DNA from: an uncultured Eubacteriales bacterium
Lineage (GTDB): Bacteria > Acidobacteriota > Aminicenantia > Aminicenantales > Aminicenantaceae
NCBI GenBank assembly: GCA_964456985.1
Contig: CAYWDH010000011.1
Span: forward strand, 941-64,940
DNA length: 64,000 bases
Reading direction: 5' to 3'
Shown here: positions 1 through 64,000 of the stretch, in pieces
Numbering within the stretch: the first letter of the stretch is position 1
How the letters are laid out: each line of letters starts with the position of its first letter
Position numbers and translations under genes: made by a program
Notes under the pieces: generated by a model
Databases searched by the model: none
What the model saw: the letters and a program-made list of their open reading frames with translations, nothing else
Told to the model about the DNA's origin: nothing

Positions 1-1203
1 TTCTATTGTTTGTTTTTCATTTGGATCAAAAAAAACCGATAAATCTTTCCCCATGTATTCTGACGGCTTGTATTCAAAGAGAGAACTTGTCGCATGATTG
101 GCATCTGTGATGATCCCATCTTTCAAAATGATAATGGCTTCAAAACCTGCCTGAACAAGCATATAAAATCTATTATTTGCTTTCCTTTGAGTGTCATTTG
201 ATTTTTTTTGACCGATAACACGGCCAAGATTTTTGGAGACTTCTTTTAAGATGGAGATATCCGGTTCCGTCCATTTTCCTTTATCAGATATCCATTCCAC
301 TCCAAAAAATCCTATCAATACCTCATCATGAAAGACAGGAACGGCCAAAAAAGATACGGCCTCCTCGCTCAAACACAGCTTCTTGAGAGTATTGTGCGTT
401 TCATCGATTTCTTCTGTGCTTTTGATCTGCACTGTCTTTCCGTCACTGAGATCTTCGATCAGCCAAGAAAATTCATCCAGAGGCACCTCTTTTCTTCCTT
501 GGATCCGAGGTTCGAAGCCCTCCTTTTGCCATTCATAGAGGCAGTTTGTCTCATGATTATTTTTATCGAACAGGAACAATCCTGTTCTGTCTGCACTGAG
601 TTTGATCCCTATATCCATGAGAATCCCATTGAACACTTCTTCATTGTCTTTGGCTTCCACCAGTCTTGACAGGATCCTTGACATAAATTTTTCAAAACCA
701 AGTTTTTGTTTGAGACCCACATCAACTTTTTTTTCATTTGTCACATCCTCTATGGTGACCATGGCTCCGTTTATGGACCCGTCTTTACTGAAAAGAGGAA
801 TGAAGCTGTTCCTGAAGTAGTGTTTCTTATCTGCCTCATTGACATACATAGATTCATTGGTACTTTTCTTTTGAGAATCAAGACATTTCCTTATTCCCTC
901 TGATATGCCTGATTCTTCAAAAACAGGGGCATTCCACACATCCATCTCATTCACATCCTGTCCGCTCTCTATCTCCAGCTTTTTTCTTGCATCAGAATTC
1001 ATAAAATGGACTATACCCTGGATATTGACCGACAGAATGCCGACTGAAAGTTCCTCTAATAAAGTATTAAGATAGAGTTTTTCTTCATTTAATTCCTGTT
1101 CTTTTTTGTCTCTCTCCTGCTCGACTTCCTCTATTTCTGATATCTGTTTGCGGACTCTGTCTAAATCTTCTAAAAACCTGGTTTTTTTTTCGCTTTCATC
1201 CAT
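1..1203 (-). CDS. PAS/GAF-domain sensory protein, N-terminal 401 codons (gene continues beyond the left window edge)
   Basis: Absent from the ORF track because there is no in-window stop. The reverse complement of 1..1203 is open from the ATG at 1203..1201. It reads MDESEKKTRFLEDLDRVRKQISEIEE (coiled coil), then a PAS-like block (LSVGILSVNIQGIVHFMNSDARKKL...GAMVTIEDVTNEKK). A GAF-like block follows (ILSRLVEAKDNEEVFNGILMDIGIKLSADRTGLFLFD...AVPVFHDEVLIGFFGVEW), then the start of a second PAS (FYMLVQAGFEAIIILKDGIITDANHATSSLFEY). The frame is exactly 401 codons. Confidence 0.6.
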   Translation of the reverse strand, partial: MDESEKKTRFLEDLDRVRKQISEIEEVEQERDKKEQELNEEKLYLNTLLEELSVGILSVNIQGIVHFMNSDARKKLEIESGQDVNEMDVWNAPVFEESGISEGIRKCLDSQKKSTNESMYVNEADKKHYFRNSFIPLFSKDGSINGAMVTIEDVTNEKKVDVGLKQKLGFEKFMSRILSRLVEAKDNEEVFNGILMDIGIKLSADRTGLFLFDKNNHETNCLYEWQKEGFEPRIQGRKEVPLDEFSWLIEDLSDGKTVQIKSTEEIDETHNTLKKLCLSEEAVSFLAVPVFHDEVLIGFFGVEWISDKGKWTEPDISILKEVSKNLGRVIGQKKSNDTQRKANNRFYMLVQAGFEAIIILKDGIITDANHATSSLFEYKPSEYMGKDLSVFFDPNEKQTIE

Positions 1204-1452
1204 TTCCAACACCCTTTTTATAAAGTCTTATTTTATTACAATAGAAGATACACATACTCACTATAATCCCCCACTTCTGTCTCTTCTCTTCATGCTTTTT
1301 ATAATATCTCATTTTCAATTTGTCAAATGCAATAGCCTTTTAGGATGATTTGGGGGGTGATATTATGGCTCTTGAGTTGCTTTTCCTCTTTGATTATCAT
1401 AAGGATAAATATTATGTATCAAAATTCAATCTTCTTCTAAGGAAACATTGCT

Positions 1453-3783
1453 ATGAAAAAACATCCTTTAACCATCTTTTTTATTGTAACAGTCTGCCTG
1501 ACAGGTTTTTTCCTTGGAAAGACTGCCTTTGCAGAAACAGAACCCATTCCCCTTTCAAAATATCTCGCATATGCCCGCCAATCTGCGGATTGGACATGGG
1601 AGCATTACGACGAGAGGATCGAGACATGGAGAAAGAACTTTGATCCTGAGAATGTTTTTGGCTACCGCCCTCCAGGAGGTCTCCTGGAAATGGCTGTCAT
1701 CTATGCGTATTTGTATCAAACAGAATCCCAACCAGAACAAGTCGAGCGGGCTAGAAAAGTGCTGCTGACTTATAATGAATTTACAAAAGCTTACCCCCAA
1801 TGGGCTGTTGAAAGAAGACCTGACTATGATGACAAACCTCCGGTTCTTCCTGATTTTTTCTCTGCGATGAAATATATAAGAGCCTATGTCCTGTTAAAAG
1901 ACCTGGACGTGCTCTCCCCGCAGGAAAAAAAGAAAATCGAAACGAATATTGCTGAAAGCATGACATACCTTCTCAGGTCTCAGGAATGGGGCCCAATGAA
2001 CCGGGCTGCCCTCAGAGCCGAGTCCCTGGCCTGGGCGGTCAAAGCTCTTCCCGAACATCCTGATGCAGATAAATGGCGGATGCAGTGCCATGCCCTTGTG
2101 GACGACAGCTGGGGGAACTGGGAAATAGAGGATGCTTCCCTCTATAATGCGGTCTGGCTCTATGCCCTGTGCGGATATGCCTCTGTTCAGGATAAAATGG
2201 AGGATCTGTTCAAGACCCCTGAAATGTATTATTACGCCCAATATTATCTGCAGCTTTTCTGCCCTGCCGGAATGATCCCGGACTTCGGAGATGCAAACTG
2301 GGGGAGCAACTGGAATCGATTTCTTGTCTTTTTTGAGGCGGCTGCCAGTCAGTATCAAAACAGCCAATTGAAATGGGCTGCCGCCGCTCTTGCTCGCAAA
2401 TTCATAGATTTTGACAATACGAATAATATTGGATTGGGATATATGCTTCTTGACTGCTACATCTGGGGAAGCGACTCAATCAAACCCGTGAAGCCCAAAG
2501 AATTATCAGGAGAAGTAATGGAAGATATCGTGGGAAAAAAGATCGTGTTCAGAGACGGATGGGATCCGGAATCGACCTATATGCTTTTAAACTACAGGGA
2601 TGAAGGTTCGGGAGGCAGCTATTTCAGAGATTATCTCAGAGACACGATCCCTGTAGAAGAAGAAAAAATGACCCACGGGCATTCCGATGAAAACAGTATC
2701 ATCCTTCTGATGTCCGAAGGCTCTGTTCTCCTTCATGACGGAGGATACAGAGACTATATGCCCAGTGGACCTTTCGGAGCTTACAGGCAGGACTACTTTC
2801 ACAACCGCCTGTGTGTCAGGCCTGAAAAAATCTTCATGGGGCAGGAAAAAGGTCAAAACCGCTACAGCATAAAAGAGGCTGTGGTCAGTCAGGATATTCT
2901 TGATTTTTTAAGAAACGCCGGTTCCTACAGACCGATCCGGACAAAAAAAATAGATTTTCTGACCTTTGAGGACTTTGACTACAGCAGAACTCGGCTTATA
3001 GATGACAAAATGGGATATGAATGGGACAGAATCCTGGTCTACATCAAAGATCCCTCAGTCTTCATTGTTTTCGATGTTTTCAAGGCTACTGAAGAAAGTT
3101 ATTTCACCCTGTCAAATCTCTGGCATACTCGAAAAATAATCTCCCGGGGAGATCACTGGTATGATACGGTCTATGACAGAATACAGAACCACGCCTTTCC
3201 AACAGACCAGCACCTTCTCATCCTTTTCCCCAAGATCCACTACAGACTGGAGGGAGTGATGCCTCAAAAAAGGCATTATCAGGATGAACTCACCATCCAC
3301 CAAACCACAGCCCAGCACTTTGAGCTAACAGAGACAATGGGGTTCATCACTGTACTCATCCCCCACTCCTCAGAAACAAAACCTGAGTCCTTTCTCAGCA
3401 AAGTCAGTCTCCTTCCAATCGAACCTCATAACACAGGCATGGGTATTAAGATAAGGCTTGGGAGTAAAGAAATATATACAGGAGTCAAAAACGATTTGAG
3501 GATGGATATGTCCAGAGACTGGAGAAGACCCCGTTACACTTATGAGGCCGGAAAAGTCAAATGGGGGCCTTTTGAATCCAACGGAGATTTTGTGTTTGCT
3601 TCAACAAAGAACCATGAGCTGCGCTACACCATAGTCAATCTGACAAAAGCTCTGTATCTGGACCAGGTGCTCGTTGACATCAAACCTGACAGGTCCGGCC
3701 TTCTCTTTGACGGAAGTGAAGACAAGCCAGGTAAAACAAAACTGAGATACTGGCGGGACAAAGCACAAATCAATAAAAAATAA
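1453..3783 (+). CDS. Secreted heparinase II/III-like polysaccharide lyase family protein
   Basis: 776-aa ORF with a signal peptide (MKKHPLTIFFIVTVCLTGFFLGKTAFA). The C-terminal half carries a heparinase II/III-type block, EEEKMTHGHSDENSIILL...DGGYRDYMPSGPFGAYRQDYFHNRL. The family call rests on motif memory only. Confidence 0.5.
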   Translation: MKKHPLTIFFIVTVCLTGFFLGKTAFAETEPIPLSKYLAYARQSADWTWEHYDERIETWRKNFDPENVFGYRPPGGLLEMAVIYAYLYQTESQPEQVERARKVLLTYNEFTKAYPQWAVERRPDYDDKPPVLPDFFSAMKYIRAYVLLKDLDVLSPQEKKKIETNIAESMTYLLRSQEWGPMNRAALRAESLAWAVKALPEHPDADKWRMQCHALVDDSWGNWEIEDASLYNAVWLYALCGYASVQDKMEDLFKTPEMYYYAQYYLQLFCPAGMIPDFGDANWGSNWNRFLVFFEAAASQYQNSQLKWAAAALARKFIDFDNTNNIGLGYMLLDCYIWGSDSIKPVKPKELSGEVMEDIVGKKIVFRDGWDPESTYMLLNYRDEGSGGSYFRDYLRDTIPVEEEKMTHGHSDENSIILLMSEGSVLLHDGGYRDYMPSGPFGAYRQDYFHNRLCVRPEKIFMGQEKGQNRYSIKEAVVSQDILDFLRNAGSYRPIRTKKIDFLTFEDFDYSRTRLIDDKMGYEWDRILVYIKDPSVFIVFDVFKATEESYFTLSNLWHTRKIISRGDHWYDTVYDRIQNHAFPTDQHLLILFPKIHYRLEGVMPQKRHYQDELTIHQTTAQHFELTETMGFITVLIPHSSETKPESFLSKVSLLPIEPHNTGMGIKIRLGSKEIYTGVKNDLRMDMSRDWRRPRYTYEAGKVKWGPFESNGDFVFASTKNHELRYTIVNLTKALYLDQVLVDIKPDRSGLLFDGSEDKPGKTKLRYWRDKAQINKK

Positions 3784-3912
3784 TATATAGCAGCCAATCA
3801 AAATAAGGAATAGGCAAATCAAATGATTTTTAAGTATTTCCAATTTACCGATCATTCAAGATATGATATAAAAAAGTCTGTAAATAACATGCGTTTCAGA
3901 AGGGAGCATAAA

Positions 3913-6900
3913 ATGAAAAAATCTTTGAGGCTGTTTTGTACGTTTATGATATCTTTTGTGTTGGTACTTTCCTCTTCCTTAAAAGGAATCGATACAAATG
4001 ATACAAAAATGCTGACTCATCCTGCCGTGAGTCAGGAAAATATTGTGTTTTCTTATTCGAATGATCTATGGACCGCGGATTTGAGCGGAAACAATGTTCG
4101 CCGCTTGACTTCCCATAAAGGAGTAGAATCATTCCCTGTTTTCTCTCCGGACGGAAAATGGATCGCCTTTAGTGGAGAATATGACGGAAACACAGATGTC
4201 TATATCATCCCTGCTCAAGGCGGGATTCCAAAGCGGCTGACCTGGCATCCTTATTCAGATACGGTCAGAACATTCACTCCTGATGGAAAATACGTGGTCT
4301 TCCTATCCTCCCGCTTTTCTTTCACCGGCGCCCGCAGCAAGCTCTATAAAGTATCGATAGAGGGAGGGATTCCTGTCCCGGAAAAAATGCCATATGCCAA
4401 TAAAGCTTCCTATTCCCCTGACGGGAAAAGGATCGCTTATACGCCTTTTGGAGAGGCTTTTCATCAGTGGAAGCACTACAGGGGAGGCACTTTTTCGAGA
4501 ATCTGGATCATGACCCTTAGTGACAATTCCATAGAAATGATTCCTCAGCCGGAAGGAAGATGTAATGATACGGACCCTCTGTGGATCCACAATCAAATAT
4601 ATTTCCGTTCAGACAGAAACGGAGAATTCAATCTCTTCTCCTTTGATACGGAAACAAAAGAGATAAAACAGCTTACTGATTATCAGGATTTTCCTGTTAT
4701 TTCAGTGTCCTCAACTAAGGACAAAATCATCTTCGAGCAAAAAGGAAAACTTCACTTGTTCGACATCCATAATGGCACAGTGGATGACCTCTCCATTGGC
4801 ATTGCGACGGACCTTATGGAATTAAGGCCCAGATATGTTAAAGGAAGCCAATATGTAAGAAATCTGGACATATCACCCACCGGTGCAAGAGCTGTTCTTG
4901 AATTCAGAGGAGAAATCATAACCTTCCCCGCGGAAAAAGGTGACTACCGCAACATCACGGAAACCCAAGGAACCAACGAGAGGGATCCTGCCTGGTCGCC
5001 CGACGGGAAAAAGATCGCTTATTTTTCAGATGAGAGCGGAGAATATTTTCTTCATATTAAAGAACCGGGGATCAAAGGTAACGTGAAAAAATACCCGATA
5101 GACGGAGCCGGTTTTTATGACAGACCTTACTGGTCTCCGGACAGCAAAAAAATCTCCTATACGGATAACTCATGGAGCCTTTACTGGTTTGATATTGAAA
5201 CCGGAAAATCACATAAAATCGCATCAGAATACCTTTACGGGCCTTCAGGCTTGAAAACCATTCAGGGAGTCTGGTCCCCTGATTCAAAATGGATCACCTA
5301 CACACTGAACACTAAAGCCTATATCCAAAAGGTCTATGTGTATTCCCTCGAAGAAGATAAATCCTATCCCATCACAGACGGATTGAGCGAAGTGAGCGAC
5401 CCTGTTTTTGATCCCAGCGGCAAATACCTCTACTTTTTCGCCTCTACTGATGCGGGACCGGTAAAACATTGGTTCGCTCTGTCCAGTGCGGACATGAGAA
5501 TGACCAGTGCGATCTATATAGCTGTGCTTCAGAATGATGTTCCTTCTCCCCTGGCTAAAGAAAGCGATGAGGAAAAAGGATCGGAAGATAAGAAACCGGA
5601 TAAAAAAGGCGATGAGGAAAAAGAAGAACAAAAAGAAGAATTCCGTATTGACTTTGAAGGACTCAATGAACGTATCCTCAGCATTCCTGTCCCTGAGGGA
5701 AATTATGGTTCACTTCAGACAGGAAGCAGCGGCCAGATCTTCTATCTGGAAGCTCCGCCCGACAGCAGCGTCCCTTACTCACGCGAAACAAAACTGCATA
5801 AATTCGACCTGGATAAACGTAAAGATTTGGTCATCATGACCGGTGTAAACGGATATAAAATATCTGCTGACCATAAAAAAATTCTCTATGTTTCAGGCAG
5901 GGTTATAGGGATCACCAACATCGCTGACAACATAAAACCGGGCCAGGGGAAATTAAACACAGACTCCATTCAGGTTCAAATAGACCCACCCGAAGAATGG
6001 AAACAGATTTTTCATGAAGCCTGGAGGATCAACAGGGACTATTTTTATGATCCGAATATGCATGGAGTGGATTGGAATAAAATGCTGGAAAAATATTCCG
6101 TTTTTGTGCCCCACCTTTCCTGCCGCCAGGATTTGAATAGAGTGATACAGTGGATGTGCAGTGAATTGGGAGTGGGTCATCACAGAGTCGGCGGAGGAGA
6201 TACTCTTACGGAAATAGACCGGGTCCCGGTCGGATTATTGGGAGCTGATTATTCCATTGAAAACGGCCGATATCGATTCAAAAAAGTCTTCGGAGGCCTT
6301 AACTGGAATCCGGAGCTCCGTTCCCCTCTCACCGAACCCGGAGTGGATGTGAAGCCGGGAGAATATCTCATTGCGGTCAATGGCGAACAAGTCAGGCCCC
6401 CTGAAAATTTGTTCAAATTTTTTGAAAACACGGCCAACCGGCTGGTTGAAATAACGGTCAGCTCTGATCCTGAAGGAAAAAATTCACGCGATGTGAATGT
6501 AGTCCCCCTTTCCATTGAATACTATCTCAGAAACAGGGACTGGGTGGAAAGCAATATCGATAAAGTGAATAAAGCAACAGGAGGGAAAGTGGCTTATGTC
6601 TATGTTCCTAATACGAGCACATTAGGGCATACCTACTTTAAAAGATATTTCTTTCCCCAATCAGACAAAGACGCCATAATCGTTGACGAACGATTCAACG
6701 GCGGCGGCTCAGTTGCCGACTACTACATAGATATCCTGAGACGGCCTTATGTGTGCTACTGGAATTTGAGATACGGGGCGGATTTGAAAACTCCGAGCGC
6801 ATCCATTCAAGGACCTAAGGTCATGCTGATCAATGAGTCCGCAGGCTCAGGCGGCGACCTTCTTCCCTGGATGTTCAGAAAGTTCAAACTGGGGAAACTC

Positions 6901-7182
6901 ATAGGAACCAGAACCTGGGGAGGCCTGGTCGGAGTACTTGGATTTCCAATTCTCATGGACGGAGGATATGTCACAGCCCCTAATCTGGCTATCTGGACAG
7001 AAGACGGATGGGTCGTTGAAAATGAAGGAGTCCCCCCGGACATCGATGTCCAACAGACACCGTCTGAAATTCTGAAAGGTCATGACCCCCAGCTGGAAAA
7101 GGCTATTCAGGTCGTGCTTGAAGAACTGAAGAAAAATCCCCCGAAGAAACCGCAAAGACCCCCGTACAAAAAGATAAAATAG
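3913..7182 (+). CDS. Tricorn protease homolog (TolB-like beta-propellers + PDZ + S41 peptidase core), secreted
   Basis: ORF 3823..7182. I prefer the ATG at 3913, which gives a signal peptide (MKKSLRLFCTFMISFVLVLSSS). It has repeated PD40 blades (FSPDGKWIAF, YSPDGKRIAY, WSPDGKKIAY, WSPDSKKISY, WSPDSKWITY, FDPSGKYLYF). A PDZ-like segment (GEYLIAVNGEQV) and an S41-type C-terminal core (IVDERFNGGGSVADY...INESAGSGGD) follow. The length of about 1090 aa is typical of tricorn homologs. Confidence 0.8.
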   Translation: MKKSLRLFCTFMISFVLVLSSSLKGIDTNDTKMLTHPAVSQENIVFSYSNDLWTADLSGNNVRRLTSHKGVESFPVFSPDGKWIAFSGEYDGNTDVYIIPAQGGIPKRLTWHPYSDTVRTFTPDGKYVVFLSSRFSFTGARSKLYKVSIEGGIPVPEKMPYANKASYSPDGKRIAYTPFGEAFHQWKHYRGGTFSRIWIMTLSDNSIEMIPQPEGRCNDTDPLWIHNQIYFRSDRNGEFNLFSFDTETKEIKQLTDYQDFPVISVSSTKDKIIFEQKGKLHLFDIHNGTVDDLSIGIATDLMELRPRYVKGSQYVRNLDISPTGARAVLEFRGEIITFPAEKGDYRNITETQGTNERDPAWSPDGKKIAYFSDESGEYFLHIKEPGIKGNVKKYPIDGAGFYDRPYWSPDSKKISYTDNSWSLYWFDIETGKSHKIASEYLYGPSGLKTIQGVWSPDSKWITYTLNTKAYIQKVYVYSLEEDKSYPITDGLSEVSDPVFDPSGKYLYFFASTDAGPVKHWFALSSADMRMTSAIYIAVLQNDVPSPLAKESDEEKGSEDKKPDKKGDEEKEEQKEEFRIDFEGLNERILSIPVPEGNYGSLQTGSSGQIFYLEAPPDSSVPYSRETKLHKFDLDKRKDLVIMTGVNGYKISADHKKILYVSGRVIGITNIADNIKPGQGKLNTDSIQVQIDPPEEWKQIFHEAWRINRDYFYDPNMHGVDWNKMLEKYSVFVPHLSCRQDLNRVIQWMCSELGVGHHRVGGGDTLTEIDRVPVGLLGADYSIENGRYRFKKVFGGLNWNPELRSPLTEPGVDVKPGEYLIAVNGEQVRPPENLFKFFENTANRLVEITVSSDPEGKNSRDVNVVPLSIEYYLRNRDWVESNIDKVNKATGGKVAYVYVPNTSTLGHTYFKRYFFPQSDKDAIIVDERFNGGGSVADYYIDILRRPYVCYWNLRYGADLKTPSASIQGPKVMLINESAGSGGDLLPWMFRKFKLGKLIGTRTWGGLVGVLGFPILMDGGYVTAPNLAIWTEDGWVVENEGVPPDIDVQQTPSEILKGHDPQLEKAIQVVLEELKKNPPKKPQRPPYKKIK

Positions 7183-7198
7183 CGTACAGGAAATTTTT

Positions 7199-8323
7199 TT
7201 ACTTGAGGCTTTCCTTACTCCCAAACGAACGGCTGATGGAAAACTCACTGAAATCAACATCCCACCTATCATGAATCATATAAGATACGAGATGTTTGCA
7301 TATGCCGGGACCGAACATAAAACCGTGTCCTGACATACCGGAGGCAACATAAAGGTTTTCCACCTCTGTCTGGTCCACTATGGGACTTCCGTCCGGGGTC
7401 ATGGTATAGCTTCCGGCCCAATGCCTTAAAATAGCGGCTTTTTCCAATTCCGGAACCAGACGGACCATTCTCTGTGCCATCTCAAGTAAAAATTCACGCG
7501 AACTGTCCTCCCGTACTCCCGGAACATTGGGATCAGGTGTGTAACAGCCTATGACCTGTCCGGTTAAAAGCTGTTGGAAATAGCATCCGTCTTTCCGGTA
7601 ATCAACCAGCATGGGTTCAATGAGCTTTGGTATTCTCTCTGTTATGACCGCTTCATGCCTTTCAGGATAAAGAGGAAGGTCTAATCCCACTTTTTTCCCG
7701 ATCTCCCCTGTCCAGGCTCCTGCACTCAGGAGAACTTTGTTGGCCTCGATCACAGTTCCGTTTGTTAAAGTCAGAAGGAAATTTTCTTTTTTCTCGATCC
7801 CAGAAACCGGATTATGAAGATAAAAATCCCCGCTTTTTTCATCGATCTTCTTCTTATAGCCTTTCAATACGGAAAAAGGATATGCCTGACCGTCATCCGG
7901 GCAATAAGCAGCTCCCAGAAGGCCATCCGTATTCAATCTGGGTACAATAGATAAGGTTTCTTCCGGACTCAACAGGGAGACGTTTATGCCTTCCTTTTTC
8001 TGGAGTTCGATGTTTGATCTGAATACATTGAGAAGAACCTCATCATGAGCCATGAGAAGATAGCCGCTTTTTGCGAAATCAATGGAAAATCCGAATTCAT
8101 CCTCCATTTGAGAAAAAAGAGAAACACTCTCTTTCATGAGTCCAATGGATGCCGTGGTTGAAAACTGCTGCCGTATCCCTGATATGCACCGTCCTGTTGA
8201 GCCCGAGCCAATATAGCTCTTGTCAATGACAGCTGTTTTCAATCCTTCCTGGCTTAGATTATAGGCAGCGGCCATGCCGATTATTCCGGCTCCTATAACA
8301 GCTGAGTCATAGGTTTTTTTCAT
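7199..8323 (-). CDS. FAD-dependent oxidoreductase, DadA / sarcosine-oxidase-beta / HcnC-like subunit
   Basis: 374 aa with an N-terminal Rossmann dinucleotide motif (YDSAVIGAGIIGMAAAYNL). The length and C-terminal GHGFMFGPG-type block are typical of DAO-family flavoproteins. It is divergent from the 2Fe-2S and FAD/NAD subunit genes at 8455..10138. Confidence 0.75.
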   Translation of the reverse strand: MKKTYDSAVIGAGIIGMAAAYNLSQEGLKTAVIDKSYIGSGSTGRCISGIRQQFSTTASIGLMKESVSLFSQMEDEFGFSIDFAKSGYLLMAHDEVLLNVFRSNIELQKKEGINVSLLSPEETLSIVPRLNTDGLLGAAYCPDDGQAYPFSVLKGYKKKIDEKSGDFYLHNPVSGIEKKENFLLTLTNGTVIEANKVLLSAGAWTGEIGKKVGLDLPLYPERHEAVITERIPKLIEPMLVDYRKDGCYFQQLLTGQVIGCYTPDPNVPGVREDSSREFLLEMAQRMVRLVPELEKAAILRHWAGSYTMTPDGSPIVDQTEVENLYVASGMSGHGFMFGPGICKHLVSYMIHDRWDVDFSEFSISRSFGSKESLK

Positions 8324-8454
8324 TCTTTTTCCCTAGATAAGAAGATATTTTTTATCACAGGTCATTCCCTAAGTCAAATCAAAACAATTCTTGACAATTT
8401 TTCTATCAATAGATAGGCTATGAATTCAAAAATCCAAAAATTTTATCCAGGAAA

Positions 8455-8742
8455 ATGGAAGACCTGAGAATAGAAAAAATACAAAGAAAGCAGAAAATCA
8501 CATTAACTGTAAACGGCTCAGAAATAAATGCGTATAAGGGGGAAACGGTTCTGGCCGCCCTGATAGCAGCAGGATACAAAACCCTGAAAAAAAACCCTGT
8601 AAACCAAGAGCCTAGAGGCGCTCTGTGCGGCATGGGAGTGTGTTTCGAGTGCACAGTAACCATAAACGGGGTCCCGAATATAAGAGCCTGTATGACTGAA
8701 GTCCGGGAGGGAATGAGCATAGAGACCGACGATGAAAGATAA
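8455..8742 (+). CDS. Small (2Fe-2S)-binding subunit (HcnA / opine oxidase / D-hydroxyproline dehydrogenase gamma-like)
   Basis: 95 aa. The pattern LTVNGSEINAYKGETVLAALIAAG...CGMGVCFECTVTINGVPNIRAC matches small 2Fe-2S subunits of heterotrimeric flavoprotein dehydrogenases. It overlaps the next gene by 11 nt. Confidence 0.7.
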   Translation: MEDLRIEKIQRKQKITLTVNGSEINAYKGETVLAALIAAGYKTLKKNPVNQEPRGALCGMGVCFECTVTINGVPNIRACMTEVREGMSIETDDER

Positions 8743-10138
8743 ATACAATATTGTCATTATAGGAAGCGGATTATCAGGAATCGCCGCTGCAGATATTCTG
8801 GCCGATCATAATTTAAGCATTCTTCTCATCGACGAAAATATCCACATCGGCGGCCAGCTTTTAAGGAAAATCCCCGAAGACCTAGGAGAATACCCTTCGT
8901 ACAAACCGGAAAAAATAAAAAGAATCGGATTTAACTTCATAGATAAAGTCAAAGAAAAGAAAATCACTCTAATGAACAAGACCATTCTCCAGGGAGTCTA
9001 TAAAAACAATGAACTGCTGATCGAATACAACAGGGAAAAAACGTTCACTCTCAAATATGATTTTCTTCTCTTTACCACAGGAGCAAGAGAAAGATTCCTT
9101 CCTTTTAAAGGATGGACCCTTCCTGGAGTCTATTCCACAGGAATGCTTCAGGTCCTTATTAAGAGTTCTGGCCTTCTACCTGCAAAGAAAATGCTGATGG
9201 CAGGCTCCGGATTGTTTCTGTTCGCAGCGGCTTATGAATACCTGAAAAACGGCGGAAAACTCCTCGGCCTCTTGGAGCAGTCACCCTTCTGGAACAAAGT
9301 TAAATTTCTCCCTCAATTTCTCCATCAATCATCTAAATTTCTGGAAGGAGCGGGCTATATATCCAAAATACTGCTTTCCGGAGTGCCCGTAAAATTCCGG
9401 AGGCATGTCATAGAAGCGCGGGGTGAAAAAAGCCTGGAGGAAGTGGTCGTGGGAAAGCTTGACAAGCACGGCAAACCCATACACGGAACAGAGAAAATAT
9501 ATCAGACAGACGCCCTGGTTATCGGATACGGCTTTGTGCCGAACATCGAAGCCCCGCAGATGGCAGGCTGCGAGCTGGAATATGCCAAAGAAAAAGGGGG
9601 CTGGACGGTTGTTGTGAACGAGCGCATGGAGACCAATATGGAAAACATCCTTGCAGCCGGGGAAATCACGGGTATAGGCGGCGCCAATAAATCTTTAAAT
9701 GAAGGCAAGATCGCTGCATACTCCATACTGGAAAAACTCCAGTTAATGGATGAGGCAGACCTGAACCCTCTTTTCAAAAAGCTTAAAAAAGAGAGAAAAC
9801 ACCATATGAGCTTTGTCAAATGCTTCAACTCTCTTTATCAAATCAAACAAAAAACAGTCCTCGAAATCCCGGACGATACCATTGTGTGCCGCTGTGAAAG
9901 CGTTGACATGAAAAGCATAAAGGATGCCATCAGCATAGGCTGTAATGACCCAAACGGCCTTAAAATGGCCACCCGCTGTACCATGGGCCAATGTCAGGGA
10001 CGGACATGCGCTCCGGCTATCTATGACCTGCTCCAAATCCTGTGCGGCCTCACTCCGGAGGAAACCGGTCTGTTCTCTGTAAGGCCTCCCTTTAAACCCG
10101 TATCCATCAGCGCTTTGAACAAATCGAACAAATCCTGA
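8732..10138 (+). CDS. FAD/NAD(P)-binding oxidoreductase subunit with BFD-like [2Fe-2S] domain (HcnB / opine oxidase A-like)
   Basis: 468 aa with an N-terminal dinucleotide fold (YNIVIIGSGLSGIAAADIL). A second Rossmann fold (MLMAGSGLFLFAAA) follows. The C-terminal Cys cluster is CRCESVDMKSIKDAI...CTMGQCQGRTC. Confidence 0.7.
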   Translation: MKDKYNIVIIGSGLSGIAAADILADHNLSILLIDENIHIGGQLLRKIPEDLGEYPSYKPEKIKRIGFNFIDKVKEKKITLMNKTILQGVYKNNELLIEYNREKTFTLKYDFLLFTTGARERFLPFKGWTLPGVYSTGMLQVLIKSSGLLPAKKMLMAGSGLFLFAAAYEYLKNGGKLLGLLEQSPFWNKVKFLPQFLHQSSKFLEGAGYISKILLSGVPVKFRRHVIEARGEKSLEEVVVGKLDKHGKPIHGTEKIYQTDALVIGYGFVPNIEAPQMAGCELEYAKEKGGWTVVVNERMETNMENILAAGEITGIGGANKSLNEGKIAAYSILEKLQLMDEADLNPLFKKLKKERKHHMSFVKCFNSLYQIKQKTVLEIPDDTIVCRCESVDMKSIKDAISIGCNDPNGLKMATRCTMGQCQGRTCAPAIYDLLQILCGLTPEETGLFSVRPPFKPVSISALNKSNKS

Positions 10139-10159
10139 TCAAACAGAACGTTATCACAC

Positions 10160-10669
10160 CTATCTTTCTGAAAGGATTCTTTTCTGGAGCTCTTTTGCCT
10201 CTGCCAGCAGTTCATCCAGCTTGTCAAAGATGATTCTGACCTTGATATTAGGAAGCTTTCTTTTCCCCTCCTGCTGGGAAGCGTAATTCAAGCTCAGGAA
10301 TTTCCTGATCTCCTCTATGTCCATCAGCTTGTTTAAAAACTCATCTTGGATAAGTTCTTCTTCCAGCTCCTGTTCTTCCTCTGTTTTAGCAAGCATGTTG
10401 TACTCGTCTAGCAGGTTTTCCCTCCAGTTTTTATAATCAGATGTTACATATTCGGGAAGAGGCCCTAAAAGCCTTCTGGCATTTTTCATGGATTCTCTGA
10501 AAAAATCTTCCCCTTCACGCAGAAACCTTTTGGCTCTATAAAAGTTAGTCTGACTCTGTTGGGAATCCTTTTTCAAGATATTCTCAAATGCCTCTATGGC
10601 TTCCTTTAAAGACCGAAAACATTTAAGGGCCTTCGGATACACTAATTTTTCCGTATCTTTTGTTTCCAT
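10160..10669 (-). CDS. Hypothetical helical, charged protein
   Basis: 169-aa ORF downstream of pfkA on the same strand. No recognisable motif. Confidence 0.45.
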   Translation of the reverse strand: METKDTEKLVYPKALKCFRSLKEAIEAFENILKKDSQQSQTNFYRAKRFLREGEDFFRESMKNARRLLGPLPEYVTSDYKNWRENLLDEYNMLAKTEEEQELEEELIQDEFLNKLMDIEEIRKFLSLNYASQQEGKRKLPNIKVRIIFDKLDELLAEAKELQKRILSER

Positions 10670-10713
10670 GCTGCTATACTCCCATCCTTTATCCAGAGAG
10701 GCTTCTCAATAAA

Positions 10714-11670
10714 TCAAGTTAAAATCTGGATCAATTCCATAAATCGAGAAAAATTTTCGCGTTTATACCGGACCGCATCCTTTAAAGGATAGACCACTGG
10801 TGCATCATTTCTCCAGCCTACAGCATGATGCCTTTTTCCCTGTAGGAGAGCATCCACTGCCGCTCTCCCCATTTTGGCTCCCAAAATCCTGTCAAAAGCA
10901 CTGGGGCTTCCCCCTCTTTGAATATGTCCTATGACCGTAACCCGGACATCATCAATATGTTCTTTGAGTTCTTCTTCCAGGATTCTTGTCTTTCCCGATC
11001 CTTCGGCAATAATAATGATCCAGCTTTTTTTCCCTAATTTTCTGCCCTTCTGAACTTTTTCCAAAACACTGTCTATATCCTGTTTGATCTCCGGAATAAT
11101 GACGTCTTCGGCTCCTCCTGCCAGGGCAGAGTGAACCGCGAGGGATCCGGACTCTCTTCCCATGACCTCAACCAGGAAAATTCGGTCCATGCTGTAAGCT
11201 GTATCCCTTATCTTGTCTATGGCATCCATAGCTGTGTTTAAGGCTGTGTCAAAGCCCAGTGTTTCCTGCGTACCGGCAATGTCATTATCTATTGTGGCCG
11301 GAATTCCAATGGCAGGGAAATCAAATTCCCTGTTAAACACCAGTGCCCCTTTATAAGAGCCGTTTCCGCCTATGACAACAAATCCCTCAATCTCGCTTTC
11401 AACCAGATTTTTGTACGCTTCTTTCCGTCCCGTTTTTTTTAAGAAATCCTCTGACCTGGCCGTTTTTAAAAACGTACCTCCGAGATTGATGATATTGCTG
11501 ACATCCCGTCTTCCCAGCTCGATGAAGACCTTATTGACCAGCCCCTGGTATCCGTGAGATACCCCTACTACTGAAAGCCCCTGGGATAAGGCATACCTCA
11601 CCACACTCCTTATGGCGCTGTTCATTCCCGGCGAGTCGCCGCCTGAGGTCAAAATAGCGATTCTCTTCAT
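10714..11670 (-). CDS. pfkA: ATP-dependent 6-phosphofructokinase
   Basis: 318 aa. It has the canonical N-terminus MKRIAILTSGGDSPGMNSAIRSVVR. Further PfkA blocks are present: GGNGSYKGA, PATIDNDI, MGRESGSLA and GHIQRGG. Confidence 0.92.
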   Translation of the reverse strand: MKRIAILTSGGDSPGMNSAIRSVVRYALSQGLSVVGVSHGYQGLVNKVFIELGRRDVSNIINLGGTFLKTARSEDFLKKTGRKEAYKNLVESEIEGFVVIGGNGSYKGALVFNREFDFPAIGIPATIDNDIAGTQETLGFDTALNTAMDAIDKIRDTAYSMDRIFLVEVMGRESGSLAVHSALAGGAEDVIIPEIKQDIDSVLEKVQKGRKLGKKSWIIIIAEGSGKTRILEEELKEHIDDVRVTVIGHIQRGGSPSAFDRILGAKMGRAAVDALLQGKRHHAVGWRNDAPVVYPLKDAVRYKRENFSRFMELIQILT

Positions 11671-11718
11671 CTTCAGTTAATCTGATATCAGATTATGGTG
11701 TTAGAGTCAACAAAATCA

Positions 11719-13218
11719 TCAATTTGTATTGAAAAGAAGAGCATAGATATCCGGAAGACTGCTCTGTATTTTCAATAAAAGGGCCTCCGGCAGGTGCTTC
11801 TTTTGCAAAGGAACTCTCTTGACATAAAGAAAGGAGCTGTTGATGTCCCGTCCGTATTTATAATCAACAGGAAACTCCCCTGCGGAATCGATCCGGATGG
11901 AATCCAGCAATGGGTTCGGAACGGATAGGAAAAACCGGCTTTCGCTGTTCTTGTTCCGGCCGAAAAGATTGTTCTCTCGGAAATAAAGATAAAGGCTCAC
12001 GGCTTCTGCCTCTGCAGGGTCAATGATGTGGATCTCTTCCGGAATGATATCCCTGTATTTCTCGTTAAAAGATCTGAGAAAAAGAAAATGATCCCTGAAT
12101 TCCTGCTCAAAGAGCGGATAATGGGTGCATCCGAGGATAACGGATCTGATCCTCCCTGTCTCTCCTCTCTCCAGGGCCTCTGTGACCAGGCTTGTCACAT
12201 AGTACTTTATATAGTTTTCAACGGAATTGAGTTCCACGGTGATGATGTTCCTCTCCTCATCCCTTTCCAAAAGCAGTCCATCTCCAGTATCAAAATGGTA
12301 TTCTTCCCAGAGGGAAAGATCTATGGAATAGACAGGATGGCCTATTCCCGGACCCTGATAAAGACCGGATCCCCTGACATCGGCTGTATCAGGTATAATA
12401 TAAGCCGGATCTCCGTCTACTGCGCCGGCCAATCCGAAACACGGCTGCTGCAGTATGTTGACTTCTTTAATACCTCTTGCCGAAAAATATTTTTTGAGTG
12501 CCCTGGAATACCCTCCGGAACTGCAGGTCCCTTCCGTGGCAAAAACAGCCACCGTATCCATTGTATCCGCATCATAGAGCTGAACAGCCTCTTTGGCTCC
12601 GGCATCTATGATTCCAATAGCCTTCATATCCGATCCCCAATCTTTGAGTACCTGTTCCACGAGCTCAAATCCGTAAGCCGTGGCTGTATTGCAGGCTATG
12701 ACAATGGCTTTGACCGGTAGTTTTTCACCTGTCGGGGATTTTTCCTCCGGAGAGGCATAATATCTATCTCCCAAAAGAAACCGGACATCCTTGATGATCA
12801 ATTCTTTAAGAAAATCGGTTTTTCCTTCGGACGGATACCTTCCGTAAGGCATATTGGCCCTATCCCCCAGATAAACGAACTTCTCTGAAATAAAATCAGG
12901 AATCCCGTCACTGCCTCGCTCATGGGTACGGTTATCAAACGCATCCAGCCGGATAATGGCATTCAATACGGTCAGCCCTCCTGTCCCGGAATCAAAAACG
13001 CCTATGGGTAAAGGATCCCGATCTTGGGGGTATTCGCTAAAGTCAATATAAAACGGACTGTTTTGATCCGAGCTTATCTCAGATATCAAGCTCAATTTCT
13101 CTGAACCGGAGGTGAGCTTATTGTCCTGCTTTTTAACGGAGGACGAACAGGAAGAAAAAAGAGCGGCTACAAGAAGCGCAAAAATCAAAAAACATCCTTT
13201 ACCCTTTCTATGTTTCAT
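11719..13218 (-). CDS. Glutamate-racemase-fold (MurI-like) protein with lipoprotein signal and large insertions
   Basis: 499 aa. It has a lipobox (LVAALFSSC). MurI signatures are present: IGVFDSGTGGLTVLNAI, VIACNTATAYG (first catalytic Cys) and ILGCTHYPLF (second catalytic Cys). Confidence 0.65.
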   Translation of the reverse strand: MKHRKGKGCFLIFALLVAALFSSCSSSVKKQDNKLTSGSEKLSLISEISSDQNSPFYIDFSEYPQDRDPLPIGVFDSGTGGLTVLNAIIRLDAFDNRTHERGSDGIPDFISEKFVYLGDRANMPYGRYPSEGKTDFLKELIIKDVRFLLGDRYYASPEEKSPTGEKLPVKAIVIACNTATAYGFELVEQVLKDWGSDMKAIGIIDAGAKEAVQLYDADTMDTVAVFATEGTCSSGGYSRALKKYFSARGIKEVNILQQPCFGLAGAVDGDPAYIIPDTADVRGSGLYQGPGIGHPVYSIDLSLWEEYHFDTGDGLLLERDEERNIITVELNSVENYIKYYVTSLVTEALERGETGRIRSVILGCTHYPLFEQEFRDHFLFLRSFNEKYRDIIPEEIHIIDPAEAEAVSLYLYFRENNLFGRNKNSESRFFLSVPNPLLDSIRIDSAGEFPVDYKYGRDINSSFLYVKRVPLQKKHLPEALLLKIQSSLPDIYALLFNTN

Positions 13219-13232
13219 GTGCAGGTGCTCGA

Positions 13233-16200
13233 TTATTTTTTCTCTTTTATGAGATCATTGATAACGCTTATGGCTTTTTCAAGCTGGGGATCCGCACCGC
13301 TTAATTCATTATTCAGGTCATTAACCACTTCAATATCCGGCTTAACTCCCCCGCTTGTCTCCAGGTCCTTTCCGTCAAGGGTGAAACATCCCCAGAAAGG
13401 CAGTCTGAAATAAGCTCCGTTCATCAATCCTGCTCCGGTCGTGAAGATCAACCAGCCGTAAGTGGTGTTTCCGATAACAGGTCCTCTGTCAAGGGCTTTA
13501 AAACCATTCGCTGTCATCTCTCCGTCACTGAGTGTCACTTCATTAACCAGAAGCACTATGGGTTTGTCTTCGAATCCATAGGATGATTGAGGCGTCTCAG
13601 AAAGGCCTCTTATCTTCCACTTCGCATAAACAGGCTTTGTGAGAGCCTGTAAGACCCTGTCATGAACATTTCCGCCAAAATTATAGCGCAGGTCCAGTAT
13701 CAATCCTTTCCTCGGCACAGCGTCCCTCTCGAGCTCTTTGAGAAATCTTTCCAGGTCTCCCCAGCCCATGGCCCGCATATATATATAAGCTATCTTATCA
13801 TCCGTATTTTTCTTTACATAATCACGCCGGCTGTCTATCCACTCCTCTAAAACGAGCCGGCTTTCCCGTCCGGCAGAGATCGGTTCGACCGAGACTTTCT
13901 TTTCTTCGCCCGCCTTGTCTTTCTTAAAACTCAGTACGATCCTCTTCCCTATCTTTCCGTTAAAAAGCTTCCATATGTTTTCCTGAGCTTTGACACTCTG
14001 CCCGTTTACGGATACCAGCTCATCCCCTTGAGATATCTCTTCTCTGTAAAAGTACAATGGACCGTCCTTTATGATTCGCTTCAAAAAGACCTTACCCTCA
14101 GCTAAATCCCACTCGGCTCCGACATGGGCGCTCGGCTCCTCTGTCCTTAGTCCCATGGTCCCTCTTATTCCGGAATGAGAGGAATTGAGATATCCGATCA
14201 TTTCATTGGCATAATCATAAAAATCTCTGTCCTCCCGCACCTGTTGAAGCACAGGCTTAAATTTTTCATAGAGCCCGTCCCAATCAACATTGTGGAGTTT
14301 CTCATCATAATAATAGTGCTTCAGCGTATAGTAGACCTCTCCCAGCATCTGTTCGTATTCATCGACCTTATCCACTTTAATATCCACATCAAAAGACACC
14401 CTTTCGCTCTTGCTTGATTTTAAGTTTATTCTTCCAATATTTCCGGAACTCAGATAATACAGATATTCTCCGCCTTTACGGCACTGAAGACTTCTCGGAT
14501 ATCTGATGGCGGGCATAAACGGTTCGAACTTCCCTCTTTCTTCCTTTTTCAGGCTGGTCTTCCATAAATGATACGTCCCGTCCGTATCTGACACGAAATA
14601 GACTGTTTCCTTATCCACAGGAGAGATCACAAAGGCACTATCATCACCCAGACTGTTCGTTATCCTCTTGGTCTGCCTTTCTATGTCTTCCATATCAAAA
14701 ACGACCTTGGGTTCTTCCTTATCCTTCTCCTCTTTGTCTTTCTTCTTCTCGTCTTCTTTATCTTTATCCTCGGCCTTAAAAAGCTCCTCGAATTTATCTT
14801 CCTTGAATTCGGGTTTTTCAGGGGCAAAATCAACTCTATAGATATCCCATTTCCCCGTGAATTCAGGAAAGCTGTGCCCGAAACGGTTGGATGAGAACAG
14901 CATGAACTTGCAGTCCTGAGACCAGTAAGGGCTTCCTTCATCATAAGCCGTATCAGTAAGAAGAATCTTCTGTTTCGAATTGATATCAACGGCAAAAATA
15001 TCCGAATTGCTGTTTCTTTGAGGGACAACAGCCAGATAGGCACTGTCCGGAGACCAGACGAACACATCGCCAAAACGGCCTCCAAAATCCCCCTCTATAA
15101 GCAGGTGGTCATCTTTTTTGTCAGAACTGATGAGTCTTATCTGTTTTTTCCCTCTGTAATAAGCAATCCATTTCCCGTCCGGGGAAAAAGTGGGCAGCAG
15201 CTCATCCTCGAGGCTTGAAACCAGGAGTTCCGGTTCCTCGTCTCCCAGCGCTGAAACAAGATATATATCAGGATTGGCGTTTTTATCACAAATATACACC
15301 AAAAAGCGGCTGTCCTTATCCCAGTTGATCTGTTTTTCCCTCCATGGAGTCCGGGTGATATTGCGCGCAAATCCCCCCTTACTTGCCATGACAAAGATAT
15401 CTCCCCGCACCACAGCCGCTATCTTTTTTCCGTCCGGAGAGATTCTGTATTCGGAAACAGACGCTTCTTTGTAATGAAAAGTCCTGCTGTTTTTTGTCTC
15501 ACTGGGCGCACTGATTTTAACAGGGTGGGATTCGCCTTTTTCCAGGTCTGTTATCCATAATCCGAAATCTCTTTCATAGACCGATAAAGCGACATCATCC
15601 GCTATGGAGAGCCATTTTATATCTCCCTCTTTAAAGTGTGTGACAGGGGTCAAACCGGTTCCGTCTTTTCCTACGGACCAGATGTTCTTGTTATTGTATT
15701 GCCTGTCACTGACGAAATATATTGTTCCTTCGGAAGGGCCCCAGTGAGGCCAAAAACAGTTGCTCTGGTCCGAGATTACAAGTTCCGCCTGTTTTGTATC
15801 GAATCCTTTTCTCCAGATCTCGGATGTGTTGGAACCCCGGTAGCCCCTTCTCCACCAATACCCGTTCTCCATTCCTAATGAAAAGACATATTTCTGTCCA
15901 TCCGGAGACAGATCCGCATAATAAGGCCAGCTCCAGTAAGTATCAAGGATAGGATAAGCATTCCCTCCCTGCAGGGAAATCTTAAAAAGGCTTGAAGAAG
16001 AGGAACGGCCTGAATGAAAAATGACCCAATTTCCATCCGGAGAGATGTCATTTCCCACATCACCTGCCGAATGATACGTAAGGCGCCTGGGCACTCCTCC
16101 TTCCGAATCTATGACATAGATATCATCATTCCCGTTTCGGTTTGAGGTAAAAACCAGCTGCTTTCCATCCGGGGTCCACAAAGGCTTGTAATCATAGGCT

Positions 16201-16400
16201 ATATGGTCAGTAATCCTCCGGGCATCCCCTCCTTTTGAGGAAACAACCCAGATATCCCCCATATAAGAAAAAGCAATCATGCTCCCGTCATTGGAAAGAG
16301 CCGGATACCTGAGACCTATAAGTTCTTCGGAATACACAGATCCCGAAAACATCACCGCACCTAATAAAACTAAAATCCATATAAGACTTTTTTTCTTCAC
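13233..16400 (-). CDS. Tricorn protease homolog (second paralog), secreted
   Basis: 1055 aa with a GTG start at 16400 and a signal peptide (MKKKSLIWILVLLGAVMFSGSVYS). PD40 blades are present (WTPDGKQLVF, ISPDGNWVIF, LSPDGQKYVF, ISPDGKKIAA, FSPDGKWIAY, WSPDSAYLAV). A PDZ segment (GDELVSVNGQSV) and an S41 core (ILDLRYNFGGNVHD...VNEVTLSDGE) follow. Confidence 0.8.
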   Translation of the reverse strand: MKKKSLIWILVLLGAVMFSGSVYSEELIGLRYPALSNDGSMIAFSYMGDIWVVSSKGGDARRITDHIAYDYKPLWTPDGKQLVFTSNRNGNDDIYVIDSEGGVPRRLTYHSAGDVGNDISPDGNWVIFHSGRSSSSSLFKISLQGGNAYPILDTYWSWPYYADLSPDGQKYVFSLGMENGYWWRRGYRGSNTSEIWRKGFDTKQAELVISDQSNCFWPHWGPSEGTIYFVSDRQYNNKNIWSVGKDGTGLTPVTHFKEGDIKWLSIADDVALSVYERDFGLWITDLEKGESHPVKISAPSETKNSRTFHYKEASVSEYRISPDGKKIAAVVRGDIFVMASKGGFARNITRTPWREKQINWDKDSRFLVYICDKNANPDIYLVSALGDEEPELLVSSLEDELLPTFSPDGKWIAYYRGKKQIRLISSDKKDDHLLIEGDFGGRFGDVFVWSPDSAYLAVVPQRNSNSDIFAVDINSKQKILLTDTAYDEGSPYWSQDCKFMLFSSNRFGHSFPEFTGKWDIYRVDFAPEKPEFKEDKFEELFKAEDKDKEDEKKKDKEEKDKEEPKVVFDMEDIERQTKRITNSLGDDSAFVISPVDKETVYFVSDTDGTYHLWKTSLKKEERGKFEPFMPAIRYPRSLQCRKGGEYLYYLSSGNIGRINLKSSKSERVSFDVDIKVDKVDEYEQMLGEVYYTLKHYYYDEKLHNVDWDGLYEKFKPVLQQVREDRDFYDYANEMIGYLNSSHSGIRGTMGLRTEEPSAHVGAEWDLAEGKVFLKRIIKDGPLYFYREEISQGDELVSVNGQSVKAQENIWKLFNGKIGKRIVLSFKKDKAGEEKKVSVEPISAGRESRLVLEEWIDSRRDYVKKNTDDKIAYIYMRAMGWGDLERFLKELERDAVPRKGLILDLRYNFGGNVHDRVLQALTKPVYAKWKIRGLSETPQSSYGFEDKPIVLLVNEVTLSDGEMTANGFKALDRGPVIGNTTYGWLIFTTGAGLMNGAYFRLPFWGCFTLDGKDLETSGGVKPDIEVVNDLNNELSGADPQLEKAISVINDLIKEKK

Positions 16401-16445
16401 TTCATTCCCCTTTCATAAATTATTTAACAAAAATACAGAACAGAA

Positions 16446-16473
16446 TTAATAGCCTTGACGATGAACGAGTCAA
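16446..16473 (-). promoter_or_regulatory. Candidate sigma70-type promoter for the tricorn paralog 13233..16400
   Basis: On the minus strand, TTGACT (16473..16468) is followed by 16 nt and then TATTAA (16451..16446). This lies about 45 nt upstream of the GTG at 16400. Confidence 0.3.
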
Positions 16474-16527
16474 AGCTGATGTGTCATTGCGAACGACCGT
16501 AAGGGAGTGAGGCAATCTCAGCCCCGC

Positions 16528-16731
16528 TCAGGCTTTCGTCACATTTTTAGCCACAAGGCCGCGTTCGTTTTCTTCTATATCAAAATTGACTTCTTCTCCC
16601 TCTGTGAGTGTTTTAAAACCGGGCATGGCAATGGAGGAATAGTGAACAAAAATGTCCTTATCCTGCCCCTCCTGTTCAATAAATCCATACCCTCTCTCAT
16701 CACTAAACCATTTCACAATTCCTTTAGCCAA
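16528..16731 (-). CDS. csp: Cold-shock protein (CspA family)
   Basis: 67 aa. [22 protein letters not shown]...DIFVHYSSI contains the RNP1 (KGYGFI-type) and RNP2 (VFVHY-type) motifs. Confidence 0.95.
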
Positions 16732-16887
16732 GACTTAAACCTCCTTACGTTTTATAAGCACATACCTGTTGATAAAACGAATGAACATTGGAAAAAATTA
16801 ATCCTGTGTTTTTAATTCCATGGCGAGACTTACTTTTTTGGTGGGACTTTTCTCATTAAAAACTCAAAACTCTCATTACTCTCTAGT

Positions 16888-16916
16888 CTTATAGCACAGG
16901 AAAAATCAATTGTCAA
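16888..16916 (-). promoter_or_regulatory. Near-consensus sigma70 promoter for csp, with a 5-prime UTR of about 150 nt
   Basis: On the minus strand, TTGACA (16916..16911) is followed by 17 nt and then TATAAG (16893..16888). The predicted start near 16880 leaves a leader of about 150 nt before the ATG at 16731. Long leaders are common for cspA-type genes. Confidence 0.5.
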
Positions 16917-17112
16917 AACTATTTTCCCCTGGAAATAATGAAAAATGGAGTGTTTTTATATAAGGATATTAAAAAAATTTTAAAATAGAGCCATGGATAT
17001 CACCTCTGGTATCATTGCAGTGATTCAATCTTCGCCTCCTCAAGCTCAGCTCTCCATAGCCGCTGAGGAACAATCCGAGTATATTTAAAACTCTAATTCC
17101 TTACTTCTGGGG

Positions 17113-17230
17113 CAAGGGAAAGCTCTATTCTTACTGAACATCACTAATTCTCATTTCTGTTGGATTTTGTTGACCAGATGTGTTTTTTGTTTGTATTATA
17201 ATCAAAAGAATTGCTTTGAGGGCAGAAATT
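17113..17230 (+). repeat. Promoter-bearing repeat, copy 1 (degenerate, 3-prime truncated)
   Basis: TTGACC at 17170..17175 and TATTAT at 17194..17199, spacer 18 nt. The left flank aagggaaagctctattcttactga parallels copy 2. The leader is kept only to ttgctttgagggcagaaatt. It lies 126 nt upstream of the ATG at 17357. Confidence 0.6.
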
Positions 17231-17356
17231 CTATAAAGAGGATCGGCATACGTTTCTTTAGAAAAATAAAGATTTGAAAACTCTATATTTAAATCAGATA
17301 AAACTCAAAGCGGAGAAGAGTAGAATAAAAAAAAATAAAAAAAAGGAGTAATTAAA

Positions 17357-18391
17357 ATGAAGTATCTACGTATCTGTCTGGTCTTCCTGTGGGCAATGGC
17401 AATATTGAGCTGTACCCCAGCTCAAGAGCAAGAGCCGGGCGGTTATCACCTGCTTAAAAAGCATGTGCTTGGTGGTGAGGGCGGATGGGATTACATGGCA
17501 CTGGACGGCCGGACCCGCCTCCTCTATGTGACACACAGCAATACTGTCGAGGTCCTGAATGTCGACACCGGTGTTAAGGGTGAGCCGATTGTCAATCTCA
17601 ATGGAGCCCATGGGGTGGCCTTTGCTCCGGAAAGAAACCGGGGATATATATCTAATGGCAGGGGCAACTCTGTTTCCGTCTTTGATCTCAAAACTCACGA
17701 GATCCTTGAAGAAATTCCATCCTCTGGCCAAAATCCTGACTCCATCATGTACGATGCTTACTCAGATCGAGTTTTTACTTTCAATGGCAGGACAGGGAAC
17801 GCAACGGCCATAGATGCTGCTGAGAACAAGGTTGTCGGGACGGTCGATATCGGGGGTAAGCCTGAATTCTGTGTCACGGATACCAAAGGCACGATCTTTG
17901 TGAACAACGAGGACACAAGCGAGATTGTCGCCTTCGACTCCAAGTCTCTCGAAGTAATAAAACGGTGGTCGATCGCACCCGGTGAGGGTCCGAGCGGTTT
18001 GGCCATTGACCTCAAAGGCAAGCGACTGTTCAGTGTTTGCGATGAAGTTATGGTCGTTTCAGATTTCGTCAATGGAAATGTCGTCACGACGGTCCCCATT
18101 GGCCGTCGTCCAGATGCCGTTCGTTATGATCCTGAGACCAAGTTGATCTTCGCTTCGAACGGTGAGGGAACCCTGACGGTCATCAAACAGGAATCTCCTG
18201 ACGAGTACACTGTCATAGAAACAATCCCAACGGCCCGCGGTGCCCGAACCATGGAGCTTGACCCCAAAACGCACCATGTCTTCGTCGTAACGGCGGAATA
18301 TGGTCCGACTCCGGAGCCCACCGAAGAGCGGCCGCGGCCCCGAACCCCTGTCATCCCGGGTTCGTTCATGGTGCTCGAATTCGCGAGATAA
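17357..18391 (+). CDS. YncE/YVTN-type beta-propeller lipoprotein
   Basis: 344 aa with a lipoprotein signal (LWAMAILSC). It has repeated blade-like segments (LYVTHSNTVEVLNVDTG, GYISNGRGNSVSVFDLKT, RVFTFNGRTGNATAIDAAEN, IFVNNEDTSEIVAFDSKS, RLFSVCDEVMVVSDF, LIFASNGEGTLTVI). It is visibly more GC-rich than its surroundings. Confidence 0.6.
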   Translation: MKYLRICLVFLWAMAILSCTPAQEQEPGGYHLLKKHVLGGEGGWDYMALDGRTRLLYVTHSNTVEVLNVDTGVKGEPIVNLNGAHGVAFAPERNRGYISNGRGNSVSVFDLKTHEILEEIPSSGQNPDSIMYDAYSDRVFTFNGRTGNATAIDAAENKVVGTVDIGGKPEFCVTDTKGTIFVNNEDTSEIVAFDSKSLEVIKRWSIAPGEGPSGLAIDLKGKRLFSVCDEVMVVSDFVNGNVVTTVPIGRRPDAVRYDPETKLIFASNGEGTLTVIKQESPDEYTVIETIPTARGARTMELDPKTHHVFVVTAEYGPTPEPTEERPRPRTPVIPGSFMVLEFAR

Positions 18392-18427
18392 TCCGAATCG
18401 TCACCCCAGGCTTTACATATTCTTTAC

Positions 18428-18543
18428 TAAGGGAGATCTCTATTCTTTCTATGCCGCATTAAAAATGATTTTCTGATATTCTCCCTCTTTATGGGTTACT
18501 TGTTGACCGGACGACTTTTTTGTGTGTATTATTAATGGTGAAA
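18428..18543 (+). repeat. Promoter-bearing repeat, copy 2 (left half only)
   Basis: TTGACC at 18503..18508 and TATTAT at 18527..18532, spacer 18 nt. Upstream, DLYSFYAALK..MIF..DIL looks like an internally deleted version of the transposase tail seen at 47302..47484. Similarity stops at taatggtgaa, immediately followed by the RBS aaggag and the ATG at 18558. Confidence 0.7.
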
Positions 18544-18557
18544 AGGAGATTGAGTTG

Positions 18558-19667
18558 ATGAAAAAAAAGTTTGTTCTGTTTTTGGTGATATTGCTGCTTT
18601 TTCCACTGACATTATTAGCCCAAAGCGGCCAGAAAATGATATTGAGGTTCTTTGCGGAAGGGACCATGCAGGCTATGGGGATTTATGGTCCAGCCGGTGT
18701 CAAAATCAAGGCAGAAGGATATGCCTATTTAGCTCCAGGAACTCAGGGGAAAATTACCGGGAAAGGTGATATCTCTGTGACCATGGATTTCAATTATCAG
18801 AAAACAGGCTATGTGAGCATAAGCCAACTTAAGGGTTATGGACAAGTGGAAGTTGTGGGGAAGAAAGAAGGTAAATTCCTGCGATTCTATTTTAAACCAG
18901 GCAGCATCCCCTGCAAAGGAGAGATCGTCATTAATTATCCGCCTCCGATGGGTACACAAAAGGAACCGTATGAGGATCAGTTTAATCCCCAAGTTATCGC
19001 GCCAGAAGGAAATCCGGAAGCAAAAATAGAGTGGAGGAATTCAGCAGGAGTGGAATTCAGTTATGGTCCTGAGAGCTATGCAGGGGGAGCGCAGAAAGCG
19101 TCTTGGAAATCTGAATTAACTATACATAACTTGGAACATTGGAAAATTCATGTAAAAGGGGAGGAGACTGATACCTTACAGCCCCCGATCAAGAATCCGA
19201 AACTTAAGACACAAAGCAAAGAGTTGCCTGTTGCCGGGAAGTTTGAATGGGATCTGACCGGTGAGTTTTATATAATCGGGGTAGAAGGGGCAAGGCAGTA
19301 TCATGAAGGACATATTGTCTCTTCAGTAATCACATCAGGGGTTGTTTTTGATTTTAATGATCTTTACAGACCGCAGGAACTTCCGAGCTTTAAAACTTTG
19401 ATGACAGAGGGAGAGATCGGCGGGAAGATGATTGGGATGGGCGATACTGTTCAGCTGCAATGGCCCAAATTCATACCAAAGATTAGTTACTCCTTTGTTC
19501 CCCAATTATCCTATTTGGGACAGGAGCGCCCTCGAAGAGAGTTCAAATCAGGAGATTTTATGGGTTATCTTTCAAGTGAGAAGTTGCCCCTGTTGGATGG
19601 ACTGAGCTCTACAATGGAAGTGTCTGACTGGCTGAAATACAGAATCACACTCAAAAAGATTAAATAA
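18558..19667 (+). CDS. Secreted hypothetical protein
   Basis: ORF 18522..19667. I prefer the ATG at 18558, preceded by AAGGAG, which gives the signal peptide MKKKFVLFLVILLLFPLTLLAQS. No recognisable domain. Confidence 0.6.
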   Translation: MKKKFVLFLVILLLFPLTLLAQSGQKMILRFFAEGTMQAMGIYGPAGVKIKAEGYAYLAPGTQGKITGKGDISVTMDFNYQKTGYVSISQLKGYGQVEVVGKKEGKFLRFYFKPGSIPCKGEIVINYPPPMGTQKEPYEDQFNPQVIAPEGNPEAKIEWRNSAGVEFSYGPESYAGGAQKASWKSELTIHNLEHWKIHVKGEETDTLQPPIKNPKLKTQSKELPVAGKFEWDLTGEFYIIGVEGARQYHEGHIVSSVITSGVVFDFNDLYRPQELPSFKTLMTEGEIGGKMIGMGDTVQLQWPKFIPKISYSFVPQLSYLGQERPRREFKSGDFMGYLSSEKLPLLDGLSSTMEVSDWLKYRITLKKIK

Positions 19668-19675
19668 TCATAATA

Positions 19676-19738
19676 GAGAGCGGAAATTTGATGGAATGAA
19701 GGGAAAATCATCATCAACAGAAAAACGGTATTCCTATA
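19676..19738 (+). repeat. Promoter-bearing repeat, copy 3 (right / leader half only)
   Basis: gagagcggaaatttgatggaatgaagggaaaatcatcatcaacagaaaaacg is identical over 52 nt (by eye) to copy 4. It ends in attcctat at 19737. No -35/-10 part is present. Confidence 0.75.
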
Positions 19739-19879
19739 GATATTTTTAATGAGGATGGGAAATAGCCGGAGAGTTTTCCCTGAACTGGCTTCGTTTCAAA
19801 AGAAAAATGTAGGATGGAACTTTTTGTTTTAATATTTCGTTTGTTTTTATAGGGTAAAGTAGAATAGGGAAATTTGTTG

Positions 19880-22255
19880 ATGCTTAAAAATTACCTTAAA
19901 GTCGCTCTGCGGAATATCTTTCGTCATAAAGGCTACTCCGCGCTGATCATATTCGGCCTTGCTCTGGGGATGGCGATTTTTCTACTGGCGGCTGTTTACA
20001 CCCGATATAATTTCAGCTATGAGAGGTTCCATAAAGGTGCAGACAGGATCTACTTGGTGGTACAGGTCCTGCCTTCAGGAAACAAAGGACATCAAAATAC
20101 CGCTATCACACCAGCTCCGCTTCTCTCTGCGATGACAAGTGAATTTCCAGAAATTGAGGAAGCAACCCGATTCTCTCGGGGAAGAAGAATGATAGTAAGA
20201 GCAGGGGATCAATGCCATTATGAAAGCAACGTTCTCCTGGGAGAGAAGAACTTTTTTTCCTTTTTCAACTTTAGATTGCTCAGAGGAGACCCTCTTTCTG
20301 CCCTGGATGAACCGAACTCGATTATTCTATCCGAAGATTCAGCTCTGAAGTATTTCGGCGATGATGATCCTCTGGGAAAAACGCTGACTCTCGACAATAA
20401 TTTCGATGTTACGGTGACAGGGATCATAGAAAATCCTCCAGAGAATACTCGAATCCGGTATGATTTCCTCGCTCCATTGCAAGCCGCCCGAATCCTCTAC
20501 AACTGGATGGATGACTGGACGGTCAGCAGTCAGTCTAGTTTTATTAGACTTTATAAAGGAATGAAACCAGAAAGCCTGGAGGGAAAATTCCCCGCATTTA
20601 TAGGCAAATACTATCCTGATTCCCCGGAGTCTCCCAACAAGCTCTTCCTTTTGCCTTTAGTTGATTTTCTCCGAACAGCAGAATCTTTAGGTTTGAAGTC
20701 TCATTTAGACTACGATCCCAAGTTCACTATCTCCTATTTCTTGATAGCGATGGCCTTTGTGATTCTTATTGTGGTCGCCATCAATTTCATGAACCTCTCT
20801 ACATCCAGGTACATGTACAGGGCTAAGGAGATCGGCATGCGCAAAGTCATTGGCGCCAGCCGGATACAGCTGATCAAGCAGTTTTTAGGAGAATCCGTCA
20901 TCACCACATTCTTTTCCCTACCCTTGGCACTCCTACTGTTTTATCTGTTGAAACCAGCTTTTCATGCGTATATAGAAAGCCATATCACCCTTTCACCCTG
21001 GAACTATCCCTGGCTCTGTGTTGTCCTTTTAGGCGGCACGGTTCTTTTAGGTGTTTTTGCGGGCAGCTATCCGGCCTTTCTCCTCTCTTCCTTCAAACCC
21101 GTACAGGTACTCAAGGGGAATATTAGAGTCGGTCGCAAAGGAACATCTCTGCGCAAAATTTTGGTAATTTCTCAATTCACGCTCTCTATATTGATGATCG
21201 TTTTTTCTTTGACCATAGGGCGGCAGGTGAACTATTTCACGGAGATGGACCACGGCTTTCAGAGAGAAAAGGTAATCACTATCGCTCTCCCTCCTGAATC
21301 CCGGGATAAGCTTGAGCTTCTAAAAAAAGATCTGGCCTCTCATCCGGATATTCTGAGTGTTTCCTCGGCACAGAATCGGCCCATCAACTGGGGATCAGAA
21401 GATCAGGTCATACCTGAGGGGTATGACGAAAGAGATGCCTGGACGATGAATACATACGGTATAGACTATGGTTTCATTGAGCTCCTGGGAGTTCAGATTC
21501 TTCAAGGAAGAAGTTTTTCCCCAGAATATGAGGACAGGGAAAATTTTATCCTCAATGAAACAGCGGTCAGACAGCTCAAGTGGGACAATCCGCTCGGAAA
21601 AACGTTAAGGCTAGACGGAAAAAAAGGTCAGGTTGTCGGGGTAACGAAGGATTTTCTTTTTGATAACCCGCATTGGGGAATCAGACCAGCTGTTCTCTAT
21701 TTAGAGAAAAAAGAACCCGGTTATCTTTTTGTTAAAATATCAGATGTCCCTCAAACGAGGATGATCGAAGCCATAAAACAGAAATGGCAAGCTTTGGTAC
21801 CGGGGCTTCCGTTCACCTATTCTACCCTGGAGGACAGGTTCGATGCAGCCTACCGATATGTCGGACAAATGGCCGTCGTTTTTGGAGCCTTTGGGGTACT
21901 GGCCATCTTCATCTCATGTCTGGGACTGATTGCTATGGCGTTTTATTCGGTCAGCAGAAGAACGAAAGAAATCGGAGTCCGGAAAGCCCTGGGGGCATCT
22001 GTGCCTGGTATTACCCGACTTCTTCTCATCGGGTTTCTCAAACAGATTATACTTGCCAATGTGGTCGCATGGCCCCTGACCTATTTTCTCCTGAAAAAAT
22101 TCCTTCAGTTTGCCTGGGCTTACACTCCCAACATCTCCTTGATCCTGTTTGTTCTGGCCGCTCTAGTGACGCTATCGACCGCAATCCTTTCGGTTATTTA
22201 TCAGACGGTCAAGGCCTCTCTGACCAATCCAGCTGAGGCGTTGCGCTATGAATAG
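19880..22255 (+). CDS. ABC transporter permease, MacB/FtsX-like with duplicated FtsX domains
   Basis: ORF from TTG 19874; the ATG at 19880 gives MLKNYLKVALRNIFRHKGYSALIIFGLALGMAIF, the typical MacB_PCD/FtsX N-terminus. A second FtsX module lies at the C-terminus (KEIGVRKALGAS...). No cognate ATPase gene is adjacent. Confidence 0.8.
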   Translation: MLKNYLKVALRNIFRHKGYSALIIFGLALGMAIFLLAAVYTRYNFSYERFHKGADRIYLVVQVLPSGNKGHQNTAITPAPLLSAMTSEFPEIEEATRFSRGRRMIVRAGDQCHYESNVLLGEKNFFSFFNFRLLRGDPLSALDEPNSIILSEDSALKYFGDDDPLGKTLTLDNNFDVTVTGIIENPPENTRIRYDFLAPLQAARILYNWMDDWTVSSQSSFIRLYKGMKPESLEGKFPAFIGKYYPDSPESPNKLFLLPLVDFLRTAESLGLKSHLDYDPKFTISYFLIAMAFVILIVVAINFMNLSTSRYMYRAKEIGMRKVIGASRIQLIKQFLGESVITTFFSLPLALLLFYLLKPAFHAYIESHITLSPWNYPWLCVVLLGGTVLLGVFAGSYPAFLLSSFKPVQVLKGNIRVGRKGTSLRKILVISQFTLSILMIVFSLTIGRQVNYFTEMDHGFQREKVITIALPPESRDKLELLKKDLASHPDILSVSSAQNRPINWGSEDQVIPEGYDERDAWTMNTYGIDYGFIELLGVQILQGRSFSPEYEDRENFILNETAVRQLKWDNPLGKTLRLDGKKGQVVGVTKDFLFDNPHWGIRPAVLYLEKKEPGYLFVKISDVPQTRMIEAIKQKWQALVPGLPFTYSTLEDRFDAAYRYVGQMAVVFGAFGVLAIFISCLGLIAMAFYSVSRRTKEIGVRKALGASVPGITRLLLIGFLKQIILANVVAWPLTYFLLKKFLQFAWAYTPNISLILFVLAALVTLSTAILSVIYQTVKASLTNPAEALRYE

Positions 22256-22275
22256 TCGTTGTGATGTAGGGGCAT

Positions 22276-22389
22276 ATGAGCAAAATTTACCGCCGACGTC
22301 ATCCGGAACGCACCGTGTTTTACAGCGCGCTTTTCTATTATTTTGAGTCATTTCTTCTGGAACATGAAAACCGGTTTGAGAGACACTAA
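22276..22389 (+). pseudogene. N-terminal fragment (37 codons) of an IS91-family transposase gene
   Basis: MSKIYRRRHPERTVFYSALFYYFESFLLEHENRFERH-stop. The RRxxPExTxxY...F pattern is the start of the Zn-binding N-terminal domain of IS91-family (Y2) transposases, recalled from memory. The fragment is fused directly to repeat copy 4. Confidence 0.55.
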
Positions 22390-22390
22390 A

Positions 22391-22524
22391 GTTCTCTTTT
22401 TTATGGGTCACTTGTTGACCGGACGTAATTTTTGTGTGTATTATATTCAATAAAGTCGCTTGGAGAGCGGAAATTTGATGGAATGAAGGGAAAATCATCA
22501 TCAACAGAAAAACGAATTTCCTAT
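22391..22524 (+). repeat. Promoter-bearing repeat, copy 4 (full length)
   Basis: TTGACC at 22415..22420 and TATTAT at 22439..22444, spacer 18 nt. The leader ends in tttcctat at 22524, 11 nt before the ATG at 22536. Confidence 0.8.
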
Positions 22525-22535
22525 GTTGTTTGCTA

Positions 22536-25328
22536 ATGGCCTATGCTTGTGTTGTGACAGCCAGTGCGGACATTATACAGACAGATCAGGTTCGCTTTGC
22601 CTATGACGAGCGAGGGATTTTGGGAATCGCCAGCCCTAAGGATCCCTATGACGCACAGGTGACATCACCTCAACGCCCCCTGTCCTTAATCGTGCGGTAT
22701 CGGGTGGAAGAGGGGCAGTGGCAGGAATTAGACGTAGATCAATCTCGGTTGGAAGTGGCGGCAGATGAAGGACATGTGCGCTACTTCCTGACCGATGTCG
22801 GCTGCCCTTTGCGCTTGGTGCAGCGTTTTACCACGAACGCAGTAGGCTTTGACTGGGATATCGATCTGACAACGACCACTAACCAAGAGGTCACTATCGG
22901 TGATCTGGCTATTGTGATTCCAGCGGTAGGGCCGTGGGGCAGAAGTCAGCAACAGATCTTTGAGAAGGGATTCCTGTCCCACCCATTTATTTCCGGGCAT
23001 GGTTCGTTTATCTATTATGTTCGTGCTTCAGGGGCCTCCCCGTTCTTGATAGTGACGGTAAAACCGGGAACGCATCTTGAATATTTTGGAAGCGGACAGG
23101 GTATTGGCAGCTATTATGTGCATTCCATCCTGAGCGGGGGCAATGAAACCCGTGGGACGTGGCGACAAAAACACACCTTTCGCACCTTAGGCCCTGTGGG
23201 ATCTGAAGAAAGCCACGTTCATTATGGTTTCCGTTTTCAGTTTGCTGATTCCTATGACCAGCTGCGTGAGGTTCTGTACAGAGAGGGGCTGTTCGATATC
23301 AGGGCGGTTCCCGGCATGACCCTTCCGGAGGACTTGATAGCCCGTTTCTCCTTACACACACAAGCCAACATTAATACTATCAGGGCTGAATTCCCTGATC
23401 AAACCCACATTGTACGGCTCGGAGAGAAACAGCCGGACACCTATGTCTATCAAGTGACCTTTAAGCGTCTGGGAGAAAACCAAATCACGATCGAGCATGA
23501 CGGCGATAGCAGGACATATTTAGAATACTTTATTACCGAGCCTTTGGAGACTCTGATCAAGAAGCGGGCCTCATTCATAATAAATCGTCAGCAAATACGA
23601 GACCCTAATAAATGGTGGGATGGTGTCTTCGGGCCTTATGACATGAAGCATAAAGTGGTGCGTACCATTGACGATCCCGATATTTTTCTAGATCGCATGG
23701 TCTACGTCCTGACCTGCGACGATCCCGGCCTGTGTAAAGCCCCTTTTGTGGCCAGCAAGAATGTCAGCTATCCGAATGCAAAGGAAATCGAGGGATTGGA
23801 ATACTATCTGGAACATTTTGTCTGGGGTAAACTGCAGCGCACTGCTCAGGAAAAGCCCTATCCCTACGGCGTCTATGGCACTCCGAATTGGTACATCAAC
23901 CGCGATCCGCAGCGGCGTCGTGCCTATGCAGAGTCACTGGCCAACAGCAGCACCGCACTGCGTGATTTGAGCAAGGAACATATTTGGCGTTCTTATGATT
24001 ATCCCCACATAGTGATGCTCTACTTCCATATGTACGAGATTGCCAAAAACTATCCGGAACTGTCTACCTATTTGGATGCTGCCGGCTACTTGGAACGCGC
24101 CTATCAAACAGCCAGGGCCTTTTATCAATACCCTTATGAAATCTATCCTTCTTACTACGAAACCTATAAATGGGGTCTTTACAATGAACTGATTGTGCTG
24201 GAATTGATTGAAGCCTTGGAGACAGAAGGCTTCGCTCATCAGGCAGACTGGCTGCGTTTGGAATGGGAAAAAAAGGTAAAGTACTTTGTATATGACGACG
24301 ACTATCCCTTCCGTTCGGAATATGCCTTTGACCGGACGGCATTTGAGTCCAGCTACGCGTTTGCCAAATATGGTGCGACGCATGATATGAAACCGGACCG
24401 GCATCTGTGGTGGGACATTAAAAAAGAAAAATGGTATTCGCATCCCCAGGTCCGCCGTGAGGATGCACGGGCTTTTATGGAACGTCAATTGGCCGCAGGG
24501 CTCTGTATACGAGGCTGGCTTGAGAGCAATTATTTCCAATTGGGAGCCGATCGGGGGGTCAGTTATATGGCGGCTATGGGCGGCTGGGGGATTCTGGATT
24601 ATGGTATTAACTTTGCCGATGATCCTTTTGACTGGCTGCAACTGGGCTACGCCTCCTATTTAAGTTCTTGGTGCTTGATGAACACCGGTCGACCGGAAAC
24701 CAACTATGGTTATTGGTTTGGCGGTAAAGAAAACGATGGGGCCGCCGGATGGCAGTTCATGTCAGCCAAGGTCGGTCGCGCCTGGATGGGATCGAGCTAC
24801 CCCGGCGGTGTTGAGGTGCCGCGCGGTGCCTGGTATTACGATGGCGAAATCGATCTGGGTTTTGGCGGAGCCTTACGCATGGCGGCTACGGTTGTCACTC
24901 ATGATCCCATCTTCGATTGGATTGCCTATGGGGGAACTCTCCAGGAAAATGCGGAGACCCTGGAAGTGGTTCCCCGAGATGGTTTGCGCCAGCGTTTGAC
25001 GGTTGTTCTGGCGGAGAAACACCTTCCTTGGCCCGGTACGGTTCGTTTAAAAATAGAGCTGGAGCGTGATGGCTTCATGCCTGAACAAGCGATTGTGCTG
25101 GACAAACAACTCCAATGCATCAGCTTTGCCCTGGAAAATCGCACCCAAGACCGACATATCACCTACTTAAGGCTGGGGAGTCTTCCCAGTATGACCTACA
25201 ATGTTGTATGTAACGGCCAAAAGGTGCCCCTGTCCAAAACATCCAGTTGGGACTATCCTTGGCAAGCTGAATTACCCATGAGTGAACGTCCCGCTCAAAT
25301 TGAAATCAGTCGTGTGTCAGATCGCTAG
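22536..25328 (+). CDS. Large hypothetical protein (about 930 aa), possible carbohydrate-active enzyme
   Basis: ORF from TTG 22530, ATG at 22536. It is Trp/Tyr-rich, with no motif I can name. It is markedly GC-richer than neighbouring genes and is followed after 27 nt by the GH38 gene. Confidence 0.6.
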   Translation: MAYACVVTASADIIQTDQVRFAYDERGILGIASPKDPYDAQVTSPQRPLSLIVRYRVEEGQWQELDVDQSRLEVAADEGHVRYFLTDVGCPLRLVQRFTTNAVGFDWDIDLTTTTNQEVTIGDLAIVIPAVGPWGRSQQQIFEKGFLSHPFISGHGSFIYYVRASGASPFLIVTVKPGTHLEYFGSGQGIGSYYVHSILSGGNETRGTWRQKHTFRTLGPVGSEESHVHYGFRFQFADSYDQLREVLYREGLFDIRAVPGMTLPEDLIARFSLHTQANINTIRAEFPDQTHIVRLGEKQPDTYVYQVTFKRLGENQITIEHDGDSRTYLEYFITEPLETLIKKRASFIINRQQIRDPNKWWDGVFGPYDMKHKVVRTIDDPDIFLDRMVYVLTCDDPGLCKAPFVASKNVSYPNAKEIEGLEYYLEHFVWGKLQRTAQEKPYPYGVYGTPNWYINRDPQRRRAYAESLANSSTALRDLSKEHIWRSYDYPHIVMLYFHMYEIAKNYPELSTYLDAAGYLERAYQTARAFYQYPYEIYPSYYETYKWGLYNELIVLELIEALETEGFAHQADWLRLEWEKKVKYFVYDDDYPFRSEYAFDRTAFESSYAFAKYGATHDMKPDRHLWWDIKKEKWYSHPQVRREDARAFMERQLAAGLCIRGWLESNYFQLGADRGVSYMAAMGGWGILDYGINFADDPFDWLQLGYASYLSSWCLMNTGRPETNYGYWFGGKENDGAAGWQFMSAKVGRAWMGSSYPGGVEVPRGAWYYDGEIDLGFGGALRMAATVVTHDPIFDWIAYGGTLQENAETLEVVPRDGLRQRLTVVLAEKHLPWPGTVRLKIELERDGFMPEQAIVLDKQLQCISFALENRTQDRHITYLRLGSLPSMTYNVVCNGQKVPLSKTSSWDYPWQAELPMSERPAQIEISRVSDR

Positions 25329-25355
25329 TCAGGTGCAGTGGTGATCGCTGTAAAG

Positions 25356-27848
25356 ATGAAAAAAGAAAAAAGCCTTTATCTTGTATGCAATGCCCACCTT
25401 GACCCTGTCTGGCTCTGGGAATGGGAGGAAGGGGCTGCCCAGGCTCTCGCAACCTTTCGTACAGCTTCTGAGCTCTGTGAGGAGTTCCCTGATTTTATTT
25501 TCAACCACAACGAAGCCCTGCTCTATAAATGGATAGAGGACTACGATGAAGGGCTTTTTCAAAAAATAAAATCGCACATCAAAAAGAAAAAATGGCATGT
25601 CATGGGGGGATGGTATCTCCAGCCTGACTGCAACATGCCCTGCGGTGAATCACTGGTCAGACAAATACTTATCGGAAAAAGATATTTCAGGGAAAAATTC
25701 AATGTAGAACCCACAACCGCTGTGAATGTCGATCCTTTTGGCCACACAAGAGGACTGGTACAGATCCTTAAAAAATCAGGCTATGATTCCTATCTCTTTT
25801 GCAGGCCGGATTCGGAAAGACTCAGCATTCCCGATGATGACTTCATCTGGGTCGGATATGACGGCTCTCGGATCACAGCCCACAGGACTCCCGACCACTA
25901 CAACTCCCCCCTGGGCAAGGCTGGGAAAAGGATCCTTAAATGGCTTAAGGAGAATAAGACCAAAAAAACAGGCCTTCTTTTGTGGGGAGTGGGGAATCAC
26001 GGAGGGGGGCCTTCCAGAAAAGATCTCACCCATATAAAAGACCTAAAAAATAAGGTCACTGACATGGATATCAGACATTCCACACCAGAAGAATATTTTA
26101 AGAAAATAAAAAATCCCAACCTCCCCCGCTTTGAAAAAGACCTCAATCCATGGGCTGTGGGCTGCTACACCACTATGAGCCGGATCAAACAAACACACAG
26201 AAAGCTGGAAAACACATACTATATGACCGAAAAAATGGTTTCCCACGCTTTTCTTTGCAACTTGATGGCTTATCCGAAAAAAGAGTTGGATGATGCACTG
26301 GAAGACCTGCTTTTTTGTGAATTTCACGATATTCTTCCCGGCTCCTGTATCTCCGAAGTCGAAGAGTATGCCCTGCATCGAATGGGTCATGGATTGGAAA
26401 TTTTGTCCCGGCTTAAAAACAAAGCTTTTTTCTGCCTTTTATCCGGCCAAAAAAAAGCAGAAAAAGACGAATTCCCTCTCATGGTCTACAACCCCCATCC
26501 CTACTCATTCGATGACATCATCTGCTGCGAGTTCCAGCCTGACGAGCCGAACGATGATCCGGAAAAATTCTGGGTCCCTGAAATAAAAGATGAAAGCGGA
26601 AAACAAATACCCTGCCAGCTTGAAAAAGAAAGCAGCAACATATCCAATGACCACAGAAAAAGAGTCGTTTTCAGAGCTTCTTTAAAGCCGGCAGCCATGA
26701 ATAGATTTAATGCCATATTAAAATCAAAAAAACCTTTAAAAAGCAGCTTAAGGGAGATCAAAGACGACCTGAAACTCACATCCGGAAAAGCGGAACTCGT
26801 GATCAATGCTCAAACAGGGCTTGTGGACAGGTTCCAATCAGCAGGAATCGATTTCCTTAAAAAAGATTCCTTTTCCTTAAAAATTATGAAAGATTATCCT
26901 GATCCCTGGGGAATAAAAGTCGAAAGCTTCCATAAAGAGATAGGCCGGTTTACCCTTATGGACCAAAAGCAAAGCGCTTTTTTCTCCGGAACAGGGAGAG
27001 ATCTCCTCCCTTCTCTGCGCATCATCGAAGAGGGCCCTGTAAGAACAGTCGCTGAAGCGCTTTTCAAATACAATGATTCCCGGGCCTGCATGCGTTACAA
27101 ATTTCCCAAAAAAGGGAAAACTCTTGAAATCGAAATCAAGCTGTTCTGGAATGAGAAGGATAAAATGGTTAAGCTTTCCGTTCCCACAGTTTTTACTCAA
27201 GGCGCCTGTTTGGGAGAGGTCCCATACGGACTCGAAGAATACCTCCGATCTGAAAAAGAACAGGTCACCCAGAAATGGACAGGTGTGATCTCAAAAGACA
27301 GGAAATATATGATCACTCTAATAAACCTGGGAACACACGGATTTGACTTTGTGAAAGGAGAGCTGAGGCCTTCCCTTCTTCGTTCTCCTGCTTATGCCGC
27401 ACACCCGGTAAACAGCAAGCCGCTGGTGCCTCAGGACCGCTTTGAAAACAGAATCGATCAGGGCGAAAGGACCTTCCGCTTCTGGTTCGAAGCGGGACCC
27501 GCCAAAGAACGCCTGTCCTTAATAAGCCGGGAAGCCACAGAGAAAAACGAATCCCCTCCGGTCCTGTGCTGCTTTCCTTCTGGAAAAGGCCGTCTCCCCG
27601 AACAGAGCATCCTCATCGAGGATGAAAGCATTCAAATGACAGCCCTGAAAAGGGCTGAGGAAAAAAACCGGATGATCTTGAGGCTTTTCGAACCCACAGG
27701 GACGGGGAAAAAAGTCAAAGTCTTTGTTCCCGTCATAAAAAAGAGTACTAAAATAATTTTCAAGCCCTTTGAAATAAAGACCATTGGCATCGATCTTGAT
27801 TCAAAAGAGACGTTTTTTACAGACCTTTTAGAGAAAAAAAATGCATAA
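25356..27848 (+). CDS. Glycoside hydrolase family 38 (alpha-mannosidase)
   Basis: ORF from GTG 25338; the ATG at 25356 gives MKKEKSLYLVCNAHLDPVWLWEWEEG. GH38 N-terminal blocks are present: HNEALLYKWIE, GGWYLQPDCNMPCGESLVRQ, VDPFGHTRGLVQILK. Confidence 0.85.
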   Translation: MKKEKSLYLVCNAHLDPVWLWEWEEGAAQALATFRTASELCEEFPDFIFNHNEALLYKWIEDYDEGLFQKIKSHIKKKKWHVMGGWYLQPDCNMPCGESLVRQILIGKRYFREKFNVEPTTAVNVDPFGHTRGLVQILKKSGYDSYLFCRPDSERLSIPDDDFIWVGYDGSRITAHRTPDHYNSPLGKAGKRILKWLKENKTKKTGLLLWGVGNHGGGPSRKDLTHIKDLKNKVTDMDIRHSTPEEYFKKIKNPNLPRFEKDLNPWAVGCYTTMSRIKQTHRKLENTYYMTEKMVSHAFLCNLMAYPKKELDDALEDLLFCEFHDILPGSCISEVEEYALHRMGHGLEILSRLKNKAFFCLLSGQKKAEKDEFPLMVYNPHPYSFDDIICCEFQPDEPNDDPEKFWVPEIKDESGKQIPCQLEKESSNISNDHRKRVVFRASLKPAAMNRFNAILKSKKPLKSSLREIKDDLKLTSGKAELVINAQTGLVDRFQSAGIDFLKKDSFSLKIMKDYPDPWGIKVESFHKEIGRFTLMDQKQSAFFSGTGRDLLPSLRIIEEGPVRTVAEALFKYNDSRACMRYKFPKKGKTLEIEIKLFWNEKDKMVKLSVPTVFTQGACLGEVPYGLEEYLRSEKEQVTQKWTGVISKDRKYMITLINLGTHGFDFVKGELRPSLLRSPAYAAHPVNSKPLVPQDRFENRIDQGERTFRFWFEAGPAKERLSLISREATEKNESPPVLCCFPSGKGRLPEQSILIEDESIQMTALKRAEEKNRMILRLFEPTGTGKKVKVFVPVIKKSTKIIFKPFEIKTIGIDLDSKETFFTDLLEKKNA

Positions 27849-29088
27849 TCAAAACAAATCTATTTCCGTGATAATGGTCGGAACCGGAGGGTACGGGCAT
27901 TACTACACTAAAGTATTGATCAAAGAATACTACCGGGGACTTATTGACCTCAGAGCCGCTGTGGAACCCTTTCCTGAAAACTCGTCTCACACTCCGTGGT
28001 TTTTAAAGCAGAGCATTCCTGTCTTTTCCACTCTGGAAGAAGCTTTTGAAAACCGCATCTGGGCTGACCTGGTCATTATATCCTCTCCCCTTCATTATCA
28101 TGTCCCCCAAAGCATGCTAGCCCTAGAACAGGGAATCCATGTTCTCTGTGACAAACCCGTTGCCACCACGATACAGGATGCCCGAGATCTTATAAAAATA
28201 AAAAACAAAACAGGCCTCCACGTGCTGGTGGGTTATCAGTGGTCCTTTTCCTCTGCCATACAGGCCCTCAAAAGGGACATTCAAAAAGGACTGTTCGGAA
28301 AACCGGTGAGAATGAAAACACTTTGTCTCTGGCTCAGAGGATTCGAATATTACTCAAGAAATGACTGGGCCGGAAAGCTTAAAGACGAGGAGGGAAAATG
28401 GATCCTGGACAGCCCGGCAAATAATGCCATGGCGCATTTCCTTCACAACCTTTTATATCTTCTCGGAGAGGAAAAAGACTCCAGTTCCCTGCCCGGTTCT
28501 GTTGAAGCCGAAACATACAAAGCCTATGACATACAGAATTTTGACACAGTCGCCTCCCGGATGCATGTCAACGAGGGAACAGAGCTTCTCTTTTATGCCT
28601 CTCACTCGATCCGGAACAACCTGGGCCCCATGTTCAAACTCGAATTCGAACAGGCGACCGTAACGTATGGGGAAGACTCAAAAAGCATTGTCTGTAAAGA
28701 CTCGAAAGGACAGATCATCTCAGACTACGGAGACCCGGAATCAGAAGACCAGTTCAAGAAGTTCTATGATTCCATTAAAGTCATCAAAGGTCTCAAATCT
28801 GCGGCATGCGGCCTTAAAGCCGCCTTTCCCCACACGCTTGCCGTAAACGGGATTCAGGATTCTGTTCCGGAAGCACCTTTCTTTCCCTCCTCTCTTATCA
28901 AGCACAGCGATACGGGGGAAAGGCTCTGGGTCAAAGATCTGGGAGATACTCTCTATAACTGCTATTTAAATTCATGTCTTCCTTCGGAAAAAGGAATAGA
29001 ATGGGCTGTAAAGGGAAAGCAGGTGGATATGCAAACATACACTTTTTTTCCCGGAGGCCGTTCCCCAAACACCAAAAAAGAAAAATGA
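27841..29088 (+). CDS. Gfo/Idh/MocA-family oxidoreductase
   Basis: 415 aa with an N-terminal Rossmann fold (ISVIMVGTGGYGHYY). The block LCDKPVATTIQDARDL is typical of the family (EKP-type motif). It overlaps the GH38 stop by 8 nt. Confidence 0.7.
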   Translation: MHNQNKSISVIMVGTGGYGHYYTKVLIKEYYRGLIDLRAAVEPFPENSSHTPWFLKQSIPVFSTLEEAFENRIWADLVIISSPLHYHVPQSMLALEQGIHVLCDKPVATTIQDARDLIKIKNKTGLHVLVGYQWSFSSAIQALKRDIQKGLFGKPVRMKTLCLWLRGFEYYSRNDWAGKLKDEEGKWILDSPANNAMAHFLHNLLYLLGEEKDSSSLPGSVEAETYKAYDIQNFDTVASRMHVNEGTELLFYASHSIRNNLGPMFKLEFEQATVTYGEDSKSIVCKDSKGQIISDYGDPESEDQFKKFYDSIKVIKGLKSAACGLKAAFPHTLAVNGIQDSVPEAPFFPSSLIKHSDTGERLWVKDLGDTLYNCYLNSCLPSEKGIEWAVKGKQVDMQTYTFFPGGRSPNTKKEK

Positions 29089-30104
29089 AAAGAACAAGCC
29101 GCCGCACAGTCAAAGATACCCTGGAATTTGGAATGCCGGATAGAATACCGCGCCAGATCTGGATACTCCCTTGGGCGGAAAAAAAATTCCCTGAAACAGT
29201 AAAATTCCTTCACAAAAACTATCCTGATGACATCGTGCCTGCCCCGGCCTTTTACAACAAACCTCTTGAAATACAGGGAGACCGGTACACACAGGGAGTC
29301 TATATTGACGAATGGGGCTGTAAATTTGCAAATCCCCAGGAAGGCATTATAGGGATTACCAGAGAGCCTCTGATTGACCGCTGGGAAGACCTGGAAGATT
29401 TTAAACCTCCCGAGTCAGTCCTTGATCTGGATAAAGAAAAAATCAATGCTTTCTGCAGGGATACGGATGTTTTCGTGCTGGCAGGGACCTTGACCAGACC
29501 TTTTGAAAGGCTTCAGTTCATAAGGACCATGGAAAAGGCGCTTGTGGATCTGATGGAAAAACCAAATGAGCTGTTTGTTCTTATTGATATGATCCATGCG
29601 CATTATTTAAAAGAAGTCGAAGCATGGGCTAAAACAGATATTGACGGAATATCCTTAATGGACGACTGGGGAACCCAGCACGGGCTCATCACAAACCCTG
29701 AAATATTCAAGGATATATTCCTCCCCCTTTATAAAGAGTATGCGGAAATTGCTGAAGCCCATGGAAAATATGTCTTCATGCATTCAGACGGATATATAAC
29801 AGACATCATCCAGGACCTGATCGATGCGGGGGTTCATGCCCTGAATTCCCAGCTTTTCTGTATGGATATTCCCGAACTGGGAAGAAAGTTCCGCGGGAAA
29901 ATGACTTTCTGGGGGGAGCTGGATCGGCAGGAAGTCCTGATGAACGGTTCTCAAGAAGACGTAGAAAAAGCCATCTATTATGTTTGGGAAAACCTTTTTC
30001 AGGACGGCGGCGTCATTGCCCAGTGCGAGTTTGGGCTTGAAGCAAAACCAGAAAACATAATCCATACTTTTAAAGTATGGGATGAAATCTCAAAAACCTT
30101 ATAA
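29085..30104 (+). CDS. Uroporphyrinogen decarboxylase (URO-D)/MtaA-like family protein
   Basis: ORF 28974..30104. I prefer the ATG at 29085, which forms an ATGA overlap with the preceding stop. It has a TIM-barrel URO-D-like pattern (HAHYLKEVEAWAKTDIDGISLMDDWGTQHGL...FMHSDGYITDIIQDLIDAGVHALN). Confidence 0.55.
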   Translation: MKRTSRRTVKDTLEFGMPDRIPRQIWILPWAEKKFPETVKFLHKNYPDDIVPAPAFYNKPLEIQGDRYTQGVYIDEWGCKFANPQEGIIGITREPLIDRWEDLEDFKPPESVLDLDKEKINAFCRDTDVFVLAGTLTRPFERLQFIRTMEKALVDLMEKPNELFVLIDMIHAHYLKEVEAWAKTDIDGISLMDDWGTQHGLITNPEIFKDIFLPLYKEYAEIAEAHGKYVFMHSDGYITDIIQDLIDAGVHALNSQLFCMDIPELGRKFRGKMTFWGELDRQEVLMNGSQEDVEKAIYYVWENLFQDGGVIAQCEFGLEAKPENIIHTFKVWDEISKTL

Positions 30105-32424
30105 GGAGGAAAAAATAAAACTAAAGAGCCTCTTTAAGCAGACAAACCTCATCTTTTTGGATAAAAAGTCCTATCCGGTTAAAAGGACCATTGCCCGTGA
30201 GTTATCCAAGCGCACCTCTCCGGATACAAAGATACAATCCATTCCTTACGGGGATATGCCAAAGAAAAAGGGCGTTTTCTATATTTCCATACTGGATGAT
30301 GTCCCTGATTATCTTTCTTTTCTCCCTCAGGGCTGTATACCAGCCCAAAACGAATGGGTCCTCTTTCATGCAGATCCGTGCGGCTGTGCCTGGCTTCTCT
30401 CATCAAAACCTCATTTCCTGTATATGGCTTATAAATATATACTTGAAAACTTCAAGGACCAGGAAATCTCTTCCTTTACTCCCTGGATAAAAACCATCAG
30501 CTTCCCTATTGAAAAATCCACATTTGACCTGTTTCTCACACAATATGCACGAATGATGCGTCATTTTGATAAAGAAAATTATCTGAAAGAATATGCCCGG
30601 ATCGGATTCTCACATATGGAAATCAATGCCCTTGCCTGTGACAGACCTCTGGAAAAGGGTGTCCCCGGAGAATTTTATCCGGAATTCTATACCTACTGCC
30701 CCGCCCTAGATCAGTTCGCATCCAGCAGCCTGAACAAGGGGATCTATCCGGAAAAATACTTGGAACGAAACAGAAGGCTTTTAAAAAGCCATGCTCAGAC
30801 CGCTCTTAAATACGGGCTCGTTCCCGGACTGCTCTGTTTTGAGCCAAGGTCTGTTCCTGAAGAGATCTTTAAAAAATACCCGACATTAAGAGGGGCCAGG
30901 GTCGACCATCCTTTCCGGAGCTTCAAGCCGAGATACAATCTCTCCACAGCCCATCCTGCGGTCAAAAAACACTATGCGGAAATGCTGACAAAAATCATGA
31001 AGGACATCCCGGAACTGGAATTCATGACCATCTGGACAAACGACAGCGGAGCCGGATTCGAATACACAAAATCCCTTTACGTGGGCCGCAACGGCGGCGC
31101 CTATCTTATCAGGGAATGGAAGGATGATGAAGATATTGCCCGGGCCGCCGCAGAAAATATTTCCGGCTTTTTTACCACCATCCTGGAAGCCGGAAAAAAG
31201 ATCAATCCGAAATTCAGGGTCATCACGCGTCTAGAGTCTTTTTACGGCGAACGAAAGCATCTGTTGCCTAAAATAAAAAACGGAGTGGATGTGGAGGTCA
31301 ACTCCTTATTGACCGCAGGATGGGAAAGCTATTACAGGCATCCGGTCTACCCTGATAGTAAAGTCTGCGGTTCCGCGCTTCAAAACAGACTGGATAAAAA
31401 GGAAAAAAAAGGTGCAGAAGACCTTTGCTCAAGAAAAAGCCGTGCTTTTTTCTTTCATTCTTTTGGCTCACACACCAACTGTGAACCTTTGCTCGGCATT
31501 CCCTTCCCCTGGCTGGTCTATGAAAAGCTTTGCTCAGCCTACGGCTTGCAGATAAAAACCTTGTCCCACATAGGAGGCATAAGTCCCCCGGATAGTGTTC
31601 CCTTCTCGATCAATCGGGAAATATTCAGGAAATTCCAGTTCAATCCGGATATGGATGTCGAAGAAGCCGTCTCTGAAATCGCCATAAAATACTGCGGTAC
31701 AGAGCGCGCCTCCTCTCTTGTCAAAGCCTGGAGGCTCATTGACAGATCCGTAAGAAGCTTTCCTCCCCTTTCGATCTATTCCCATTACGGGGTCGTGTGG
31801 CAGCGCTTATTCGTGCGGCCTCTGGTTCCTGATATCTCGGCCATCCCGGAAAAAGAAAGAGCTTATTATGAAGACCATATGTGTACCTCAGTTCACAATC
31901 CGAATAAAATCGACCTCTCAAAAGACGTGCTGTTTGATCTTATCTCAAAGCAATACGCGGAGAAATGTTTTAAAAGGATCGATCAAAACGTATTCCCTCC
32001 CCTGGATAAGGCGATAAGCCTTTTGGGTAAATACAAAGCATCGGATAAGTCTTTTCTGGATCAGTACTGGAGGGCCAGAGCCCTGAAATGCCTGTACGAG
32101 ACGCTGCGCAGCACCGCTGTTTGGATCTACGGTGTCTATGAATACATGGAAAATGAGGAGCCGGCAAAAAGAACTAGAGTAAAAAAATTTCTTGGAGATA
32201 TGATAGAAAGGGAGATCGAAAACAGCCGCTGTCTCATTGAGATCTGGGAGAAAGCCCCCATAGATTGGATGATCGTATCAAAGAACGAAGAGACTCCCTT
32301 TATTTACGGAGAAAATTTTCCGGATCTGATGAAAAAGAGAATAAAACTCATGCACAAATACAGGAACAGGGAACCATTCATAGACCAAAAATTCATGTTC
32401 AGGGTAAAAAACAATCCTTTTTAA
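30082..32424 (+). CDS. Large hypothetical protein (780 aa), no signal peptide
   Basis: Uninterrupted ORF overlapping the upstream gene by 23 nt. No motif recognised. It is the last gene of the + strand glycan cluster. Confidence 0.55.
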   Translation: MKSQKPYKEEKIKLKSLFKQTNLIFLDKKSYPVKRTIARELSKRTSPDTKIQSIPYGDMPKKKGVFYISILDDVPDYLSFLPQGCIPAQNEWVLFHADPCGCAWLLSSKPHFLYMAYKYILENFKDQEISSFTPWIKTISFPIEKSTFDLFLTQYARMMRHFDKENYLKEYARIGFSHMEINALACDRPLEKGVPGEFYPEFYTYCPALDQFASSSLNKGIYPEKYLERNRRLLKSHAQTALKYGLVPGLLCFEPRSVPEEIFKKYPTLRGARVDHPFRSFKPRYNLSTAHPAVKKHYAEMLTKIMKDIPELEFMTIWTNDSGAGFEYTKSLYVGRNGGAYLIREWKDDEDIARAAAENISGFFTTILEAGKKINPKFRVITRLESFYGERKHLLPKIKNGVDVEVNSLLTAGWESYYRHPVYPDSKVCGSALQNRLDKKEKKGAEDLCSRKSRAFFFHSFGSHTNCEPLLGIPFPWLVYEKLCSAYGLQIKTLSHIGGISPPDSVPFSINREIFRKFQFNPDMDVEEAVSEIAIKYCGTERASSLVKAWRLIDRSVRSFPPLSIYSHYGVVWQRLFVRPLVPDISAIPEKERAYYEDHMCTSVHNPNKIDLSKDVLFDLISKQYAEKCFKRIDQNVFPPLDKAISLLGKYKASDKSFLDQYWRARALKCLYETLRSTAVWIYGVYEYMENEEPAKRTRVKKFLGDMIEREIENSRCLIEIWEKAPIDWMIVSKNEETPFIYGENFPDLMKKRIKLMHKYRNREPFIDQKFMFRVKNNPF

Positions 32425-34160
32425 CGCCGAACACGGCCGTGCGTTTCGCCCCGGGCAAGCCTCTCGACCTCTTCAGCGGAAACGATATTAAAATCCCCGT
32501 ACACAGTGTGTTTGAGAACCGCAGAAGCGATCCCGAATTCAAGAGCCTTTTTATCCTTTTCTCCTTTAAGCAGGCTGAAGATCAAACCGGCAGCGAAAGC
32601 ATCTCCGGTCCCCACCCTGTCAGTTATCCATACCTTGTATTTGGGTCCCACAATAAATTCTTTTCCGTTGAAAAGACATGCGGACCAGTTGTTCTCCGTT
32701 GCAGACAGACTTTCTCTTAAGGTTATGGCTGCTTTCTCCAGATCAAAACGCTTGCAAAGTGTCTCCATCATCTGTCTATATCCCTCTGTATCAAGCTTTG
32801 CTTTAGACACATCACTCTTTTCAGGTTTTATGCCGAAAACACGGGTCGAATCTTCCTCGTTTCCGATCATGATATTCGTATATTCCATAAGTTCTGTCAT
32901 AACAGCTTGAGCTTTGGTCTCATCCCAGAGTTTTTTTCTGTAATTAAGGTCTGCGCTCACTTTGATCCCTAAGTTTTTGGCGGTTTTAAGACCTTTGCGA
33001 AGACATTTTTCAACGGAATCTCCCAGGGCAGGCGTGATCCCTGTCCAGTGGAACCACTGAACGTCCTGTAAAACCTCTTTCCAGTCCACTGCATCCGGAG
33101 ATATTTGAGAAACAGAAGAGCCTTTCCTGTCATACACGACCCTGGAAGGCCTGGGGCCTGAGCCGTGCTCCAGGTAATAAATACCCAGGCGGTCGCCGCT
33201 CCTTTCAATGAACCGTGTGTTCACTCCAAATCTTCTTAAGGTACTGACCGCGGCATCTCCGATGTCATTTTTCGGAACAGCTGAAACAAAAAAGGATTCC
33301 ATACCGAACCGTGCAAGACAAACTGCCACATTGGCTTCTGCCCCGCCAAAATGGACATTCAATGTGTTTGTGTTTTCAAGGCGGAATCCTTCGTCCGGGG
33401 AAAGTCTCAGCATGATCTCTCCGAATGTCACAACCTTTGGCACGGGCCCCTGCATTGAAACCGGCTTCTTTTCCCTTACGGCTTTTCTCGGGTTTAAACT
33501 AGCCTTCCACAGGGCACAATCTCTTTTCATTAACTCGGGGTCACTTATATTTTTAGTCAATGCTGAAGCACAGAAGATCCCCTCCGGATCAAAAGCATTG
33601 GCCTGTTCAAGGTTTTCCAGCTTTATTCCGCCGGTATAGAAAACAGTGATACCTTTGTACGGGCCTTCCCAGGCCTTTTTGAGGGCCATGTTGTCCCTGT
33701 CACCGAAAAAAGCAGGAAACAGCTTATAAACCCACTGATAAGGATACTTCTGCCTGAGTGTATCTAGAGAACAGCCGTACCTTTCTGCCTTCTGGACCAG
33801 CTGTTTTCCGATATCTGAAAGTCCCCCTGGAACACACAGAATATCTTTTTTTATGCAGGCTTCGACAACACCGGGAACATAATCTGCGGATATGACCCCG
33901 GCAGCACCGAGGTCTATCACTTTTTCCGCCTGTTTTTTCGTCATGACGGTTCCGGCAAGAACAAGAGCATCCGGATAGCGGTCCATAACCCCTTTGATGC
34001 CCTTTTCTGTATACGGCGACCGCAGAGCGATCTCGAGCACGATCCCTTCCTTATTCAAAATATCATAAGCTCTGACGCATTCGCTTGTGCTTTTCGGATT
34101 GAGTAAAGCCACTAACCTGTTCTTTTTTAGTAACTTAAATATTTTTTCAGATTTATTCAT
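32421..34160 (-). CDS. Fusion protein: KDPG/KHG aldolase (Eda) N-terminal domain + 2-keto-3-deoxygluconate kinase (KdgK, PfkB family) C-terminal domain
   Basis: 579 aa. The N-terminal domain is Eda-like (EIALRSPYTEKGIKGV...GAAGVISADYVPGVVE...YKLFPA). The C-terminal domain is PfkB-like (VVTFGEIMLRLSP...FGGAEANVAVCLARFG...DRVGTGDAFAAGLIF). Confidence 0.75.
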   Translation of the reverse strand: MNKSEKIFKLLKKNRLVALLNPKSTSECVRAYDILNKEGIVLEIALRSPYTEKGIKGVMDRYPDALVLAGTVMTKKQAEKVIDLGAAGVISADYVPGVVEACIKKDILCVPGGLSDIGKQLVQKAERYGCSLDTLRQKYPYQWVYKLFPAFFGDRDNMALKKAWEGPYKGITVFYTGGIKLENLEQANAFDPEGIFCASALTKNISDPELMKRDCALWKASLNPRKAVREKKPVSMQGPVPKVVTFGEIMLRLSPDEGFRLENTNTLNVHFGGAEANVAVCLARFGMESFFVSAVPKNDIGDAAVSTLRRFGVNTRFIERSGDRLGIYYLEHGSGPRPSRVVYDRKGSSVSQISPDAVDWKEVLQDVQWFHWTGITPALGDSVEKCLRKGLKTAKNLGIKVSADLNYRKKLWDETKAQAVMTELMEYTNIMIGNEEDSTRVFGIKPEKSDVSKAKLDTEGYRQMMETLCKRFDLEKAAITLRESLSATENNWSACLFNGKEFIVGPKYKVWITDRVGTGDAFAAGLIFSLLKGEKDKKALEFGIASAVLKHTVYGDFNIVSAEEVERLARGETHGRVRR

Positions 34161-34184
34161 TTCTATACTCCGCTTGCTCTGAAA

Positions 34185-34976
34185 TCAGAATTTTCTTATA
34201 TTCATGCCTCCGCTGACCTCGATGACAGCGCCTGTGGAATAAGCAAACTCCCCCCGGGCCAGCGCAGCAACGGCTTTCCCGACATCTTCGGGTGTTCCCC
34301 ATTTTTTCTGGGGGACGAATCCTTCACTGATCAGCCGATCGTACTTCTTTTTTACAGGTTTTGTCATATCCGTATCAATGATTCCCGGCCGTATCTCATA
34401 AACATTGATCCCATGATCCGCTAAACGGTGGGCATAGATATGGGCTGCCTGGCTCAATGCGGCTTTAGAAATACAGTATTCGGCTCTATTTGGAGAGGAC
34501 AATACAGCGGAAACAGAAGAGATAAACACAATACAGGGCTTGTAATCCGGGTTTTCTTGTTTGTGTTTGATCATGAGCCTGGCTACTTTTTGAGTGAGAA
34601 AAAAAGCTCCCCGTATATTGATTGACATGACCCTGTCAAAGCTCTCAGGGGTTGCCTCAAGGATATCTTTTCTCTCCACAGGACCCACACCTGCATTGTT
34701 TACAAACACATCTATGACTCCGAATCTCTGCATGACATCGTCAATGAGCTTCTCGTGAAATCTCAGATCCGAGATATCTCCTTGAACAGGGAGAAATTCG
34801 GCTTTGAGCTCTTCCGCTCTTTTTTTCACTTCCAGAAGTCCTGATTTTTTATCAGGAGAGGATAGACGCGTGGCGTTTCCCGCGATGTTTAATCCATTTT
34901 TCGCCAGTTCCAGAGCAATCCCCCGCCCTATTCCTCTGGATGCTCCTGTGATCAAGGCAATCTTTCTTTTATCCAC
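34185..34976 (-). CDS. Short-chain dehydrogenase/reductase (KduD / FabG-like)
   Basis: 263 aa with TGASRGIGRGIALELA (TGxxxGxG), NNAG, and the S...YxxxK catalytic pattern (YCISKAAL). Confidence 0.8.
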   Translation of the reverse strand: MDKRKIALITGASRGIGRGIALELAKNGLNIAGNATRLSSPDKKSGLLEVKKRAEELKAEFLPVQGDISDLRFHEKLIDDVMQRFGVIDVFVNNAGVGPVERKDILEATPESFDRVMSINIRGAFFLTQKVARLMIKHKQENPDYKPCIVFISSVSAVLSSPNRAEYCISKAALSQAAHIYAHRLADHGINVYEIRPGIIDTDMTKPVKKKYDRLISEGFVPQKKWGTPEDVGKAVAALARGEFAYSTGAVIEVSGGMNIRKF

Positions 34977-34977
34977 T

Positions 34978-36999
34978 TTATATCTCCTCTTTTATGATCT
35001 TATCATTCCTGAAGTCCCTCCATACGTTTTCAAACCACGCCTTCTTGGAGGGAACCGGCCTGATGCTGACCCATCTTTTCTTTACGGAAAGGTCTTTATC
35101 CAGACTCACTTCAAGGATCCTGCTCGCAGTATATGAACCGGGTTTTTCACGGCTAAATCTCCAGCTCTCGCCCAATGCTCCGCAGGGCTTTTTTCCTTGA
35201 GGATCCAGTACTATAGAGGATCCCCTGCTTTTACCGCCCTTCTCCAGGTATTCATACACAGCTTCCAGATACACGGCATGCGTAAGACACAGATCCAGAC
35301 ACTTGAACGCTTCGGGAAGTTCTCTTGAGGACCTTATCGCTATCTCTTTTTTCAGCCTGTCGTAAAGATTCCAGGCCTTTTGTTTTTCTCTGAAAACGAC
35401 CTCTTTGGCCCTTACGACCGCTCCGTGAGATGACATTCTCTTCTTTATCTCTTTTAGGGCTTTACTTAGAGAAAAATTTTCGGGGACAGGTTTTGATAAA
35501 ATACCCCGTGCAAACACGATGGTTCCGGATATTTTATCCTGCAAACCTTGTAGAAAATCTTCGGCTCCCGGGGGGTCGTAAGCATATTTTTTCGAAATAA
35601 ATAGAGCTGCACGTAGTCCACCTACCTGGCATGCATTAAGGGAGGAACCTCCCGGACGCCGGACCCCGTGTGTGCCGCAGACCTCTCCGACAGGAAAGAG
35701 GTGTCTGACATTTGACTCCCACCAGATGTTGGCTTTCAATCCTCCGTTATTGTGCTGGGCACACACGGCGATCTCCAACCGCTCTTTTTCCAGATCGATC
35801 TCGTGGTCTTTAAAGATCCGGTAAGCAGGAAAGTTCACTTTCTTGAGTCTCTGGACAGGTGTACCGAACAAAGCGCCGGATTTTTCAAGATAAGCATAGG
35901 CCTGTTCATCCAAAAGGGAGATATCGAATCCGGACATCTTTCCTTCGCCTTTCGGATTCTGTGTATAATCCAAGAAAACACGCCTCCCTTTTTTTACGGT
36001 TTCTCTGTAAACAAGGACATCTATCAGTGATGATCCGTAATTTCGGATTTTTTCCACATCAAAAGGCCACTCGTATCCTTTCAAAAATATAGCAGTGGAC
36101 AGGGTGCCTATATCAGGGAAAAAAGGATTGAGAAACTCTTTTTCATCTCTGCCGTTTTTATCCGTTGATAGATATCTGGGAATGGCCTGCTGGTATGTGC
36201 CGGAGAGATTCCATTTGAACTTCACGGATGCCAGACCGAACTGTGATTCGGTCAGATTGTTTCCAGCTGCTCCTGCTTCAAAGGCAAGCCCAGTGGATCC
36301 CTGCTGGCTTTCAGGATAGACTGAGGACTCGTACATACCAGCTGGCCCCCCTGTTGCCAGAATAACATTTACCGTATTAAAAACCACAAATCCCATGGAT
36401 CCGGAATCGAGATGATTCCTGTCTAACGCCACAACTCCCTTTACCTGGTTCTGTCCGTCCTCCTCAGTATCCAGAAGAGCAATGACCTCATGTTTATCCA
36501 TAATTGTAATGCCTTTTTGTTTTATGTTCTCAATCAGCCGGCTGCATATCAAATGCGATGTGAGCGGACCGGCTGACGTGGCTCTTCCCAGAGGGTCGTT
36601 ATCTGTTTTATATCCCACATAGGAACCATAGGTATCATGAGGAAAAGGCACTCCCAAACGAACCAAATTCATGAAGCATCTTACGGAGTTTACGGCTTCG
36701 CATAAAGCCGTATCTCCATGCATGCAGCCTCCTTTAAAAAGGTCATGAGCCATCTTATCAGGAGAATCCAGTTTGCTTCCTGAAAGCGACAACTTATAAT
36801 AGGTCTGCTTATCAGAGCCTGCATTATAGGAGGTCCCTTTTCCTAAGCCATCTGTGACCACAGCTATGTCCTTTATCCCCTGTTCATAAAGACAGAGCGC
36901 TGTATTAAGGCCCGCTATACCGCTCCCTATGATAAGGGTATTTAAAGAATAACAGGGTATGCTTATCCCCCCTACTTTGACCATGCTTTTTTTAATCAT
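34978..36999 (-). CDS. FAD-binding flavoprotein of the fumarate reductase / succinate dehydrogenase / L-aspartate oxidase superfamily
   Basis: 673 aa with an N-terminal dinucleotide fold (LIIGSGIAGLNTALCL). It has TGGPAGMY and HNGGL...GEVCGTHGVRRPGGSSLN blocks typical of this flavoprotein class. The start forms an ATGA overlap with the upstream OYE-like gene. Confidence 0.65.
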   Translation of the reverse strand: MIKKSMVKVGGISIPCYSLNTLIIGSGIAGLNTALCLYEQGIKDIAVVTDGLGKGTSYNAGSDKQTYYKLSLSGSKLDSPDKMAHDLFKGGCMHGDTALCEAVNSVRCFMNLVRLGVPFPHDTYGSYVGYKTDNDPLGRATSAGPLTSHLICSRLIENIKQKGITIMDKHEVIALLDTEEDGQNQVKGVVALDRNHLDSGSMGFVVFNTVNVILATGGPAGMYESSVYPESQQGSTGLAFEAGAAGNNLTESQFGLASVKFKWNLSGTYQQAIPRYLSTDKNGRDEKEFLNPFFPDIGTLSTAIFLKGYEWPFDVEKIRNYGSSLIDVLVYRETVKKGRRVFLDYTQNPKGEGKMSGFDISLLDEQAYAYLEKSGALFGTPVQRLKKVNFPAYRIFKDHEIDLEKERLEIAVCAQHNNGGLKANIWWESNVRHLFPVGEVCGTHGVRRPGGSSLNACQVGGLRAALFISKKYAYDPPGAEDFLQGLQDKISGTIVFARGILSKPVPENFSLSKALKEIKKRMSSHGAVVRAKEVVFREKQKAWNLYDRLKKEIAIRSSRELPEAFKCLDLCLTHAVYLEAVYEYLEKGGKSRGSSIVLDPQGKKPCGALGESWRFSREKPGSYTASRILEVSLDKDLSVKKRWVSIRPVPSKKAWFENVWRDFRNDKIIKEEI

Positions 37000-38354
37000 T
37001 CTTTTGACTCCGGACGGTTAAGGGCTCTTCTCATTTTTTTATATTCCTCTCCGTATATGGAGAGGTCATGTACAACACACCCTGTTTTTACCAGATGGCG
37101 CATCAGTTCCGTACACCGCGAACAGGTAATACAGACCTTTCCTTTATCCAATTTACCTTTTTCCATAAGGTCACAAGGCGCATCCGGATAAGCAAAGGAA
37201 CTCCTTCCAAGCCCAATAAAAGAAGCTCTCTTCTTCTTTATAACCGCTGCTCCTACATAAGGGAAAAACTGGCGAAGCCATGAATAACCTGTCCCTACAA
37301 ACAGTACTTCGGGAAATTCTTCCTGCAGGTTTGAAACGGTTCTTATTAACCTTATCACTCCTTCCAAAGGGTCCTCCTCAGGCATCGGGGTTCCGTATGC
37401 AGGCCTGTCAAAAGGTCTTGTGATATGAGGTTTATAATAAGGATGACCTGCTGTAATATTAAGCAGTGTACAGCCCAGGATCAGGAGCCTTCTTATGAGG
37501 ACTTTTATCTCGGTAAGATCTATATCAGGGCTTGATTCTCTGGCAAATCCGAATCCATAGGGAAAAGGGATCCCGTCAAATACGTTTATGCGCGATGATA
37601 CACCCAGCCCTCCTATAGCGGACCTGATTTTCTGAACCACTTCCGTCAGAAACCGGCTTCTGTTCTCGAATCCTCCTCCGTAGCGGCTGTTCTTCCGCGT
37701 ATAAGCTCCAAGCAGTTCATTCAATAAATATCCATGACAGCTCTTGATATCTACGGCATCAAAACCAGCATGAAAGGCTAAATGTGCTGCTTCCAGAAAA
37801 TCATCCTGCAGAGAATCAAGTTCTTTATCACTTATAACTTCGAGATCTTGAGAATCCTTGTTCAAAAACGGATTGAAATTCACCACTTTAGGCTTATACC
37901 CTTTGACAGGCCTGCTGTATCTTCCTGAATGAGTAAGCTGAAGCACACAATAAATTCGGTGTGATGTGCCGAATTTCTCTGCTGCTGCTGAACGCACCTT
38001 TGCAACAAGCGTTTTAAAGGAACCAATATTTCCATTACTAATATAGAGCTGGTGCGGATTTGATCTGGAATCATCCGTGACCGCTGTGGCTTCAAACCAG
38101 ATAAGCCCGCTTCCCCCCTCTGCATAGCGAAGGTAGCGCCTCTCCGTCCATTTGCTCGGAGCGCCGTTCTGATAGGCATCAAATCCTTCCATGGGCTGAA
38201 CCGCCAGACGGTTCGGAACCTGAGTGCCGCTGATGGAAATTTTCTTAAAAAGGCTGGATATATCCTTACTAAAGGGAAGTCTGTATCCCAAATCCTCTGA
38301 AGCCTGTAACAGTTCGTCACTTGTTTTATAATTAAAAGGTTTGTGATAAGACAT
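36996..38354 (-). CDS. Old-yellow-enzyme-family NADH:flavin oxidoreductase with C-terminal Cys cluster
   Basis: 452 aa. TIM-barrel OYE blocks are present (NRLAVQPMEGFDA, FDAVDIKSCHGYLLNELL, RINVFDG). The C-terminal Cys pattern is CITCSRCTELM...GCVVHD. Confidence 0.65.
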   Translation of the reverse strand: MSYHKPFNYKTSDELLQASEDLGYRLPFSKDISSLFKKISISGTQVPNRLAVQPMEGFDAYQNGAPSKWTERRYLRYAEGGSGLIWFEATAVTDDSRSNPHQLYISNGNIGSFKTLVAKVRSAAAEKFGTSHRIYCVLQLTHSGRYSRPVKGYKPKVVNFNPFLNKDSQDLEVISDKELDSLQDDFLEAAHLAFHAGFDAVDIKSCHGYLLNELLGAYTRKNSRYGGGFENRSRFLTEVVQKIRSAIGGLGVSSRINVFDGIPFPYGFGFARESSPDIDLTEIKVLIRRLLILGCTLLNITAGHPYYKPHITRPFDRPAYGTPMPEEDPLEGVIRLIRTVSNLQEEFPEVLFVGTGYSWLRQFFPYVGAAVIKKKRASFIGLGRSSFAYPDAPCDLMEKGKLDKGKVCITCSRCTELMRHLVKTGCVVHDLSIYGEEYKKMRRALNRPESKE

Positions 38355-38450
38355 GTCTCTCCGTATTTTATTAAATTTGAGTAAAAAATGGGAACAAAAA
38401 ATTTGAATTAAATACCTGTTTATAAGAAAATAACAAAGGTGAGTTGATTA

Positions 38451-39554
38451 ATGAAAGCCGCTGTCAGAAAGAAGAAAGACATCCTGAGTTTCAAAGGAAA
38501 AGTCTGGAGAGACGGGCGCTTCATAGAATCAGAATTTCACATAAATAAAGGAAAAATTGGCAGTGGTCTTAAAACCAGACCTTATGAAGCCGCTTATACC
38601 ATCCCGCCATTTACAGATCCGCACATACACGGAGGTTGGGGGAAAGATTTTGAAAAAAGCGACTTCGATCCTCTTGAGAAGAAGCTCAAACGGTTAGGCA
38701 TCTTTTGCGCCATACCTGCCATAAGCTGTTCCTCTGTGGATAAACTGAAAAAAATATCCGCATCATTCAAAAAATACAAAACGGAAAATCCAAACAGCCT
38801 GTTCCCTTTTTTAAGAGTGGAAGGCCCTTTTATAAGTTCGACTAAAAAGGGAGCACAGGAAGAAAAATATATGCTCCCTCCCTCTATCCGAAATTTCGAG
38901 GAGTTATTGAGTCTGGAAAACTACAAAATACATACATTTGCCCCTGAATTGATGCATTCGGATGTCTTTGTCACCAAAGCACTGAACGCCGGCAAAATTC
39001 CCTCTGCGGGACACAGTCAGGCAACGTTCCATGACCTTTTAAAACTCTATGACCTCGGCCTAAGGCACATGACGCACTATCCCAATGCCATGAGCACGCT
39101 CCATCACAGAGAAATCGGCCTTACCGGGGCAGGCCTTCTTCTTGACGGCCTCCAGCTCGAATTTATAGCTGATAGTATCCATAATTCCATGGACTTTTTC
39201 CGTCTTCTTTTAAAAGTAAAGGGACCTTCTTTCTGCCTGGCCTCGGACATGATCCCCCCTGCTTTCTCGGGCTCTCGAACATTCTCAAATAGAAAAAAAG
39301 ATCCTACCGGACGCAAGATCACAAATAAAAATGGCGTTCTTGCCGGCGGGGCCACCTCAGTCCCCGAACAAGCGGCCCTGCTGTTTAGAAACGGTATCAA
39401 ACCCGAAGAAATCATACCTCTCACCTGCTCGAACGCTTTGGGATTTTTCAGCCTCCCAACCCCTGAAATCAAACAAGGACATGATGCGGACTTTATCATC
39501 CTCAATAAATCCTTTGAGGTCGAGGCTGTTTATGAAAAGGGAGAAAAACTATAG
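38451..39554 (+). CDS. nagA: N-acetylglucosamine-6-phosphate deacetylase
   Basis: 367 aa. NagA/amidohydrolase motifs are present: FTDPHIHGGWG, PSAGHSQAT, THYPNAMS and CLASDMIP. Confidence 0.75.
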   Translation: MKAAVRKKKDILSFKGKVWRDGRFIESEFHINKGKIGSGLKTRPYEAAYTIPPFTDPHIHGGWGKDFEKSDFDPLEKKLKRLGIFCAIPAISCSSVDKLKKISASFKKYKTENPNSLFPFLRVEGPFISSTKKGAQEEKYMLPPSIRNFEELLSLENYKIHTFAPELMHSDVFVTKALNAGKIPSAGHSQATFHDLLKLYDLGLRHMTHYPNAMSTLHHREIGLTGAGLLLDGLQLEFIADSIHNSMDFFRLLLKVKGPSFCLASDMIPPAFSGSRTFSNRKKDPTGRKITNKNGVLAGGATSVPEQAALLFRNGIKPEEIIPLTCSNALGFFSLPTPEIKQGHDADFIILNKSFEVEAVYEKGEKL

Positions 39555-39564
39555 GAGTTAAAAA

Positions 39565-40905
39565 TTGGAAGACCGCCTAAGGATCTCTGTTTCCGGAATA
39601 CGCGGCGTGGTTCCGGAAGCGCTCAATGTTGAAATCGCCTCCAAATTCGCATCAGCTTTTTCATCCTATCTGGAAAAAGGGAGCATGGCTCTCTCAAGGG
39701 ACGGCAGAGAATCAAGCCGCATGCTCGCCATGTCCGCAGTTTCCTCTGTCATCGCTTCCGGACTGGATTGTGTGGACTATGGAAGGATCCCCACCCCTTT
39801 TCTTCAGTTCTATCTGAGGAGAAACCATTTCTCAGGGGGGATATCCGTATCCGCAGGCCATAATCCTACCCCCTGGAATGCCATCCTTTTATTAAATCAG
39901 GAAGGATATTATCTGGAAGCTTCAGAAGGGCCTGAGGTCTTTAATGTGTATGAAGCGGAGACCTTCCAAAAAGCGCCGTGGAACAAACTCGGCAAAATTA
40001 AAGAAAGCGCTTTTCCGTTTGACCAATACCTGGAAACCCTGTCGCAGATCATCAACCTGAAAGAAATAAAAAAGGCCGGATTTACATGCACCGCAGACCC
40101 CTGTAACGGAGCTGTCTCACCTTTTTTAAAACCTTACAGTGAATTTTTCGGGCTGAACATGATCCCCATAAACGACGAGATCGACAAACCGTTTTTCCAC
40201 TCTCCAGAACCTTCTGCGGCAAATTCATCTCAAGCCGAAGCTGTGGTCAAAGCTACAGGCTCAGATATCGGTTTCCTGGTCAACTCTGACGGAAGCCGGC
40301 TTTCCTTTGTGTCGGAAAAAGGAGTCGGACTCAGTGAAGAGATGACCCTCCCTCTCTGTCTTCTCTCGCTTAAAAACAGAATAAAAAAAGCTGTTTCCAC
40401 CGTAGCTACTTCTTCTCTCATGGACTGGGTAGGAAATACATTTGATATACAGATAATAAAGACAAAAGTGGGTCAGTCCTCTGTATCTCACACCATGAGG
40501 GCGGAAGGGGCGGAAGCCGGAGGAGAAGGAAGCGGAAGCTTCCTCTTTCTCCCTTTCTCACCGGGATATGACTCTCTGTTAGCCCTGACCTTGGTTCTTG
40601 ACCTTATGGCCAGAGAGAGAAAGAGCCTTTCCGAGATCATATCTCCTTTTCCTGAACTCATAAGAAAAAAAATAAAAATACAGGTATCCCCGGAGAAAAT
40701 ATACAGGGTCATGGACATGCTTGAAGAAAAGTACTCCGGAGAGAACCCGGATGTGACGGATGGGATCAGGATCGATAGGAAAAAGGCCTGGTTTATCATA
40801 AGGCCCTCCTCAACCGAATTTATTTTAAGAATAATGATCGAAGGCCGTGATACTGAATCCGTTACTTCCGTTGAAGAAGAAATTAGAGAAAGGATCGAAA
40901 CTTGA
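39565..40905 (+). CDS. Phosphohexomutase-superfamily paralog with degenerate active site
   Basis: 446 aa with a TTG start 7 nt after AGGAG. It has the superfamily fold (ISVSGIRG, GGEGSG). However, the phosphoserine loop reads SVSAGHNP (Gly98, nt 39856..39858, where TASHNP has Ser). The metal loop reads NSDGSR instead of DxDxDR. Confidence 0.7.
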   Translation: MEDRLRISVSGIRGVVPEALNVEIASKFASAFSSYLEKGSMALSRDGRESSRMLAMSAVSSVIASGLDCVDYGRIPTPFLQFYLRRNHFSGGISVSAGHNPTPWNAILLLNQEGYYLEASEGPEVFNVYEAETFQKAPWNKLGKIKESAFPFDQYLETLSQIINLKEIKKAGFTCTADPCNGAVSPFLKPYSEFFGLNMIPINDEIDKPFFHSPEPSAANSSQAEAVVKATGSDIGFLVNSDGSRLSFVSEKGVGLSEEMTLPLCLLSLKNRIKKAVSTVATSSLMDWVGNTFDIQIIKTKVGQSSVSHTMRAEGAEAGGEGSGSFLFLPFSPGYDSLLALTLVLDLMARERKSLSEIISPFPELIRKKIKIQVSPEKIYRVMDMLEEKYSGENPDVTDGIRIDRKKAWFIIRPSSTEFILRIMIEGRDTESVTSVEEEIRERIET

Positions 40906-42239
40906 GGATATCTGACTTAAAAATAAGCATTTCCGGAATAAGAGGAATAGTAGGGCAAAGCCTCACTCCCCAGCTGATCTTGAAGTTCTCGGAAGCCTTT
41001 TCCAGTTTCATTGGAGAGGGAGAAATTGGAGTGGCAAGGGACACGCGGCCTTCCGGAGAAATGCTCAAATACGCTGTTTTCTCCGGCATGCTCTCCTGCG
41101 GTTCGACCCCAATTGATATGGGAATACTGCCCATCCCTTCCCTCCAGTTTTATGTGAAGTCAAAAAAACTGAAAGGCGGAATTTCCATAACCGCTTCACA
41201 CAACCCGGTGGAATGGAATGCCCTTAAGTTCGTAAAAAAAGGAGGTTTTTTCCTCAATCCTTATGAAGCAGAGGAACTCCTGGACTATTATTATCAGGGA
41301 AAATTCAAAAGAGTCCACAAATCAGGTATCATCAAAAAAGAGGCACATCCGTTCAGGATACATGAGAACAAGATCCTTCAATTCATCGATACAGACACGA
41401 TCAGAAGAAAAAAGCTCAAGGTTATAGTTGACCCCTGCGGAGGTGCTGCTTCCCCTTATGTAAAGAACTTCCTCGAAAAACTAGGGGCAGAAGTCATGTG
41501 TATCAACTGCGAACTATCCAACGGATTCCCGAGAAAACCGGAGCCCCTGCCTCAAAACATAGGAGATCTCTGCGAATCCGTGAAAAAACACGGGGCGGAC
41601 ATCGGATTTGCTCAAGATGCGGATGCAGACAGGCTGGCTGTGGTGGATGAAAAGGGACAGCCTATCGGCGAAGAATACACCCTGGCCTTAGCTGTCCGCT
41701 ATTATTTGTCTTACAGGCAGAGATCACCTGTTGTGGTAAACCTCTCCACATCCCGGGTGATAGAGGATATCTCCAGAGAGGAAGGAGTCAAACTCATAAG
41801 AACAAAAGTCGGAGAGATCAATGTTTCAAGAAAAATGCTGGAAACAGGCTCCAAAATAGGGGGAGAAGGAAACGGAGGCATTATAGTTACTGACACGCAT
41901 GCGTGCAGGGACAGCTTCACGGGTATGGCTCTTATCCTGGAATACCTGGCGCGTACGTCAAAAAAAATATCGCAGCTTAAACAAGAGCTTCCTAAGTACA
42001 AGATGATAAAGGAAAAGGTCAAAGCCGGTTTCAGCGACAGGAAAAGGATCATAAACCTTGTGAAGTCAAAATTCAATAAAGGCGAGGTAAATACCGAAGA
42101 CGGACTGAGGATCGACTACCCCGAGTTCTGGCTCCATGTCAGGCCCTCAAATACAGAACCCGTCATGAGGATCATCATCGAAGGCAGGGAAGACAAGCTC
42201 ATTGAATCCATATATTCGGATATAAAGGAGAAATTATAA
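40902..42239 (+). CDS. Phosphoglucosamine / phosphomannomutase-family enzyme (canonical active site)
   Basis: 445 aa. The TTG start overlaps the upstream stop (TTGA). Motifs are canonical: GISITASHNP, AQDADADRLAVV and GGEGNGG. Confidence 0.8.
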   Translation: MRISDLKISISGIRGIVGQSLTPQLILKFSEAFSSFIGEGEIGVARDTRPSGEMLKYAVFSGMLSCGSTPIDMGILPIPSLQFYVKSKKLKGGISITASHNPVEWNALKFVKKGGFFLNPYEAEELLDYYYQGKFKRVHKSGIIKKEAHPFRIHENKILQFIDTDTIRRKKLKVIVDPCGGAASPYVKNFLEKLGAEVMCINCELSNGFPRKPEPLPQNIGDLCESVKKHGADIGFAQDADADRLAVVDEKGQPIGEEYTLALAVRYYLSYRQRSPVVVNLSTSRVIEDISREEGVKLIRTKVGEINVSRKMLETGSKIGGEGNGGIIVTDTHACRDSFTGMALILEYLARTSKKISQLKQELPKYKMIKEKVKAGFSDRKRIINLVKSKFNKGEVNTEDGLRIDYPEFWLHVRPSNTEPVMRIIIEGREDKLIESIYSDIKEKL

Positions 42240-42240
42240 C

Positions 42241-42352
42241 CTGTTGACCTGAGATGTTTTTGGTGTGTATTATATTCGATAAAGTCGCTTAGAGGGCGGA
42301 AATCTGATGAAATTAAGTAAAAATCAGCAGCAACAGAAAAACGAAATTCCTT
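42241..42352 (+). repeat. Promoter-bearing repeat, copy 5 (5-prime truncated, divergent leader)
   Basis: It starts 1 nt after the mutase stop codon. TTGACC at 42244..42249 and TATTAT at 42268..42273, spacer 18 nt. The leader, ...gtcgcttagagggcggaaatctgatgaaattaagtaaaaatcagcagcaacagaaaaacgaaattcct, ends 16 nt before the ATG at 42369. Confidence 0.75.
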
Positions 42353-42368
42353 TTATCAACTCATACCT

Positions 42369-43526
42369 ATGAATTCATCCTTTAGTGATCTAAATATAGA
42401 CTTTGTTGCGGTTTTCAATTTTGTGGGGGCTATTACAGGATATTTTTTTTCATTGATTCTTCTAGGGATTAAGGGAAAAAAGAGTATTGCAAGCAAGTAT
42501 CTGGCGCTGTTAATCTTTTCTTATTCCACGTTTTTAGTGGGATCCATTCTCTATCAAACGAATTATCATCTCGTGCACACCTACCTGATCGGTATTTTCC
42601 CTCCTTTCTATTTTCTCATCGGACCTTTCTTGTATCTGTATATGTTATCCTTAGTATACAAAGAATTTTCATTCAAAAAGATATATCTGCTCCATTTCGT
42701 CCCCTTTATTCTCCAAATACTCTTCAATGTCCCCATATACTTAAAAAGCTCTGAAGAAAAATTTGATTTTTATCTAAAGGGATTGATCGATGGCCCTGAT
42801 CTGTTCCGTGTGCTGATTATTTGTGCCAGGATAATATATCTTTTTGTATATTTAATTCTTACGGCGCGCCTCTTGAGGACACATCAGGTACAGATCGAAA
42901 ATAGTTATTCACGATTAGAAGGTAGACGCTTGAGGTGGATTCGAACTCTTATGATCGGACTCATGATTGATGCAGTGCTATATGCTATCACAATTGTTTC
43001 AAGAATCTCAGATTCCAATGGATTCTATTCTTTGGTCGACATTTCGAATATCACGGCGCCATGCATCATCCTCTATATGTGTTACAAAGGTCTTACCCAA
43101 CCCGATCTACATGTTGAGAATATGCTTGGTGCTGTTAAAAATCGCTACCATTATTCCCGCTTGGACAGCGACAAATCAGAAGAATTCCTGGAACATATCC
43201 TCAATTTTATGGAGGAATCAAAATCATATCTGAACAATGAGTTCACCATCAAGCAGCTTTCCGAGGAGACGGCCATCCCATCACGCTATATTTCTCAAGT
43301 TATTAATGAGCGCTTGGATCGGAATTTTTACGAATTCATTAATGATTATAGAATTGATGAAGTCAAAAAAAGATTTCTGGATCCTCACTACCAAGGCTCC
43401 ACAATCTTAGATATTGCATTTGATTCAGGATTCAATACGAAATCCACGTTTAATGCCGCTTTCAAAAAGAGAGAGGGAATCACACCTTCCACGTATCGAA
43501 AAAATTTGAAAAAATATTTAGTCTGA
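42369..43526 (+). CDS. Membrane-anchored AraC-family transcriptional regulator
   Basis: 385 aa. The N-terminal 240 aa or so contain multiple hydrophobic helices. The C-terminal AraC HTH reads IKQLSEETAIPSRYISQVINERL...ILDIAFDSGFNTKSTFNAAFKKREGITPSTYRK. Confidence 0.8.
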   Translation: MNSSFSDLNIDFVAVFNFVGAITGYFFSLILLGIKGKKSIASKYLALLIFSYSTFLVGSILYQTNYHLVHTYLIGIFPPFYFLIGPFLYLYMLSLVYKEFSFKKIYLLHFVPFILQILFNVPIYLKSSEEKFDFYLKGLIDGPDLFRVLIICARIIYLFVYLILTARLLRTHQVQIENSYSRLEGRRLRWIRTLMIGLMIDAVLYAITIVSRISDSNGFYSLVDISNITAPCIILYMCYKGLTQPDLHVENMLGAVKNRYHYSRLDSDKSEEFLEHILNFMEESKSYLNNEFTIKQLSEETAIPSRYISQVINERLDRNFYEFINDYRIDEVKKRFLDPHYQGSTILDIAFDSGFNTKSTFNAAFKKREGITPSTYRKNLKKYLV

Positions 43527-43542
43527 ATGGATCCATTCAGAC
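43521..43542. other. Perfect 22-bp palindrome overlapping the AraC stop codon, followed by a C9 tract (43547..43555)
   Basis: gtctgaatggatccattcagac is its own reverse complement. The C9 run then follows, then 9 nt, then TATAAT at 43565..43570, which is 30 nt before the ATG at 43600. Confidence 0.7.
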
Positions 43543-43599
43543 GACACCCCCCCCCATTATGTCTTATAATTCCACATATCATGTTGAAGGAAGACAGAT

Positions 43600-45639
43600 A
43601 TGAAGTATTTCACATATTCCCATTATCGCAAACTTCCAATGTTATGGATTCTGGCGTTATACGTTTTTTCTCCTTGGGGCTACACTGATAAAGCTCCGAG
43701 GTGGACTCCTGAAGAAATCATTAAAACCAAGACGATCCTGGATTTGGCGATTTCTCCAAATGGTCAGCAGGCAGTCTATGTCGTTTCTCAAGCCGTATTT
43801 CAGAAAGATGTTCCGACCTTTCAAAGAAGACTTTATCTCAGCCGAGCCGGTCAAATGCAAAGTGTCCCCCTCACACCAGCCGACCAGACGGCATTATCTC
43901 CAAAGTGGTCTCCGGATGGGAAGTGGATAACGTATGTTTCACCCGGAAACACCGCGTTGAATTTATGGATCATCCCTGCTTCCGGGGGGACTCCGAGACA
44001 ATTGACCCGATTTTCCCAGGGAATTCGTGATCATGTGTGGTCCCCGGATGGCCTGCGCATAGCCATCGTGGCTCCAGGGGATCTGAGTCCCGATGTTCTG
44101 GATTCGTATGACGTCGATAATCAATCTGAGATCCAAGGGAATCACATATGGCTGCTATCTATGGACCAAACCGAAACCGGGAAGAATCCTATTCGTCAGC
44201 TCACTCGGGGAGATTTTACCGTTCTTTTAGGTTTGGACTGGTCTCCGGATGGGAAATCCATCGCTTTTTCGCATGCTCCGATCGAGGAAACCGGGTTTGT
44301 AGGAGGAGAAGCCAGATACCTCTGTGACATCTCTATTTTGGATCTCTCTTCCGGACACAGAAAGATCCTTGTTGATTCAAATGCATCAGAATTCAGGCCG
44401 ATTTTTTCGCCTGATGGAAAATGGCTAGCCTACTCGGCGACCGAAGATCCTCCTAACAGAGCCCATTCTCAAGATTTGATCAGAATTAACATCAAGACAG
44501 GAGAGAAAATCGGCTTTCACCATTCGTTCGACAGGCTGGTGGACTATTTCGCGAGCCTTTGGAAACCGTTGGGCTGGTCAGCTGACGGTCAGGAATTTTT
44601 TATCATGGAGTGCCGGGGGACTATCAGCCGGATTTCAGCTTTACCCGTATCCGGAAGCCCTCCGAGAGATATCGATTTGGGCGATAGGCTGATTTGGCCT
44701 GCCTGCTTAAACCGGCATAAAACATATTTTGGATTTGTGGGGCAAACATCATCCAAACCCGAGGAGGTTTTTCTGACCCCAGTCAATAACTTTAATCCGC
44801 AGAAAATAAGCCATCTCCACCAGGATCTACCTGATTGGCCCTTAGGAGAAACCAGAGTCGTCAGCTGGGAATCTATAGACGGGACAACCATAGAAGGATT
44901 GCTTTCTCTCCCAGTCGGATATGAATCGGGACGTAAATATCCACTCATCCTGATTGTGCATGGAGGACCCGCCGCAGCTCATCTGCAACAGTACACGGCC
45001 GCATCGTCTATGGGGAACAATCTGATGGTCTCGGCCTTCACTTCCAAAGGCTATCTTGTCTTCAGGCCGAATCCGCGCGGATCGGCCGGATATGGCCCCC
45101 GGTTTCGATTCGATCTTATATCCAGGATGGGAGATCTGGATTACCAGGATGTGATGGCCGGTATCCATTTTTTGATCAAGGAGGGAATCGCAGATCCTGC
45201 CAAAATGGGAGTTATCGGGGTCAGTTACGGAGGGTATCTTACTGGATGCATTATCTCTAAGACAAATCGTTTCAAAGCTGCAGTGATCATATGCGGCGAT
45301 TCGGATCTTCTAAGCTCATACGGAACGAGTGATATTCCCGGTATGATTTCGGGGTATATGGGATATGAGCCCTGGGAAAACTATCTAGGCTACCTAGAGG
45401 CATCACCGGTCTATTATGTTAGCAAAATCGAAACACCTGTGTTGATCCAACATGGCGAAAAAGACGAAAGAGTCCATGTCACCCAAGCAAAAGAGTTCTC
45501 GACATATCTTAAACGTTTCGGGAGAGTCCCGGTCCGATTGGTGATCTATCCAAATATGGGGCACAGAATTACTGATCCTGGAAGGAATATCCTTATAGTC
45601 AATAATTCCCTGACATGGTTTGCCAAGTATGTTAAATAG
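43600..45639 (+). CDS. S9-family serine peptidase (prolyl oligopeptidase / dipeptidyl aminopeptidase type)
   Basis: 679 aa. The N-terminal propeller has PD40 blades (WSPDGKWITY, WSPDGLRIAI, WSPDGKSIAF, FSPDGKWLAY). The C-terminal alpha/beta hydrolase has the nucleophile elbow GVSYGGY, then GEKDERV and NMGHR. Confidence 0.85.
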   Translation: MKYFTYSHYRKLPMLWILALYVFSPWGYTDKAPRWTPEEIIKTKTILDLAISPNGQQAVYVVSQAVFQKDVPTFQRRLYLSRAGQMQSVPLTPADQTALSPKWSPDGKWITYVSPGNTALNLWIIPASGGTPRQLTRFSQGIRDHVWSPDGLRIAIVAPGDLSPDVLDSYDVDNQSEIQGNHIWLLSMDQTETGKNPIRQLTRGDFTVLLGLDWSPDGKSIAFSHAPIEETGFVGGEARYLCDISILDLSSGHRKILVDSNASEFRPIFSPDGKWLAYSATEDPPNRAHSQDLIRINIKTGEKIGFHHSFDRLVDYFASLWKPLGWSADGQEFFIMECRGTISRISALPVSGSPPRDIDLGDRLIWPACLNRHKTYFGFVGQTSSKPEEVFLTPVNNFNPQKISHLHQDLPDWPLGETRVVSWESIDGTTIEGLLSLPVGYESGRKYPLILIVHGGPAAAHLQQYTAASSMGNNLMVSAFTSKGYLVFRPNPRGSAGYGPRFRFDLISRMGDLDYQDVMAGIHFLIKEGIADPAKMGVIGVSYGGYLTGCIISKTNRFKAAVIICGDSDLLSSYGTSDIPGMISGYMGYEPWENYLGYLEASPVYYVSKIETPVLIQHGEKDERVHVTQAKEFSTYLKRFGRVPVRLVIYPNMGHRITDPGRNILIVNNSLTWFAKYVK

Positions 45640-45706
45640 CTGAGGCCTCATTCCTCCAACTTCTGCTTATAAAAACAATGAACTCAAAATAATTCATAAA
45701 AAATAA

Positions 45707-45715
45707 TGATATAAT
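45707..45715 (+). promoter_or_regulatory. Extended -10 element (TGaTATAAT) upstream of the M20 peptidase gene
   Basis: TG at 45707..45708 and TATAAT at 45710..45715, 34 nt before the ATG at 45749. No good -35 element. Confidence 0.3.
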
Positions 45716-45748
45716 ACAGGAAAAAAATGAAAGAGGCAGGAGGCAAAA

Positions 45749-47302
45749 ATGAAGAAATCGGCGACAACTGCAATTCTTATGATATTACTGGGCATTGGTA
45801 TATTCAGCAGTTTGCTTAGTGCAGATGAAGGACTGCTCCAGGCAATTCGAAACTATCGCAAGTCCCATGAACACCAGATAATCCGCGAGTTCACGGATCT
45901 TTTATCCATCCCCAATGTCTCGTCTGACCGGGAGAACATTCGCAAAAACGCCGTATTCATCCAAAAGATGCTAACAAAACGAGGAATCGACGCCCGTATC
46001 TTGGAGACAGCGGGTAACCCCGTGGTCTTCGGGGAACTGAAGGTGCCGGATGCGGCCAACACACTTCTTATTTATATCCACTACGACGGCCAGCCTGTCG
46101 ATCCCTCAAAATGGACGGATACACAGCCTTTCCAGCCAGCCCTGCGCCCTGGGAAATTACTGCCCGGGACGAGAGAACCCAATCCCATCCCGTTTCCGGA
46201 TGAAGGCGAACCCTATGATGAAAACTGGCGCATTTATGCCCGAGGTTCGAGCGATGATCGTGCTCCAATCATCGGATACATGACAGCTCTGGATGCTCTC
46301 CGGGCCGCTCAAATTCCGCTGAAAAACAACCTCAAGTTCATCCTGGAGGGCGAGGAGGAGGCCGGATCGATTAACCTCCGCCCATTCCTGGAAAAGCACC
46401 GGGATTTGCTGGATTGCGACGTTCTCTTCATGTGCGATGGTCCGGCTTATTATTCAGGCGATCCCACCCTGTTTTTCGGAGTACGCGGCATTACAAGCCT
46501 GGAAATTACGCTCTATGGTCCCAACACCAGTGTTCACAGCGGGCATTACGGCAACTGGATCCCCAATCCAGGAATCCGGCTGGCCCATCTGCTGGCCTCG
46601 ATGCGTGATCCCGATAGCAACGTGAAGATTCGGGGATGGTATGACTCCTGTTTACCGCTGTCAGAATCAGAGATCGAGGCTGTCAAGGCTATCCCTTCCT
46701 ATGAGCGGCAAATAATGCTCAACTACGGTTTTGCCCAACCGGAATCCAAATGGGAAAGTCTGATGATGGCAATCCAGTATCCGGCCCTCAACCTCAACGG
46801 TCTGAAAAGCGGCTGGACCGGAGCCCAACAGAGGACCATTGTGCCTCCTACTGCCACCGCTAGCCTAGACATCCGCTTGGTCAAGGGGAATGATCCCGAT
46901 CATATGGTGGGACTGGTCATCGATCACATCCGGCAGCAGGGGTATCATGTGGTGAAAAGGGATCCGGACACAGAAACAAGAATGAAGTATCCGTTGATTG
47001 CCCGGGTCGTACATAAAGAAAGCGGGTACAGGGCCTCAAGAACTCCCCTGGACCATCCCATCTCGCAAGCTGTGATAGCTGCCATATCCAAGCACAGCGA
47101 AAAACCGCCCGTACTGTTGCCATCCCTGGGGGGATCCCTTCCTATCTACTTGTTCAGTGATCTGCTTAAAGTCCCGGTCATCGGAGTTCCGATTGCCAAC
47201 CATGACAACAATCAGCATCAACCGGACGAGAACCTGCGCATCGGCCACCTCTGGACCGGAATCGAGACCTATGCCGCCCTGATAATGATGAGCGGGAAGT
47301 AA
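45749..47302 (+). CDS. M20-family metallopeptidase (dipeptidase-like), secreted
   Basis: 517 aa with a signal peptide. M20 motifs are present: LLIYIHYDGQPVD, ARGSSDDRAP and EGEEEAGS. Confidence 0.8.
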   Translation: MKKSATTAILMILLGIGIFSSLLSADEGLLQAIRNYRKSHEHQIIREFTDLLSIPNVSSDRENIRKNAVFIQKMLTKRGIDARILETAGNPVVFGELKVPDAANTLLIYIHYDGQPVDPSKWTDTQPFQPALRPGKLLPGTREPNPIPFPDEGEPYDENWRIYARGSSDDRAPIIGYMTALDALRAAQIPLKNNLKFILEGEEEAGSINLRPFLEKHRDLLDCDVLFMCDGPAYYSGDPTLFFGVRGITSLEITLYGPNTSVHSGHYGNWIPNPGIRLAHLLASMRDPDSNVKIRGWYDSCLPLSESEIEAVKAIPSYERQIMLNYGFAQPESKWESLMMAIQYPALNLNGLKSGWTGAQQRTIVPPTATASLDIRLVKGNDPDHMVGLVIDHIRQQGYHVVKRDPDTETRMKYPLIARVVHKESGYRASRTPLDHPISQAVIAAISKHSEKPPVLLPSLGGSLPIYLFSDLLKVPVIGVPIANHDNNQHQPDENLRIGHLWTGIETYAALIMMSGK

Positions 47303-47484
47303 TCCGCTATTATGGTTTCTATTCCAATGCTCATAAGAGGAAGGTACGTAAGACAGGGGCTCAACCTTCTCATCCCCCAATCATTGAAGATAGCCCGTCC
47401 TATGTGCCTGTCAAGGGTTGGGCTGAGATGATAAAGAAAGTCTATGAGTCTGATATTCTCTCTTTTTTGTGGGTTACTTGTTGA
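47302..47484 (+). pseudogene. C-terminal fragment (60 codons) of an IS91-family (Y2) transposase gene, running into repeat copy 6
   Basis: IRYYGFYSNAHKRKVRKTGAQPSHPPIIEDSPSYVPVKGWAEMIKKVYESDILSFLWVTC-stop. The RYYGxYSN...W(A)xxIKKVYE(V)D(P)L pattern matches the C-terminal region of IS91-family transposases as I recall it. The frame starts on the last base of the M20 stop codon. Its last 33 nt are the first 33 nt of the repeat core. Confidence 0.6.
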
Positions 47485-47585
47485 CCGGATGTATTTTTTG
47501 TGTGTATTATCAATGATTAGGTCGCTTTGAGGGCGGAAATTTGATGAAACGGAGGGAAAATCAACAACAACAGAAAAAAGACTAT
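47452..47585 (+). repeat. Promoter-bearing repeat, copy 6 (full length, contiguous with the transposase tail)
   Basis: TTGACC at 47481..47486 and TATTAT at 47505..47510, spacer 18 nt. The leader gtcgctttgagggcggaaatttgatgaaacggagggaaaatcaacaacaacagaaaaaag ends 21 nt before the ATG at 47607. Confidence 0.8.
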
Positions 47586-47606
47586 TATTTTTATTAAAAA
47601 TAAAAA

Positions 47607-48503
47607 ATGAACTCAATAAAACTCAAATATAATCCAATAAATTATCTTTTATCTGCCAGACAGCTGGCCTGGGTAAAATATCAGACACTTGTTCGAATCC
47701 TCCAAAAACCTATAGACGATCCGGATGTTTCCCTCTGGCATAAAAAGCGGGATTCATCGGCAATAGTGGCAAACTTAAAGGCAAAACAGGGAGATTCAGG
47801 ATGGTTCCCCTCGTTGCCCTGGATGCATATCCATACTTACTATTTTCATCGGTTGATTGAGATGGGCTATGGATTAGAGGATGCAACTGTGAAGAAGGCC
47901 GCAGACAATCTTTTGAATTACCAATTACCGAATGGCGGATACATGCATCCAACCGGTCCGAGAGTAAATACACCAAATCCACAAGAAGGATGGGCTGCCT
48001 GTGTAACTGGTTATACTACCAAGGCACTAATGGATATTGGCTTAACTGATCATCCAAAAGTAAAAAAATCGCTAAATATTTTGTTAAACGGACAAAATTT
48101 TGATGGCGGTTGGATTTGCCAACGGGGCGGTCCTTGTCTTGATGAAAGTAGTTGTATCATCTCTGGATCACCGTGGGTATTTGCATGTCTTGTACAAGCG
48201 CACCTGATTGACGCCAATAGCTCAGTAACGAAAAAAGCAGTCAGGATGTTTAATAAGTTCAAAAAAGAAATTATAAATCATGGCTATATGCAGGACAGAT
48301 GTTATCGCTGTGACGAATCATTATTGATACCACCGTTATGTGGTTTAGGACATTCAGAACGAAATTCCCTTCTCAGTGACTTGATTGAATCGCTTATCAA
48401 AAAGCAACAACCGGATGGTTCCTGGCTGTTCAGGGATAAACGTTCGGCCTGGTATACAATTGAAGCTGTTGTTTCACTTCAGGCTGCGGGTATTAATATT
48501 TAA
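47607..48503 (+). CDS. Prenyltransferase / squalene-cyclase-repeat (alpha-alpha toroid) protein
   Basis: 298 aa with repeated QW-like units (NYQLPNGGY, NGQNFDGGW, KKQQPDGSW). Confidence 0.6.
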   Translation: MNSIKLKYNPINYLLSARQLAWVKYQTLVRILQKPIDDPDVSLWHKKRDSSAIVANLKAKQGDSGWFPSLPWMHIHTYYFHRLIEMGYGLEDATVKKAADNLLNYQLPNGGYMHPTGPRVNTPNPQEGWAACVTGYTTKALMDIGLTDHPKVKKSLNILLNGQNFDGGWICQRGGPCLDESSCIISGSPWVFACLVQAHLIDANSSVTKKAVRMFNKFKKEIINHGYMQDRCYRCDESLLIPPLCGLGHSERNSLLSDLIESLIKKQQPDGSWLFRDKRSAWYTIEAVVSLQAAGINI

Positions 48504-48546
48504 CCTGAGATTTTAAAACAAATCATACAAAAACAAATTCGGTTAT

Positions 48547-48645
48547 AAGGATGGGCTGATTTTTTTGATATTCTCTCTTTTTTGTGGGTTACTTGTTGAC
48601 CGGACGTGTTTTTTGTTTGTATTATTAATGGTGAAGTTGCTTTTC
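48547..48645 (+). repeat. Promoter-bearing repeat, copy 7 (left half, leader truncated)
   Basis: It starts with aaggatgggctga, a deleted form of the ..KGWAE.. transposase tail. TTGACC at 48596..48601 and TATTAT at 48620..48625, spacer 18 nt. Similarity stops after gtgaagttgctttt, 50 nt before the ATG at 48696. Confidence 0.75.
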
Positions 48646-48695
48646 AGCACATCTAAAACCATAAAGGCTCAGGAAAGTTTTAAAAGAGGAGAACT

Positions 48696-49394
48696 ATGAC
48701 AAAACATATAGGCATCATTGCATGCAGTGCTGAAGGAGCAGCCCTCTGTTATCGTACCATCTGTGCTGAATCACCTCAATATATGGGAGAGCACTTCCAT
48801 CCTGAAATCACCATACATACGCACTCTCTCGGGGATTATATGGTCCATATTCGGGAAGGGAACTGGACCGGAGTGGCTTCACTCATGCTCTCGTCTGTCC
48901 GAAAGGTTGCCAAATCAGGAGCTGATTTTGCCATCTGCCCCGACAACACAATTCATCAGGCTTACGACCTTTTCATTAAAGATTCTCCGATTCCCTGGTT
49001 GCACATTGCGGATACCGTTGGACAGAACGCGCGGAAAAAAGGATACGGCAGACTGGGCATTATCGGAACGAAATACCTTATGACCGGGCCTGTATATCCG
49101 AAAATCCTGGAGGCCATAGGCATATCCTGCGACATCCCTAAGCAAGAAGATCGGGAGCGGATTGACACAATTATCTTTAGTGAACTGGTTAAGGGAATTT
49201 TTACAGAAGAATCCAGAGGTTTTGTCAATAAAGTCATCCAGAGGCTAAGAGGTAGAGGTTGTGAAGCCGTCGTCTTGGGGTGTACGGAGATTCCTTTGCT
49301 GGTGGACCCCAAAGACTGTCCCCTTCCAACCCTTGATTCAACCCGTCTCCTAGCGAAAGCAGCTATAAAAGAAGCATTGAAAATGGACATGTGA
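48696..49394 (+). CDS. Asp/Glu-racemase-family protein (YgeA / aspartate racemase-like)
   Basis: 232 aa. Family blocks are present: HIGIIACSAEGAALCY, FAICPDNTIHQ (first Cys region, one residue longer than the CTNTMH type), GIIGTKYLM and VLGCTEIPLL. Confidence 0.7.
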   Translation: MTKHIGIIACSAEGAALCYRTICAESPQYMGEHFHPEITIHTHSLGDYMVHIREGNWTGVASLMLSSVRKVAKSGADFAICPDNTIHQAYDLFIKDSPIPWLHIADTVGQNARKKGYGRLGIIGTKYLMTGPVYPKILEAIGISCDIPKQEDRERIDTIIFSELVKGIFTEESRGFVNKVIQRLRGRGCEAVVLGCTEIPLLVDPKDCPLPTLDSTRLLAKAAIKEALKMDM

Positions 49395-49482
49395 TACCAC
49401 TGTTCCGGTTATGGAATGGGAAAACCGTCCAAGGGAGGGGGTTCGTCCATGAAGGCGTCAGCGCTTATCTTTAGGAAATTTC

Positions 49483-49621
49483 GATATTCTCTCTTTTTTG
49501 TGGGTTACTTGTTGACCGGATGTATTTTTTGTGTGTATTATTAATGGCGAAGCTGCTTTGAGGGCGGAAATTTGATGAAACGGAGGGAAAATCACAATCA
49601 ACAGAAAAAAGAAATCCCTAT
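49483..49621 (+). repeat. Promoter-bearing repeat, copy 8 (full length)
   Basis: TTGACC at 49512..49517 and TATTAT at 49536..49541, spacer 18 nt. The leader ends in atccctat at 49621, 38 nt before the ATG at 49660. The upstream segment 49395..49482 reads ..SGYGMGKPSKGG..ASALIFRKF.. and may be a further decayed transposase tail. Confidence 0.8.
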
Positions 49622-49659
49622 CTTTTAAATATACTTTAGCCATGTAATCGGAGGGGACA

Positions 49660-52600
49660 ATGACTATTGAGTGCCCGAAGTGTAGAGCCAAAAATCCCGA
49701 TGATACAGCTTTCTGCGGGAAATGCGGGACAAAACTCGACCTGGATGTAAGTCCCACAAAAACCATAGAAACACCAACCGAAGAACTCACTCGAAGAAGC
49801 ATCTTTGCCGGAAGATATGAGATCATCGAAGAGCTCGGCAAGGGAGGGATGGGCAGGGTCTATCGAGTAGAGGATAAAAAGACAAAAGAAGAAATCGCCT
49901 TAAAGCTGATCAAACCTGAGATAGCCACAGATAAAAAGACGATCGAAAGATTCCGGAATGAACTGACGACCGCCCGGAAAATAAGGCATAAAAATGTCTG
50001 TGGTATGTTCGATCTGGGAGAAGAAAAAGGGCTTCATTTCATCACCATGGAGTATATCTCAGGGCAGGATTTGAAGGGACTGATCAAGCAGTCAGCCCCA
50101 CTAAGCGTGGTCAGGACAATCATGGTCGCAAAACAGATCTGCGAAGGTTTAATTGAAGCCCATAAGCTGGGCATCGTGCACCGAGACCTCAAGCCATCCA
50201 ACATCATGATCGACAAAGAGGGCGACATCAAGATAATGGACTTTGGAATCGCACGTTATTTAAAGGGAAAAGGCATCACTGGCGCTGGAGTGATGATCGG
50301 AACACCCGAGTACATGAGCCCTGAGCAGGTAGAAGCCAAGGAGGTTGATCAGCGTTCTGACATCTACTCCCTCGGAATCATCCTGTATGAAATGACGACA
50401 GGCAAACTGCCCTTCGAGGCGGATACACCTTTTGCTGTAGGAGTAAAACAAAAAAGTGAAGAACCAGAGAATCCTAAGGATATCAATCCACAGATTCCTG
50501 AAGACCTCAGCCGAGTGATACTGAAGTGTTTGAATAAAGACAAGGGGAATCGATATCAGAATGCGGGAGAGGTTCAGTCAGAACTGGAGAATATTGAGAA
50601 AAACATACCCTCCACACAACGTGAAATTTCCAAGAAAAAACCCCTTACATCTAGAGAGATAACTGTGACATTGGGATTGAGGAGGCTCCTCATCCCTGCT
50701 TTTGTCATTATTGCCCTAGTCATTGCCGCAGTAGCTATCTGGCAGCTTCTTCCCCAAAAAAAAGCAGTAGCTACTCAAAAGATTGAGAACTCTGTGGCGG
50801 TCATCAGCTTTGAAAATCAGACAGGAGATAAAGCCTACGACTATCTGGGAAAAGCCATCCCTAGTCTCTTGATCACAAACCTTGAGAATACGGGGTATCT
50901 TTACGTGGCCACATGGGAGCGAATGCTTGATCTCCTTAATCAAATGGGGGAAAAAAACGTGCAGGTCATCGACAGGAATTTGGGTTTTGATCTCTGCCAG
51001 AGGGAAGGAATAGAAGCTATTGTTCTTGGTAGCTTCATCAAAATGGGAGATACGTTTGCTACTGATGTGAAAGTTCTGGATGTGGATACGATGAAACTTC
51101 TGACGAGTGCAAGCTCACAGGGTGAAGGAGTTGACAGTATTATAAAGACCCAAATTAATAAATTGAGTGAGGATATATCACAAGGGATAGGCATAGCCAG
51201 ACAGAAAATTGATGCAACTCAATTGCAGATCGCTGAGGTTACAACAACTTCAATGGAAGCTTATAACCATTTTTTAAAAGGGAAAGAGAACTATGATCTC
51301 TGGAATCATATTGATGCCCAGCGATTTCTTGAGAAGGCTGTTGAGCTTGATCCGACTTTTGCTATAGCCTACTACTATCTTGCTCTAACACACCATCGGC
51401 TGGGTGATAATAAATCGAGAGATGAGACTTTAGAGAAAGCTAAGGCATTTTCCGAGAAGGCGTCAGAGAAAGAGAGACTTTATATTGAAGCAGAATATGC
51501 TCTTACTATTGAAAATAATCGAGAAAAAAGATTTCGTATCCTAACACAAATGGAAAAAAAATATCCCAAAGAAAAACGAGTTAAGCATGATTTGGGTGTG
51601 TATTACCAAAGCATAAATCGGCATAAAGGAATAGAACTGTTTAAAGAAGCACTGGAACTCGATCCCAGCTATGGACTTGTCATTAATCAACTTGGGTACG
51701 CATATACTGGTTTGGATGATTACGAGAAGGCGATCGAATGTTTCAAGAAGTATGCCTTTCTTTATCCTAGAGATGCTAATCCACTTGACTCGTGGGCTGA
51801 AGCCTATTTCAAAATGGGAAGGCTTGACGAATCCATAGCGAAATACAAAGAAGCGTTAATAGTGAATCCCGACTTTTATAACGCTTACTGGAAGATAGGA
51901 TACATCTATGCTTTAAAGGAAAATTACTCTCAAGCAATGAACTGGGTTAATCAAGATATTTCTATAGCCCCCACTCTATCCACAAAAGCCGATGGTGGGT
52001 TTATTTGGAAAGGATTCTATTATGCATGGCTAGGGAGATTTGACGAAGCCCTCATCGAACTTAAGAGAGTTGTAGACATATGGAAGAAGGTGGAAAATAA
52101 AGGCTGGGAATCCGTAACGGAGAGGATAATAGCATGGATATACTTTGACAGAGGAGAGCTTGAATCTTGCAGAAAGCATTTTAAAAAAGGATTCGATGCT
52201 TACATAAAAAATCTACCAGAGGCCATATCATATATTACTTTAGCAAATAGCACTTATCTTGGGTTAGCGGAATTAAAGGAAGGGCGAATCGATTCTGCAA
52301 AATCAAGACTGTCTAAGATGAAATCTCTTCTACCTAAAATAAACAATAAATATGCACTTTTCTATTATGACATACTAAACGGAGAAGTGTTGCTTGCAGA
52401 AGGGTCCGTAGATAAGGCAATCGCTGTCTGCGAAAACACAAGAACTTTAGGAACGCCAGCTATTACACATAGTATAAGGACAATAATGTATAGCATTCCC
52501 TTCCTTAATGATGCGTTGGCGAGGGCCTATCTACAAAAGGAGGAGTTGGATAAAGCCATTGCCGAATACCAACAGCTGATTACCTTTGATCCAAACAGTG

Positions 52601-52785
52601 AAGAGAGGCGTCTTATTCATCCTAAACTTCATTATAGGTTAGCCAAATTGTATGAAGAGAAAGGCTTGAGAGGCAAAGCCAGGGCAGAGTACGAGAAATT
52701 CCTCGACCTGTGGAAAGATGCTGATCCAGGCCTCTCCGAGGTTGAGGATGCGAGGAAGCGGCTGGCGGGATTGAAGGGCAGCTGA
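49660..52785 (+). CDS. Ser/Thr protein kinase with N-terminal zinc ribbon, one TM segment, periplasmic domain and TPR repeats
   Basis: 1041 aa. It has a zinc ribbon (CPKCRAKNPDDTAFCGKCG). Hanks kinase motifs are present: GKGGMGRVY, ALKLI, HRDLKPSN, DFG and GTPEYMSPE. A TM helix (LLIPAFVIIALVIAAVAIW) follows. Then come AVISFENQTGDKAYDYLGKAIP and multiple TPR units. Confidence 0.85.
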   Translation: MTIECPKCRAKNPDDTAFCGKCGTKLDLDVSPTKTIETPTEELTRRSIFAGRYEIIEELGKGGMGRVYRVEDKKTKEEIALKLIKPEIATDKKTIERFRNELTTARKIRHKNVCGMFDLGEEKGLHFITMEYISGQDLKGLIKQSAPLSVVRTIMVAKQICEGLIEAHKLGIVHRDLKPSNIMIDKEGDIKIMDFGIARYLKGKGITGAGVMIGTPEYMSPEQVEAKEVDQRSDIYSLGIILYEMTTGKLPFEADTPFAVGVKQKSEEPENPKDINPQIPEDLSRVILKCLNKDKGNRYQNAGEVQSELENIEKNIPSTQREISKKKPLTSREITVTLGLRRLLIPAFVIIALVIAAVAIWQLLPQKKAVATQKIENSVAVISFENQTGDKAYDYLGKAIPSLLITNLENTGYLYVATWERMLDLLNQMGEKNVQVIDRNLGFDLCQREGIEAIVLGSFIKMGDTFATDVKVLDVDTMKLLTSASSQGEGVDSIIKTQINKLSEDISQGIGIARQKIDATQLQIAEVTTTSMEAYNHFLKGKENYDLWNHIDAQRFLEKAVELDPTFAIAYYYLALTHHRLGDNKSRDETLEKAKAFSEKASEKERLYIEAEYALTIENNREKRFRILTQMEKKYPKEKRVKHDLGVYYQSINRHKGIELFKEALELDPSYGLVINQLGYAYTGLDDYEKAIECFKKYAFLYPRDANPLDSWAEAYFKMGRLDESIAKYKEALIVNPDFYNAYWKIGYIYALKENYSQAMNWVNQDISIAPTLSTKADGGFIWKGFYYAWLGRFDEALIELKRVVDIWKKVENKGWESVTERIIAWIYFDRGELESCRKHFKKGFDAYIKNLPEAISYITLANSTYLGLAELKEGRIDSAKSRLSKMKSLLPKINNKYALFYYDILNGEVLLAEGSVDKAIAVCENTRTLGTPAITHSIRTIMYSIPFLNDALARAYLQKEELDKAIAEYQQLITFDPNSEERRLIHPKLHYRLAKLYEEKGLRGKARAEYEKFLDLWKDADPGLSEVEDARKRLAGLKGS

Positions 52786-52864
52786 TTTCCCGGGCAGCGC
52801 AGTTGGTGAGCCCAATCTGAGCTCAATCGATTTTTTGTCCCATTGAACACGTTTAGTATTAATT

Positions 52865-53012
52865 AAAGGATGGGCTGAATTTTCTGATATTCTCTCTTTC
52901 TTGTGGGTTACTTGTTGACCGGACGTGTTTTTTGTGTGTATTATGCTTAGAGGGCGAAAAATTTGATGAAACGGAGGGGAAATCACAATCAACAAAAAAA
53001 CCAAATTCCTAT
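52865..53012 (+). repeat. Promoter-bearing repeat, copy 9 (full length with a small internal deletion after the -10)
   Basis: It starts with aaaggatgggctga. TTGACC at 52915..52920 and TATTAT at 52939..52944, spacer 18 nt. The leader ends in aattcctat at 53012, 42 nt before the GTG at 53055. Confidence 0.8.
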
Positions 53013-53054
53013 CCTTACGAATCCATCTATTCCGAAATAAAGGAGCAACTGTAA

Positions 53055-53834
53055 GTGGAAATCATCATTTTACCTTCATATGAAAAAGTGAGCCTGGAAA
53101 TCTCCGGCAGGATCATTTCTGCTGTACAAAAAAAGCCGGATAGTATCCTCGGGCTTGCAACGGGAAAGACCATGCTCGGTATCTACCAAATATTAGTCCA
53201 GGCTTATAAAGAAGGGAAGGTCGATTTCCGGAAAGTCAAAACATTTAATCTTGACGAATACATCGGATTCGACAGCAGCGACCCTGTAACGTTTTTTTCT
53301 TATATGAATAAAAACTTTTTTTCACAGGTAAACATCCCTCCGGAAAATATATTCATTCCTCCCTCCAGACCTAAAAACATTGACTCAGCCTGTCAGAAAT
53401 TCGAAGAAGAGATCAAAAAAGCAGGGGGCATCGACCTCCAGATACTCGGTATCGGAAGAGAGGGGCACATCGGATTCAACGAACCCTCATCATCCCTTCA
53501 AGCCAGAACCAGGGTTAAAACCCTGACCAAGGCCACGATAAAGGATAATTTCGGGATGATAAAAGGGCCCAGATTCGTTCTAACCATGGGAATCGGCACG
53601 ATAATGGATTCCAAAGAGATCATCCTGGCTGCATCCGGGAAAAATAAAGCAGAGGCTGTGGCCAATGCTGTGGAAGGCCCTGTATCTGCTTCCTGTCCCG
53701 CCTCCATACTTCAGTTCCATAAACAAGTTAGAATAATCATAGACGAAAAAGCTGCCTCTCTTCTTAAAAGAAAAGACTATTACAAATGGGTATGGAAACA
53801 CAAAAATGAGGTCGATGATGTTCTCAAGGGCTGA
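53055..53834 (+). CDS. nagB: Glucosamine-6-phosphate deaminase
   Basis: 259 aa with a GTG start preceded by AGGAG. NagB blocks are present: LGLATGKTMLGIY, FNLDEYIG and ILGIGREGHIGFNEP. Confidence 0.88.
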   Translation: MEIIILPSYEKVSLEISGRIISAVQKKPDSILGLATGKTMLGIYQILVQAYKEGKVDFRKVKTFNLDEYIGFDSSDPVTFFSYMNKNFFSQVNIPPENIFIPPSRPKNIDSACQKFEEEIKKAGGIDLQILGIGREGHIGFNEPSSSLQARTRVKTLTKATIKDNFGMIKGPRFVLTMGIGTIMDSKEIILAASGKNKAEAVANAVEGPVSASCPASILQFHKQVRIIIDEKAASLLKRKDYYKWVWKHKNEVDDVLKG

Positions 53835-56800
53835 AAAAAGACTTGTTCTTTCTCTCCTCTTCATAGGAATGCTGTTTTTTAATGGAAAATACTTGAACGG
53901 AGAGAAAACAGTCAATATATGGGAAGAGGATATAAGCCTTCCAACCTACCTGACCGGAGAACCGGATATATTCCCTATCTTCTATAACGGCAGAGCCTAT
54001 CAGGGAGCACAGGGCAGAGTGTATCCGTATCCGCTTTTGGATACATTGACGGAAATCAGGGAAATGAAGTCCTATAGAGCTGTGTATCTGGAAAACAAAT
54101 ACGTAAAGCTTTGTGTCCTGCCTGAAATTGGGGGGAAACTCTTTTCAGCTCTGGATAAAACAAATGGTTATGACCTCATCTACAGGCAGTCTGTTATTAA
54201 GCCTGCACTGATAGGCATGCTGGGAGCATGGACATCGGGAGGCATTGAATGGGATTTCCCCCATCACCACAGGCCGACTGCCTTCATGCCCGTGGATCAC
54301 ACTACAACTGAAAATCCGGACGGAAGTAAGACAATATGGATTGGGGAGCTTGAATTAAGGCACCGGATGAGCTGGGTGGTAGGGATCACGCTGTATCCGG
54401 GCAGATCCTATATAGAGGCAACCGTTCAGCTTATCAACAGGACCCCTCTGGTTCATTCTTTTCTTTACTGGGCCAATGTGGCTGTGCATGCAAACGAACA
54501 TTATCAGGTCATATTTCCCCCTGATACTCAGTATGCGACATATCACGGTAAAAACCAGTTCACACACTGGCCCTTTTCCAGAGAGTTTTATCATCGAGTG
54601 GATTATTCCAAAGGAGTGGATATAAGCTGGTGGAAAAACCATCCTGCATCAACCTCCTTTTTTGCCTGGCAGAGTGAAGGTGATTTTTTAGCGGGTTATG
54701 ACTATGGAAAAAAAGCCGGATTGATCCATTGGGCTGACCATTATACGGTTCCAGGGAAAAAGCTGTGGAACTGGGGCACCGGGGAGATTGGAAAAATGTG
54801 GGAGAAGATCCTTACTGAAAAAGACGGCCCTTATATAGAACTCATGGTGGGTGCTTATTCAGACAACCAGCCTGACTACAGCTGGATACAGCCTTATGAG
54901 ATAAAAACATTGAAGCAGTACTGGTATCCCCTCCAAAAGATCGGAGGCGTCAAATCCGCCAATATCGAAGCGGCTCTGAATTTTGAATTCCCAAGTAAAG
55001 ATAAAGCAAGGATTGCGATCAATCTCACACGATTCAGAAAAAATGTTACCGTCGTGCTTTTCTCCGGAGAAAATATCCTTTTTAAAGATTCATCTGATAT
55101 CGGGCCAGGAAATCCCTATGTGCATGAGGTCAGGCTTCCATCCGGAATCAGTAAAAAAGACCTCAAAGTAAAAGTGTTTCATGATAACCAGGAATTGATA
55201 AGTTATGCTCCAAAAACCATGAAGAACGAGCCCATGCCGGAACCGGTCACACCTCCTCTTCCGCCCCATGAGATAAAAACAATCGAGGAACTTTACTTGG
55301 CGGGCTCCAGACTGGAGCAGTTCCACAATCCCAGAATCGACCCCAGTAAATATTATGAAGAAGCCCTGAGGAGGGATCCTTTTGATTTTCGCACAAATAC
55401 AGCTCTGGGTATCCTGCACATCAAAGCAGCCCAATACCCGCAAGCAGAAGAATGCTTGAGACGGGCCGTTAAAAGAATAACGGAAAACCACACAAATCCG
55501 AGGATGGGAAGGGCCCATTACTATCTGGGTGTAGTCCTCAGAGCGCTTGAAAAATATAAAGAGGCAGAAAAAGCCTTTGCCAAATCAACTTGGGACCATG
55601 CCTGGCGCTCAGCCGGAACATACCAACTGGCTGAACTCTGCTGTGTAAAAAAGGACTTCTCCGGGGCAATGAATTATCTATCAGGAATCCTCTCTTCAAC
55701 CGAAGAATCCGCAAAAAAAACCTCCCTTAAAACCACCATACTGAGAGAGACAAAGGAGTTCGTAAAAGCCGAAAACTCTGCGCAGGAATGCTTGAGAGCC
55801 AATCCTCTCGATTTCTGGGCACGAAACGAACTCTATCTTATAAGCCTTGAAAAGAACGAACCGGACAGAGCCAAGGAAGTCTTAAATGAACTAAAAAAAC
55901 TTATGCGCGATTCTGTGCAGTCCTATCTAGAACTCGCCCTTGATTACGGAAACTGCGGCTTTTACGATGAAGCCATCGATATTCTGTCAAGATATAAAAA
56001 AGAGGGTAAACCACACCCTCTTCCCTTTTATTATCTGGGATATTTTTTTAGGAAAAAAGGCCAAAAGGAAAAAGGTCTAGAGCTCTATCAAAAAGCATCG
56101 TCCCTGCCCTCGGATTACTGCTTTCCCTTCAGATCTGAAAGCATAAAAATACTCAAGGATGCGCTAAAAATCAATCCAAAGGATTCAAAAGCCGCTTATT
56201 ACTTAGGAAACAGCCTGTTTGAAAATCAGCCTGAAAAGGCTGTATCTTACTGGGAAAAATCCCGCACAATCGATCCCTCCTTTCCACTGGTTCACCGCAA
56301 CCTGGGCCTTGCTTATTCAAGAGAGGAAAAAAATATCGAAAAAGCGGTTCAAAGTATGGAAAAAGCTCTCAACCTGACCAAAAAAAACGCCAGGCTTTTC
56401 CTCGAGCTGGACCAGATCTATGAACTTGCCGGAAAAAGCCCTGAGTTCAGGCTTTCATTACTGGAAGAGAATCATGACGTTGTAACAAGCAACAGCGACG
56501 CTCTTATCCGTGAAATATCCCTCTTGATCCAAACCGGCAGATATGACAGGGCCATCCGTATAATGGATGCACATCATTTCCATGTATGGGAGGGCGGTGG
56601 AAGAATCCATAACTATCATGTTGATGCTCACCTGCTCAGAGGATACAACCACTTTTTATCAGAAGACTATAAGAATGCGCTGCTTGATTACAGAAAAACC
56701 CTTGAATATCCATTGAATCAGGAGGTAGGAAGACCCTATCAGGGAGGAAGGGAAGCGCAGATCCATTACTTCATTGGCCAGGCTTATGAACATCTCGGCG

Positions 56801-57165
56801 ACTCATCAAACGCAGATATTCATTACCAAAAATCCTTGTCACAGAAGACGCCTGATTTTTCTGAGCTCAACTTTTATAAAGCCTGCTCTTTAAAAAAATC
56901 AGGCTTTCCACTACAGGCAAGAGAAATTCTCGATCATCTCATCAAAAACGCACAAGACCGCCTGTCAGAAAAAGGCACATCCGAATTCTTCATAAAATTC
57001 GGTTCCCTTCAATCTCCTTCAAAACAGAAGGCTTCGGTTCACTATCTTCTGGGACTGGGTTATATAGGTAAAGGTCTGCTCCAAAAAGCAAAAACTGAAT
57101 TCCAAAAAGCCGTGGAACTGGACATCAATCACTACTGGGCCGCCTTTTACTTGAAAAATCTATGA
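53806..57165 (+). CDS. DUF5107-like N-terminal domain protein with C-terminal TPR repeats, secreted or membrane-anchored
   Basis: 1119 aa overlapping the nagB end (alternative ATGs at 53815/53818). It has a hydrophobic N-terminus (LVLSLLFIGMLFF). The N-terminal 400 aa or so (IWEEDISLPTYLTGEPDIFPIFYNGRAYQGAQGRVYPYPLLD...) resemble what I recall as DUF5107. The C-terminal half is TPR-like. Confidence 0.5.
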   Translation: MRSMMFSRAEKRLVLSLLFIGMLFFNGKYLNGEKTVNIWEEDISLPTYLTGEPDIFPIFYNGRAYQGAQGRVYPYPLLDTLTEIREMKSYRAVYLENKYVKLCVLPEIGGKLFSALDKTNGYDLIYRQSVIKPALIGMLGAWTSGGIEWDFPHHHRPTAFMPVDHTTTENPDGSKTIWIGELELRHRMSWVVGITLYPGRSYIEATVQLINRTPLVHSFLYWANVAVHANEHYQVIFPPDTQYATYHGKNQFTHWPFSREFYHRVDYSKGVDISWWKNHPASTSFFAWQSEGDFLAGYDYGKKAGLIHWADHYTVPGKKLWNWGTGEIGKMWEKILTEKDGPYIELMVGAYSDNQPDYSWIQPYEIKTLKQYWYPLQKIGGVKSANIEAALNFEFPSKDKARIAINLTRFRKNVTVVLFSGENILFKDSSDIGPGNPYVHEVRLPSGISKKDLKVKVFHDNQELISYAPKTMKNEPMPEPVTPPLPPHEIKTIEELYLAGSRLEQFHNPRIDPSKYYEEALRRDPFDFRTNTALGILHIKAAQYPQAEECLRRAVKRITENHTNPRMGRAHYYLGVVLRALEKYKEAEKAFAKSTWDHAWRSAGTYQLAELCCVKKDFSGAMNYLSGILSSTEESAKKTSLKTTILRETKEFVKAENSAQECLRANPLDFWARNELYLISLEKNEPDRAKEVLNELKKLMRDSVQSYLELALDYGNCGFYDEAIDILSRYKKEGKPHPLPFYYLGYFFRKKGQKEKGLELYQKASSLPSDYCFPFRSESIKILKDALKINPKDSKAAYYLGNSLFENQPEKAVSYWEKSRTIDPSFPLVHRNLGLAYSREEKNIEKAVQSMEKALNLTKKNARLFLELDQIYELAGKSPEFRLSLLEENHDVVTSNSDALIREISLLIQTGRYDRAIRIMDAHHFHVWEGGGRIHNYHVDAHLLRGYNHFLSEDYKNALLDYRKTLEYPLNQEVGRPYQGGREAQIHYFIGQAYEHLGDSSNADIHYQKSLSQKTPDFSELNFYKACSLKKSGFPLQAREILDHLIKNAQDRLSEKGTSEFFIKFGSLQSPSKQKASVHYLLGLGYIGKGLLQKAKTEFQKAVELDINHYWAAFYLKNL

Positions 57166-57180
57166 TCCACCCAGATGACT

Positions 57181-57822
57181 TTAAATATTAAAACCGTACA
57201 GAATCCCGATCCCGAATTCCAGCCCCCCCAGATTCACTTTAATGTCATTGACCTCAGCCACAGCTCTGGAAAACCGGAGAACCGCTTTTATTTTTAGGAA
57301 TTCAAACAGCGGAGGACGATAATAAACTCCGACCTCCACATGAAATCCTGCTTCTCCCCCTGAAGAATCGCCCATAAGGCTTGTTTCTTTGTACAGGATA
57401 TAGTCAGCCCCGGCGCCCAGGTACGGAGTGAAATCACCTTTTGCCAGCATATACTTCCCGGTCAGCGTAATGGGTGTCATTGAAAAGTTAGTATGTATTT
57501 TAGTCTCAGTGGACCGCCCTGACTTTGAAAACCCTCTTATTTCAAGAGACAGCCCTAAAAATGAGTTATTTTTCAATGAAAAAAGATGGGATACTTCGAC
57601 TCCGGTTATAGCTCCGGAATTTCCGAATATTTGTCTGTATCTATCTGAAGACACTCTGTAGTTCCCGATGAAAAAACCAACCATGGTGTTCACATCAGAG
57701 GCAATCTTTTTATCATCCGGGGAATCATCCCCTTTCATCTGCGCCCCTCCTGCTGTAGTAGGAAAAAGGATAAAACAAACGGTCAGCACAACCATGAACA
57801 GCGAAAAAACGTCTTTTTTCAT
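57181..57822 (-). CDS. Small outer-membrane beta-barrel protein (OmpW / porin-like)
   Basis: ORF 57181..57855. I prefer the ATG at 57822 (MKKDVFSLFMVVLTVCFILF signal), which forms an ATGA overlap with the upstream gene stop. The sequence shows an alternating hydrophobic pattern and ends in an aromatic-rich beta-strand (GIGILYGFNI). Confidence 0.6.
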   Translation of the reverse strand: MKKDVFSLFMVVLTVCFILFPTTAGGAQMKGDDSPDDKKIASDVNTMVGFFIGNYRVSSDRYRQIFGNSGAITGVEVSHLFSLKNNSFLGLSLEIRGFSKSGRSTETKIHTNFSMTPITLTGKYMLAKGDFTPYLGAGADYILYKETSLMGDSSGGEAGFHVEVGVYYRPPLFEFLKIKAVLRFSRAVAEVNDIKVNLGGLEFGIGILYGFNI

Positions 57823-59891
57823 TTCACAGAACCCACACCCAGCATATTGGAACACGGCCCTTCGACATCATCATTTCTCACCAGAGAAACAACATAATGG
57901 TAGCTCTCGCCAGGGTCTATATTCTTATCAAAATATCTCAGATGATCAACCAGCATGTTGATTTGAAGAAACGCAACTTCATGAAAACTGCTGACAGGCT
58001 CAGAATAGGTTTTTCTGTACACTTTATACCCTTTGAAAATAGCTTCCTGAGACAATTTCGCACTTTCCTGCCATACAATCAGATTCACCGGCTCTGAATC
58101 AAAAAGGATCTCATCATAAACCCTTCTCCCTTCTATTATGGTCGGAGGAAAGGGAAAGACCTCGATCTCCTCAAACCAATTTTCAGCCATAAATTCATAT
58201 CCCTTCTCATTTGGATGAAGCCTGTCATTACTAAGCAGGGACCTCCAAGTTTCGTCCCCTTCCTCATAGGCCCAAAACGCATCAAACATATCGAGAAAAG
58301 GGATATGCAGCCGGCCCGGGATTTCTCTTATGCTGTCATTCAATGTGTACAGTCTCTGTTTATAAAAAGGAAAGTACCACCACAGATCATCCCTCGGAAG
58401 AATCGTGGAGATCAAGGGCATCACTCCGAATTCCAGACAGGTCTTTGCTATCTCTTCCAGGTTAAAAGCAGAAGTATCCATGGTTATGCTGTTCGTCACC
58501 ACGTCGTTCGTTCCCTCCAACAATAAAAGATATCTTCCATCGCTCGTGGATAAGGTACTGCTGATTCTCAATAATCCTCCCAGGGTTTTTTCTGATGGGG
58601 CTCCTTCGTTCAGGACTTCTGAATTTCCATAGGCTGTGTTCAGTTTTTCCTCCAGTCTGGGTATATACCCCTTATCAGGGGCCGGCGATGAATCGATATA
58701 TCCGTATGTTATGCTGTCCCCGAATCCTATGTATACATTATCCTTCCGGGCCGGATTGATCGTTATCTTCTTCTCTGTTTTTTCTCTAACTTTTTCCTCA
58801 TTTTCCTTTAAATCATCAAAATACAGAACTTGAGAGTTCAAGATTTGTTTGGATTCCCAGACTAATCCGATTCTTCCCTGTTCCGTCACGACCTGGGGGG
58901 AATAGATAAAACTCTCTTTTTTTGTGACTAAGCCAATCTCTTCAGTCCATTTGTTTTGATCCCTGTATGTGCAGAAAATTCCGTTTTCTTTTCCTGAAGA
59001 GCGGCTCCAGATAACAAGGGGGATGCGGCCCCATACCATACTTATTTGAGGATAGACATCTGTGCATAGGTTATCTGTAAGTGTTTCCTCTTCGCTCCAG
59101 CCTGAAAGGGTCAAATGACATGAGAAAATCTCATAATCTCTTCCGTCATAAGCAGACCATACAAGCCACGGCAGTCCATCAGGTCCTGTTTCTGCATTAA
59201 CGAGTATATGAGGATACTCATTGTTCTGGTTTACTCTGCCTGGTACTGACCAATAAACGCCATCAAAAAAACTGTAAAATATCTCTTCTCTCCCTGTTTG
59301 GACCTGGGTCCAGAACACCCATATTCTGTTCCATGCATCCACGATTATTTGAGGACATTGAATTTCGGAATAATTAAAATTATTTACGACCCAATACCCC
59401 TCAAATCCCTTGTGTTTTACGATCAGCGCATTTTGAGACTCAGAATGAAGAACCCAAAGAGCCCATAGATCATTGGCCCTGTCAAAACAAAAATCAGGGG
59501 AATCGATATATCCTTTTTCCCTGAACAGAAGACTGTATTCCGACAATTCTGAATTTTTTAGAGTTCCTGAAAACACATCTGAATTTTCATATCCACTCAC
59601 AACCCAGAGCATATGAATCTGGTTGGTTCTGTCCTTCTTTACTATTGGAGAACAAATACCCTCACACTGGAGAAGATTCTGCACTTCCCTGTACTGCGAG
59701 CCCATTCCCTTGGTAGCAAAATTGAATCTGCTTGCATCTTCCCTATAAAAAATCTGGAGTTCTCCCCGTTCATTTATGATCGGGGAAGCCATTTGACCCT
59801 TTATGACGGGATTTTTTATTTTTGCATTAAGGAGGCCATGAAACAGAACGATACATAAAATCAAAGAAATAATAAGGTGCTTATTTTTCAT
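57819..59891 (-). CDS. Secreted multidomain protein: N-terminal propeller-like region + SGNH/GDSL hydrolase domain + C-terminal beta-sandwich
   Basis: 690 aa with a signal peptide. It has repeated W-rich blades (IHMLWVVSG, LWALWVLHS, RIWVFWTQV, LPWLVWSAYDG, IPLVIWSRSSG, RIGLVWESK). SGNH blocks are present: GFGDSITYG (block I), EGTNDV (block III) and DRLHPNEKGY (block V). Confidence 0.7.
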   Translation of the reverse strand: MKNKHLIISLILCIVLFHGLLNAKIKNPVIKGQMASPIINERGELQIFYREDASRFNFATKGMGSQYREVQNLLQCEGICSPIVKKDRTNQIHMLWVVSGYENSDVFSGTLKNSELSEYSLLFREKGYIDSPDFCFDRANDLWALWVLHSESQNALIVKHKGFEGYWVVNNFNYSEIQCPQIIVDAWNRIWVFWTQVQTGREEIFYSFFDGVYWSVPGRVNQNNEYPHILVNAETGPDGLPWLVWSAYDGRDYEIFSCHLTLSGWSEEETLTDNLCTDVYPQISMVWGRIPLVIWSRSSGKENGIFCTYRDQNKWTEEIGLVTKKESFIYSPQVVTEQGRIGLVWESKQILNSQVLYFDDLKENEEKVREKTEKKITINPARKDNVYIGFGDSITYGYIDSSPAPDKGYIPRLEEKLNTAYGNSEVLNEGAPSEKTLGGLLRISSTLSTSDGRYLLLLEGTNDVVTNSITMDTSAFNLEEIAKTCLEFGVMPLISTILPRDDLWWYFPFYKQRLYTLNDSIREIPGRLHIPFLDMFDAFWAYEEGDETWRSLLSNDRLHPNEKGYEFMAENWFEEIEVFPFPPTIIEGRRVYDEILFDSEPVNLIVWQESAKLSQEAIFKGYKVYRKTYSEPVSSFHEVAFLQINMLVDHLRYFDKNIDPGESYHYVVSLVRNDDVEGPCSNMLGVGSVK

Positions 59892-59943
59892 ATTCTCTTT
59901 ATATCAATTGACAATGATTTATTCAATAACGTTTCTCTAAAAA

Positions 59944-60891
59944 TCAATTCCAGTCCGGATACACATCATTCCCAGGTGAATCAAAAAGAAAAAACACTTC
60001 TCCGGTCTTGACGTCGACGATACAAAGCTTTCCAATATGATCGTGCTTCAAAGAAGAATTAAATACAATAAATTTTCCGTCAGGAGACCAGGAGGGGAAA
60101 TAGTCGTATGTGTCGTCCTGTTTCGTTAATCTCGTCTTCTGGCTACCGTCCGGATTCATAAGCCATACATCACCTTTCCCATCAGCCAGAGAACAAACAT
60201 ACGCGATTTTTTTTCCATCCGGTGAGAACCGGCCCCGGCAGCTTTTTCCACTCTGTTCAAGAAATTCAACCTTTTTTTTCTTCAAATCATAGACAGCAAC
60301 GTCCCAACCAAAGGTTCTTTTTCCGGTAAACGTAAGGAGGGAAGCATCCGGAGAGACCCAGGGAACGATATTCTTTCTGTTGAAGTCCTGAATGATCTGT
60401 TGGGTTCTTTTCGTATGTATATCTATTTTAAAAAGAAAATCCTTGTTTCTAAAGGCACCACCCATATTTTTTGCATAGGCTATGGTTTTATTATCGGGAA
60501 ACCAGGCCGGCGTCATCTCTTTTCTTGAGGATGTGGTTATTTGCCGGATATCCGAACCATCCGATTTCATAGTGAAAATATCATAATTCCCATTCGGGTT
60601 GGCTGAAAAAGCAATCTTTTTTCCATCAGGGGACCATACAGGGTATTCATCCTGCCAGTTATTATCAGTCAATTTTTTCAGTCCCTTCATGGATATCATA
60701 TAGATCTCATTATTTCCTTCAAAGTCTGACTGGAAGATTATCTCCCCCTTGAAGTTGATTTCAGGATGAAAAAACCCCTGGGCTGCTTTTTCTTCAGATA
60801 CCTCGTTTGTATTCCTATTCTTCCCCGAGCACATAGATAAAAAAGATAAACAAATGAGAATAATAAAAACGAATTTCCCGTTCCTACCCAT
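59944..60891 (-). CDS. TolB-like PD40 beta-propeller lipoprotein
   Basis: 315 aa with a lipobox (LSFLSMC). It has PD40 repeats (WSPDGKKIAF, WFPDNKTIAY, VSPDASLLTF, FSPDGKKIAY, WSPDGKFIVF). Confidence 0.75.
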   Translation of the reverse strand: MGRNGKFVFIILICLSFLSMCSGKNRNTNEVSEEKAAQGFFHPEINFKGEIIFQSDFEGNNEIYMISMKGLKKLTDNNWQDEYPVWSPDGKKIAFSANPNGNYDIFTMKSDGSDIRQITTSSRKEMTPAWFPDNKTIAYAKNMGGAFRNKDFLFKIDIHTKRTQQIIQDFNRKNIVPWVSPDASLLTFTGKRTFGWDVAVYDLKKKKVEFLEQSGKSCRGRFSPDGKKIAYVCSLADGKGDVWLMNPDGSQKTRLTKQDDTYDYFPSWSPDGKFIVFNSSLKHDHIGKLCIVDVKTGEVFFLFDSPGNDVYPDWN

Positions 60892-60952
60892 AGTACTGAA
60901 ATCCTATCACCGCCGTTTATCCAAGTCAATTATCATCCGTTTCTGAAGGTCT

Positions 60953-62938
60953 CTATTCAAACGGCTCTCTCTCTTTCTTTTTTGATCCTTTCCTATTTAT
61001 TTGCAGCAGATCATCCAGACTTTTTCTTCTTTCTTCCCACAAGGCATACGAACCGTTTAACTCTTTCTCAATTTCACTCAGCTCTTTCTGCAGGGAGACA
61101 ATGGTTTTGACATCTCTATGTGTGTCTTCAAGGCAAAATATGTTTTCTATCTGCTTTTTGCGGTTCTCCAGATATTCGATCCTCTGCTCTATGCCAGAGA
61201 TTTCAGCTTCAAGTTTATTCCTTTCCTTGCTTATTCTCTGCCTTTTCTCCGCTTCCATTCTTTTCTGTTGCTTTGTTTTCCTCTTCGCTCCATTCTCTTC
61301 TTCTTTTTTTTGCATCTGGCCGCCATTGATATCCTCTTCTCTCTCATCCCTCCTTTTTTCTAAATAATACGAGTAATCCCCCGCATATTCATTGAGATTT
61401 TTATTTTTGAGCTCAACGACACGGCTTACAATTTTATCCAGGAAAAACCGATCATGAGAAATAACCATCAGGCTTCCACTATAGGCTTTTAATGCTTCCT
61501 CGAGCGCTTCCAGTGACGACAAATCCAAATGATTGGTCGGTTCGTCCATGATTAAAAAATTCACTTCGGACAGGAGTATTTTTACAAGAGAAACCCTTGC
61601 TTTTTCTCCTCCTGAGAGGACACTGATCTTCTTGTAAACATCATCACCGCTGAACTGGAAAATCCCCAGGGCTTCTCTTATCCGAGGCATGTTGCTTGTT
61701 GAAACCGAACGCGCCACCTCATCAAATACAGTTGAGTCAAGGTTTAGATCAAAAGCCTGTTGCTGGGCGTAATAGCCTGTCTTTGTTCTCCTACCTAATT
61801 CAATGGTTCCTTTCTGAGGCATTAATTTCTCTGCAATCAATCGGGTCAGAGTGGTTTTCCCAGCCCCGTTCTCTCCGACCAGAGCGATCTTTTCTCTCCT
61901 GCATAGATGTAAATTGATACCTTCTAACACCCATTCTTTATCATATTTGAAGGAAAGGTCTTTGATCTTTAAAACATCCTTATAACTTTTTACACCTACA
62001 TCCAAATGAAAACTCAATTTCTTTTCCAAAGGAGGTCTTTCAAGACGTTCCATTTTTTCCAATGCTTTTATCCGGCTTTGGACTTGGCCCGCCCTTTTCT
62101 TATCGTATCGATACCTCCGGATGAACTCTTCCTGCCTTTTTATTTCTGATTCCTGGGTTTCCCATCTCTTTCTCAGCAATCGGTCCTTTTTTTTCTTCTC
62201 TTCCTCATAATGCCTGTAATTTCCTGGATAATGCTCAAGTTGACCGCGGTTCAGCTCCCAGATACTCTGAGCCAGGCGGTCAATAAAAAAACGGTCGTGA
62301 GAAACAATAATCATGGTTCCCGGAAAATCAAATAAATACTGTTCCAGCCACTCTAGAGAGGGAAGGTCCAAATGGTTTGTAGGTTCATCCAGCAGCAGCA
62401 GATCAGGTTCTTGAAGAAGCATACGGGCAAGATGCACTCTCATGCGCCACCCTCCGCTGAACTCGCTTAGTTCTCTGTTGAAATCCTCCTTTTTAAATCC
62501 GAGTCCAGACAGCACAGCTTGAGCTCGGGACTCGAGACCGTATCCCCCTAAGGACTCATACCGCCGCTCATATTCTCCTAACTGCAGCAGCCATTTTTGG
62601 TTCTGCTCAGGATTGGAATCCAGCATATTGTGCACATCGGTAATTTTCATCCCGAGGGAATATATCTCCGTGCATGCTTTCATAACTGAATCCAGAAGAA
62701 CTCCTCCCTCAATATTGATCTCTTCCTGAGGAAGATACCCTATTTTGTACTTTTTAGGCTTTAAAATACGCCCCTTATCAGGCTGTAGTTCTCCGGCTAT
62801 GATGCGAAACAAAGTCGTTTTTCCGGCTCCATTAGGGCCTATGAGCGCACTCCTTTGCCCTTTTGGGATAGACCACTCCACTCCTTTGAGAAGCTCTAAG
62901 TTGCCAATCGAATAATAAAGACCTTTTATCTGCAGCAC
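60953..62938 (-). CDS. ABC-F family ATPase (two ABC cassettes, no TM domain) with C-terminal coiled coil
   Basis: 661 aa with a GTG start. Two Walker A motifs (GPNGAGKTT, GENGAGKTT) are present. There are two signature motifs (FSGGWRMR, LSGGEKAR), two Walker B motifs (LLLLDEPTNHLD, FLIMDEPTNHLD) and a K/E-rich tail. Confidence 0.9.
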   Translation of the reverse strand: MLQIKGLYYSIGNLELLKGVEWSIPKGQRSALIGPNGAGKTTLFRIIAGELQPDKGRILKPKKYKIGYLPQEEINIEGGVLLDSVMKACTEIYSLGMKITDVHNMLDSNPEQNQKWLLQLGEYERRYESLGGYGLESRAQAVLSGLGFKKEDFNRELSEFSGGWRMRVHLARMLLQEPDLLLLDEPTNHLDLPSLEWLEQYLFDFPGTMIIVSHDRFFIDRLAQSIWELNRGQLEHYPGNYRHYEEEKKKKDRLLRKRWETQESEIKRQEEFIRRYRYDKKRAGQVQSRIKALEKMERLERPPLEKKLSFHLDVGVKSYKDVLKIKDLSFKYDKEWVLEGINLHLCRREKIALVGENGAGKTTLTRLIAEKLMPQKGTIELGRRTKTGYYAQQQAFDLNLDSTVFDEVARSVSTSNMPRIREALGIFQFSGDDVYKKISVLSGGEKARVSLVKILLSEVNFLIMDEPTNHLDLSSLEALEEALKAYSGSLMVISHDRFFLDKIVSRVVELKNKNLNEYAGDYSYYLEKRRDEREEDINGGQMQKKEEENGAKRKTKQQKRMEAEKRQRISKERNKLEAEISGIEQRIEYLENRKKQIENIFCLEDTHRDVKTIVSLQKELSEIEKELNGSYALWEERRKSLDDLLQINRKGSKKKEREPFE

Positions 62939-63123
62939 CGTCGATTCGTCCTATCCATACAATCTAGCAGATATGTTTTCCGTTGAAAAGGATTTCCAAC
63001 AAAATGTTCGGCTCCTTTTTTTTAAAATACCTTGTATATCCCCAAAATAATGTCAATAATGAAAACACTGCCATTCTTTTATGGATAGTTAAGGATAATA
63101 TTCATTCACAGGGAGATAAGAAC

Positions 63124-64000
63124 ATGACTGAAACATTCAAGCACATAGAAACAAAAATCATCCATGCCGGAGACCCAAAACCGCCTATAAAAGGCGCTGT
63201 GAACCTTCCTGTTTTCCAGAGTTCAACATATGAATATAAGGGGCAGGGCAAACTAAAATACATTAGGCTGAGCAACACTCCCAATCATGAGGCCTTGCAC
63301 AAAAAGCTTTCATCCCTTGAAAATGCAGAATCAGCATTGGTCGCTGCAAGTGGGATGGCTGCTATAGCAACAACATTTCTGACTATTCTCTCGCCGGAAG
63401 ATCACTTCTTAGCCCTGGACTGTTTGTACGGAGGAACCAAAGGATTTATCAAAAATGTCTTGGACAAACTGAGCATACATCATGACCTCATTGATGGAAA
63501 CAAACCTGAATCCTGGAAATCGAAATTAAAACCCGAGACACGAGCCATTTATGTGGAAACCATGACCAATCCCCTCCTTCAAGTCCCAGATCTAAAGTCC
63601 GTAGTTAAATTTGCACAGGATAACAACCTTGTTTCCATAATTGATAACACATTTGCTTCTCCCATTAACTTCCGGCCTCCTGAACATGGATTTGATATCT
63701 CCCTTCACAGCTGTACAAAGTATCTGAACGGACACTCTGACATCGTGGGAGGGGCCATCATAGGCAGATCCGAACACATAGAAAAAATCAAGCCAACATT
63801 AAAATACCTGGGTGGATCAATGGATCCTCATGTATGCTTTCTTCTCTACAGAGGAATCAAGACACTGTCATTAAGAGTGCACTATCAAAACTCAAGCGCC
63901 CTGCAAATCGCCGAGTTTTTAGAATCTCACAATAAAGTGGAAAAAGTGAACTACCCGGGTCTCAAAAGCCACCCACAACACAGATCAGCAAAAGAGATGT
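63124..64000 (+). CDS. Cys/Met-metabolism PLP-dependent enzyme (cystathionine gamma-synthase / beta-lyase / methionine gamma-lyase family), truncated by the right window edge
   Basis: Absent from the ORF track because there is no in-window stop. From the ATG at 63124 it reads MTETFKHIETKIIHAGDPKPPIKGAVNLPVFQSSTYEY...LVAASGMAAI...IIDNTFASP...SLHSCTKYLNGHSDIVGG (PLP-lysine block)...YPGLKSHPQH. Confidence 0.8.
   Translation, partial: MTETFKHIETKIIHAGDPKPPIKGAVNLPVFQSSTYEYKGQGKLKYIRLSNTPNHEALHKKLSSLENAESALVAASGMAAIATTFLTILSPEDHFLALDCLYGGTKGFIKNVLDKLSIHHDLIDGNKPESWKSKLKPETRAIYVETMTNPLLQVPDLKSVVKFAQDNNLVSIIDNTFASPINFRPPEHGFDISLHSCTKYLNGHSDIVGGAIIGRSEHIEKIKPTLKYLGGSMDPHVCFLLYRGIKTLSLRVHYQNSSALQIAEFLESHNKVEKVNYPGLKSHPQHRSAKEM

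Follow-up and report, generated by a model that had tools for sequence, protein, structure and literature searches.

The 64-kb stretch of DNA analysed here (64,000 nucleotides, hereafter the window) raises the question of why one promoter-like module recurs in front of nine unrelated genes within 36 kb, each time in the same direction. Our answer is that the repeats are the right-hand (oriIS) ends of decayed IS91-family copies and bear a putative outward promoter, a reading to which we give a probability of roughly 85%.

Repeat finding and pattern searches recovered eight TTGACC-N18-TATTAT sites in the window, all on the + strand (Table 1). Shuffled sequence is expected to yield 0.33 occurrences of the loose hexamer pattern and 0.00 of the 33-nt core. 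A nhmmer profile of the element retrieves only the nine + strand copies, and the - strand holds none. The initial annotation had reported nine repeats, exclusively on the + strand, and a constant 18-nt spacing in all eight promoter-bearing copies; repeat finding, pattern searches and nhmmer confirm the positions and strand, and the pattern searches confirm the spacing. The extents of copies 1, 4 and 6 had been drawn too short, as homology reaches further upstream into stretches that are transposase remnants.

Table 1. The nine window copies and the full-length parent element. Promoter blocks were located by pattern searches; tails are complete or nearly so unless marked.
Feature	Position	Strand	Predicted promoter	oriIS tail	tnpA remnant	Basis
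Full-length parent, 1582 bp	locus L006; tnpA L006:1072-2325	-
Copy 1, internally deleted IS remnant	16996-17246	+	17170-17199	17212-17246 (partial)	16996-17082 (aa 155-166 and 397-416)	tblastn, blastn against the L006 IS; nhmmer profile positions 2-187
Copy 2	18428-18543	+	18503-18532			blastn reference positions 1435-1549; sequence inspection
Copy 3, oriIS tail only, without promoter	19674-19737	+		19676-19737		repeat finding; blastn reference positions 1564-1619; nhmmer
Copy 4	22276-22524	+	22415-22444	22463-22524	22276-22386 (aa 1-37)	tblastn, 76% identity over aa 1-37; blastn
Copy 5	42240-42353	+	42244-42273	42292-42353		blastn reference positions 1508-1617
Copy 6	47299-47590	+	47481-47510	47529-47590	47299-47460 (aa 309-362)	tblastn, 59% identity, E = 4e-15; blastn
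Copy 7	48547-48645	+	48596-48625			repeat finding; blastn reference positions 1475-1556
Copy 8	49482-49621	+	49512-49541	49560-49621		blastn reference positions 1486-1620
Copy 9	52865-53012	+	52915-52944	52951-53012		repeat finding; alignment; junction table

The origin of the repeat is revealed by related MAGs, in which parent copies carry the promoter and tail sequence directly 3' of a 417-aa transposase gene. Across 77 unique copies at 81 loci, homology runs upstream of the promoter into coding sequence. A full-length parent, the search for which had been suggested, was found at locus L006, and there the repeat is terminal, not internal. The 417-aa ORF of this parent matches the Pfam families Y2_Tnp (2.2e-27) and Zn_Tnp_IS91 (6.7e-24), and scores 218.7 bits against the NCBIfam model NF033538 ‘IS91 family transposase’ (cutoff 125). 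Its identity is 27% to the transposases of ISCR1 and ISVsa3, and 39.5% to that of a Trichlorobacter plasmid. The proposed identity as an IS91/ISCR end is thus borne out by a parent in which the repeat adjoins an IS91-family transposase.

The intact element measures about 1.58 kb. Its terIS side begins with AAGTAAACGACTGTTTACAC, preceded by CTGC, and has a clear GTAAAC-N4-GTTTAC hairpin, followed by about 120 nt of non-coding sequence. Next come tnpA, whose 417-aa product comprises a zinc-binding and a Y2 HUH domain, a spacer of about 100 nt with the GAGATCTC palindrome, a T-rich stretch, TTGACC-N18-TATTAT, and finally the oriIS tail, some 85 nt that end in ...GAATTTCCTAT. The left end is present in 11 copies, with an uncertainty of about 30 nt in its boundary. 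The sequences of the two ends are unrelated, and there are no terminal inverted repeats. The element is abundant in Aminicenantes-type genomes; within the 64 kb examined of the window's own genome there is no intact copy. It also occurs on short contigs in two bins labelled as archaea, for which a contamination check is warranted.

At 65 junctions the 3' boundary of the element is TTCYTAT, and the flanks are unrelated after the next four bases. These four bases follow the pattern CNTK (C 78%, any base, T 92%, T or G 88%), with CTTT as the commonest target. Direct repeats do not flank the eight elements that retain both ends (512-1582 bp), hence there is no target duplication. These features resemble those of IS91, whose oriIS and terIS differ from each other: a target tetranucleotide sits directly against oriIS, the target is not duplicated, terIS has a subterminal palindrome, and the last 82 bp suffice (PMC13181058). 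The terminus TTCCTAT(A/C)C is common to the window family, ISCR1 and another ISCR (both ...CTTCCTATACCC), ISVsa3/ISCR2 (...CTTCCTATACG) and the Trichlorobacter IS91-like element (...ATTCCTATTCCTATAC), and the proposed likeness of TTCCTAT to IS91/ISCR oriIS termini holds. The ‘leader’ of about 75 nt, in contrast, is more aptly regarded as the oriIS end, which measures about 85 nt, and RNAalifold finds no consensus RNA structure in it. Its consensus contains two nested imperfect palindromes, 81% paired versus 34-58% in slid controls, with no covariation. We suggest that this tail would be a DNA site for transposase action, not a regulatory RNA.

All window copies are fragments. Allowing up to three mismatches, terIS has no match in the window, tblastn with the L006 transposase as query finds no intact tnpA there, and the only transposase pieces are those in Table 1. 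In copy 1, the two tnpA pieces are followed by the post-tnpA spacer, and the tail is diverged and without the TTCCTAT terminus. Copy 4 joins the start of tnpA, via an internal deletion, to a point about 25 nt upstream of the -35 hexamer; it has no terIS side, and its tail ends in ...TTTCCTAT, followed by GTTG. Its ortholog in the closest MAG (L007/L057) is 94.5% identical from position 22393 onward, yet retains tnpA aa 385-416 in place of aa 1-37. As the two orthologs keep different parts of tnpA, they point to decay in place after a full-length insertion. In copy 6, an internal deletion has brought the tnpA remnant (...YYGFYSNAH...GWAEMIKKVYESD) next to the T-rich stretch, a junction that recurs at five other loci (L010, L014, L043, L076 and L079), and the final 10 nt or so of the tail are degenerate. 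Judging from these sequences, at least three copies, 1, 4 and 6, are ordinary insertions decayed in place by internal sequence loss.

Copies 2, 5 and 7 have been whittled down nearly to the bare promoter site, as seen by blastn against the L006 IS. Copy 2 is truncated on its 5' side inside the post-tnpA spacer, of which the GAGATCTC palindrome is kept, and on its 3' side about 11 nt past the -10 hexamer, directly before AAGGAG (18543-18548) and the ATG at 18558 of the next gene. This ATG is a likelier start than the GTG at 18522 that had been annotated. In copy 5, homology begins just about 4 nt upstream of -35; the hexamers are intact, the spacer is the most diverged among the copies, and the tail has a degenerate end, ...AATTCCTTT, followed by TATC. 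Copy 7 starts with AAGGATGGGCTGA (tnpA codons for KGWAE) fused to TTTTTTGATATTCTC and stops about 17 nt past -10. It is 95% identical to copy 9, including this junction (AAGGATGGGCTGA fused to ATTTTCTGAT in copy 9). Copy 9 has a 13-nt deletion directly after -10 and a complete tail ending in ...AATTCCTAT, followed by CCTT. Copy 8 consists of the T-rich stretch, the predicted promoter and a complete tail (...AATCCCTAT, followed by CTTT), whereas copy 3 is reduced to the tail, which is 95% identical to that of copy 4 and ends in ...TATTCCTAT, followed by AGAT.

The promoter-like site agrees with the sigma-70 consensus in 10 of its 12 hexamer bases, with a spacer one nucleotide above the optimum, and its occurrences are among the top sigma-70 scores between 41 and 54 kb. 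None of the 12 hexamer positions is substituted in the eight window copies, while the spacers carry about 1-6 substitutions each. Conservation of TTGAC and TAtNAT is 80-100% in 20 copies chosen independently of the promoter pattern, and across subfamilies the 18-nt spacing is constant although the spacer sequence has diverged. The terminal 230 nt are well conserved as a whole (74-87% per region), so that the conservation of the hexamers could partly reflect needs of the transposase or of oriIS and not of RNA polymerase. Comparable sites exist in relatives: the 232-bp oriIS region of ISCR1 contains experimentally verified outward promoters (PMC6218425), and TTGACG-N18-TATACA lies a short way inside the end of the Trichlorobacter element. 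The site is thus predicted to be an outward sigma-70-type promoter like the POUT of ISCR1, which would transcribe across oriIS into neighbouring DNA. In the window, the oriIS-end site probably now reads into the neighbouring gene.

A + strand ORF follows each of the nine copies within about 6-140 nt. According to Pfam, these genes encode, in order, a YncE-like beta-propeller, a protein with no hit, a MacB/FtsX permease, a DUF5695 protein, an AraC regulator, a SQHop_cyclase_C-like repeat protein, an Asp/Glu racemase, a Ser/Thr kinase with TPR and a NagB-like protein, in agreement with the initial annotation, which had described unrelated + strand genes directly downstream of all copies. The orientation bias that it had noted extends beyond the window, but is not absolute. 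The downstream ORF is co-oriented rather than convergent at a ratio of 56:23 among 79 non-redundant copies, and of 49:23 outside the window, a bias of about 70% that is an indirect sign of an effect on the downstream gene. The explanation that we favour is that, after decay of the IS by internal and 5' deletions, promoter-bearing ends were kept preferentially beside co-oriented host genes, and that an insertion separating a gene from its promoter would be tolerated only if its orientation restored the transcription. Because about 30% of the copies face a convergent gene, and copy 3 is a tail without promoter, promoter use alone is insufficient to account for retention.

The promoter could instead serve the IS itself, by reading through the oriIS-terIS junction of circular or tandem intermediates into tnpA, or by opening oriIS for cleavage, with expression of neighbouring genes as a by-product. 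We consider this unlikely. It would fit the conservation of the site in tnpA-bearing copies and across subfamilies with diverged spacers, the promoter-like sites just inside oriIS in the distant relatives ISCR1 and Trichlorobacter, and the roughly 120 nt upstream of tnpA, in which sequence inspection reveals no good sigma-70 match. IS91 also forms circles with juxtaposed oriIS and terIS, but in double-stranded form these are not integration-competent, and IS91 tnpA has internal promoters (PMC13181058). Furthermore, oriIS-terIS junctions or tandem copies were not found in the 81 loci, and a service to the IS is on its own no explanation for the 70% co-orientation with downstream genes. A broader proposal, tentative and somewhat unlikely in our judgement, is that the promoter is a selected, built-in part of this IS91 lineage that serves the IS first, through tnpA expression across the junction of circles or through origin opening, and that after decay it was exapted genome-wide, with the dispersal of solo-oriIS promoters rewiring many Aminicenantes genes. 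On this proposal, the strong mutual co-orientation of the solo oriIS ends might stem from strand-specific integration of a single-stranded intermediate. Since ISCR1 and the Trichlorobacter relative also have sites inside oriIS, such a promoter may even be general to the IS91 family.

The array of co-oriented ends had also been likened to ISCR/IS91 one-ended gene capture, in which the genes between the ends would have been mobilised by rolling-circle transposition that missed its terminator, leaving the window as a stack of captured units. Precedents are the one-ended transposition documented for IS91 and IS1294 (PMC13181058), and ISCR28, in which two successive oriIS ‘sandwich’ a captured gene (PMC12772301). 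Neighbouring copies are indeed strongly co-oriented, nine of nine in the window and by 30:7 at the other loci. Copies 7 and 9 moreover have a common internal left boundary, AAGGATGGG, which lies after CTCT in the parent and resembles the terIS sequence CTGC|AAG, so that it could be a pseudo-terminator. However, neither terIS nor an intact tnpA exists in the window, and captured DNA would be expected to adjoin a complete IS on its terIS side, an arrangement that was not seen. The non-adjacent tnpA pieces in copies 1, 4 and 6 are the signature of internal deletions in ordinary insertions, and copy 4 differs from its ortholog in the part of tnpA retained, which speaks for decay in place. Synteny with the closest MAG breaks exactly at copy 4, upstream of which the window has the FtsX permease and L007 an NHL beta-propeller gene, but homologous recombination between IS copies explains this equally well. 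No intervening gene was found duplicated in another context, and none of those in the window recurs beside the IS elsewhere at high identity. Gene capture is therefore improbable.

Very unlikely, to the point of being negligible, is a host promoter with a cis-regulatory 5' leader RNA (a riboswitch, or a leader binding CsrA or a NusG paralog) that co-regulates these genes and is not mobile DNA: in the window the repeat always lies upstream of genes, its leader is rich in purines and contains GGA motifs as well as a GGCGG-like stretch, and it is conserved across several MAG species, but RNAalifold yields no consensus pairs in 27 leaders, Rfam has no match at the gathering threshold or at E <= 1, the alignment contains no conserved leader ORF, the sequence in parent copies runs on directly from an IS91 transposase gene and stops at the family's terminal motif beside the target tetranucleotide, and 23 of the 79 copies face convergent genes.

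Decayed IS91-family ends with a putative outward promoter have a close parallel in ISCR1, an IS91-like ‘common region’ element. Its transposase is a remote relative, 27% identical over 93% of the L006 protein, but ISCR1 also has a non-coding region of about 230 nt 3' of its transposase, ending in ...CTTCCTATACCC, and its copies are often truncated at the terIS side. Its outward POUT promoters PCR1-1 and PCR1-2 in the oriIS region drive co-oriented genes (PMC6218425), as predicted for the promoter here. These promoters match the consensus weakly (TAAACG-N17-TAAGAT and TTCGGA-N18-TTTATA), whereas the window family has one near-consensus site about 85 nt from the end. ISCR1 is also confined to class 1 integron contexts on proteobacterial plasmids, next to resistance genes, while the window family has many chromosomal copies beside housekeeping-type genes in an uncultured lineage.

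With IS91, IS801 and IS1294 the element shares a transposase with an N-terminal zinc-binding domain and a Y2 HUH domain, distinct ends with a subterminal palindrome at terIS, the lack of terminal inverted repeats and target duplication, a preferred tetranucleotide abutting oriIS, and a right end of about 80 bp with origin function (PMC13181058). It differs in its target, which is CTTG, GTTC or GTCC in those elements and CNTK here (CTTT, CGTG, CATT, CCTT), in having no orf121, and in an oriIS-side non-coding region of about 260 nt with a strong promoter-like site. Furthermore, the copies seen here are mostly internal-deletion derivatives or solo ends. The best annotated relative that we found is the IS91-like element of the Trichlorobacter lovleyi plasmid pIAE1, with a transposase 39.5% identical over 99% of its length. 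There too, tnpA is followed by a promoter-like site with 18-nt spacing, and the end ...GAAAAAGCAAATTCCTATTCCTATAC has nearly the same terminal words as ...CAGAAAAACGAATTTCCTATC here. However, its -10 lies about 35 nt from the end versus about 85 nt here, the remaining non-coding sequence is unrelated, and the host belongs to another phylum.

Two further kinds of dispersed promoter are comparable. Nijveen, Matus-Garcia and van Passel described putative mobile promoters, highly similar promoter sequences before unrelated genes within and between genomes (PMC3575422). The window likewise has near-identical promoter-containing sequence upstream of unrelated genes, but those promoters are defined solely by similarity, with no mechanism, whereas here the vehicle is the end of an IS91-family element. 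The Correia elements of Neisseria are short, multicopy, non-autonomous repeats that provide neighbouring genes with promoters and are shared among related species as conserved elements; they have terminal inverted repeats and a TA target duplication, and occur in both orientations. The window family differs from them in having neither inverted ends nor duplication, and in its rolling-circle IS ancestry.

An outward promoter at an IS end is a known phenomenon, and what is new here is the host lineage. The nine near-identical promoter-like modules in 36 kb now have a place in a well-understood class of mobile DNA, which guards against misreading the repeat as a new regulon signal or a new RNA. 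In the annotation of MAGs, the element should be masked before promoters, operons or conserved non-coding RNAs are called. The literature searched contained no papers combining Aminicenantes and IS91. This study defines the ends, the target preference and many miniature derivatives of an undescribed IS91-family lineage in an uncultured clade. As far as the sequences indicate, the theme known from ISCR1, an outward promoter at the oriIS end feeding its neighbours, seems to act here on ordinary chromosomal genes, and at high density.

The nine repeats of the window are the oriIS ends (right ends) of an IS91-family element. Inspection of the 170 nt upstream of every copy for continued homology revealed that it extends into a sequence whose translation, ...GWAEMIKKVYEIDPLICPKCGG...VIDKIIKHLNLTFKA.RPPPPQAQLSMAAEE..., is a protein C-terminus. 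In L006, a locus outside the window, the upstream coding sequence is a 417-aa ORF, which matches the Pfam families Y2_Tnp and Zn_Tnp_IS91 and scores 218.7 bits (cutoff 125) with the NCBIfam equivalog model for IS91-family transposases. In a comparison with annotated plasmids, this transposase shared 27% identity with those of ISCR1 and ISVsa3, and 39.5% with that of a Trichlorobacter lovleyi plasmid. The complete element in L006 has 1582 bp and consists, from left to right, of the left end (CTGC)AAGTAAACGACTGTTTACAC (left junction CTGC/AAGTAAAC), ~120 non-coding nt, the transposase gene tnpA, a ~100-nt spacer with a palindrome, a T-rich stretch, TTGACC-N18-TATTAT, and a ~85-nt tail ending in ...TTCCTAT. 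Since the homology runs on into tnpA in this full element, the repeat of the initial annotation is the terminal ~150-230 nt on the transposase-downstream side, that is, the oriIS side in IS91-family terms (PMC13181058; PMC6218425). The likeness to IS91 and ISCR elements proposed in the initial annotation proved right: the L006 transposase passes the IS91 model and the oriIS termini agree. A full-length parent was looked for and found in L006, where the repeat is terminal. The post-tnpA palindrome, GAGATCTC (inside AAGGGAGATCTCTGTTC), is perfect, lies ~95 nt upstream of the -35, is kept in most copies retaining the spacer, and may be a protein-binding site.

The right boundary was TTCYTAT in 65 junctions. 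The four bases on its 3' side were C (78%), a non-conserved base, T (92%), and T or G (88%), the commonest tetranucleotides being CTTT (22), CGTG (7), CATT (6), and CCTT (6), and the flanks past them were unrelated. In IS91, IS801, and IS1294 a tetranucleotide likewise abuts oriIS, although their word, CTTG/GTTC, differs (PMC13181058). The initial annotation had named an oriIS terminus of the type TTCCTATAC, and TTCCTAT was indeed common to all termini compared: ISCR1 (...GGTTTATACTTCCTATACCC), ISVsa3/ISCR2 (...GTTTATTCTTCCTATACG), another ISCR (...GTTGAACTTCCTATACCC), the Trichlorobacter element (...GCAAATTCCTATTCCTATAC), and the Aminicenantes-type element described here (...ACGAATTTCCTATC). 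The left end has a subterminal palindrome, GTAAAC-N4-GTTTAC, and the tail consensus holds two nested imperfect palindromes, without covariation support. Around elements retaining both ends (512-1582 bp), there were no flanking direct repeats. Tandem duplications of the terminus with its adjoining tetranucleotide, reading aaattcttatCGTGaaaattcttatCGTG and gaatttcttatCTTTaaatttcttatCTTT, were seen in loci L012 and L042, and possibly record successive initiation or termination events at oriIS. In three different copies, an IS110-family element (339-aa DEDD-type transposase) occupies the identical position inside the oriIS tail (...GAAATTCYT/TC/TATGATGATGTGATRCAAG), and seems to have the IS91-like end as its specific target. 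The reverse also occurs: in loci L014, L041, and L043, the IS91-like element interrupts IS110 transposase sequence.

Repeat, pattern, and profile searches of the window bore out the family as first described, with nine copies, all on the + strand. The repeat search recovered families D1-D4 and D6. The 33-nt core TTGTTGACCGGAYGTNTTTTTTGTGTGTATTAT occurred 7 times at ≤3 mismatches (expectation 0.00) and the exact TTGACC-N18-TATTAT 8 times, always on the + strand (expectation 0.33), while the ninth copy (19676-19737) has the downstream part only. The profile search returned the same nine + strand copies and none on the - strand of the window. Past each copy, a + strand ORF starts within ~6-140 nt, and Pfam confirmed the descriptions of these downstream genes. 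A scan of the genome collection with TTGACCNGANNNNNTTTTNGTNTGTATTAT gave 21 loci from at least 8 MAG species, labeled mostly as Candidatus Aminicenantes, Acidobacteriota, or generic "uncultured Eubacteriales", and the metagenome collection added 60 loci with the motif. Conservation across MAG species covers the whole unit, beyond the two hexamers. The viral contig collection returned 0 loci with the motif, and a phage origin was rejected on this ground. Two archaea-labeled MAGs carry the element on contigs of 4.1-4.5 kb (L004, WJKS01000026.1, "Aenigmatarchaeota" bin; L015, CAZOEM010000321.1, "Halobacteria" bin), which is most simply explained by binning contamination with Aminicenantes-type DNA.

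The oriIS end carries a promoter-like site. TTGACC-N18-TATTAT matches the sigma-70 consensus at 10/12 positions, and the sites of the element rank among the highest in score within 41-54 kb of the window, a region not enriched in promoter-like sites overall (27 vs 24 in shuffles). In 20 copies found by profile, and not by the promoter pattern, the -35 was TTGAC(T/C), conserved at 80-100% per position, the -10 was T-A-T-N-A-T (90, 100, 95, ~50, 100, and 100%), and the spacing was constant at 18 nt. The spacer itself largely diverges between subfamilies (GGACGTGTTTTTTGTGTG vs TGTCCTTTATTTTATACG). Conserved hexamers at a fixed distance around a divergent spacer are the pattern that would be expected of a promoter. 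As conservation is high throughout the terminal region, transposase or origin constraints may contribute to that of the hexamers. Of the non-redundant copies with enough flank, 56 faced a co-oriented downstream ORF and 23 a convergent one (p = 3e-4). The proposed orientation bias toward downstream genes held outside the window (49:23, p = 0.003), but as a tendency, with 23 copies convergent. Experimental precedent comes from ISCR1, whose 232-bp oriIS region contains two outward promoters, which raise downstream expression 13- to 15-fold (PMC6218425). In the Trichlorobacter relative, TTGACG-N18-TATACA lies a short way inward from the end. We consider it likely, with a probability of roughly 0.65, that the promoter of the element works and directs transcription outward over the oriIS end. 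It is possible that this promoter primarily serves the IS, by driving tnpA expression across a junction; against this, circle-junction or tandem oriIS-terIS arrangements (terIS being the left end) were looked for in the loci and none was found. The neighbors of the element often belong to large paralogous families, namely 6-bladed NHL-type beta-propeller lipoproteins, MacB/FtsX permeases, and zinc-ribbon Ser/Thr kinases (loci L005, L014, L031, L048, L007; window 19874-22255 and L017; window 49660-52785, L045, L011, L023), which may reflect only the abundance of these families in these genomes. Orthology of the elements upstream of the Ser/Thr kinase in the window and in L045 and L011 was rejected because their junctions lack homology; the elements are paralogous or arose in independent events.

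The initial annotation had also likened the repeats to a gene-capture array, in which one-ended transposition brought in the genes between the copies. This is not supported, as the expected signatures are missing: no terIS lies in the window, none of the nine copies is intact, and the transposase persists only as four short fragments, each of them continuous with copy 1, 4, or 6. Mapped onto the L006 element, these three copies are internal-deletion derivatives. Most copies across loci are deletion derivatives as well, including miniature elements of 512-1200 bp with both ends. Copy 2 has lost sequence at either end, with little beyond the promoter-like site left, directly before AAGGAG and ATG 18558 (18533-18560; 10 and 25 nt from the -10, respectively). 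With GTG 18522, the start called for this gene, the coding sequence would run over the -10; that start is probably incorrect. Copy 2 seems to offer the clearest example of a gene that has come to depend on the putative IS promoter.

Copy 4 is orthologous to copies in MAG CAZUXT01 (L007) and metagenome contig L057 (94.5% identity, starting at 22393 and extending past the DUF5695 gene). The ortholog keeps tnpA aa 385-416 and the spacer, whereas copy 4 keeps aa 1-37; therefore, their common ancestor had a full-length IS, whose decay took a separate course in the two lineages. The gene upstream of the element is an FtsX permease gene in the window vs an NHL propeller gene in L007. The tails of copies 3 and 4 (19676-19737 vs 22463-22524) are 95% identical and have common substitutions (GATGGAATGAAGGG) absent in the L007 ortholog, which points to gene conversion, or to copying inside this genome, once the lineages had split. 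At a derived junction found in both copy 7 and copy 9, AAGGATGGGCTGA abuts TTTTCTGAT; hence, either one of the two was the source of the other, or both descend from a single derivative. Both begin at the same internal sequence, AAGGATGGG, at position ~1170 of the L006 element, where it is preceded by CTCT, resembling CTGC/AAG at the true left end. This start may represent a pseudo-terminator of rolling-circle transfer inside the element, or may be nothing more than a copied derivative. Between copy 1 and the divergent protease gene, ~600 nt (16400-16996) have no similarity to the IS, and their sole ORF has no Pfam match.

Features of the element in the window and in other loci
Sequence	Feature	Position	Strand	Detail
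Window	tricorn/S41 protease gene	13233-16400	-	divergent, upstream of copy 1
Window	sole ORF between protease gene and copy 1	16507-16815		
Window	copy 1	16996-17246	+	
Window	tnpA aa 155-166 and 397-416	16996-17082		copy 1
Window	copy 2	18428-18543	+	
Window	palindrome	18438-18452		
Window	copy 3	19674-19737	+	tail only
Window	copy 4	22276-22524	+	
Window	tnpA aa 1-37	22276-22386		copy 4
Window	copy 5	42240-42353	+	left limit 4 nt before -35
Window	copy 6	47299-47590	+	
Window	tnpA aa 309-362	47299-47460		copy 6
Window	copy 7	48547-48645	+	right limit 17 nt after -10
Window	internal start	48547-48560		copy 7
Window	copy 8	49482-49621	+	
Window	copy 9	52865-53012	+	
Window	internal start	52865-52880		copy 9
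L006	palindrome	~1440-1455		position in IS
L012	tandem terminus	~1897	-	
L042	tandem terminus	~11272	-	
L042	tandem terminus	~125	+	
L009	IS110 insertion in tail	~2777	-	
L052	IS110 insertion in tail	~6530	-	transposase 6664-7677
L064	IS110 insertion in tail	~129	+	transposase 355-1368

That the ~85 nt after the promoter-like site act as the leader of a regulon is effectively ruled out: they have no consensus structure, Rfam match, or conserved small ORF, and the "leader" of the initial annotation is better understood as the oriIS end itself. A structured RNA was rejected with RNAalifold (0 pairs in 27 leaders); Rfam gave no match at gathering threshold in the window and nothing relevant at E ≤ 1 in three loci. 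A leader peptide was rejected from the alignment, in which an ATGAAA... frame is open in some copies and stops after 2-9 codons in others. Three further candidates were discarded: a sigma-54 promoter in the upstream spacer (TGGCAC-N5-TGC is present in L005, but other copies do not conserve GG/GC), an ops/JUMPstart-like element (GGCGG...TG, with GATGG replacing GGCGG in about half of the copies), and an integron attC array or MITE with inverted ends (no inverted termini, no target duplication, large intervening genes).

Outside the window, neighboring copies also tend to share one orientation (30:7). This may follow gene orientation or, alternatively, may reflect strand-specific integration of a single-stranded intermediate, as used by IS91 (PMC13181058). 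The element belongs to a kind already known, the IS91 family, and is an undescribed lineage of it, whose decayed oriIS ends, bearing the putative promoter, are scattered upstream of ordinary genes. An insertion between a gene and its promoter would survive mainly in the orientation that lets the IS promoter replace the lost one, and as the transposase decays, the promoter-bearing stump would be the part that selection keeps.

Follow-up and report, generated by a model that had tools for sequence, protein, structure and literature searches.

Introduction

The closest analogue of the repeats described here is the oriIS region of ISCR1 with its POUT promoters, PCR1-1 and PCR1-2. This region is 232 bp long and contains two working POUT promoters (PMC6218425). 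Both ISCR1 and the elements of our window, by which we mean the whole 64 000-nucleotide stretch of DNA that was analysed, belong to the IS91 superfamily of rolling-circle elements, and in both, about 215–230 bp of non-coding DNA separate the transposase stop codon from the oriIS end and carry outward-directed sigma-70-type promoters, which are putative in the present case. In both, unrelated genes lie just downstream in the same orientation. However, the hosts of ISCR1 are clinical Gammaproteobacteria and its downstream genes are resistance genes, whereas the window comes from an uncultured sediment Aminicenantes genome and the downstream genes are metabolic or regulatory. ISCR1 has two weak promoters, whereas a single near-consensus promoter is predicted here, and, unlike ISCR1, most of the copies here are solo tails from which the transposase gene has been deleted.

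IS91, IS801, and IS1294 (PMC13181058) resemble the present elements in having an N-terminal zinc-binding domain together with a Y2_Tnp HUH domain, left and right ends that are unlike each other, and an oriIS downstream of tnpA, as well as in showing no evident target duplication and frequent truncated, one-ended derivatives. By the target rule of the IS91 family, the tetranucleotide abutting oriIS has T at position 2 and is CTTG or GTTC (PMC13181058); here it is CTTN, with T again at position 2. The present elements differ from these three in having one conserved Tyr, in GKYMIRP, no orf121, and a longer tail with a conserved putative promoter.

Non-autonomous derivatives such as MITEs and the Correia elements of Neisseria are, like the copies here, short, dispersed, intergenic repeats derived from insertion sequences, and they are able to supply promoters to neighbouring genes. 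MITEs keep both termini, whereas in the copies here the right (oriIS) terminus alone is preserved. Even copy 4, the sole copy with the start of the gene, lacks the left terminus, unlike MITEs.

Results

Repeat copies and transposase fragments in the window

The repeat core, TTGTTGACC...TATTAT, is present in eight copies, at 17167, 18500, 22412, 42241, 47478, 48593, 49509, and 52912, all on the + strand, and a ninth locus, at 19676 on the + strand, is a leader-only piece. It is highly probable that the frame at 47302–47484 is a non-functional remnant of an insertion sequence of the IS91 family (HUH, rolling-circle), of a clade common in Candidatus Aminicenantes, and that the non-coding tail of this element is the dispersed repeat. 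The features are as follows.

16996..17088, + strand: two fused transposase fragments, residues 155–166 (DITSGIIAVIQS) and 399–419 (IQSSPPQAQLSIAAEEQSEYI), with the true stop codon
17089..17242, + strand: tail copy 1, beginning where the genuine stop codon ends; 77% identity over 124 nt, E 3e-21
18429..18543, + strand: tail copy 2, the promoter half alone, broken about 10 nt past the -10 box
19676..19737, + strand: solo terminal module without promoter, GAGAGCGGAAATTTG...GGTATTCCTAT
22276..22386, + strand: transposase fragment, residues 1–37, start codon kept; 78% identity to P0297, E 2e-14 (tblastn)
22392..22524, + strand: tail copy 4, ending ...GAATTTCCTAT, then GTTG
42241..42359, + strand: tail copy 5, truncated on the 5' side exactly at the -35 box
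47299..47460, + strand: transposase pseudogene fragment, corresponding to residues 311–364 of IS91-family transposases of 419–423 aa
47449..47590, + strand: tail copy 6, non-coding 3' terminal region; 76% identity to the L007 tail, E 9e-22
47481–47486, 47505–47510, and 47529–47590, + strand: parts of copy 6, respectively the -35 box TTGACC, the -10 box TATTAT, and the terminal module
48547..48640, + strand: tail copy 7, opening with a 13-nt relic of the KGWAE codons; broken about 20 nt past the -10 box
49479..49629, + strand: tail copy 8, complete, from CGATATTCTC to ...AAATCCCTAT, then CTTT; E 3e-22
52866..53013, + strand: tail copy 9, opening with the KGWAE relic and ending ...AAATTCCTATC, then CTTA

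The nine copies are 3'-terminal pieces of the element that vary in their 5' truncations and internal deletions, and none can encode a transposase. The 5' UTR is absent from every one of them.

Relationship to IS91-family transposases

The frames at 47302–47484 and 22276–22389 translate as IRYYGFYSNAHKRKVRKTGAQPSHPPIIEDSPSYVPVKGWAEMIKKVYESDILSFLWVTC and MSKIYRRRHPERTVFYSALFYYFESFLLEHENRFERH, each followed by a stop codon, exactly as given in a preliminary description of this DNA made from the sequence alone. Similarity of these fragments to IS91-family transposases, one of two points on which that description had offered itself for refutation, proved significant with both phmmer and tblastn. 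The 60-aa peptide of 47302–47484 gave 219 matches at E ≤ 1e-3 in a phmmer search of 1.84e9 representative proteins, the best at 1.7e-20. When full-length relatives were compared with the window by tblastn, 47299–47460 showed 61–76% identity to them, with E from 3e-16 to 2e-22 (2e-22 with P0307, 4e-22 with P0295), and the matching stretch reads ...IRYYG.YSNAH...KGWAEMIKKVYE.D.L. A direct Pfam scan of the two short peptides gave no match; both fall on the margins of the domain models or outside them. The full-length homologues (P0256, P0295, P0297, P0307, and more than 100 others) carry PF14319 (Zn_Tnp_IS91) and PF04986 (Y2_Tnp), and the full-length relatives are named by NCBI as IS91-family transposases of Candidatus Aminicenantes.

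The 128 full-length relatives form a distinct group of 419–423 aa and are 64–100% identical to P0256. Among them, FHPHLHF (the HxHxH motif) and one Tyr, in GKYMIRP, are conserved in at least 98%, and the Cys clusters are conserved as well, while a second Tyr four residues away is not conserved. The single conserved Tyr may correspond to the Y1 state of the ISCRs. Since the window copies lack the whole HUH/Tyr region, the local element is catalytically dead.

Structure of the intact element and its tail

L007, with a transposase gene at 3001–4260, is the only intact element of the window's own tail type that was found. An intact homologue whose 3' end fails to align with the repeat was the other point offered for refutation. 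In L007 the two do align: blastn of the 3' end yielded 10 HSPs in the window, every one on the + strand and the strongest at E 3e-22, and the approximately 215 nt after the stop codon of L007 match all nine window loci. Measured from the stop codon, the -35 box lies at +100, the -10 box at +124, the terminal module at +148, and the end at about +213. Thus, the earlier proposal that the repeat is the 3' end of the transposase gene plus the element terminus holds in that the repeat is the 3' end of the element, but its core is non-coding rather than coding. Both copy 1 and L007 run unbroken from the last codons through the stop codon into the tail.

Identical P0295 genes at separate sites (L008, L009, L012) diverge exactly at the tail end, and P0307 genes at separate sites (L013, L014) do likewise. 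Counted from the stop codon, copies of the same gene part at 196–215 nt, just past ...AATTCC(C)TAT..., and so the tail is part of the mobile unit. In metagenomic tails of the window type, transposase fragments of varying extent lie directly upstream in 19 of 23, none of them intact. The deletion endpoints differ in every copy. The intact tail of about 215 nt consists of a spacer, a putative sigma-70-like outward promoter (TTGACC-N18-TATTAT), and a terminal module of about 85 nt ending in AAATTCCTAT(C), which is probably the oriIS end.

The last 50 nt or so are bracketed by a putative subterminal inverted repeat, GGAAATT...AATTTCC, for which 82% of cells are paired, with one compensatory pair; 41 of 500 shuffles reach the same pairing. 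RNAalifold predicted no structure for the terminal module, and an Rfam search of the whole window gave no match. A small hairpin (CGC..GCG) before GAGGGCGG was considered as the nick site and rejected, as its 5' arm varies without compensation among 23 metagenomic copies. A conserved leader peptide (MKRRENQQQQKK...) was likewise rejected; it is broken in copies 3 and 4 and out of frame in sister subfamilies. The corresponding ORF is open in most copies of the window type, and in no window copy is it fused to the downstream gene. Scanning genome contigs for the core pattern turned up a single related MAG contig (L001/L002), the window's own genome not being among the matches; three further matches, within GC-rich genes of Acidimicrobiia, were discarded as chance.

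The remnant at 47302–47484

The frame opens on the last base of the stop codon of the M20 peptidase gene, as had been described. The transposase homology reaches back one further codon, to 47299, and the TAA with which the M20 gene closes therefore sits within transposase-derived sequence. About 53 codons of the C-terminal region of the transposase survive, and a deletion has fused their 5' edge to the end of that gene. On the other side, an internal loss of about 248 nt has brought codon ~364 next to tail position +69. The closing ILSFLWVTC of the peptide is thus tail sequence read through, and the TGA that ends the frame is part of TTGACC. The preliminary description took this TGA, at the -35 box, for the ancestral stop codon. 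Intact genes contradict this, since their frame continues for about 55 codons past VYExDPL (CPxCGG..MRIVSFIEDHKV...) and about 100 nt separate their true stop codon from the -35 box downstream of it. The terminal module of copy 6 has a diverged end, and the gene at 47607 begins 17 nt downstream of the copy.

Other copies

Copy 1 has TTGACC and TATTAT at 17170–17199 and a truncated terminal module. The gene pieces beside it (residues 155–166 and 399–419) had not been reported earlier. In copy 4, the tail abuts the N-terminal fragment through a deletion of about 1.2 kb. This copy had been likened to a miniature element that retains both gene ends; codons 1–37 are indeed kept, but the left terminus is absent. 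The similarity ends at the ATG at 22276, 20 nt before which a MacB-like gene ends, and the DNA 5' of this ATG resembles the 5' UTR of no intact element and contains no left terminus. Copy 4 is therefore not a two-ended (MITE-like) miniature element.

The opening of copies 7 and 9, aaggatgggctga, matches GGATGGGCTGAGATGATAAAGAAGG (GWAEMIKK) at the start of L002, in agreement with its earlier reading as KGWAEM codons. By contrast, the peptides read at copy 2 (DLYSFYAALK..MIF) and before copy 8 (ASALIFRKF) both lie in non-coding tail or flank. Copy 5 begins 1 nt past the stop codon of a phosphohexomutase gene, and a relic of the 3' end of the mutase gene follows the CTTA after copy 9. Simple insertion at an internal CTTN was considered as the origin of the split in copy 2/3 and of the truncation of copy 7 and was rejected, since the junction sequences do not fit.

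Target site

The terminal TAT(C) directly abuts CTTN in copies 8 and 9 of the window and in L002, L041, L031, L038, L040, L044, L045, L047 (twice), and L048, and it abuts GTTG or GTTT in window copy 4 and L030. Loose ends in related populations show CTTT, CTTC, and ATTT after the tail end. The exceptions to CTTN or xTTx are AGAT, CGGA, and CATC. The tetranucleotide that usually abuts the tail end, CTTN, thus matches the target rule of IS91-type elements.

Promoter-like site and downstream genes

The sequence TTGAC(C/T), 16–18 nt, (TG)GATAAT/TATGAT/TATTAT is found in L007, L008, L013, L019, and L023, and in weaker form in L017. These promoter-like hexamers hold a fixed position in every subfamily examined, though the rest of the tail has diverged. 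The tail sites are among the top-scoring matches between 41.5 and 54 kb, a region with 25 promoter-like matches versus 22.7 in shuffles, that is, with no excess. We infer from the consensus matches that the tail carries a conserved, active sigma-70-like promoter. It would fire outward and, in the manner of the POUT promoters of ISCR1, would now contribute to transcription of the gene downstream of each copy. A search among RNA-seq runs found none that contains this stretch.

In the window, a co-oriented gene starts 6–140 nt downstream of each tail (9 of 9), and these genes are functionally unrelated. Outside the window, tails are co-oriented with the next gene about as often as opposed to it (roughly 8 cases to 9, with ORFs called crudely), and a general co-orientation of tails and downstream genes was therefore rejected. 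The 9 of 9 seen here may thus be a product of local history and not of selection for promoter use.

Discussion

The interpretation at the core of the preliminary description, that the repeats are decayed ends of an IS91-type element, is supported by these results, and the repeat family is a case of normal transposon decay, for which ISCR1 offers a known parallel.

What survives best among other readings is that the solo oriIS tails are still substrates for one-ended rolling-circle transposition by a transposase provided in trans, and that the gene units between them, each made up of one or more genes followed by a transposase remnant and a tail, are serially captured, ISCR-like modules that are still moving. 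We consider this rather unlikely. In its favour, oriIS alone suffices for one-ended transposition in the IS91 family, with upstream DNA carried along (PMC13181058). Upstream, L009 and L010 are identical over 1543 nt, a stretch with PadR and a beta-lactamase-like gene, yet they diverge exactly at the tail end, and more complete transposase sequence occurs in the same metagenomes (loose ends). Three units of the window, 42240–43959, 47608–48516, and 49686–52820, are absent or reordered in related marsh populations, with the new joints at tail ends. Furthermore, the block 42241–53018 splits a mutase–nagB junction, the mutase relic lying after tail 9. However, loss of units is explained equally well by homologous recombination between tails that are 75–95% identical, and the Logan contigs, which are short, represent mixed populations. 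Most copy structures are explained by internal deletions rather than by contiguous upstream capture, the split and truncated copies do not fit simple CTTN insertion, and an identical unit at two unrelated loci was not found.

A second reading holds that a regulatory module of the host, made up of a promoter and a leader, was there before the transposon and is the repeat, and that IS91-like elements insert beside it, which would make the gene fragments incidental; this is already largely refuted and very improbable. The placement of all nine copies 6–140 nt upstream of co-oriented genes and the near-consensus -35 and -10 hexamers in the core would suit it, and with no such element in Rfam, a novel leader was conceivable beforehand. 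Yet the homologous tail of sister subfamilies moves together with the transposase gene to different sites, and the continuity from last codons into tail in copy 1 and L007, together with deletion endpoints that differ in every copy, also argues against it, as do the functionally unrelated downstream genes and the lack of conserved structure in the terminal module. A convergent gene lies ahead of roughly half of the tails found in other genomes.

A third reading, that short ORFs of AT-rich intergenic DNA merely happen to resemble transposases, for which one could cite the absent Pfam matches and peptide lengths of only 37 and 60 aa, is refuted by the phmmer, blastn, and tblastn matches and can be practically dismissed, given E 1.7e-20 in a library of 1.84e9 proteins, 61–78% identity to full-length transposases at collinear positions, and a DNA-level alignment that runs on into the tail.

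Decay of an IS91-type element therefore accounts for a conspicuous repeat family, which is transposon debris and neither a novel regulatory RNA nor a novel type of element. The anatomy is corrected as well: the repeat core is the non-coding, oriIS-side tail, not coding sequence. For annotation, the tails and their pseudo-ORFs of 20–60 aa are best masked. An outward promoter in the oriIS region is known experimentally only for ISCR1, in clinical Proteobacteria; here a predicted site is conserved in an environmental IS91 clade. If these promoters are active, transposon-derived promoters drive a sizeable share of the transcription units in this stretch.

The tails also mark places where strains differ in gene content. 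The copies would act as points of homology or breakage, between which gene units would be lost, gained, and reordered among strains. More speculatively, and with the odds against it, solo oriIS tails may constitute an ISCR-like platform for capture and expression in an uncultured phylum, each promoting its downstream gene and serving as a one-ended rolling-circle origin or a recombination joint; the 10.8-kb block that splits the nagA–mutase/nagB cluster may be an example. If this is true, ordinary metabolic and regulatory units are inserted, deleted, and reordered in this way between close strains of Aminicenantes.

Origin of the fragments and repeats

Both peptide translations in the preliminary description were reproduced exactly, and the repeat family that it described is real. 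Eight copies in the window share the core ...CTGATATTCTC..GTGGGTTACTTGTTGACCGGAYGT..TTTTTGTGTGTATTAT, and the piece at 19676 consists of the downstream module only, GAGRGCGGAAATTTGATG...CAACAGAAAAA..AAATTCCTAT. All copies lie on the + strand, and a + strand gene starts 6-140 nt downstream of each. These genes are functionally unrelated to one another, and the whole window gave no Rfam match.

Genes downstream of the repeats
+ strand, beta-propeller protein
+ strand, secreted protein, function unknown
+ strand, MacB-like permease
+ strand, DUF5695 protein
+ strand, AraC regulator
+ strand, prenyltransferase-like protein
+ strand, Asp/Glu racemase
+ strand, Ser/Thr kinase with TPR repeats
53055, + strand, gene labelled nagB

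Neither short peptide has a direct Pfam match. In a phmmer search of 1.84 billion representative proteins, the 60-aa peptide had 219 matches (best E 1.7e-20), the longer of which contain Y2_Tnp (PF04986) and Zn_Tnp_IS91 (PF14319). Two word-indexed searches yielded over a thousand relatives; the full-length ones have 419-423 aa and both domains, and where named they are called 'IS91 family transposase [Candidatus Aminicenantes bacterium]'. When full-length members were compared with the window by tblastn, four pieces were found.

Transposase pieces in the window
47299-47460, residues 311-364, 61-76% identity, E down to 2e-22
22276-22386, residues 1-37, 78% identity, E 2e-14
17023-17088, residues 399-419 and the stop codon, 76% identity, E 4e-4
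16996-17031, residues 155-166, 11/12 residues

The phmmer and tblastn matches to members with these domains show that the fragments come from an IS91-family transposase, as had been claimed. Among 128 aligned full-length members, the Cys clusters, FHPHLHF, a single Tyr (GKYMIRP), RYYG.Y.NAHRGK, KGWAEMI.KVY, and CP.CG are conserved. The window fragment keeps the last three, CP.CG in part only, and has no catalytic motif of this alignment. The TAA ending the M20 peptidase gene sits inside transposase-derived sequence (47299-47302; GTA ATC encodes V I of MIRYYG), so the present stop codon of the peptidase came from the remnant.

The tail as the 3' end of the element

The nearest intact gene with flanks is locus L007 (GCA_046483545.1, protein P0297). 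Its stop codon is followed directly by a spacer of about 100 nt (...GGGGATCTCTATTCTTT...CTGATATTCTCC...), then by TTGACT-N18-TATGAT at +100 and +124 from the stop, and by the last part of the tail, GAGGGCGGATATTTGATGAAATGGAG...CAACCGAAAAACCAAATTCCTTCTAT, from +148 to about +213. With the L007 3' end as query, blastn gave 10 HSPs in the window (E down to 3e-22); they are all on the + strand and together cover all 9 repeat loci. In the multiple alignment, no break separates the final codons, the stop, and the beginning of the tail in either copy 1 or L007. The repeat is therefore the 3' end of the element. A homologous tail of 196-215 nt lies behind the intact genes of P0295, P0307, P0276, and P0320, four other proteins of this clade with 70-80% identity to the full-length transposase P0256; these tails have TTGAC(C/T), 16 nt, TGTGATAAT or TGTGATATG, then ...CAAAAACGAAATTCCTAT. 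For P0269, which is 88% identical to P0256, the promoter-like match in the tail is weaker.

Where one protein is encoded at several sites (L008, L009, L012; L013, L014), the copies stay identical up to the end of the tail and differ immediately beyond it. Thus, the tail belongs to the mobile unit, rather than to host sequence beside which the IS happens to sit. The core interpretation of the repeat as the end of an IS91-family element is supported, with anatomical corrections.

Conservation ends at ...AAATTCCTAT or ...TATC in window, genome, and metagenome copies, and the bases that follow are mostly CTTN (CTTA, CTTC, CTTT) or GTTN. In IS91-family elements, oriIS (the element end downstream of the transposase gene) adjoins a target tetranucleotide whose second base is T, without target duplication (CTTG, GTTC, GTCC; PMC13181058), and the bases found here fit this rule. 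A weakly supported, imperfect inverted repeat (GGAAATT...AATTTCC) surrounds the last ~50 nt, with one compensatory change.

Anatomy and decay of the copies

Intact genes have about 55 more codons after VYE.DPL (CP.CGG.MRIVSFIEDHKVIDKIITHL...PPPP...EYI*). Relative to L007, the copy at 47302-47484 lacks about 248 nt, joining codon ~364 to tail position +69, so its ILSFLWVTC-stop is tail DNA read in frame, and the apparent stop codon is a TGA that belongs to TTGACC, the -35 hexamer. This stretch is a transposase remnant, as proposed, whose final residues are not coding; in the ancestral gene, about 100 nt separated the true stop codon from the -35 hexamer downstream of it. The peptides read in copy 2 and before copy 8 fall, by alignment, in non-coding tail or flank. 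In copy 4, codon 37 is joined to the tail by a deletion of about 1.2 kb. There is no 5' UTR, and similarity to intact elements goes no further upstream than the ATG, which lies 20 nt behind the MacB-like gene. Copy 4 is not a two-ended miniature element.

With the terminal module as anchor, 23 further window-type tails were found in metagenomes. Transposase fragments lie directly upstream in 19 of them, none with an intact gene, and the residues kept vary (e.g. 273-419, 315-419, 402-419, 1-74 + 152-258 + 346-419). One orthologous site (L034, L042, L039) shows three distinct decay states. In database ORFs from other samples (P0003, P0005, P0126), C-terminal segments follow straight on the N-terminus (MAGIYRQRHPE...). 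Loss of internal sequence is therefore a general fate in this IS clade and is not confined to the window's genome.

A breakpoint recurs in the stretch that separates the -10 box from the GAGGGCGG terminal module (18543/19676 and 48640 in the window; L049; L021/L022, ~130 nt past the stop). The terminal module is missing from copy 7 and from L021 and L022, whose genes are intact, and the promoter is missing from L049 and 19676. A complete 1.1-kb gene lies between copy 2 and the module that stands alone at 19676. A hairpin was considered for this breakpoint and rejected, and no mechanism was found.

A MAG contig labelled 'uncultured Eubacteriales' (L001/L002, CAZSZS010000218.1) has two window-type tails with transposase fragments and begins inside one of them. 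Its label may be wrong, or the element may also occur outside Aminicenantes.

Strain variation at the tails

The whole region is spanned by Logan contigs of one sediment run, which is probably the source sample. In related marsh populations, the repeat-bounded segments 42240-43959, 47608-48516, and 49686-52820 are absent or rare, and the genes flanking them are present at 94-99% identity. In the marsh contigs, 42239 is joined to 47419, and another joint leads from a tail end into the S9 peptidase gene at 43960. In a further one, tail 8 runs on into DNA upstream of nagB (53020), and 32 additional mutase-like nt are present. The tails are therefore sites where gene content changes between strains. 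The change may come about by recombination between tails or by one-ended transposition.

The phosphohexomutase gene ends just before copy 5, and its last 36 nt (42204-42239; 12 codons including the stop) are ~83% identical to 53019-53054, after tail 9. The 10.8-kb repeat-bounded block 42241-53018 therefore sits inside the former mutase-nagB junction.

Contigs from the same metagenomes extend the fragment to SHIPDKGQVM upstream and IDPLICPKCG downstream; thus, more complete transposase copies exist nearby, not necessarily in the window's genome. The transposase genes at L009 and L010 (and L008, L011, L012) are identical. Upstream of them, L009 and L010 have the same DNA over at least 1543 nt (PadR and a beta-lactamase-like gene), but the right flanks are of three kinds, each starting exactly at the tail end. 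This pattern fits either upstream gene capture through one-ended transposition or a rearrangement involving the oriIS end.

Predicted outward promoter

The promoter-like sites of the tails are among the best such matches in 41.5-54 kb, where the total number of matches is not above that in shuffles. The local copies are unable to transpose alone and retain a predicted near-consensus sigma-70-type outward promoter. Because the promoter position is kept across subfamilies whose tails have otherwise diverged, it may have a role in the active element. Speculatively, it could drive transcription across the joint of oriIS and terIS (the left end) in a circular intermediate.

An experimentally established parallel is ISCR1, whose 232-bp oriIS region has two outward promoters (POUT) by which the expression of co-oriented downstream genes is raised 13- to 15-fold (PMC6218425). 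By analogy, we infer that the window tails may help to transcribe the genes that directly follow them. A search for RNA runs containing the locus found none. Tail and downstream gene are co-oriented in 9/9 window copies, which could reflect selection, local copy propagation, or a strand bias that the copies share through single-strand transposition. In other genomes, by a simple ORF heuristic at the metagenomic loci, the tail faces convergent and co-oriented genes about equally (about 8 to 9, a crude call).

The tail also has a short ORF (MKRRENQQQQKK.IP...), whose start lies 15 nt behind GAGGG. This ORF continues in frame into the gene downstream in L001, where it contributes the charged N-region to a plausible signal peptide, and it shares the frame of the next gene in L007. 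Every window copy of the ORF ends before the gene is reached.

Short ORF of the tail
Window, 47544-47597
Window, 49575-49628
Window, 52966-53040
Window, 42307-42372
L001, from 1956
L007, from 4424

Among the papers searched, none links Aminicenantes and IS91. The sequence comparisons point to an IS91-family clade of Aminicenantes that is decaying to solo oriIS-side tails with an ISCR1-like predicted outward promoter, and the aspect worth following is their putative role as promoters and in module shuffling.
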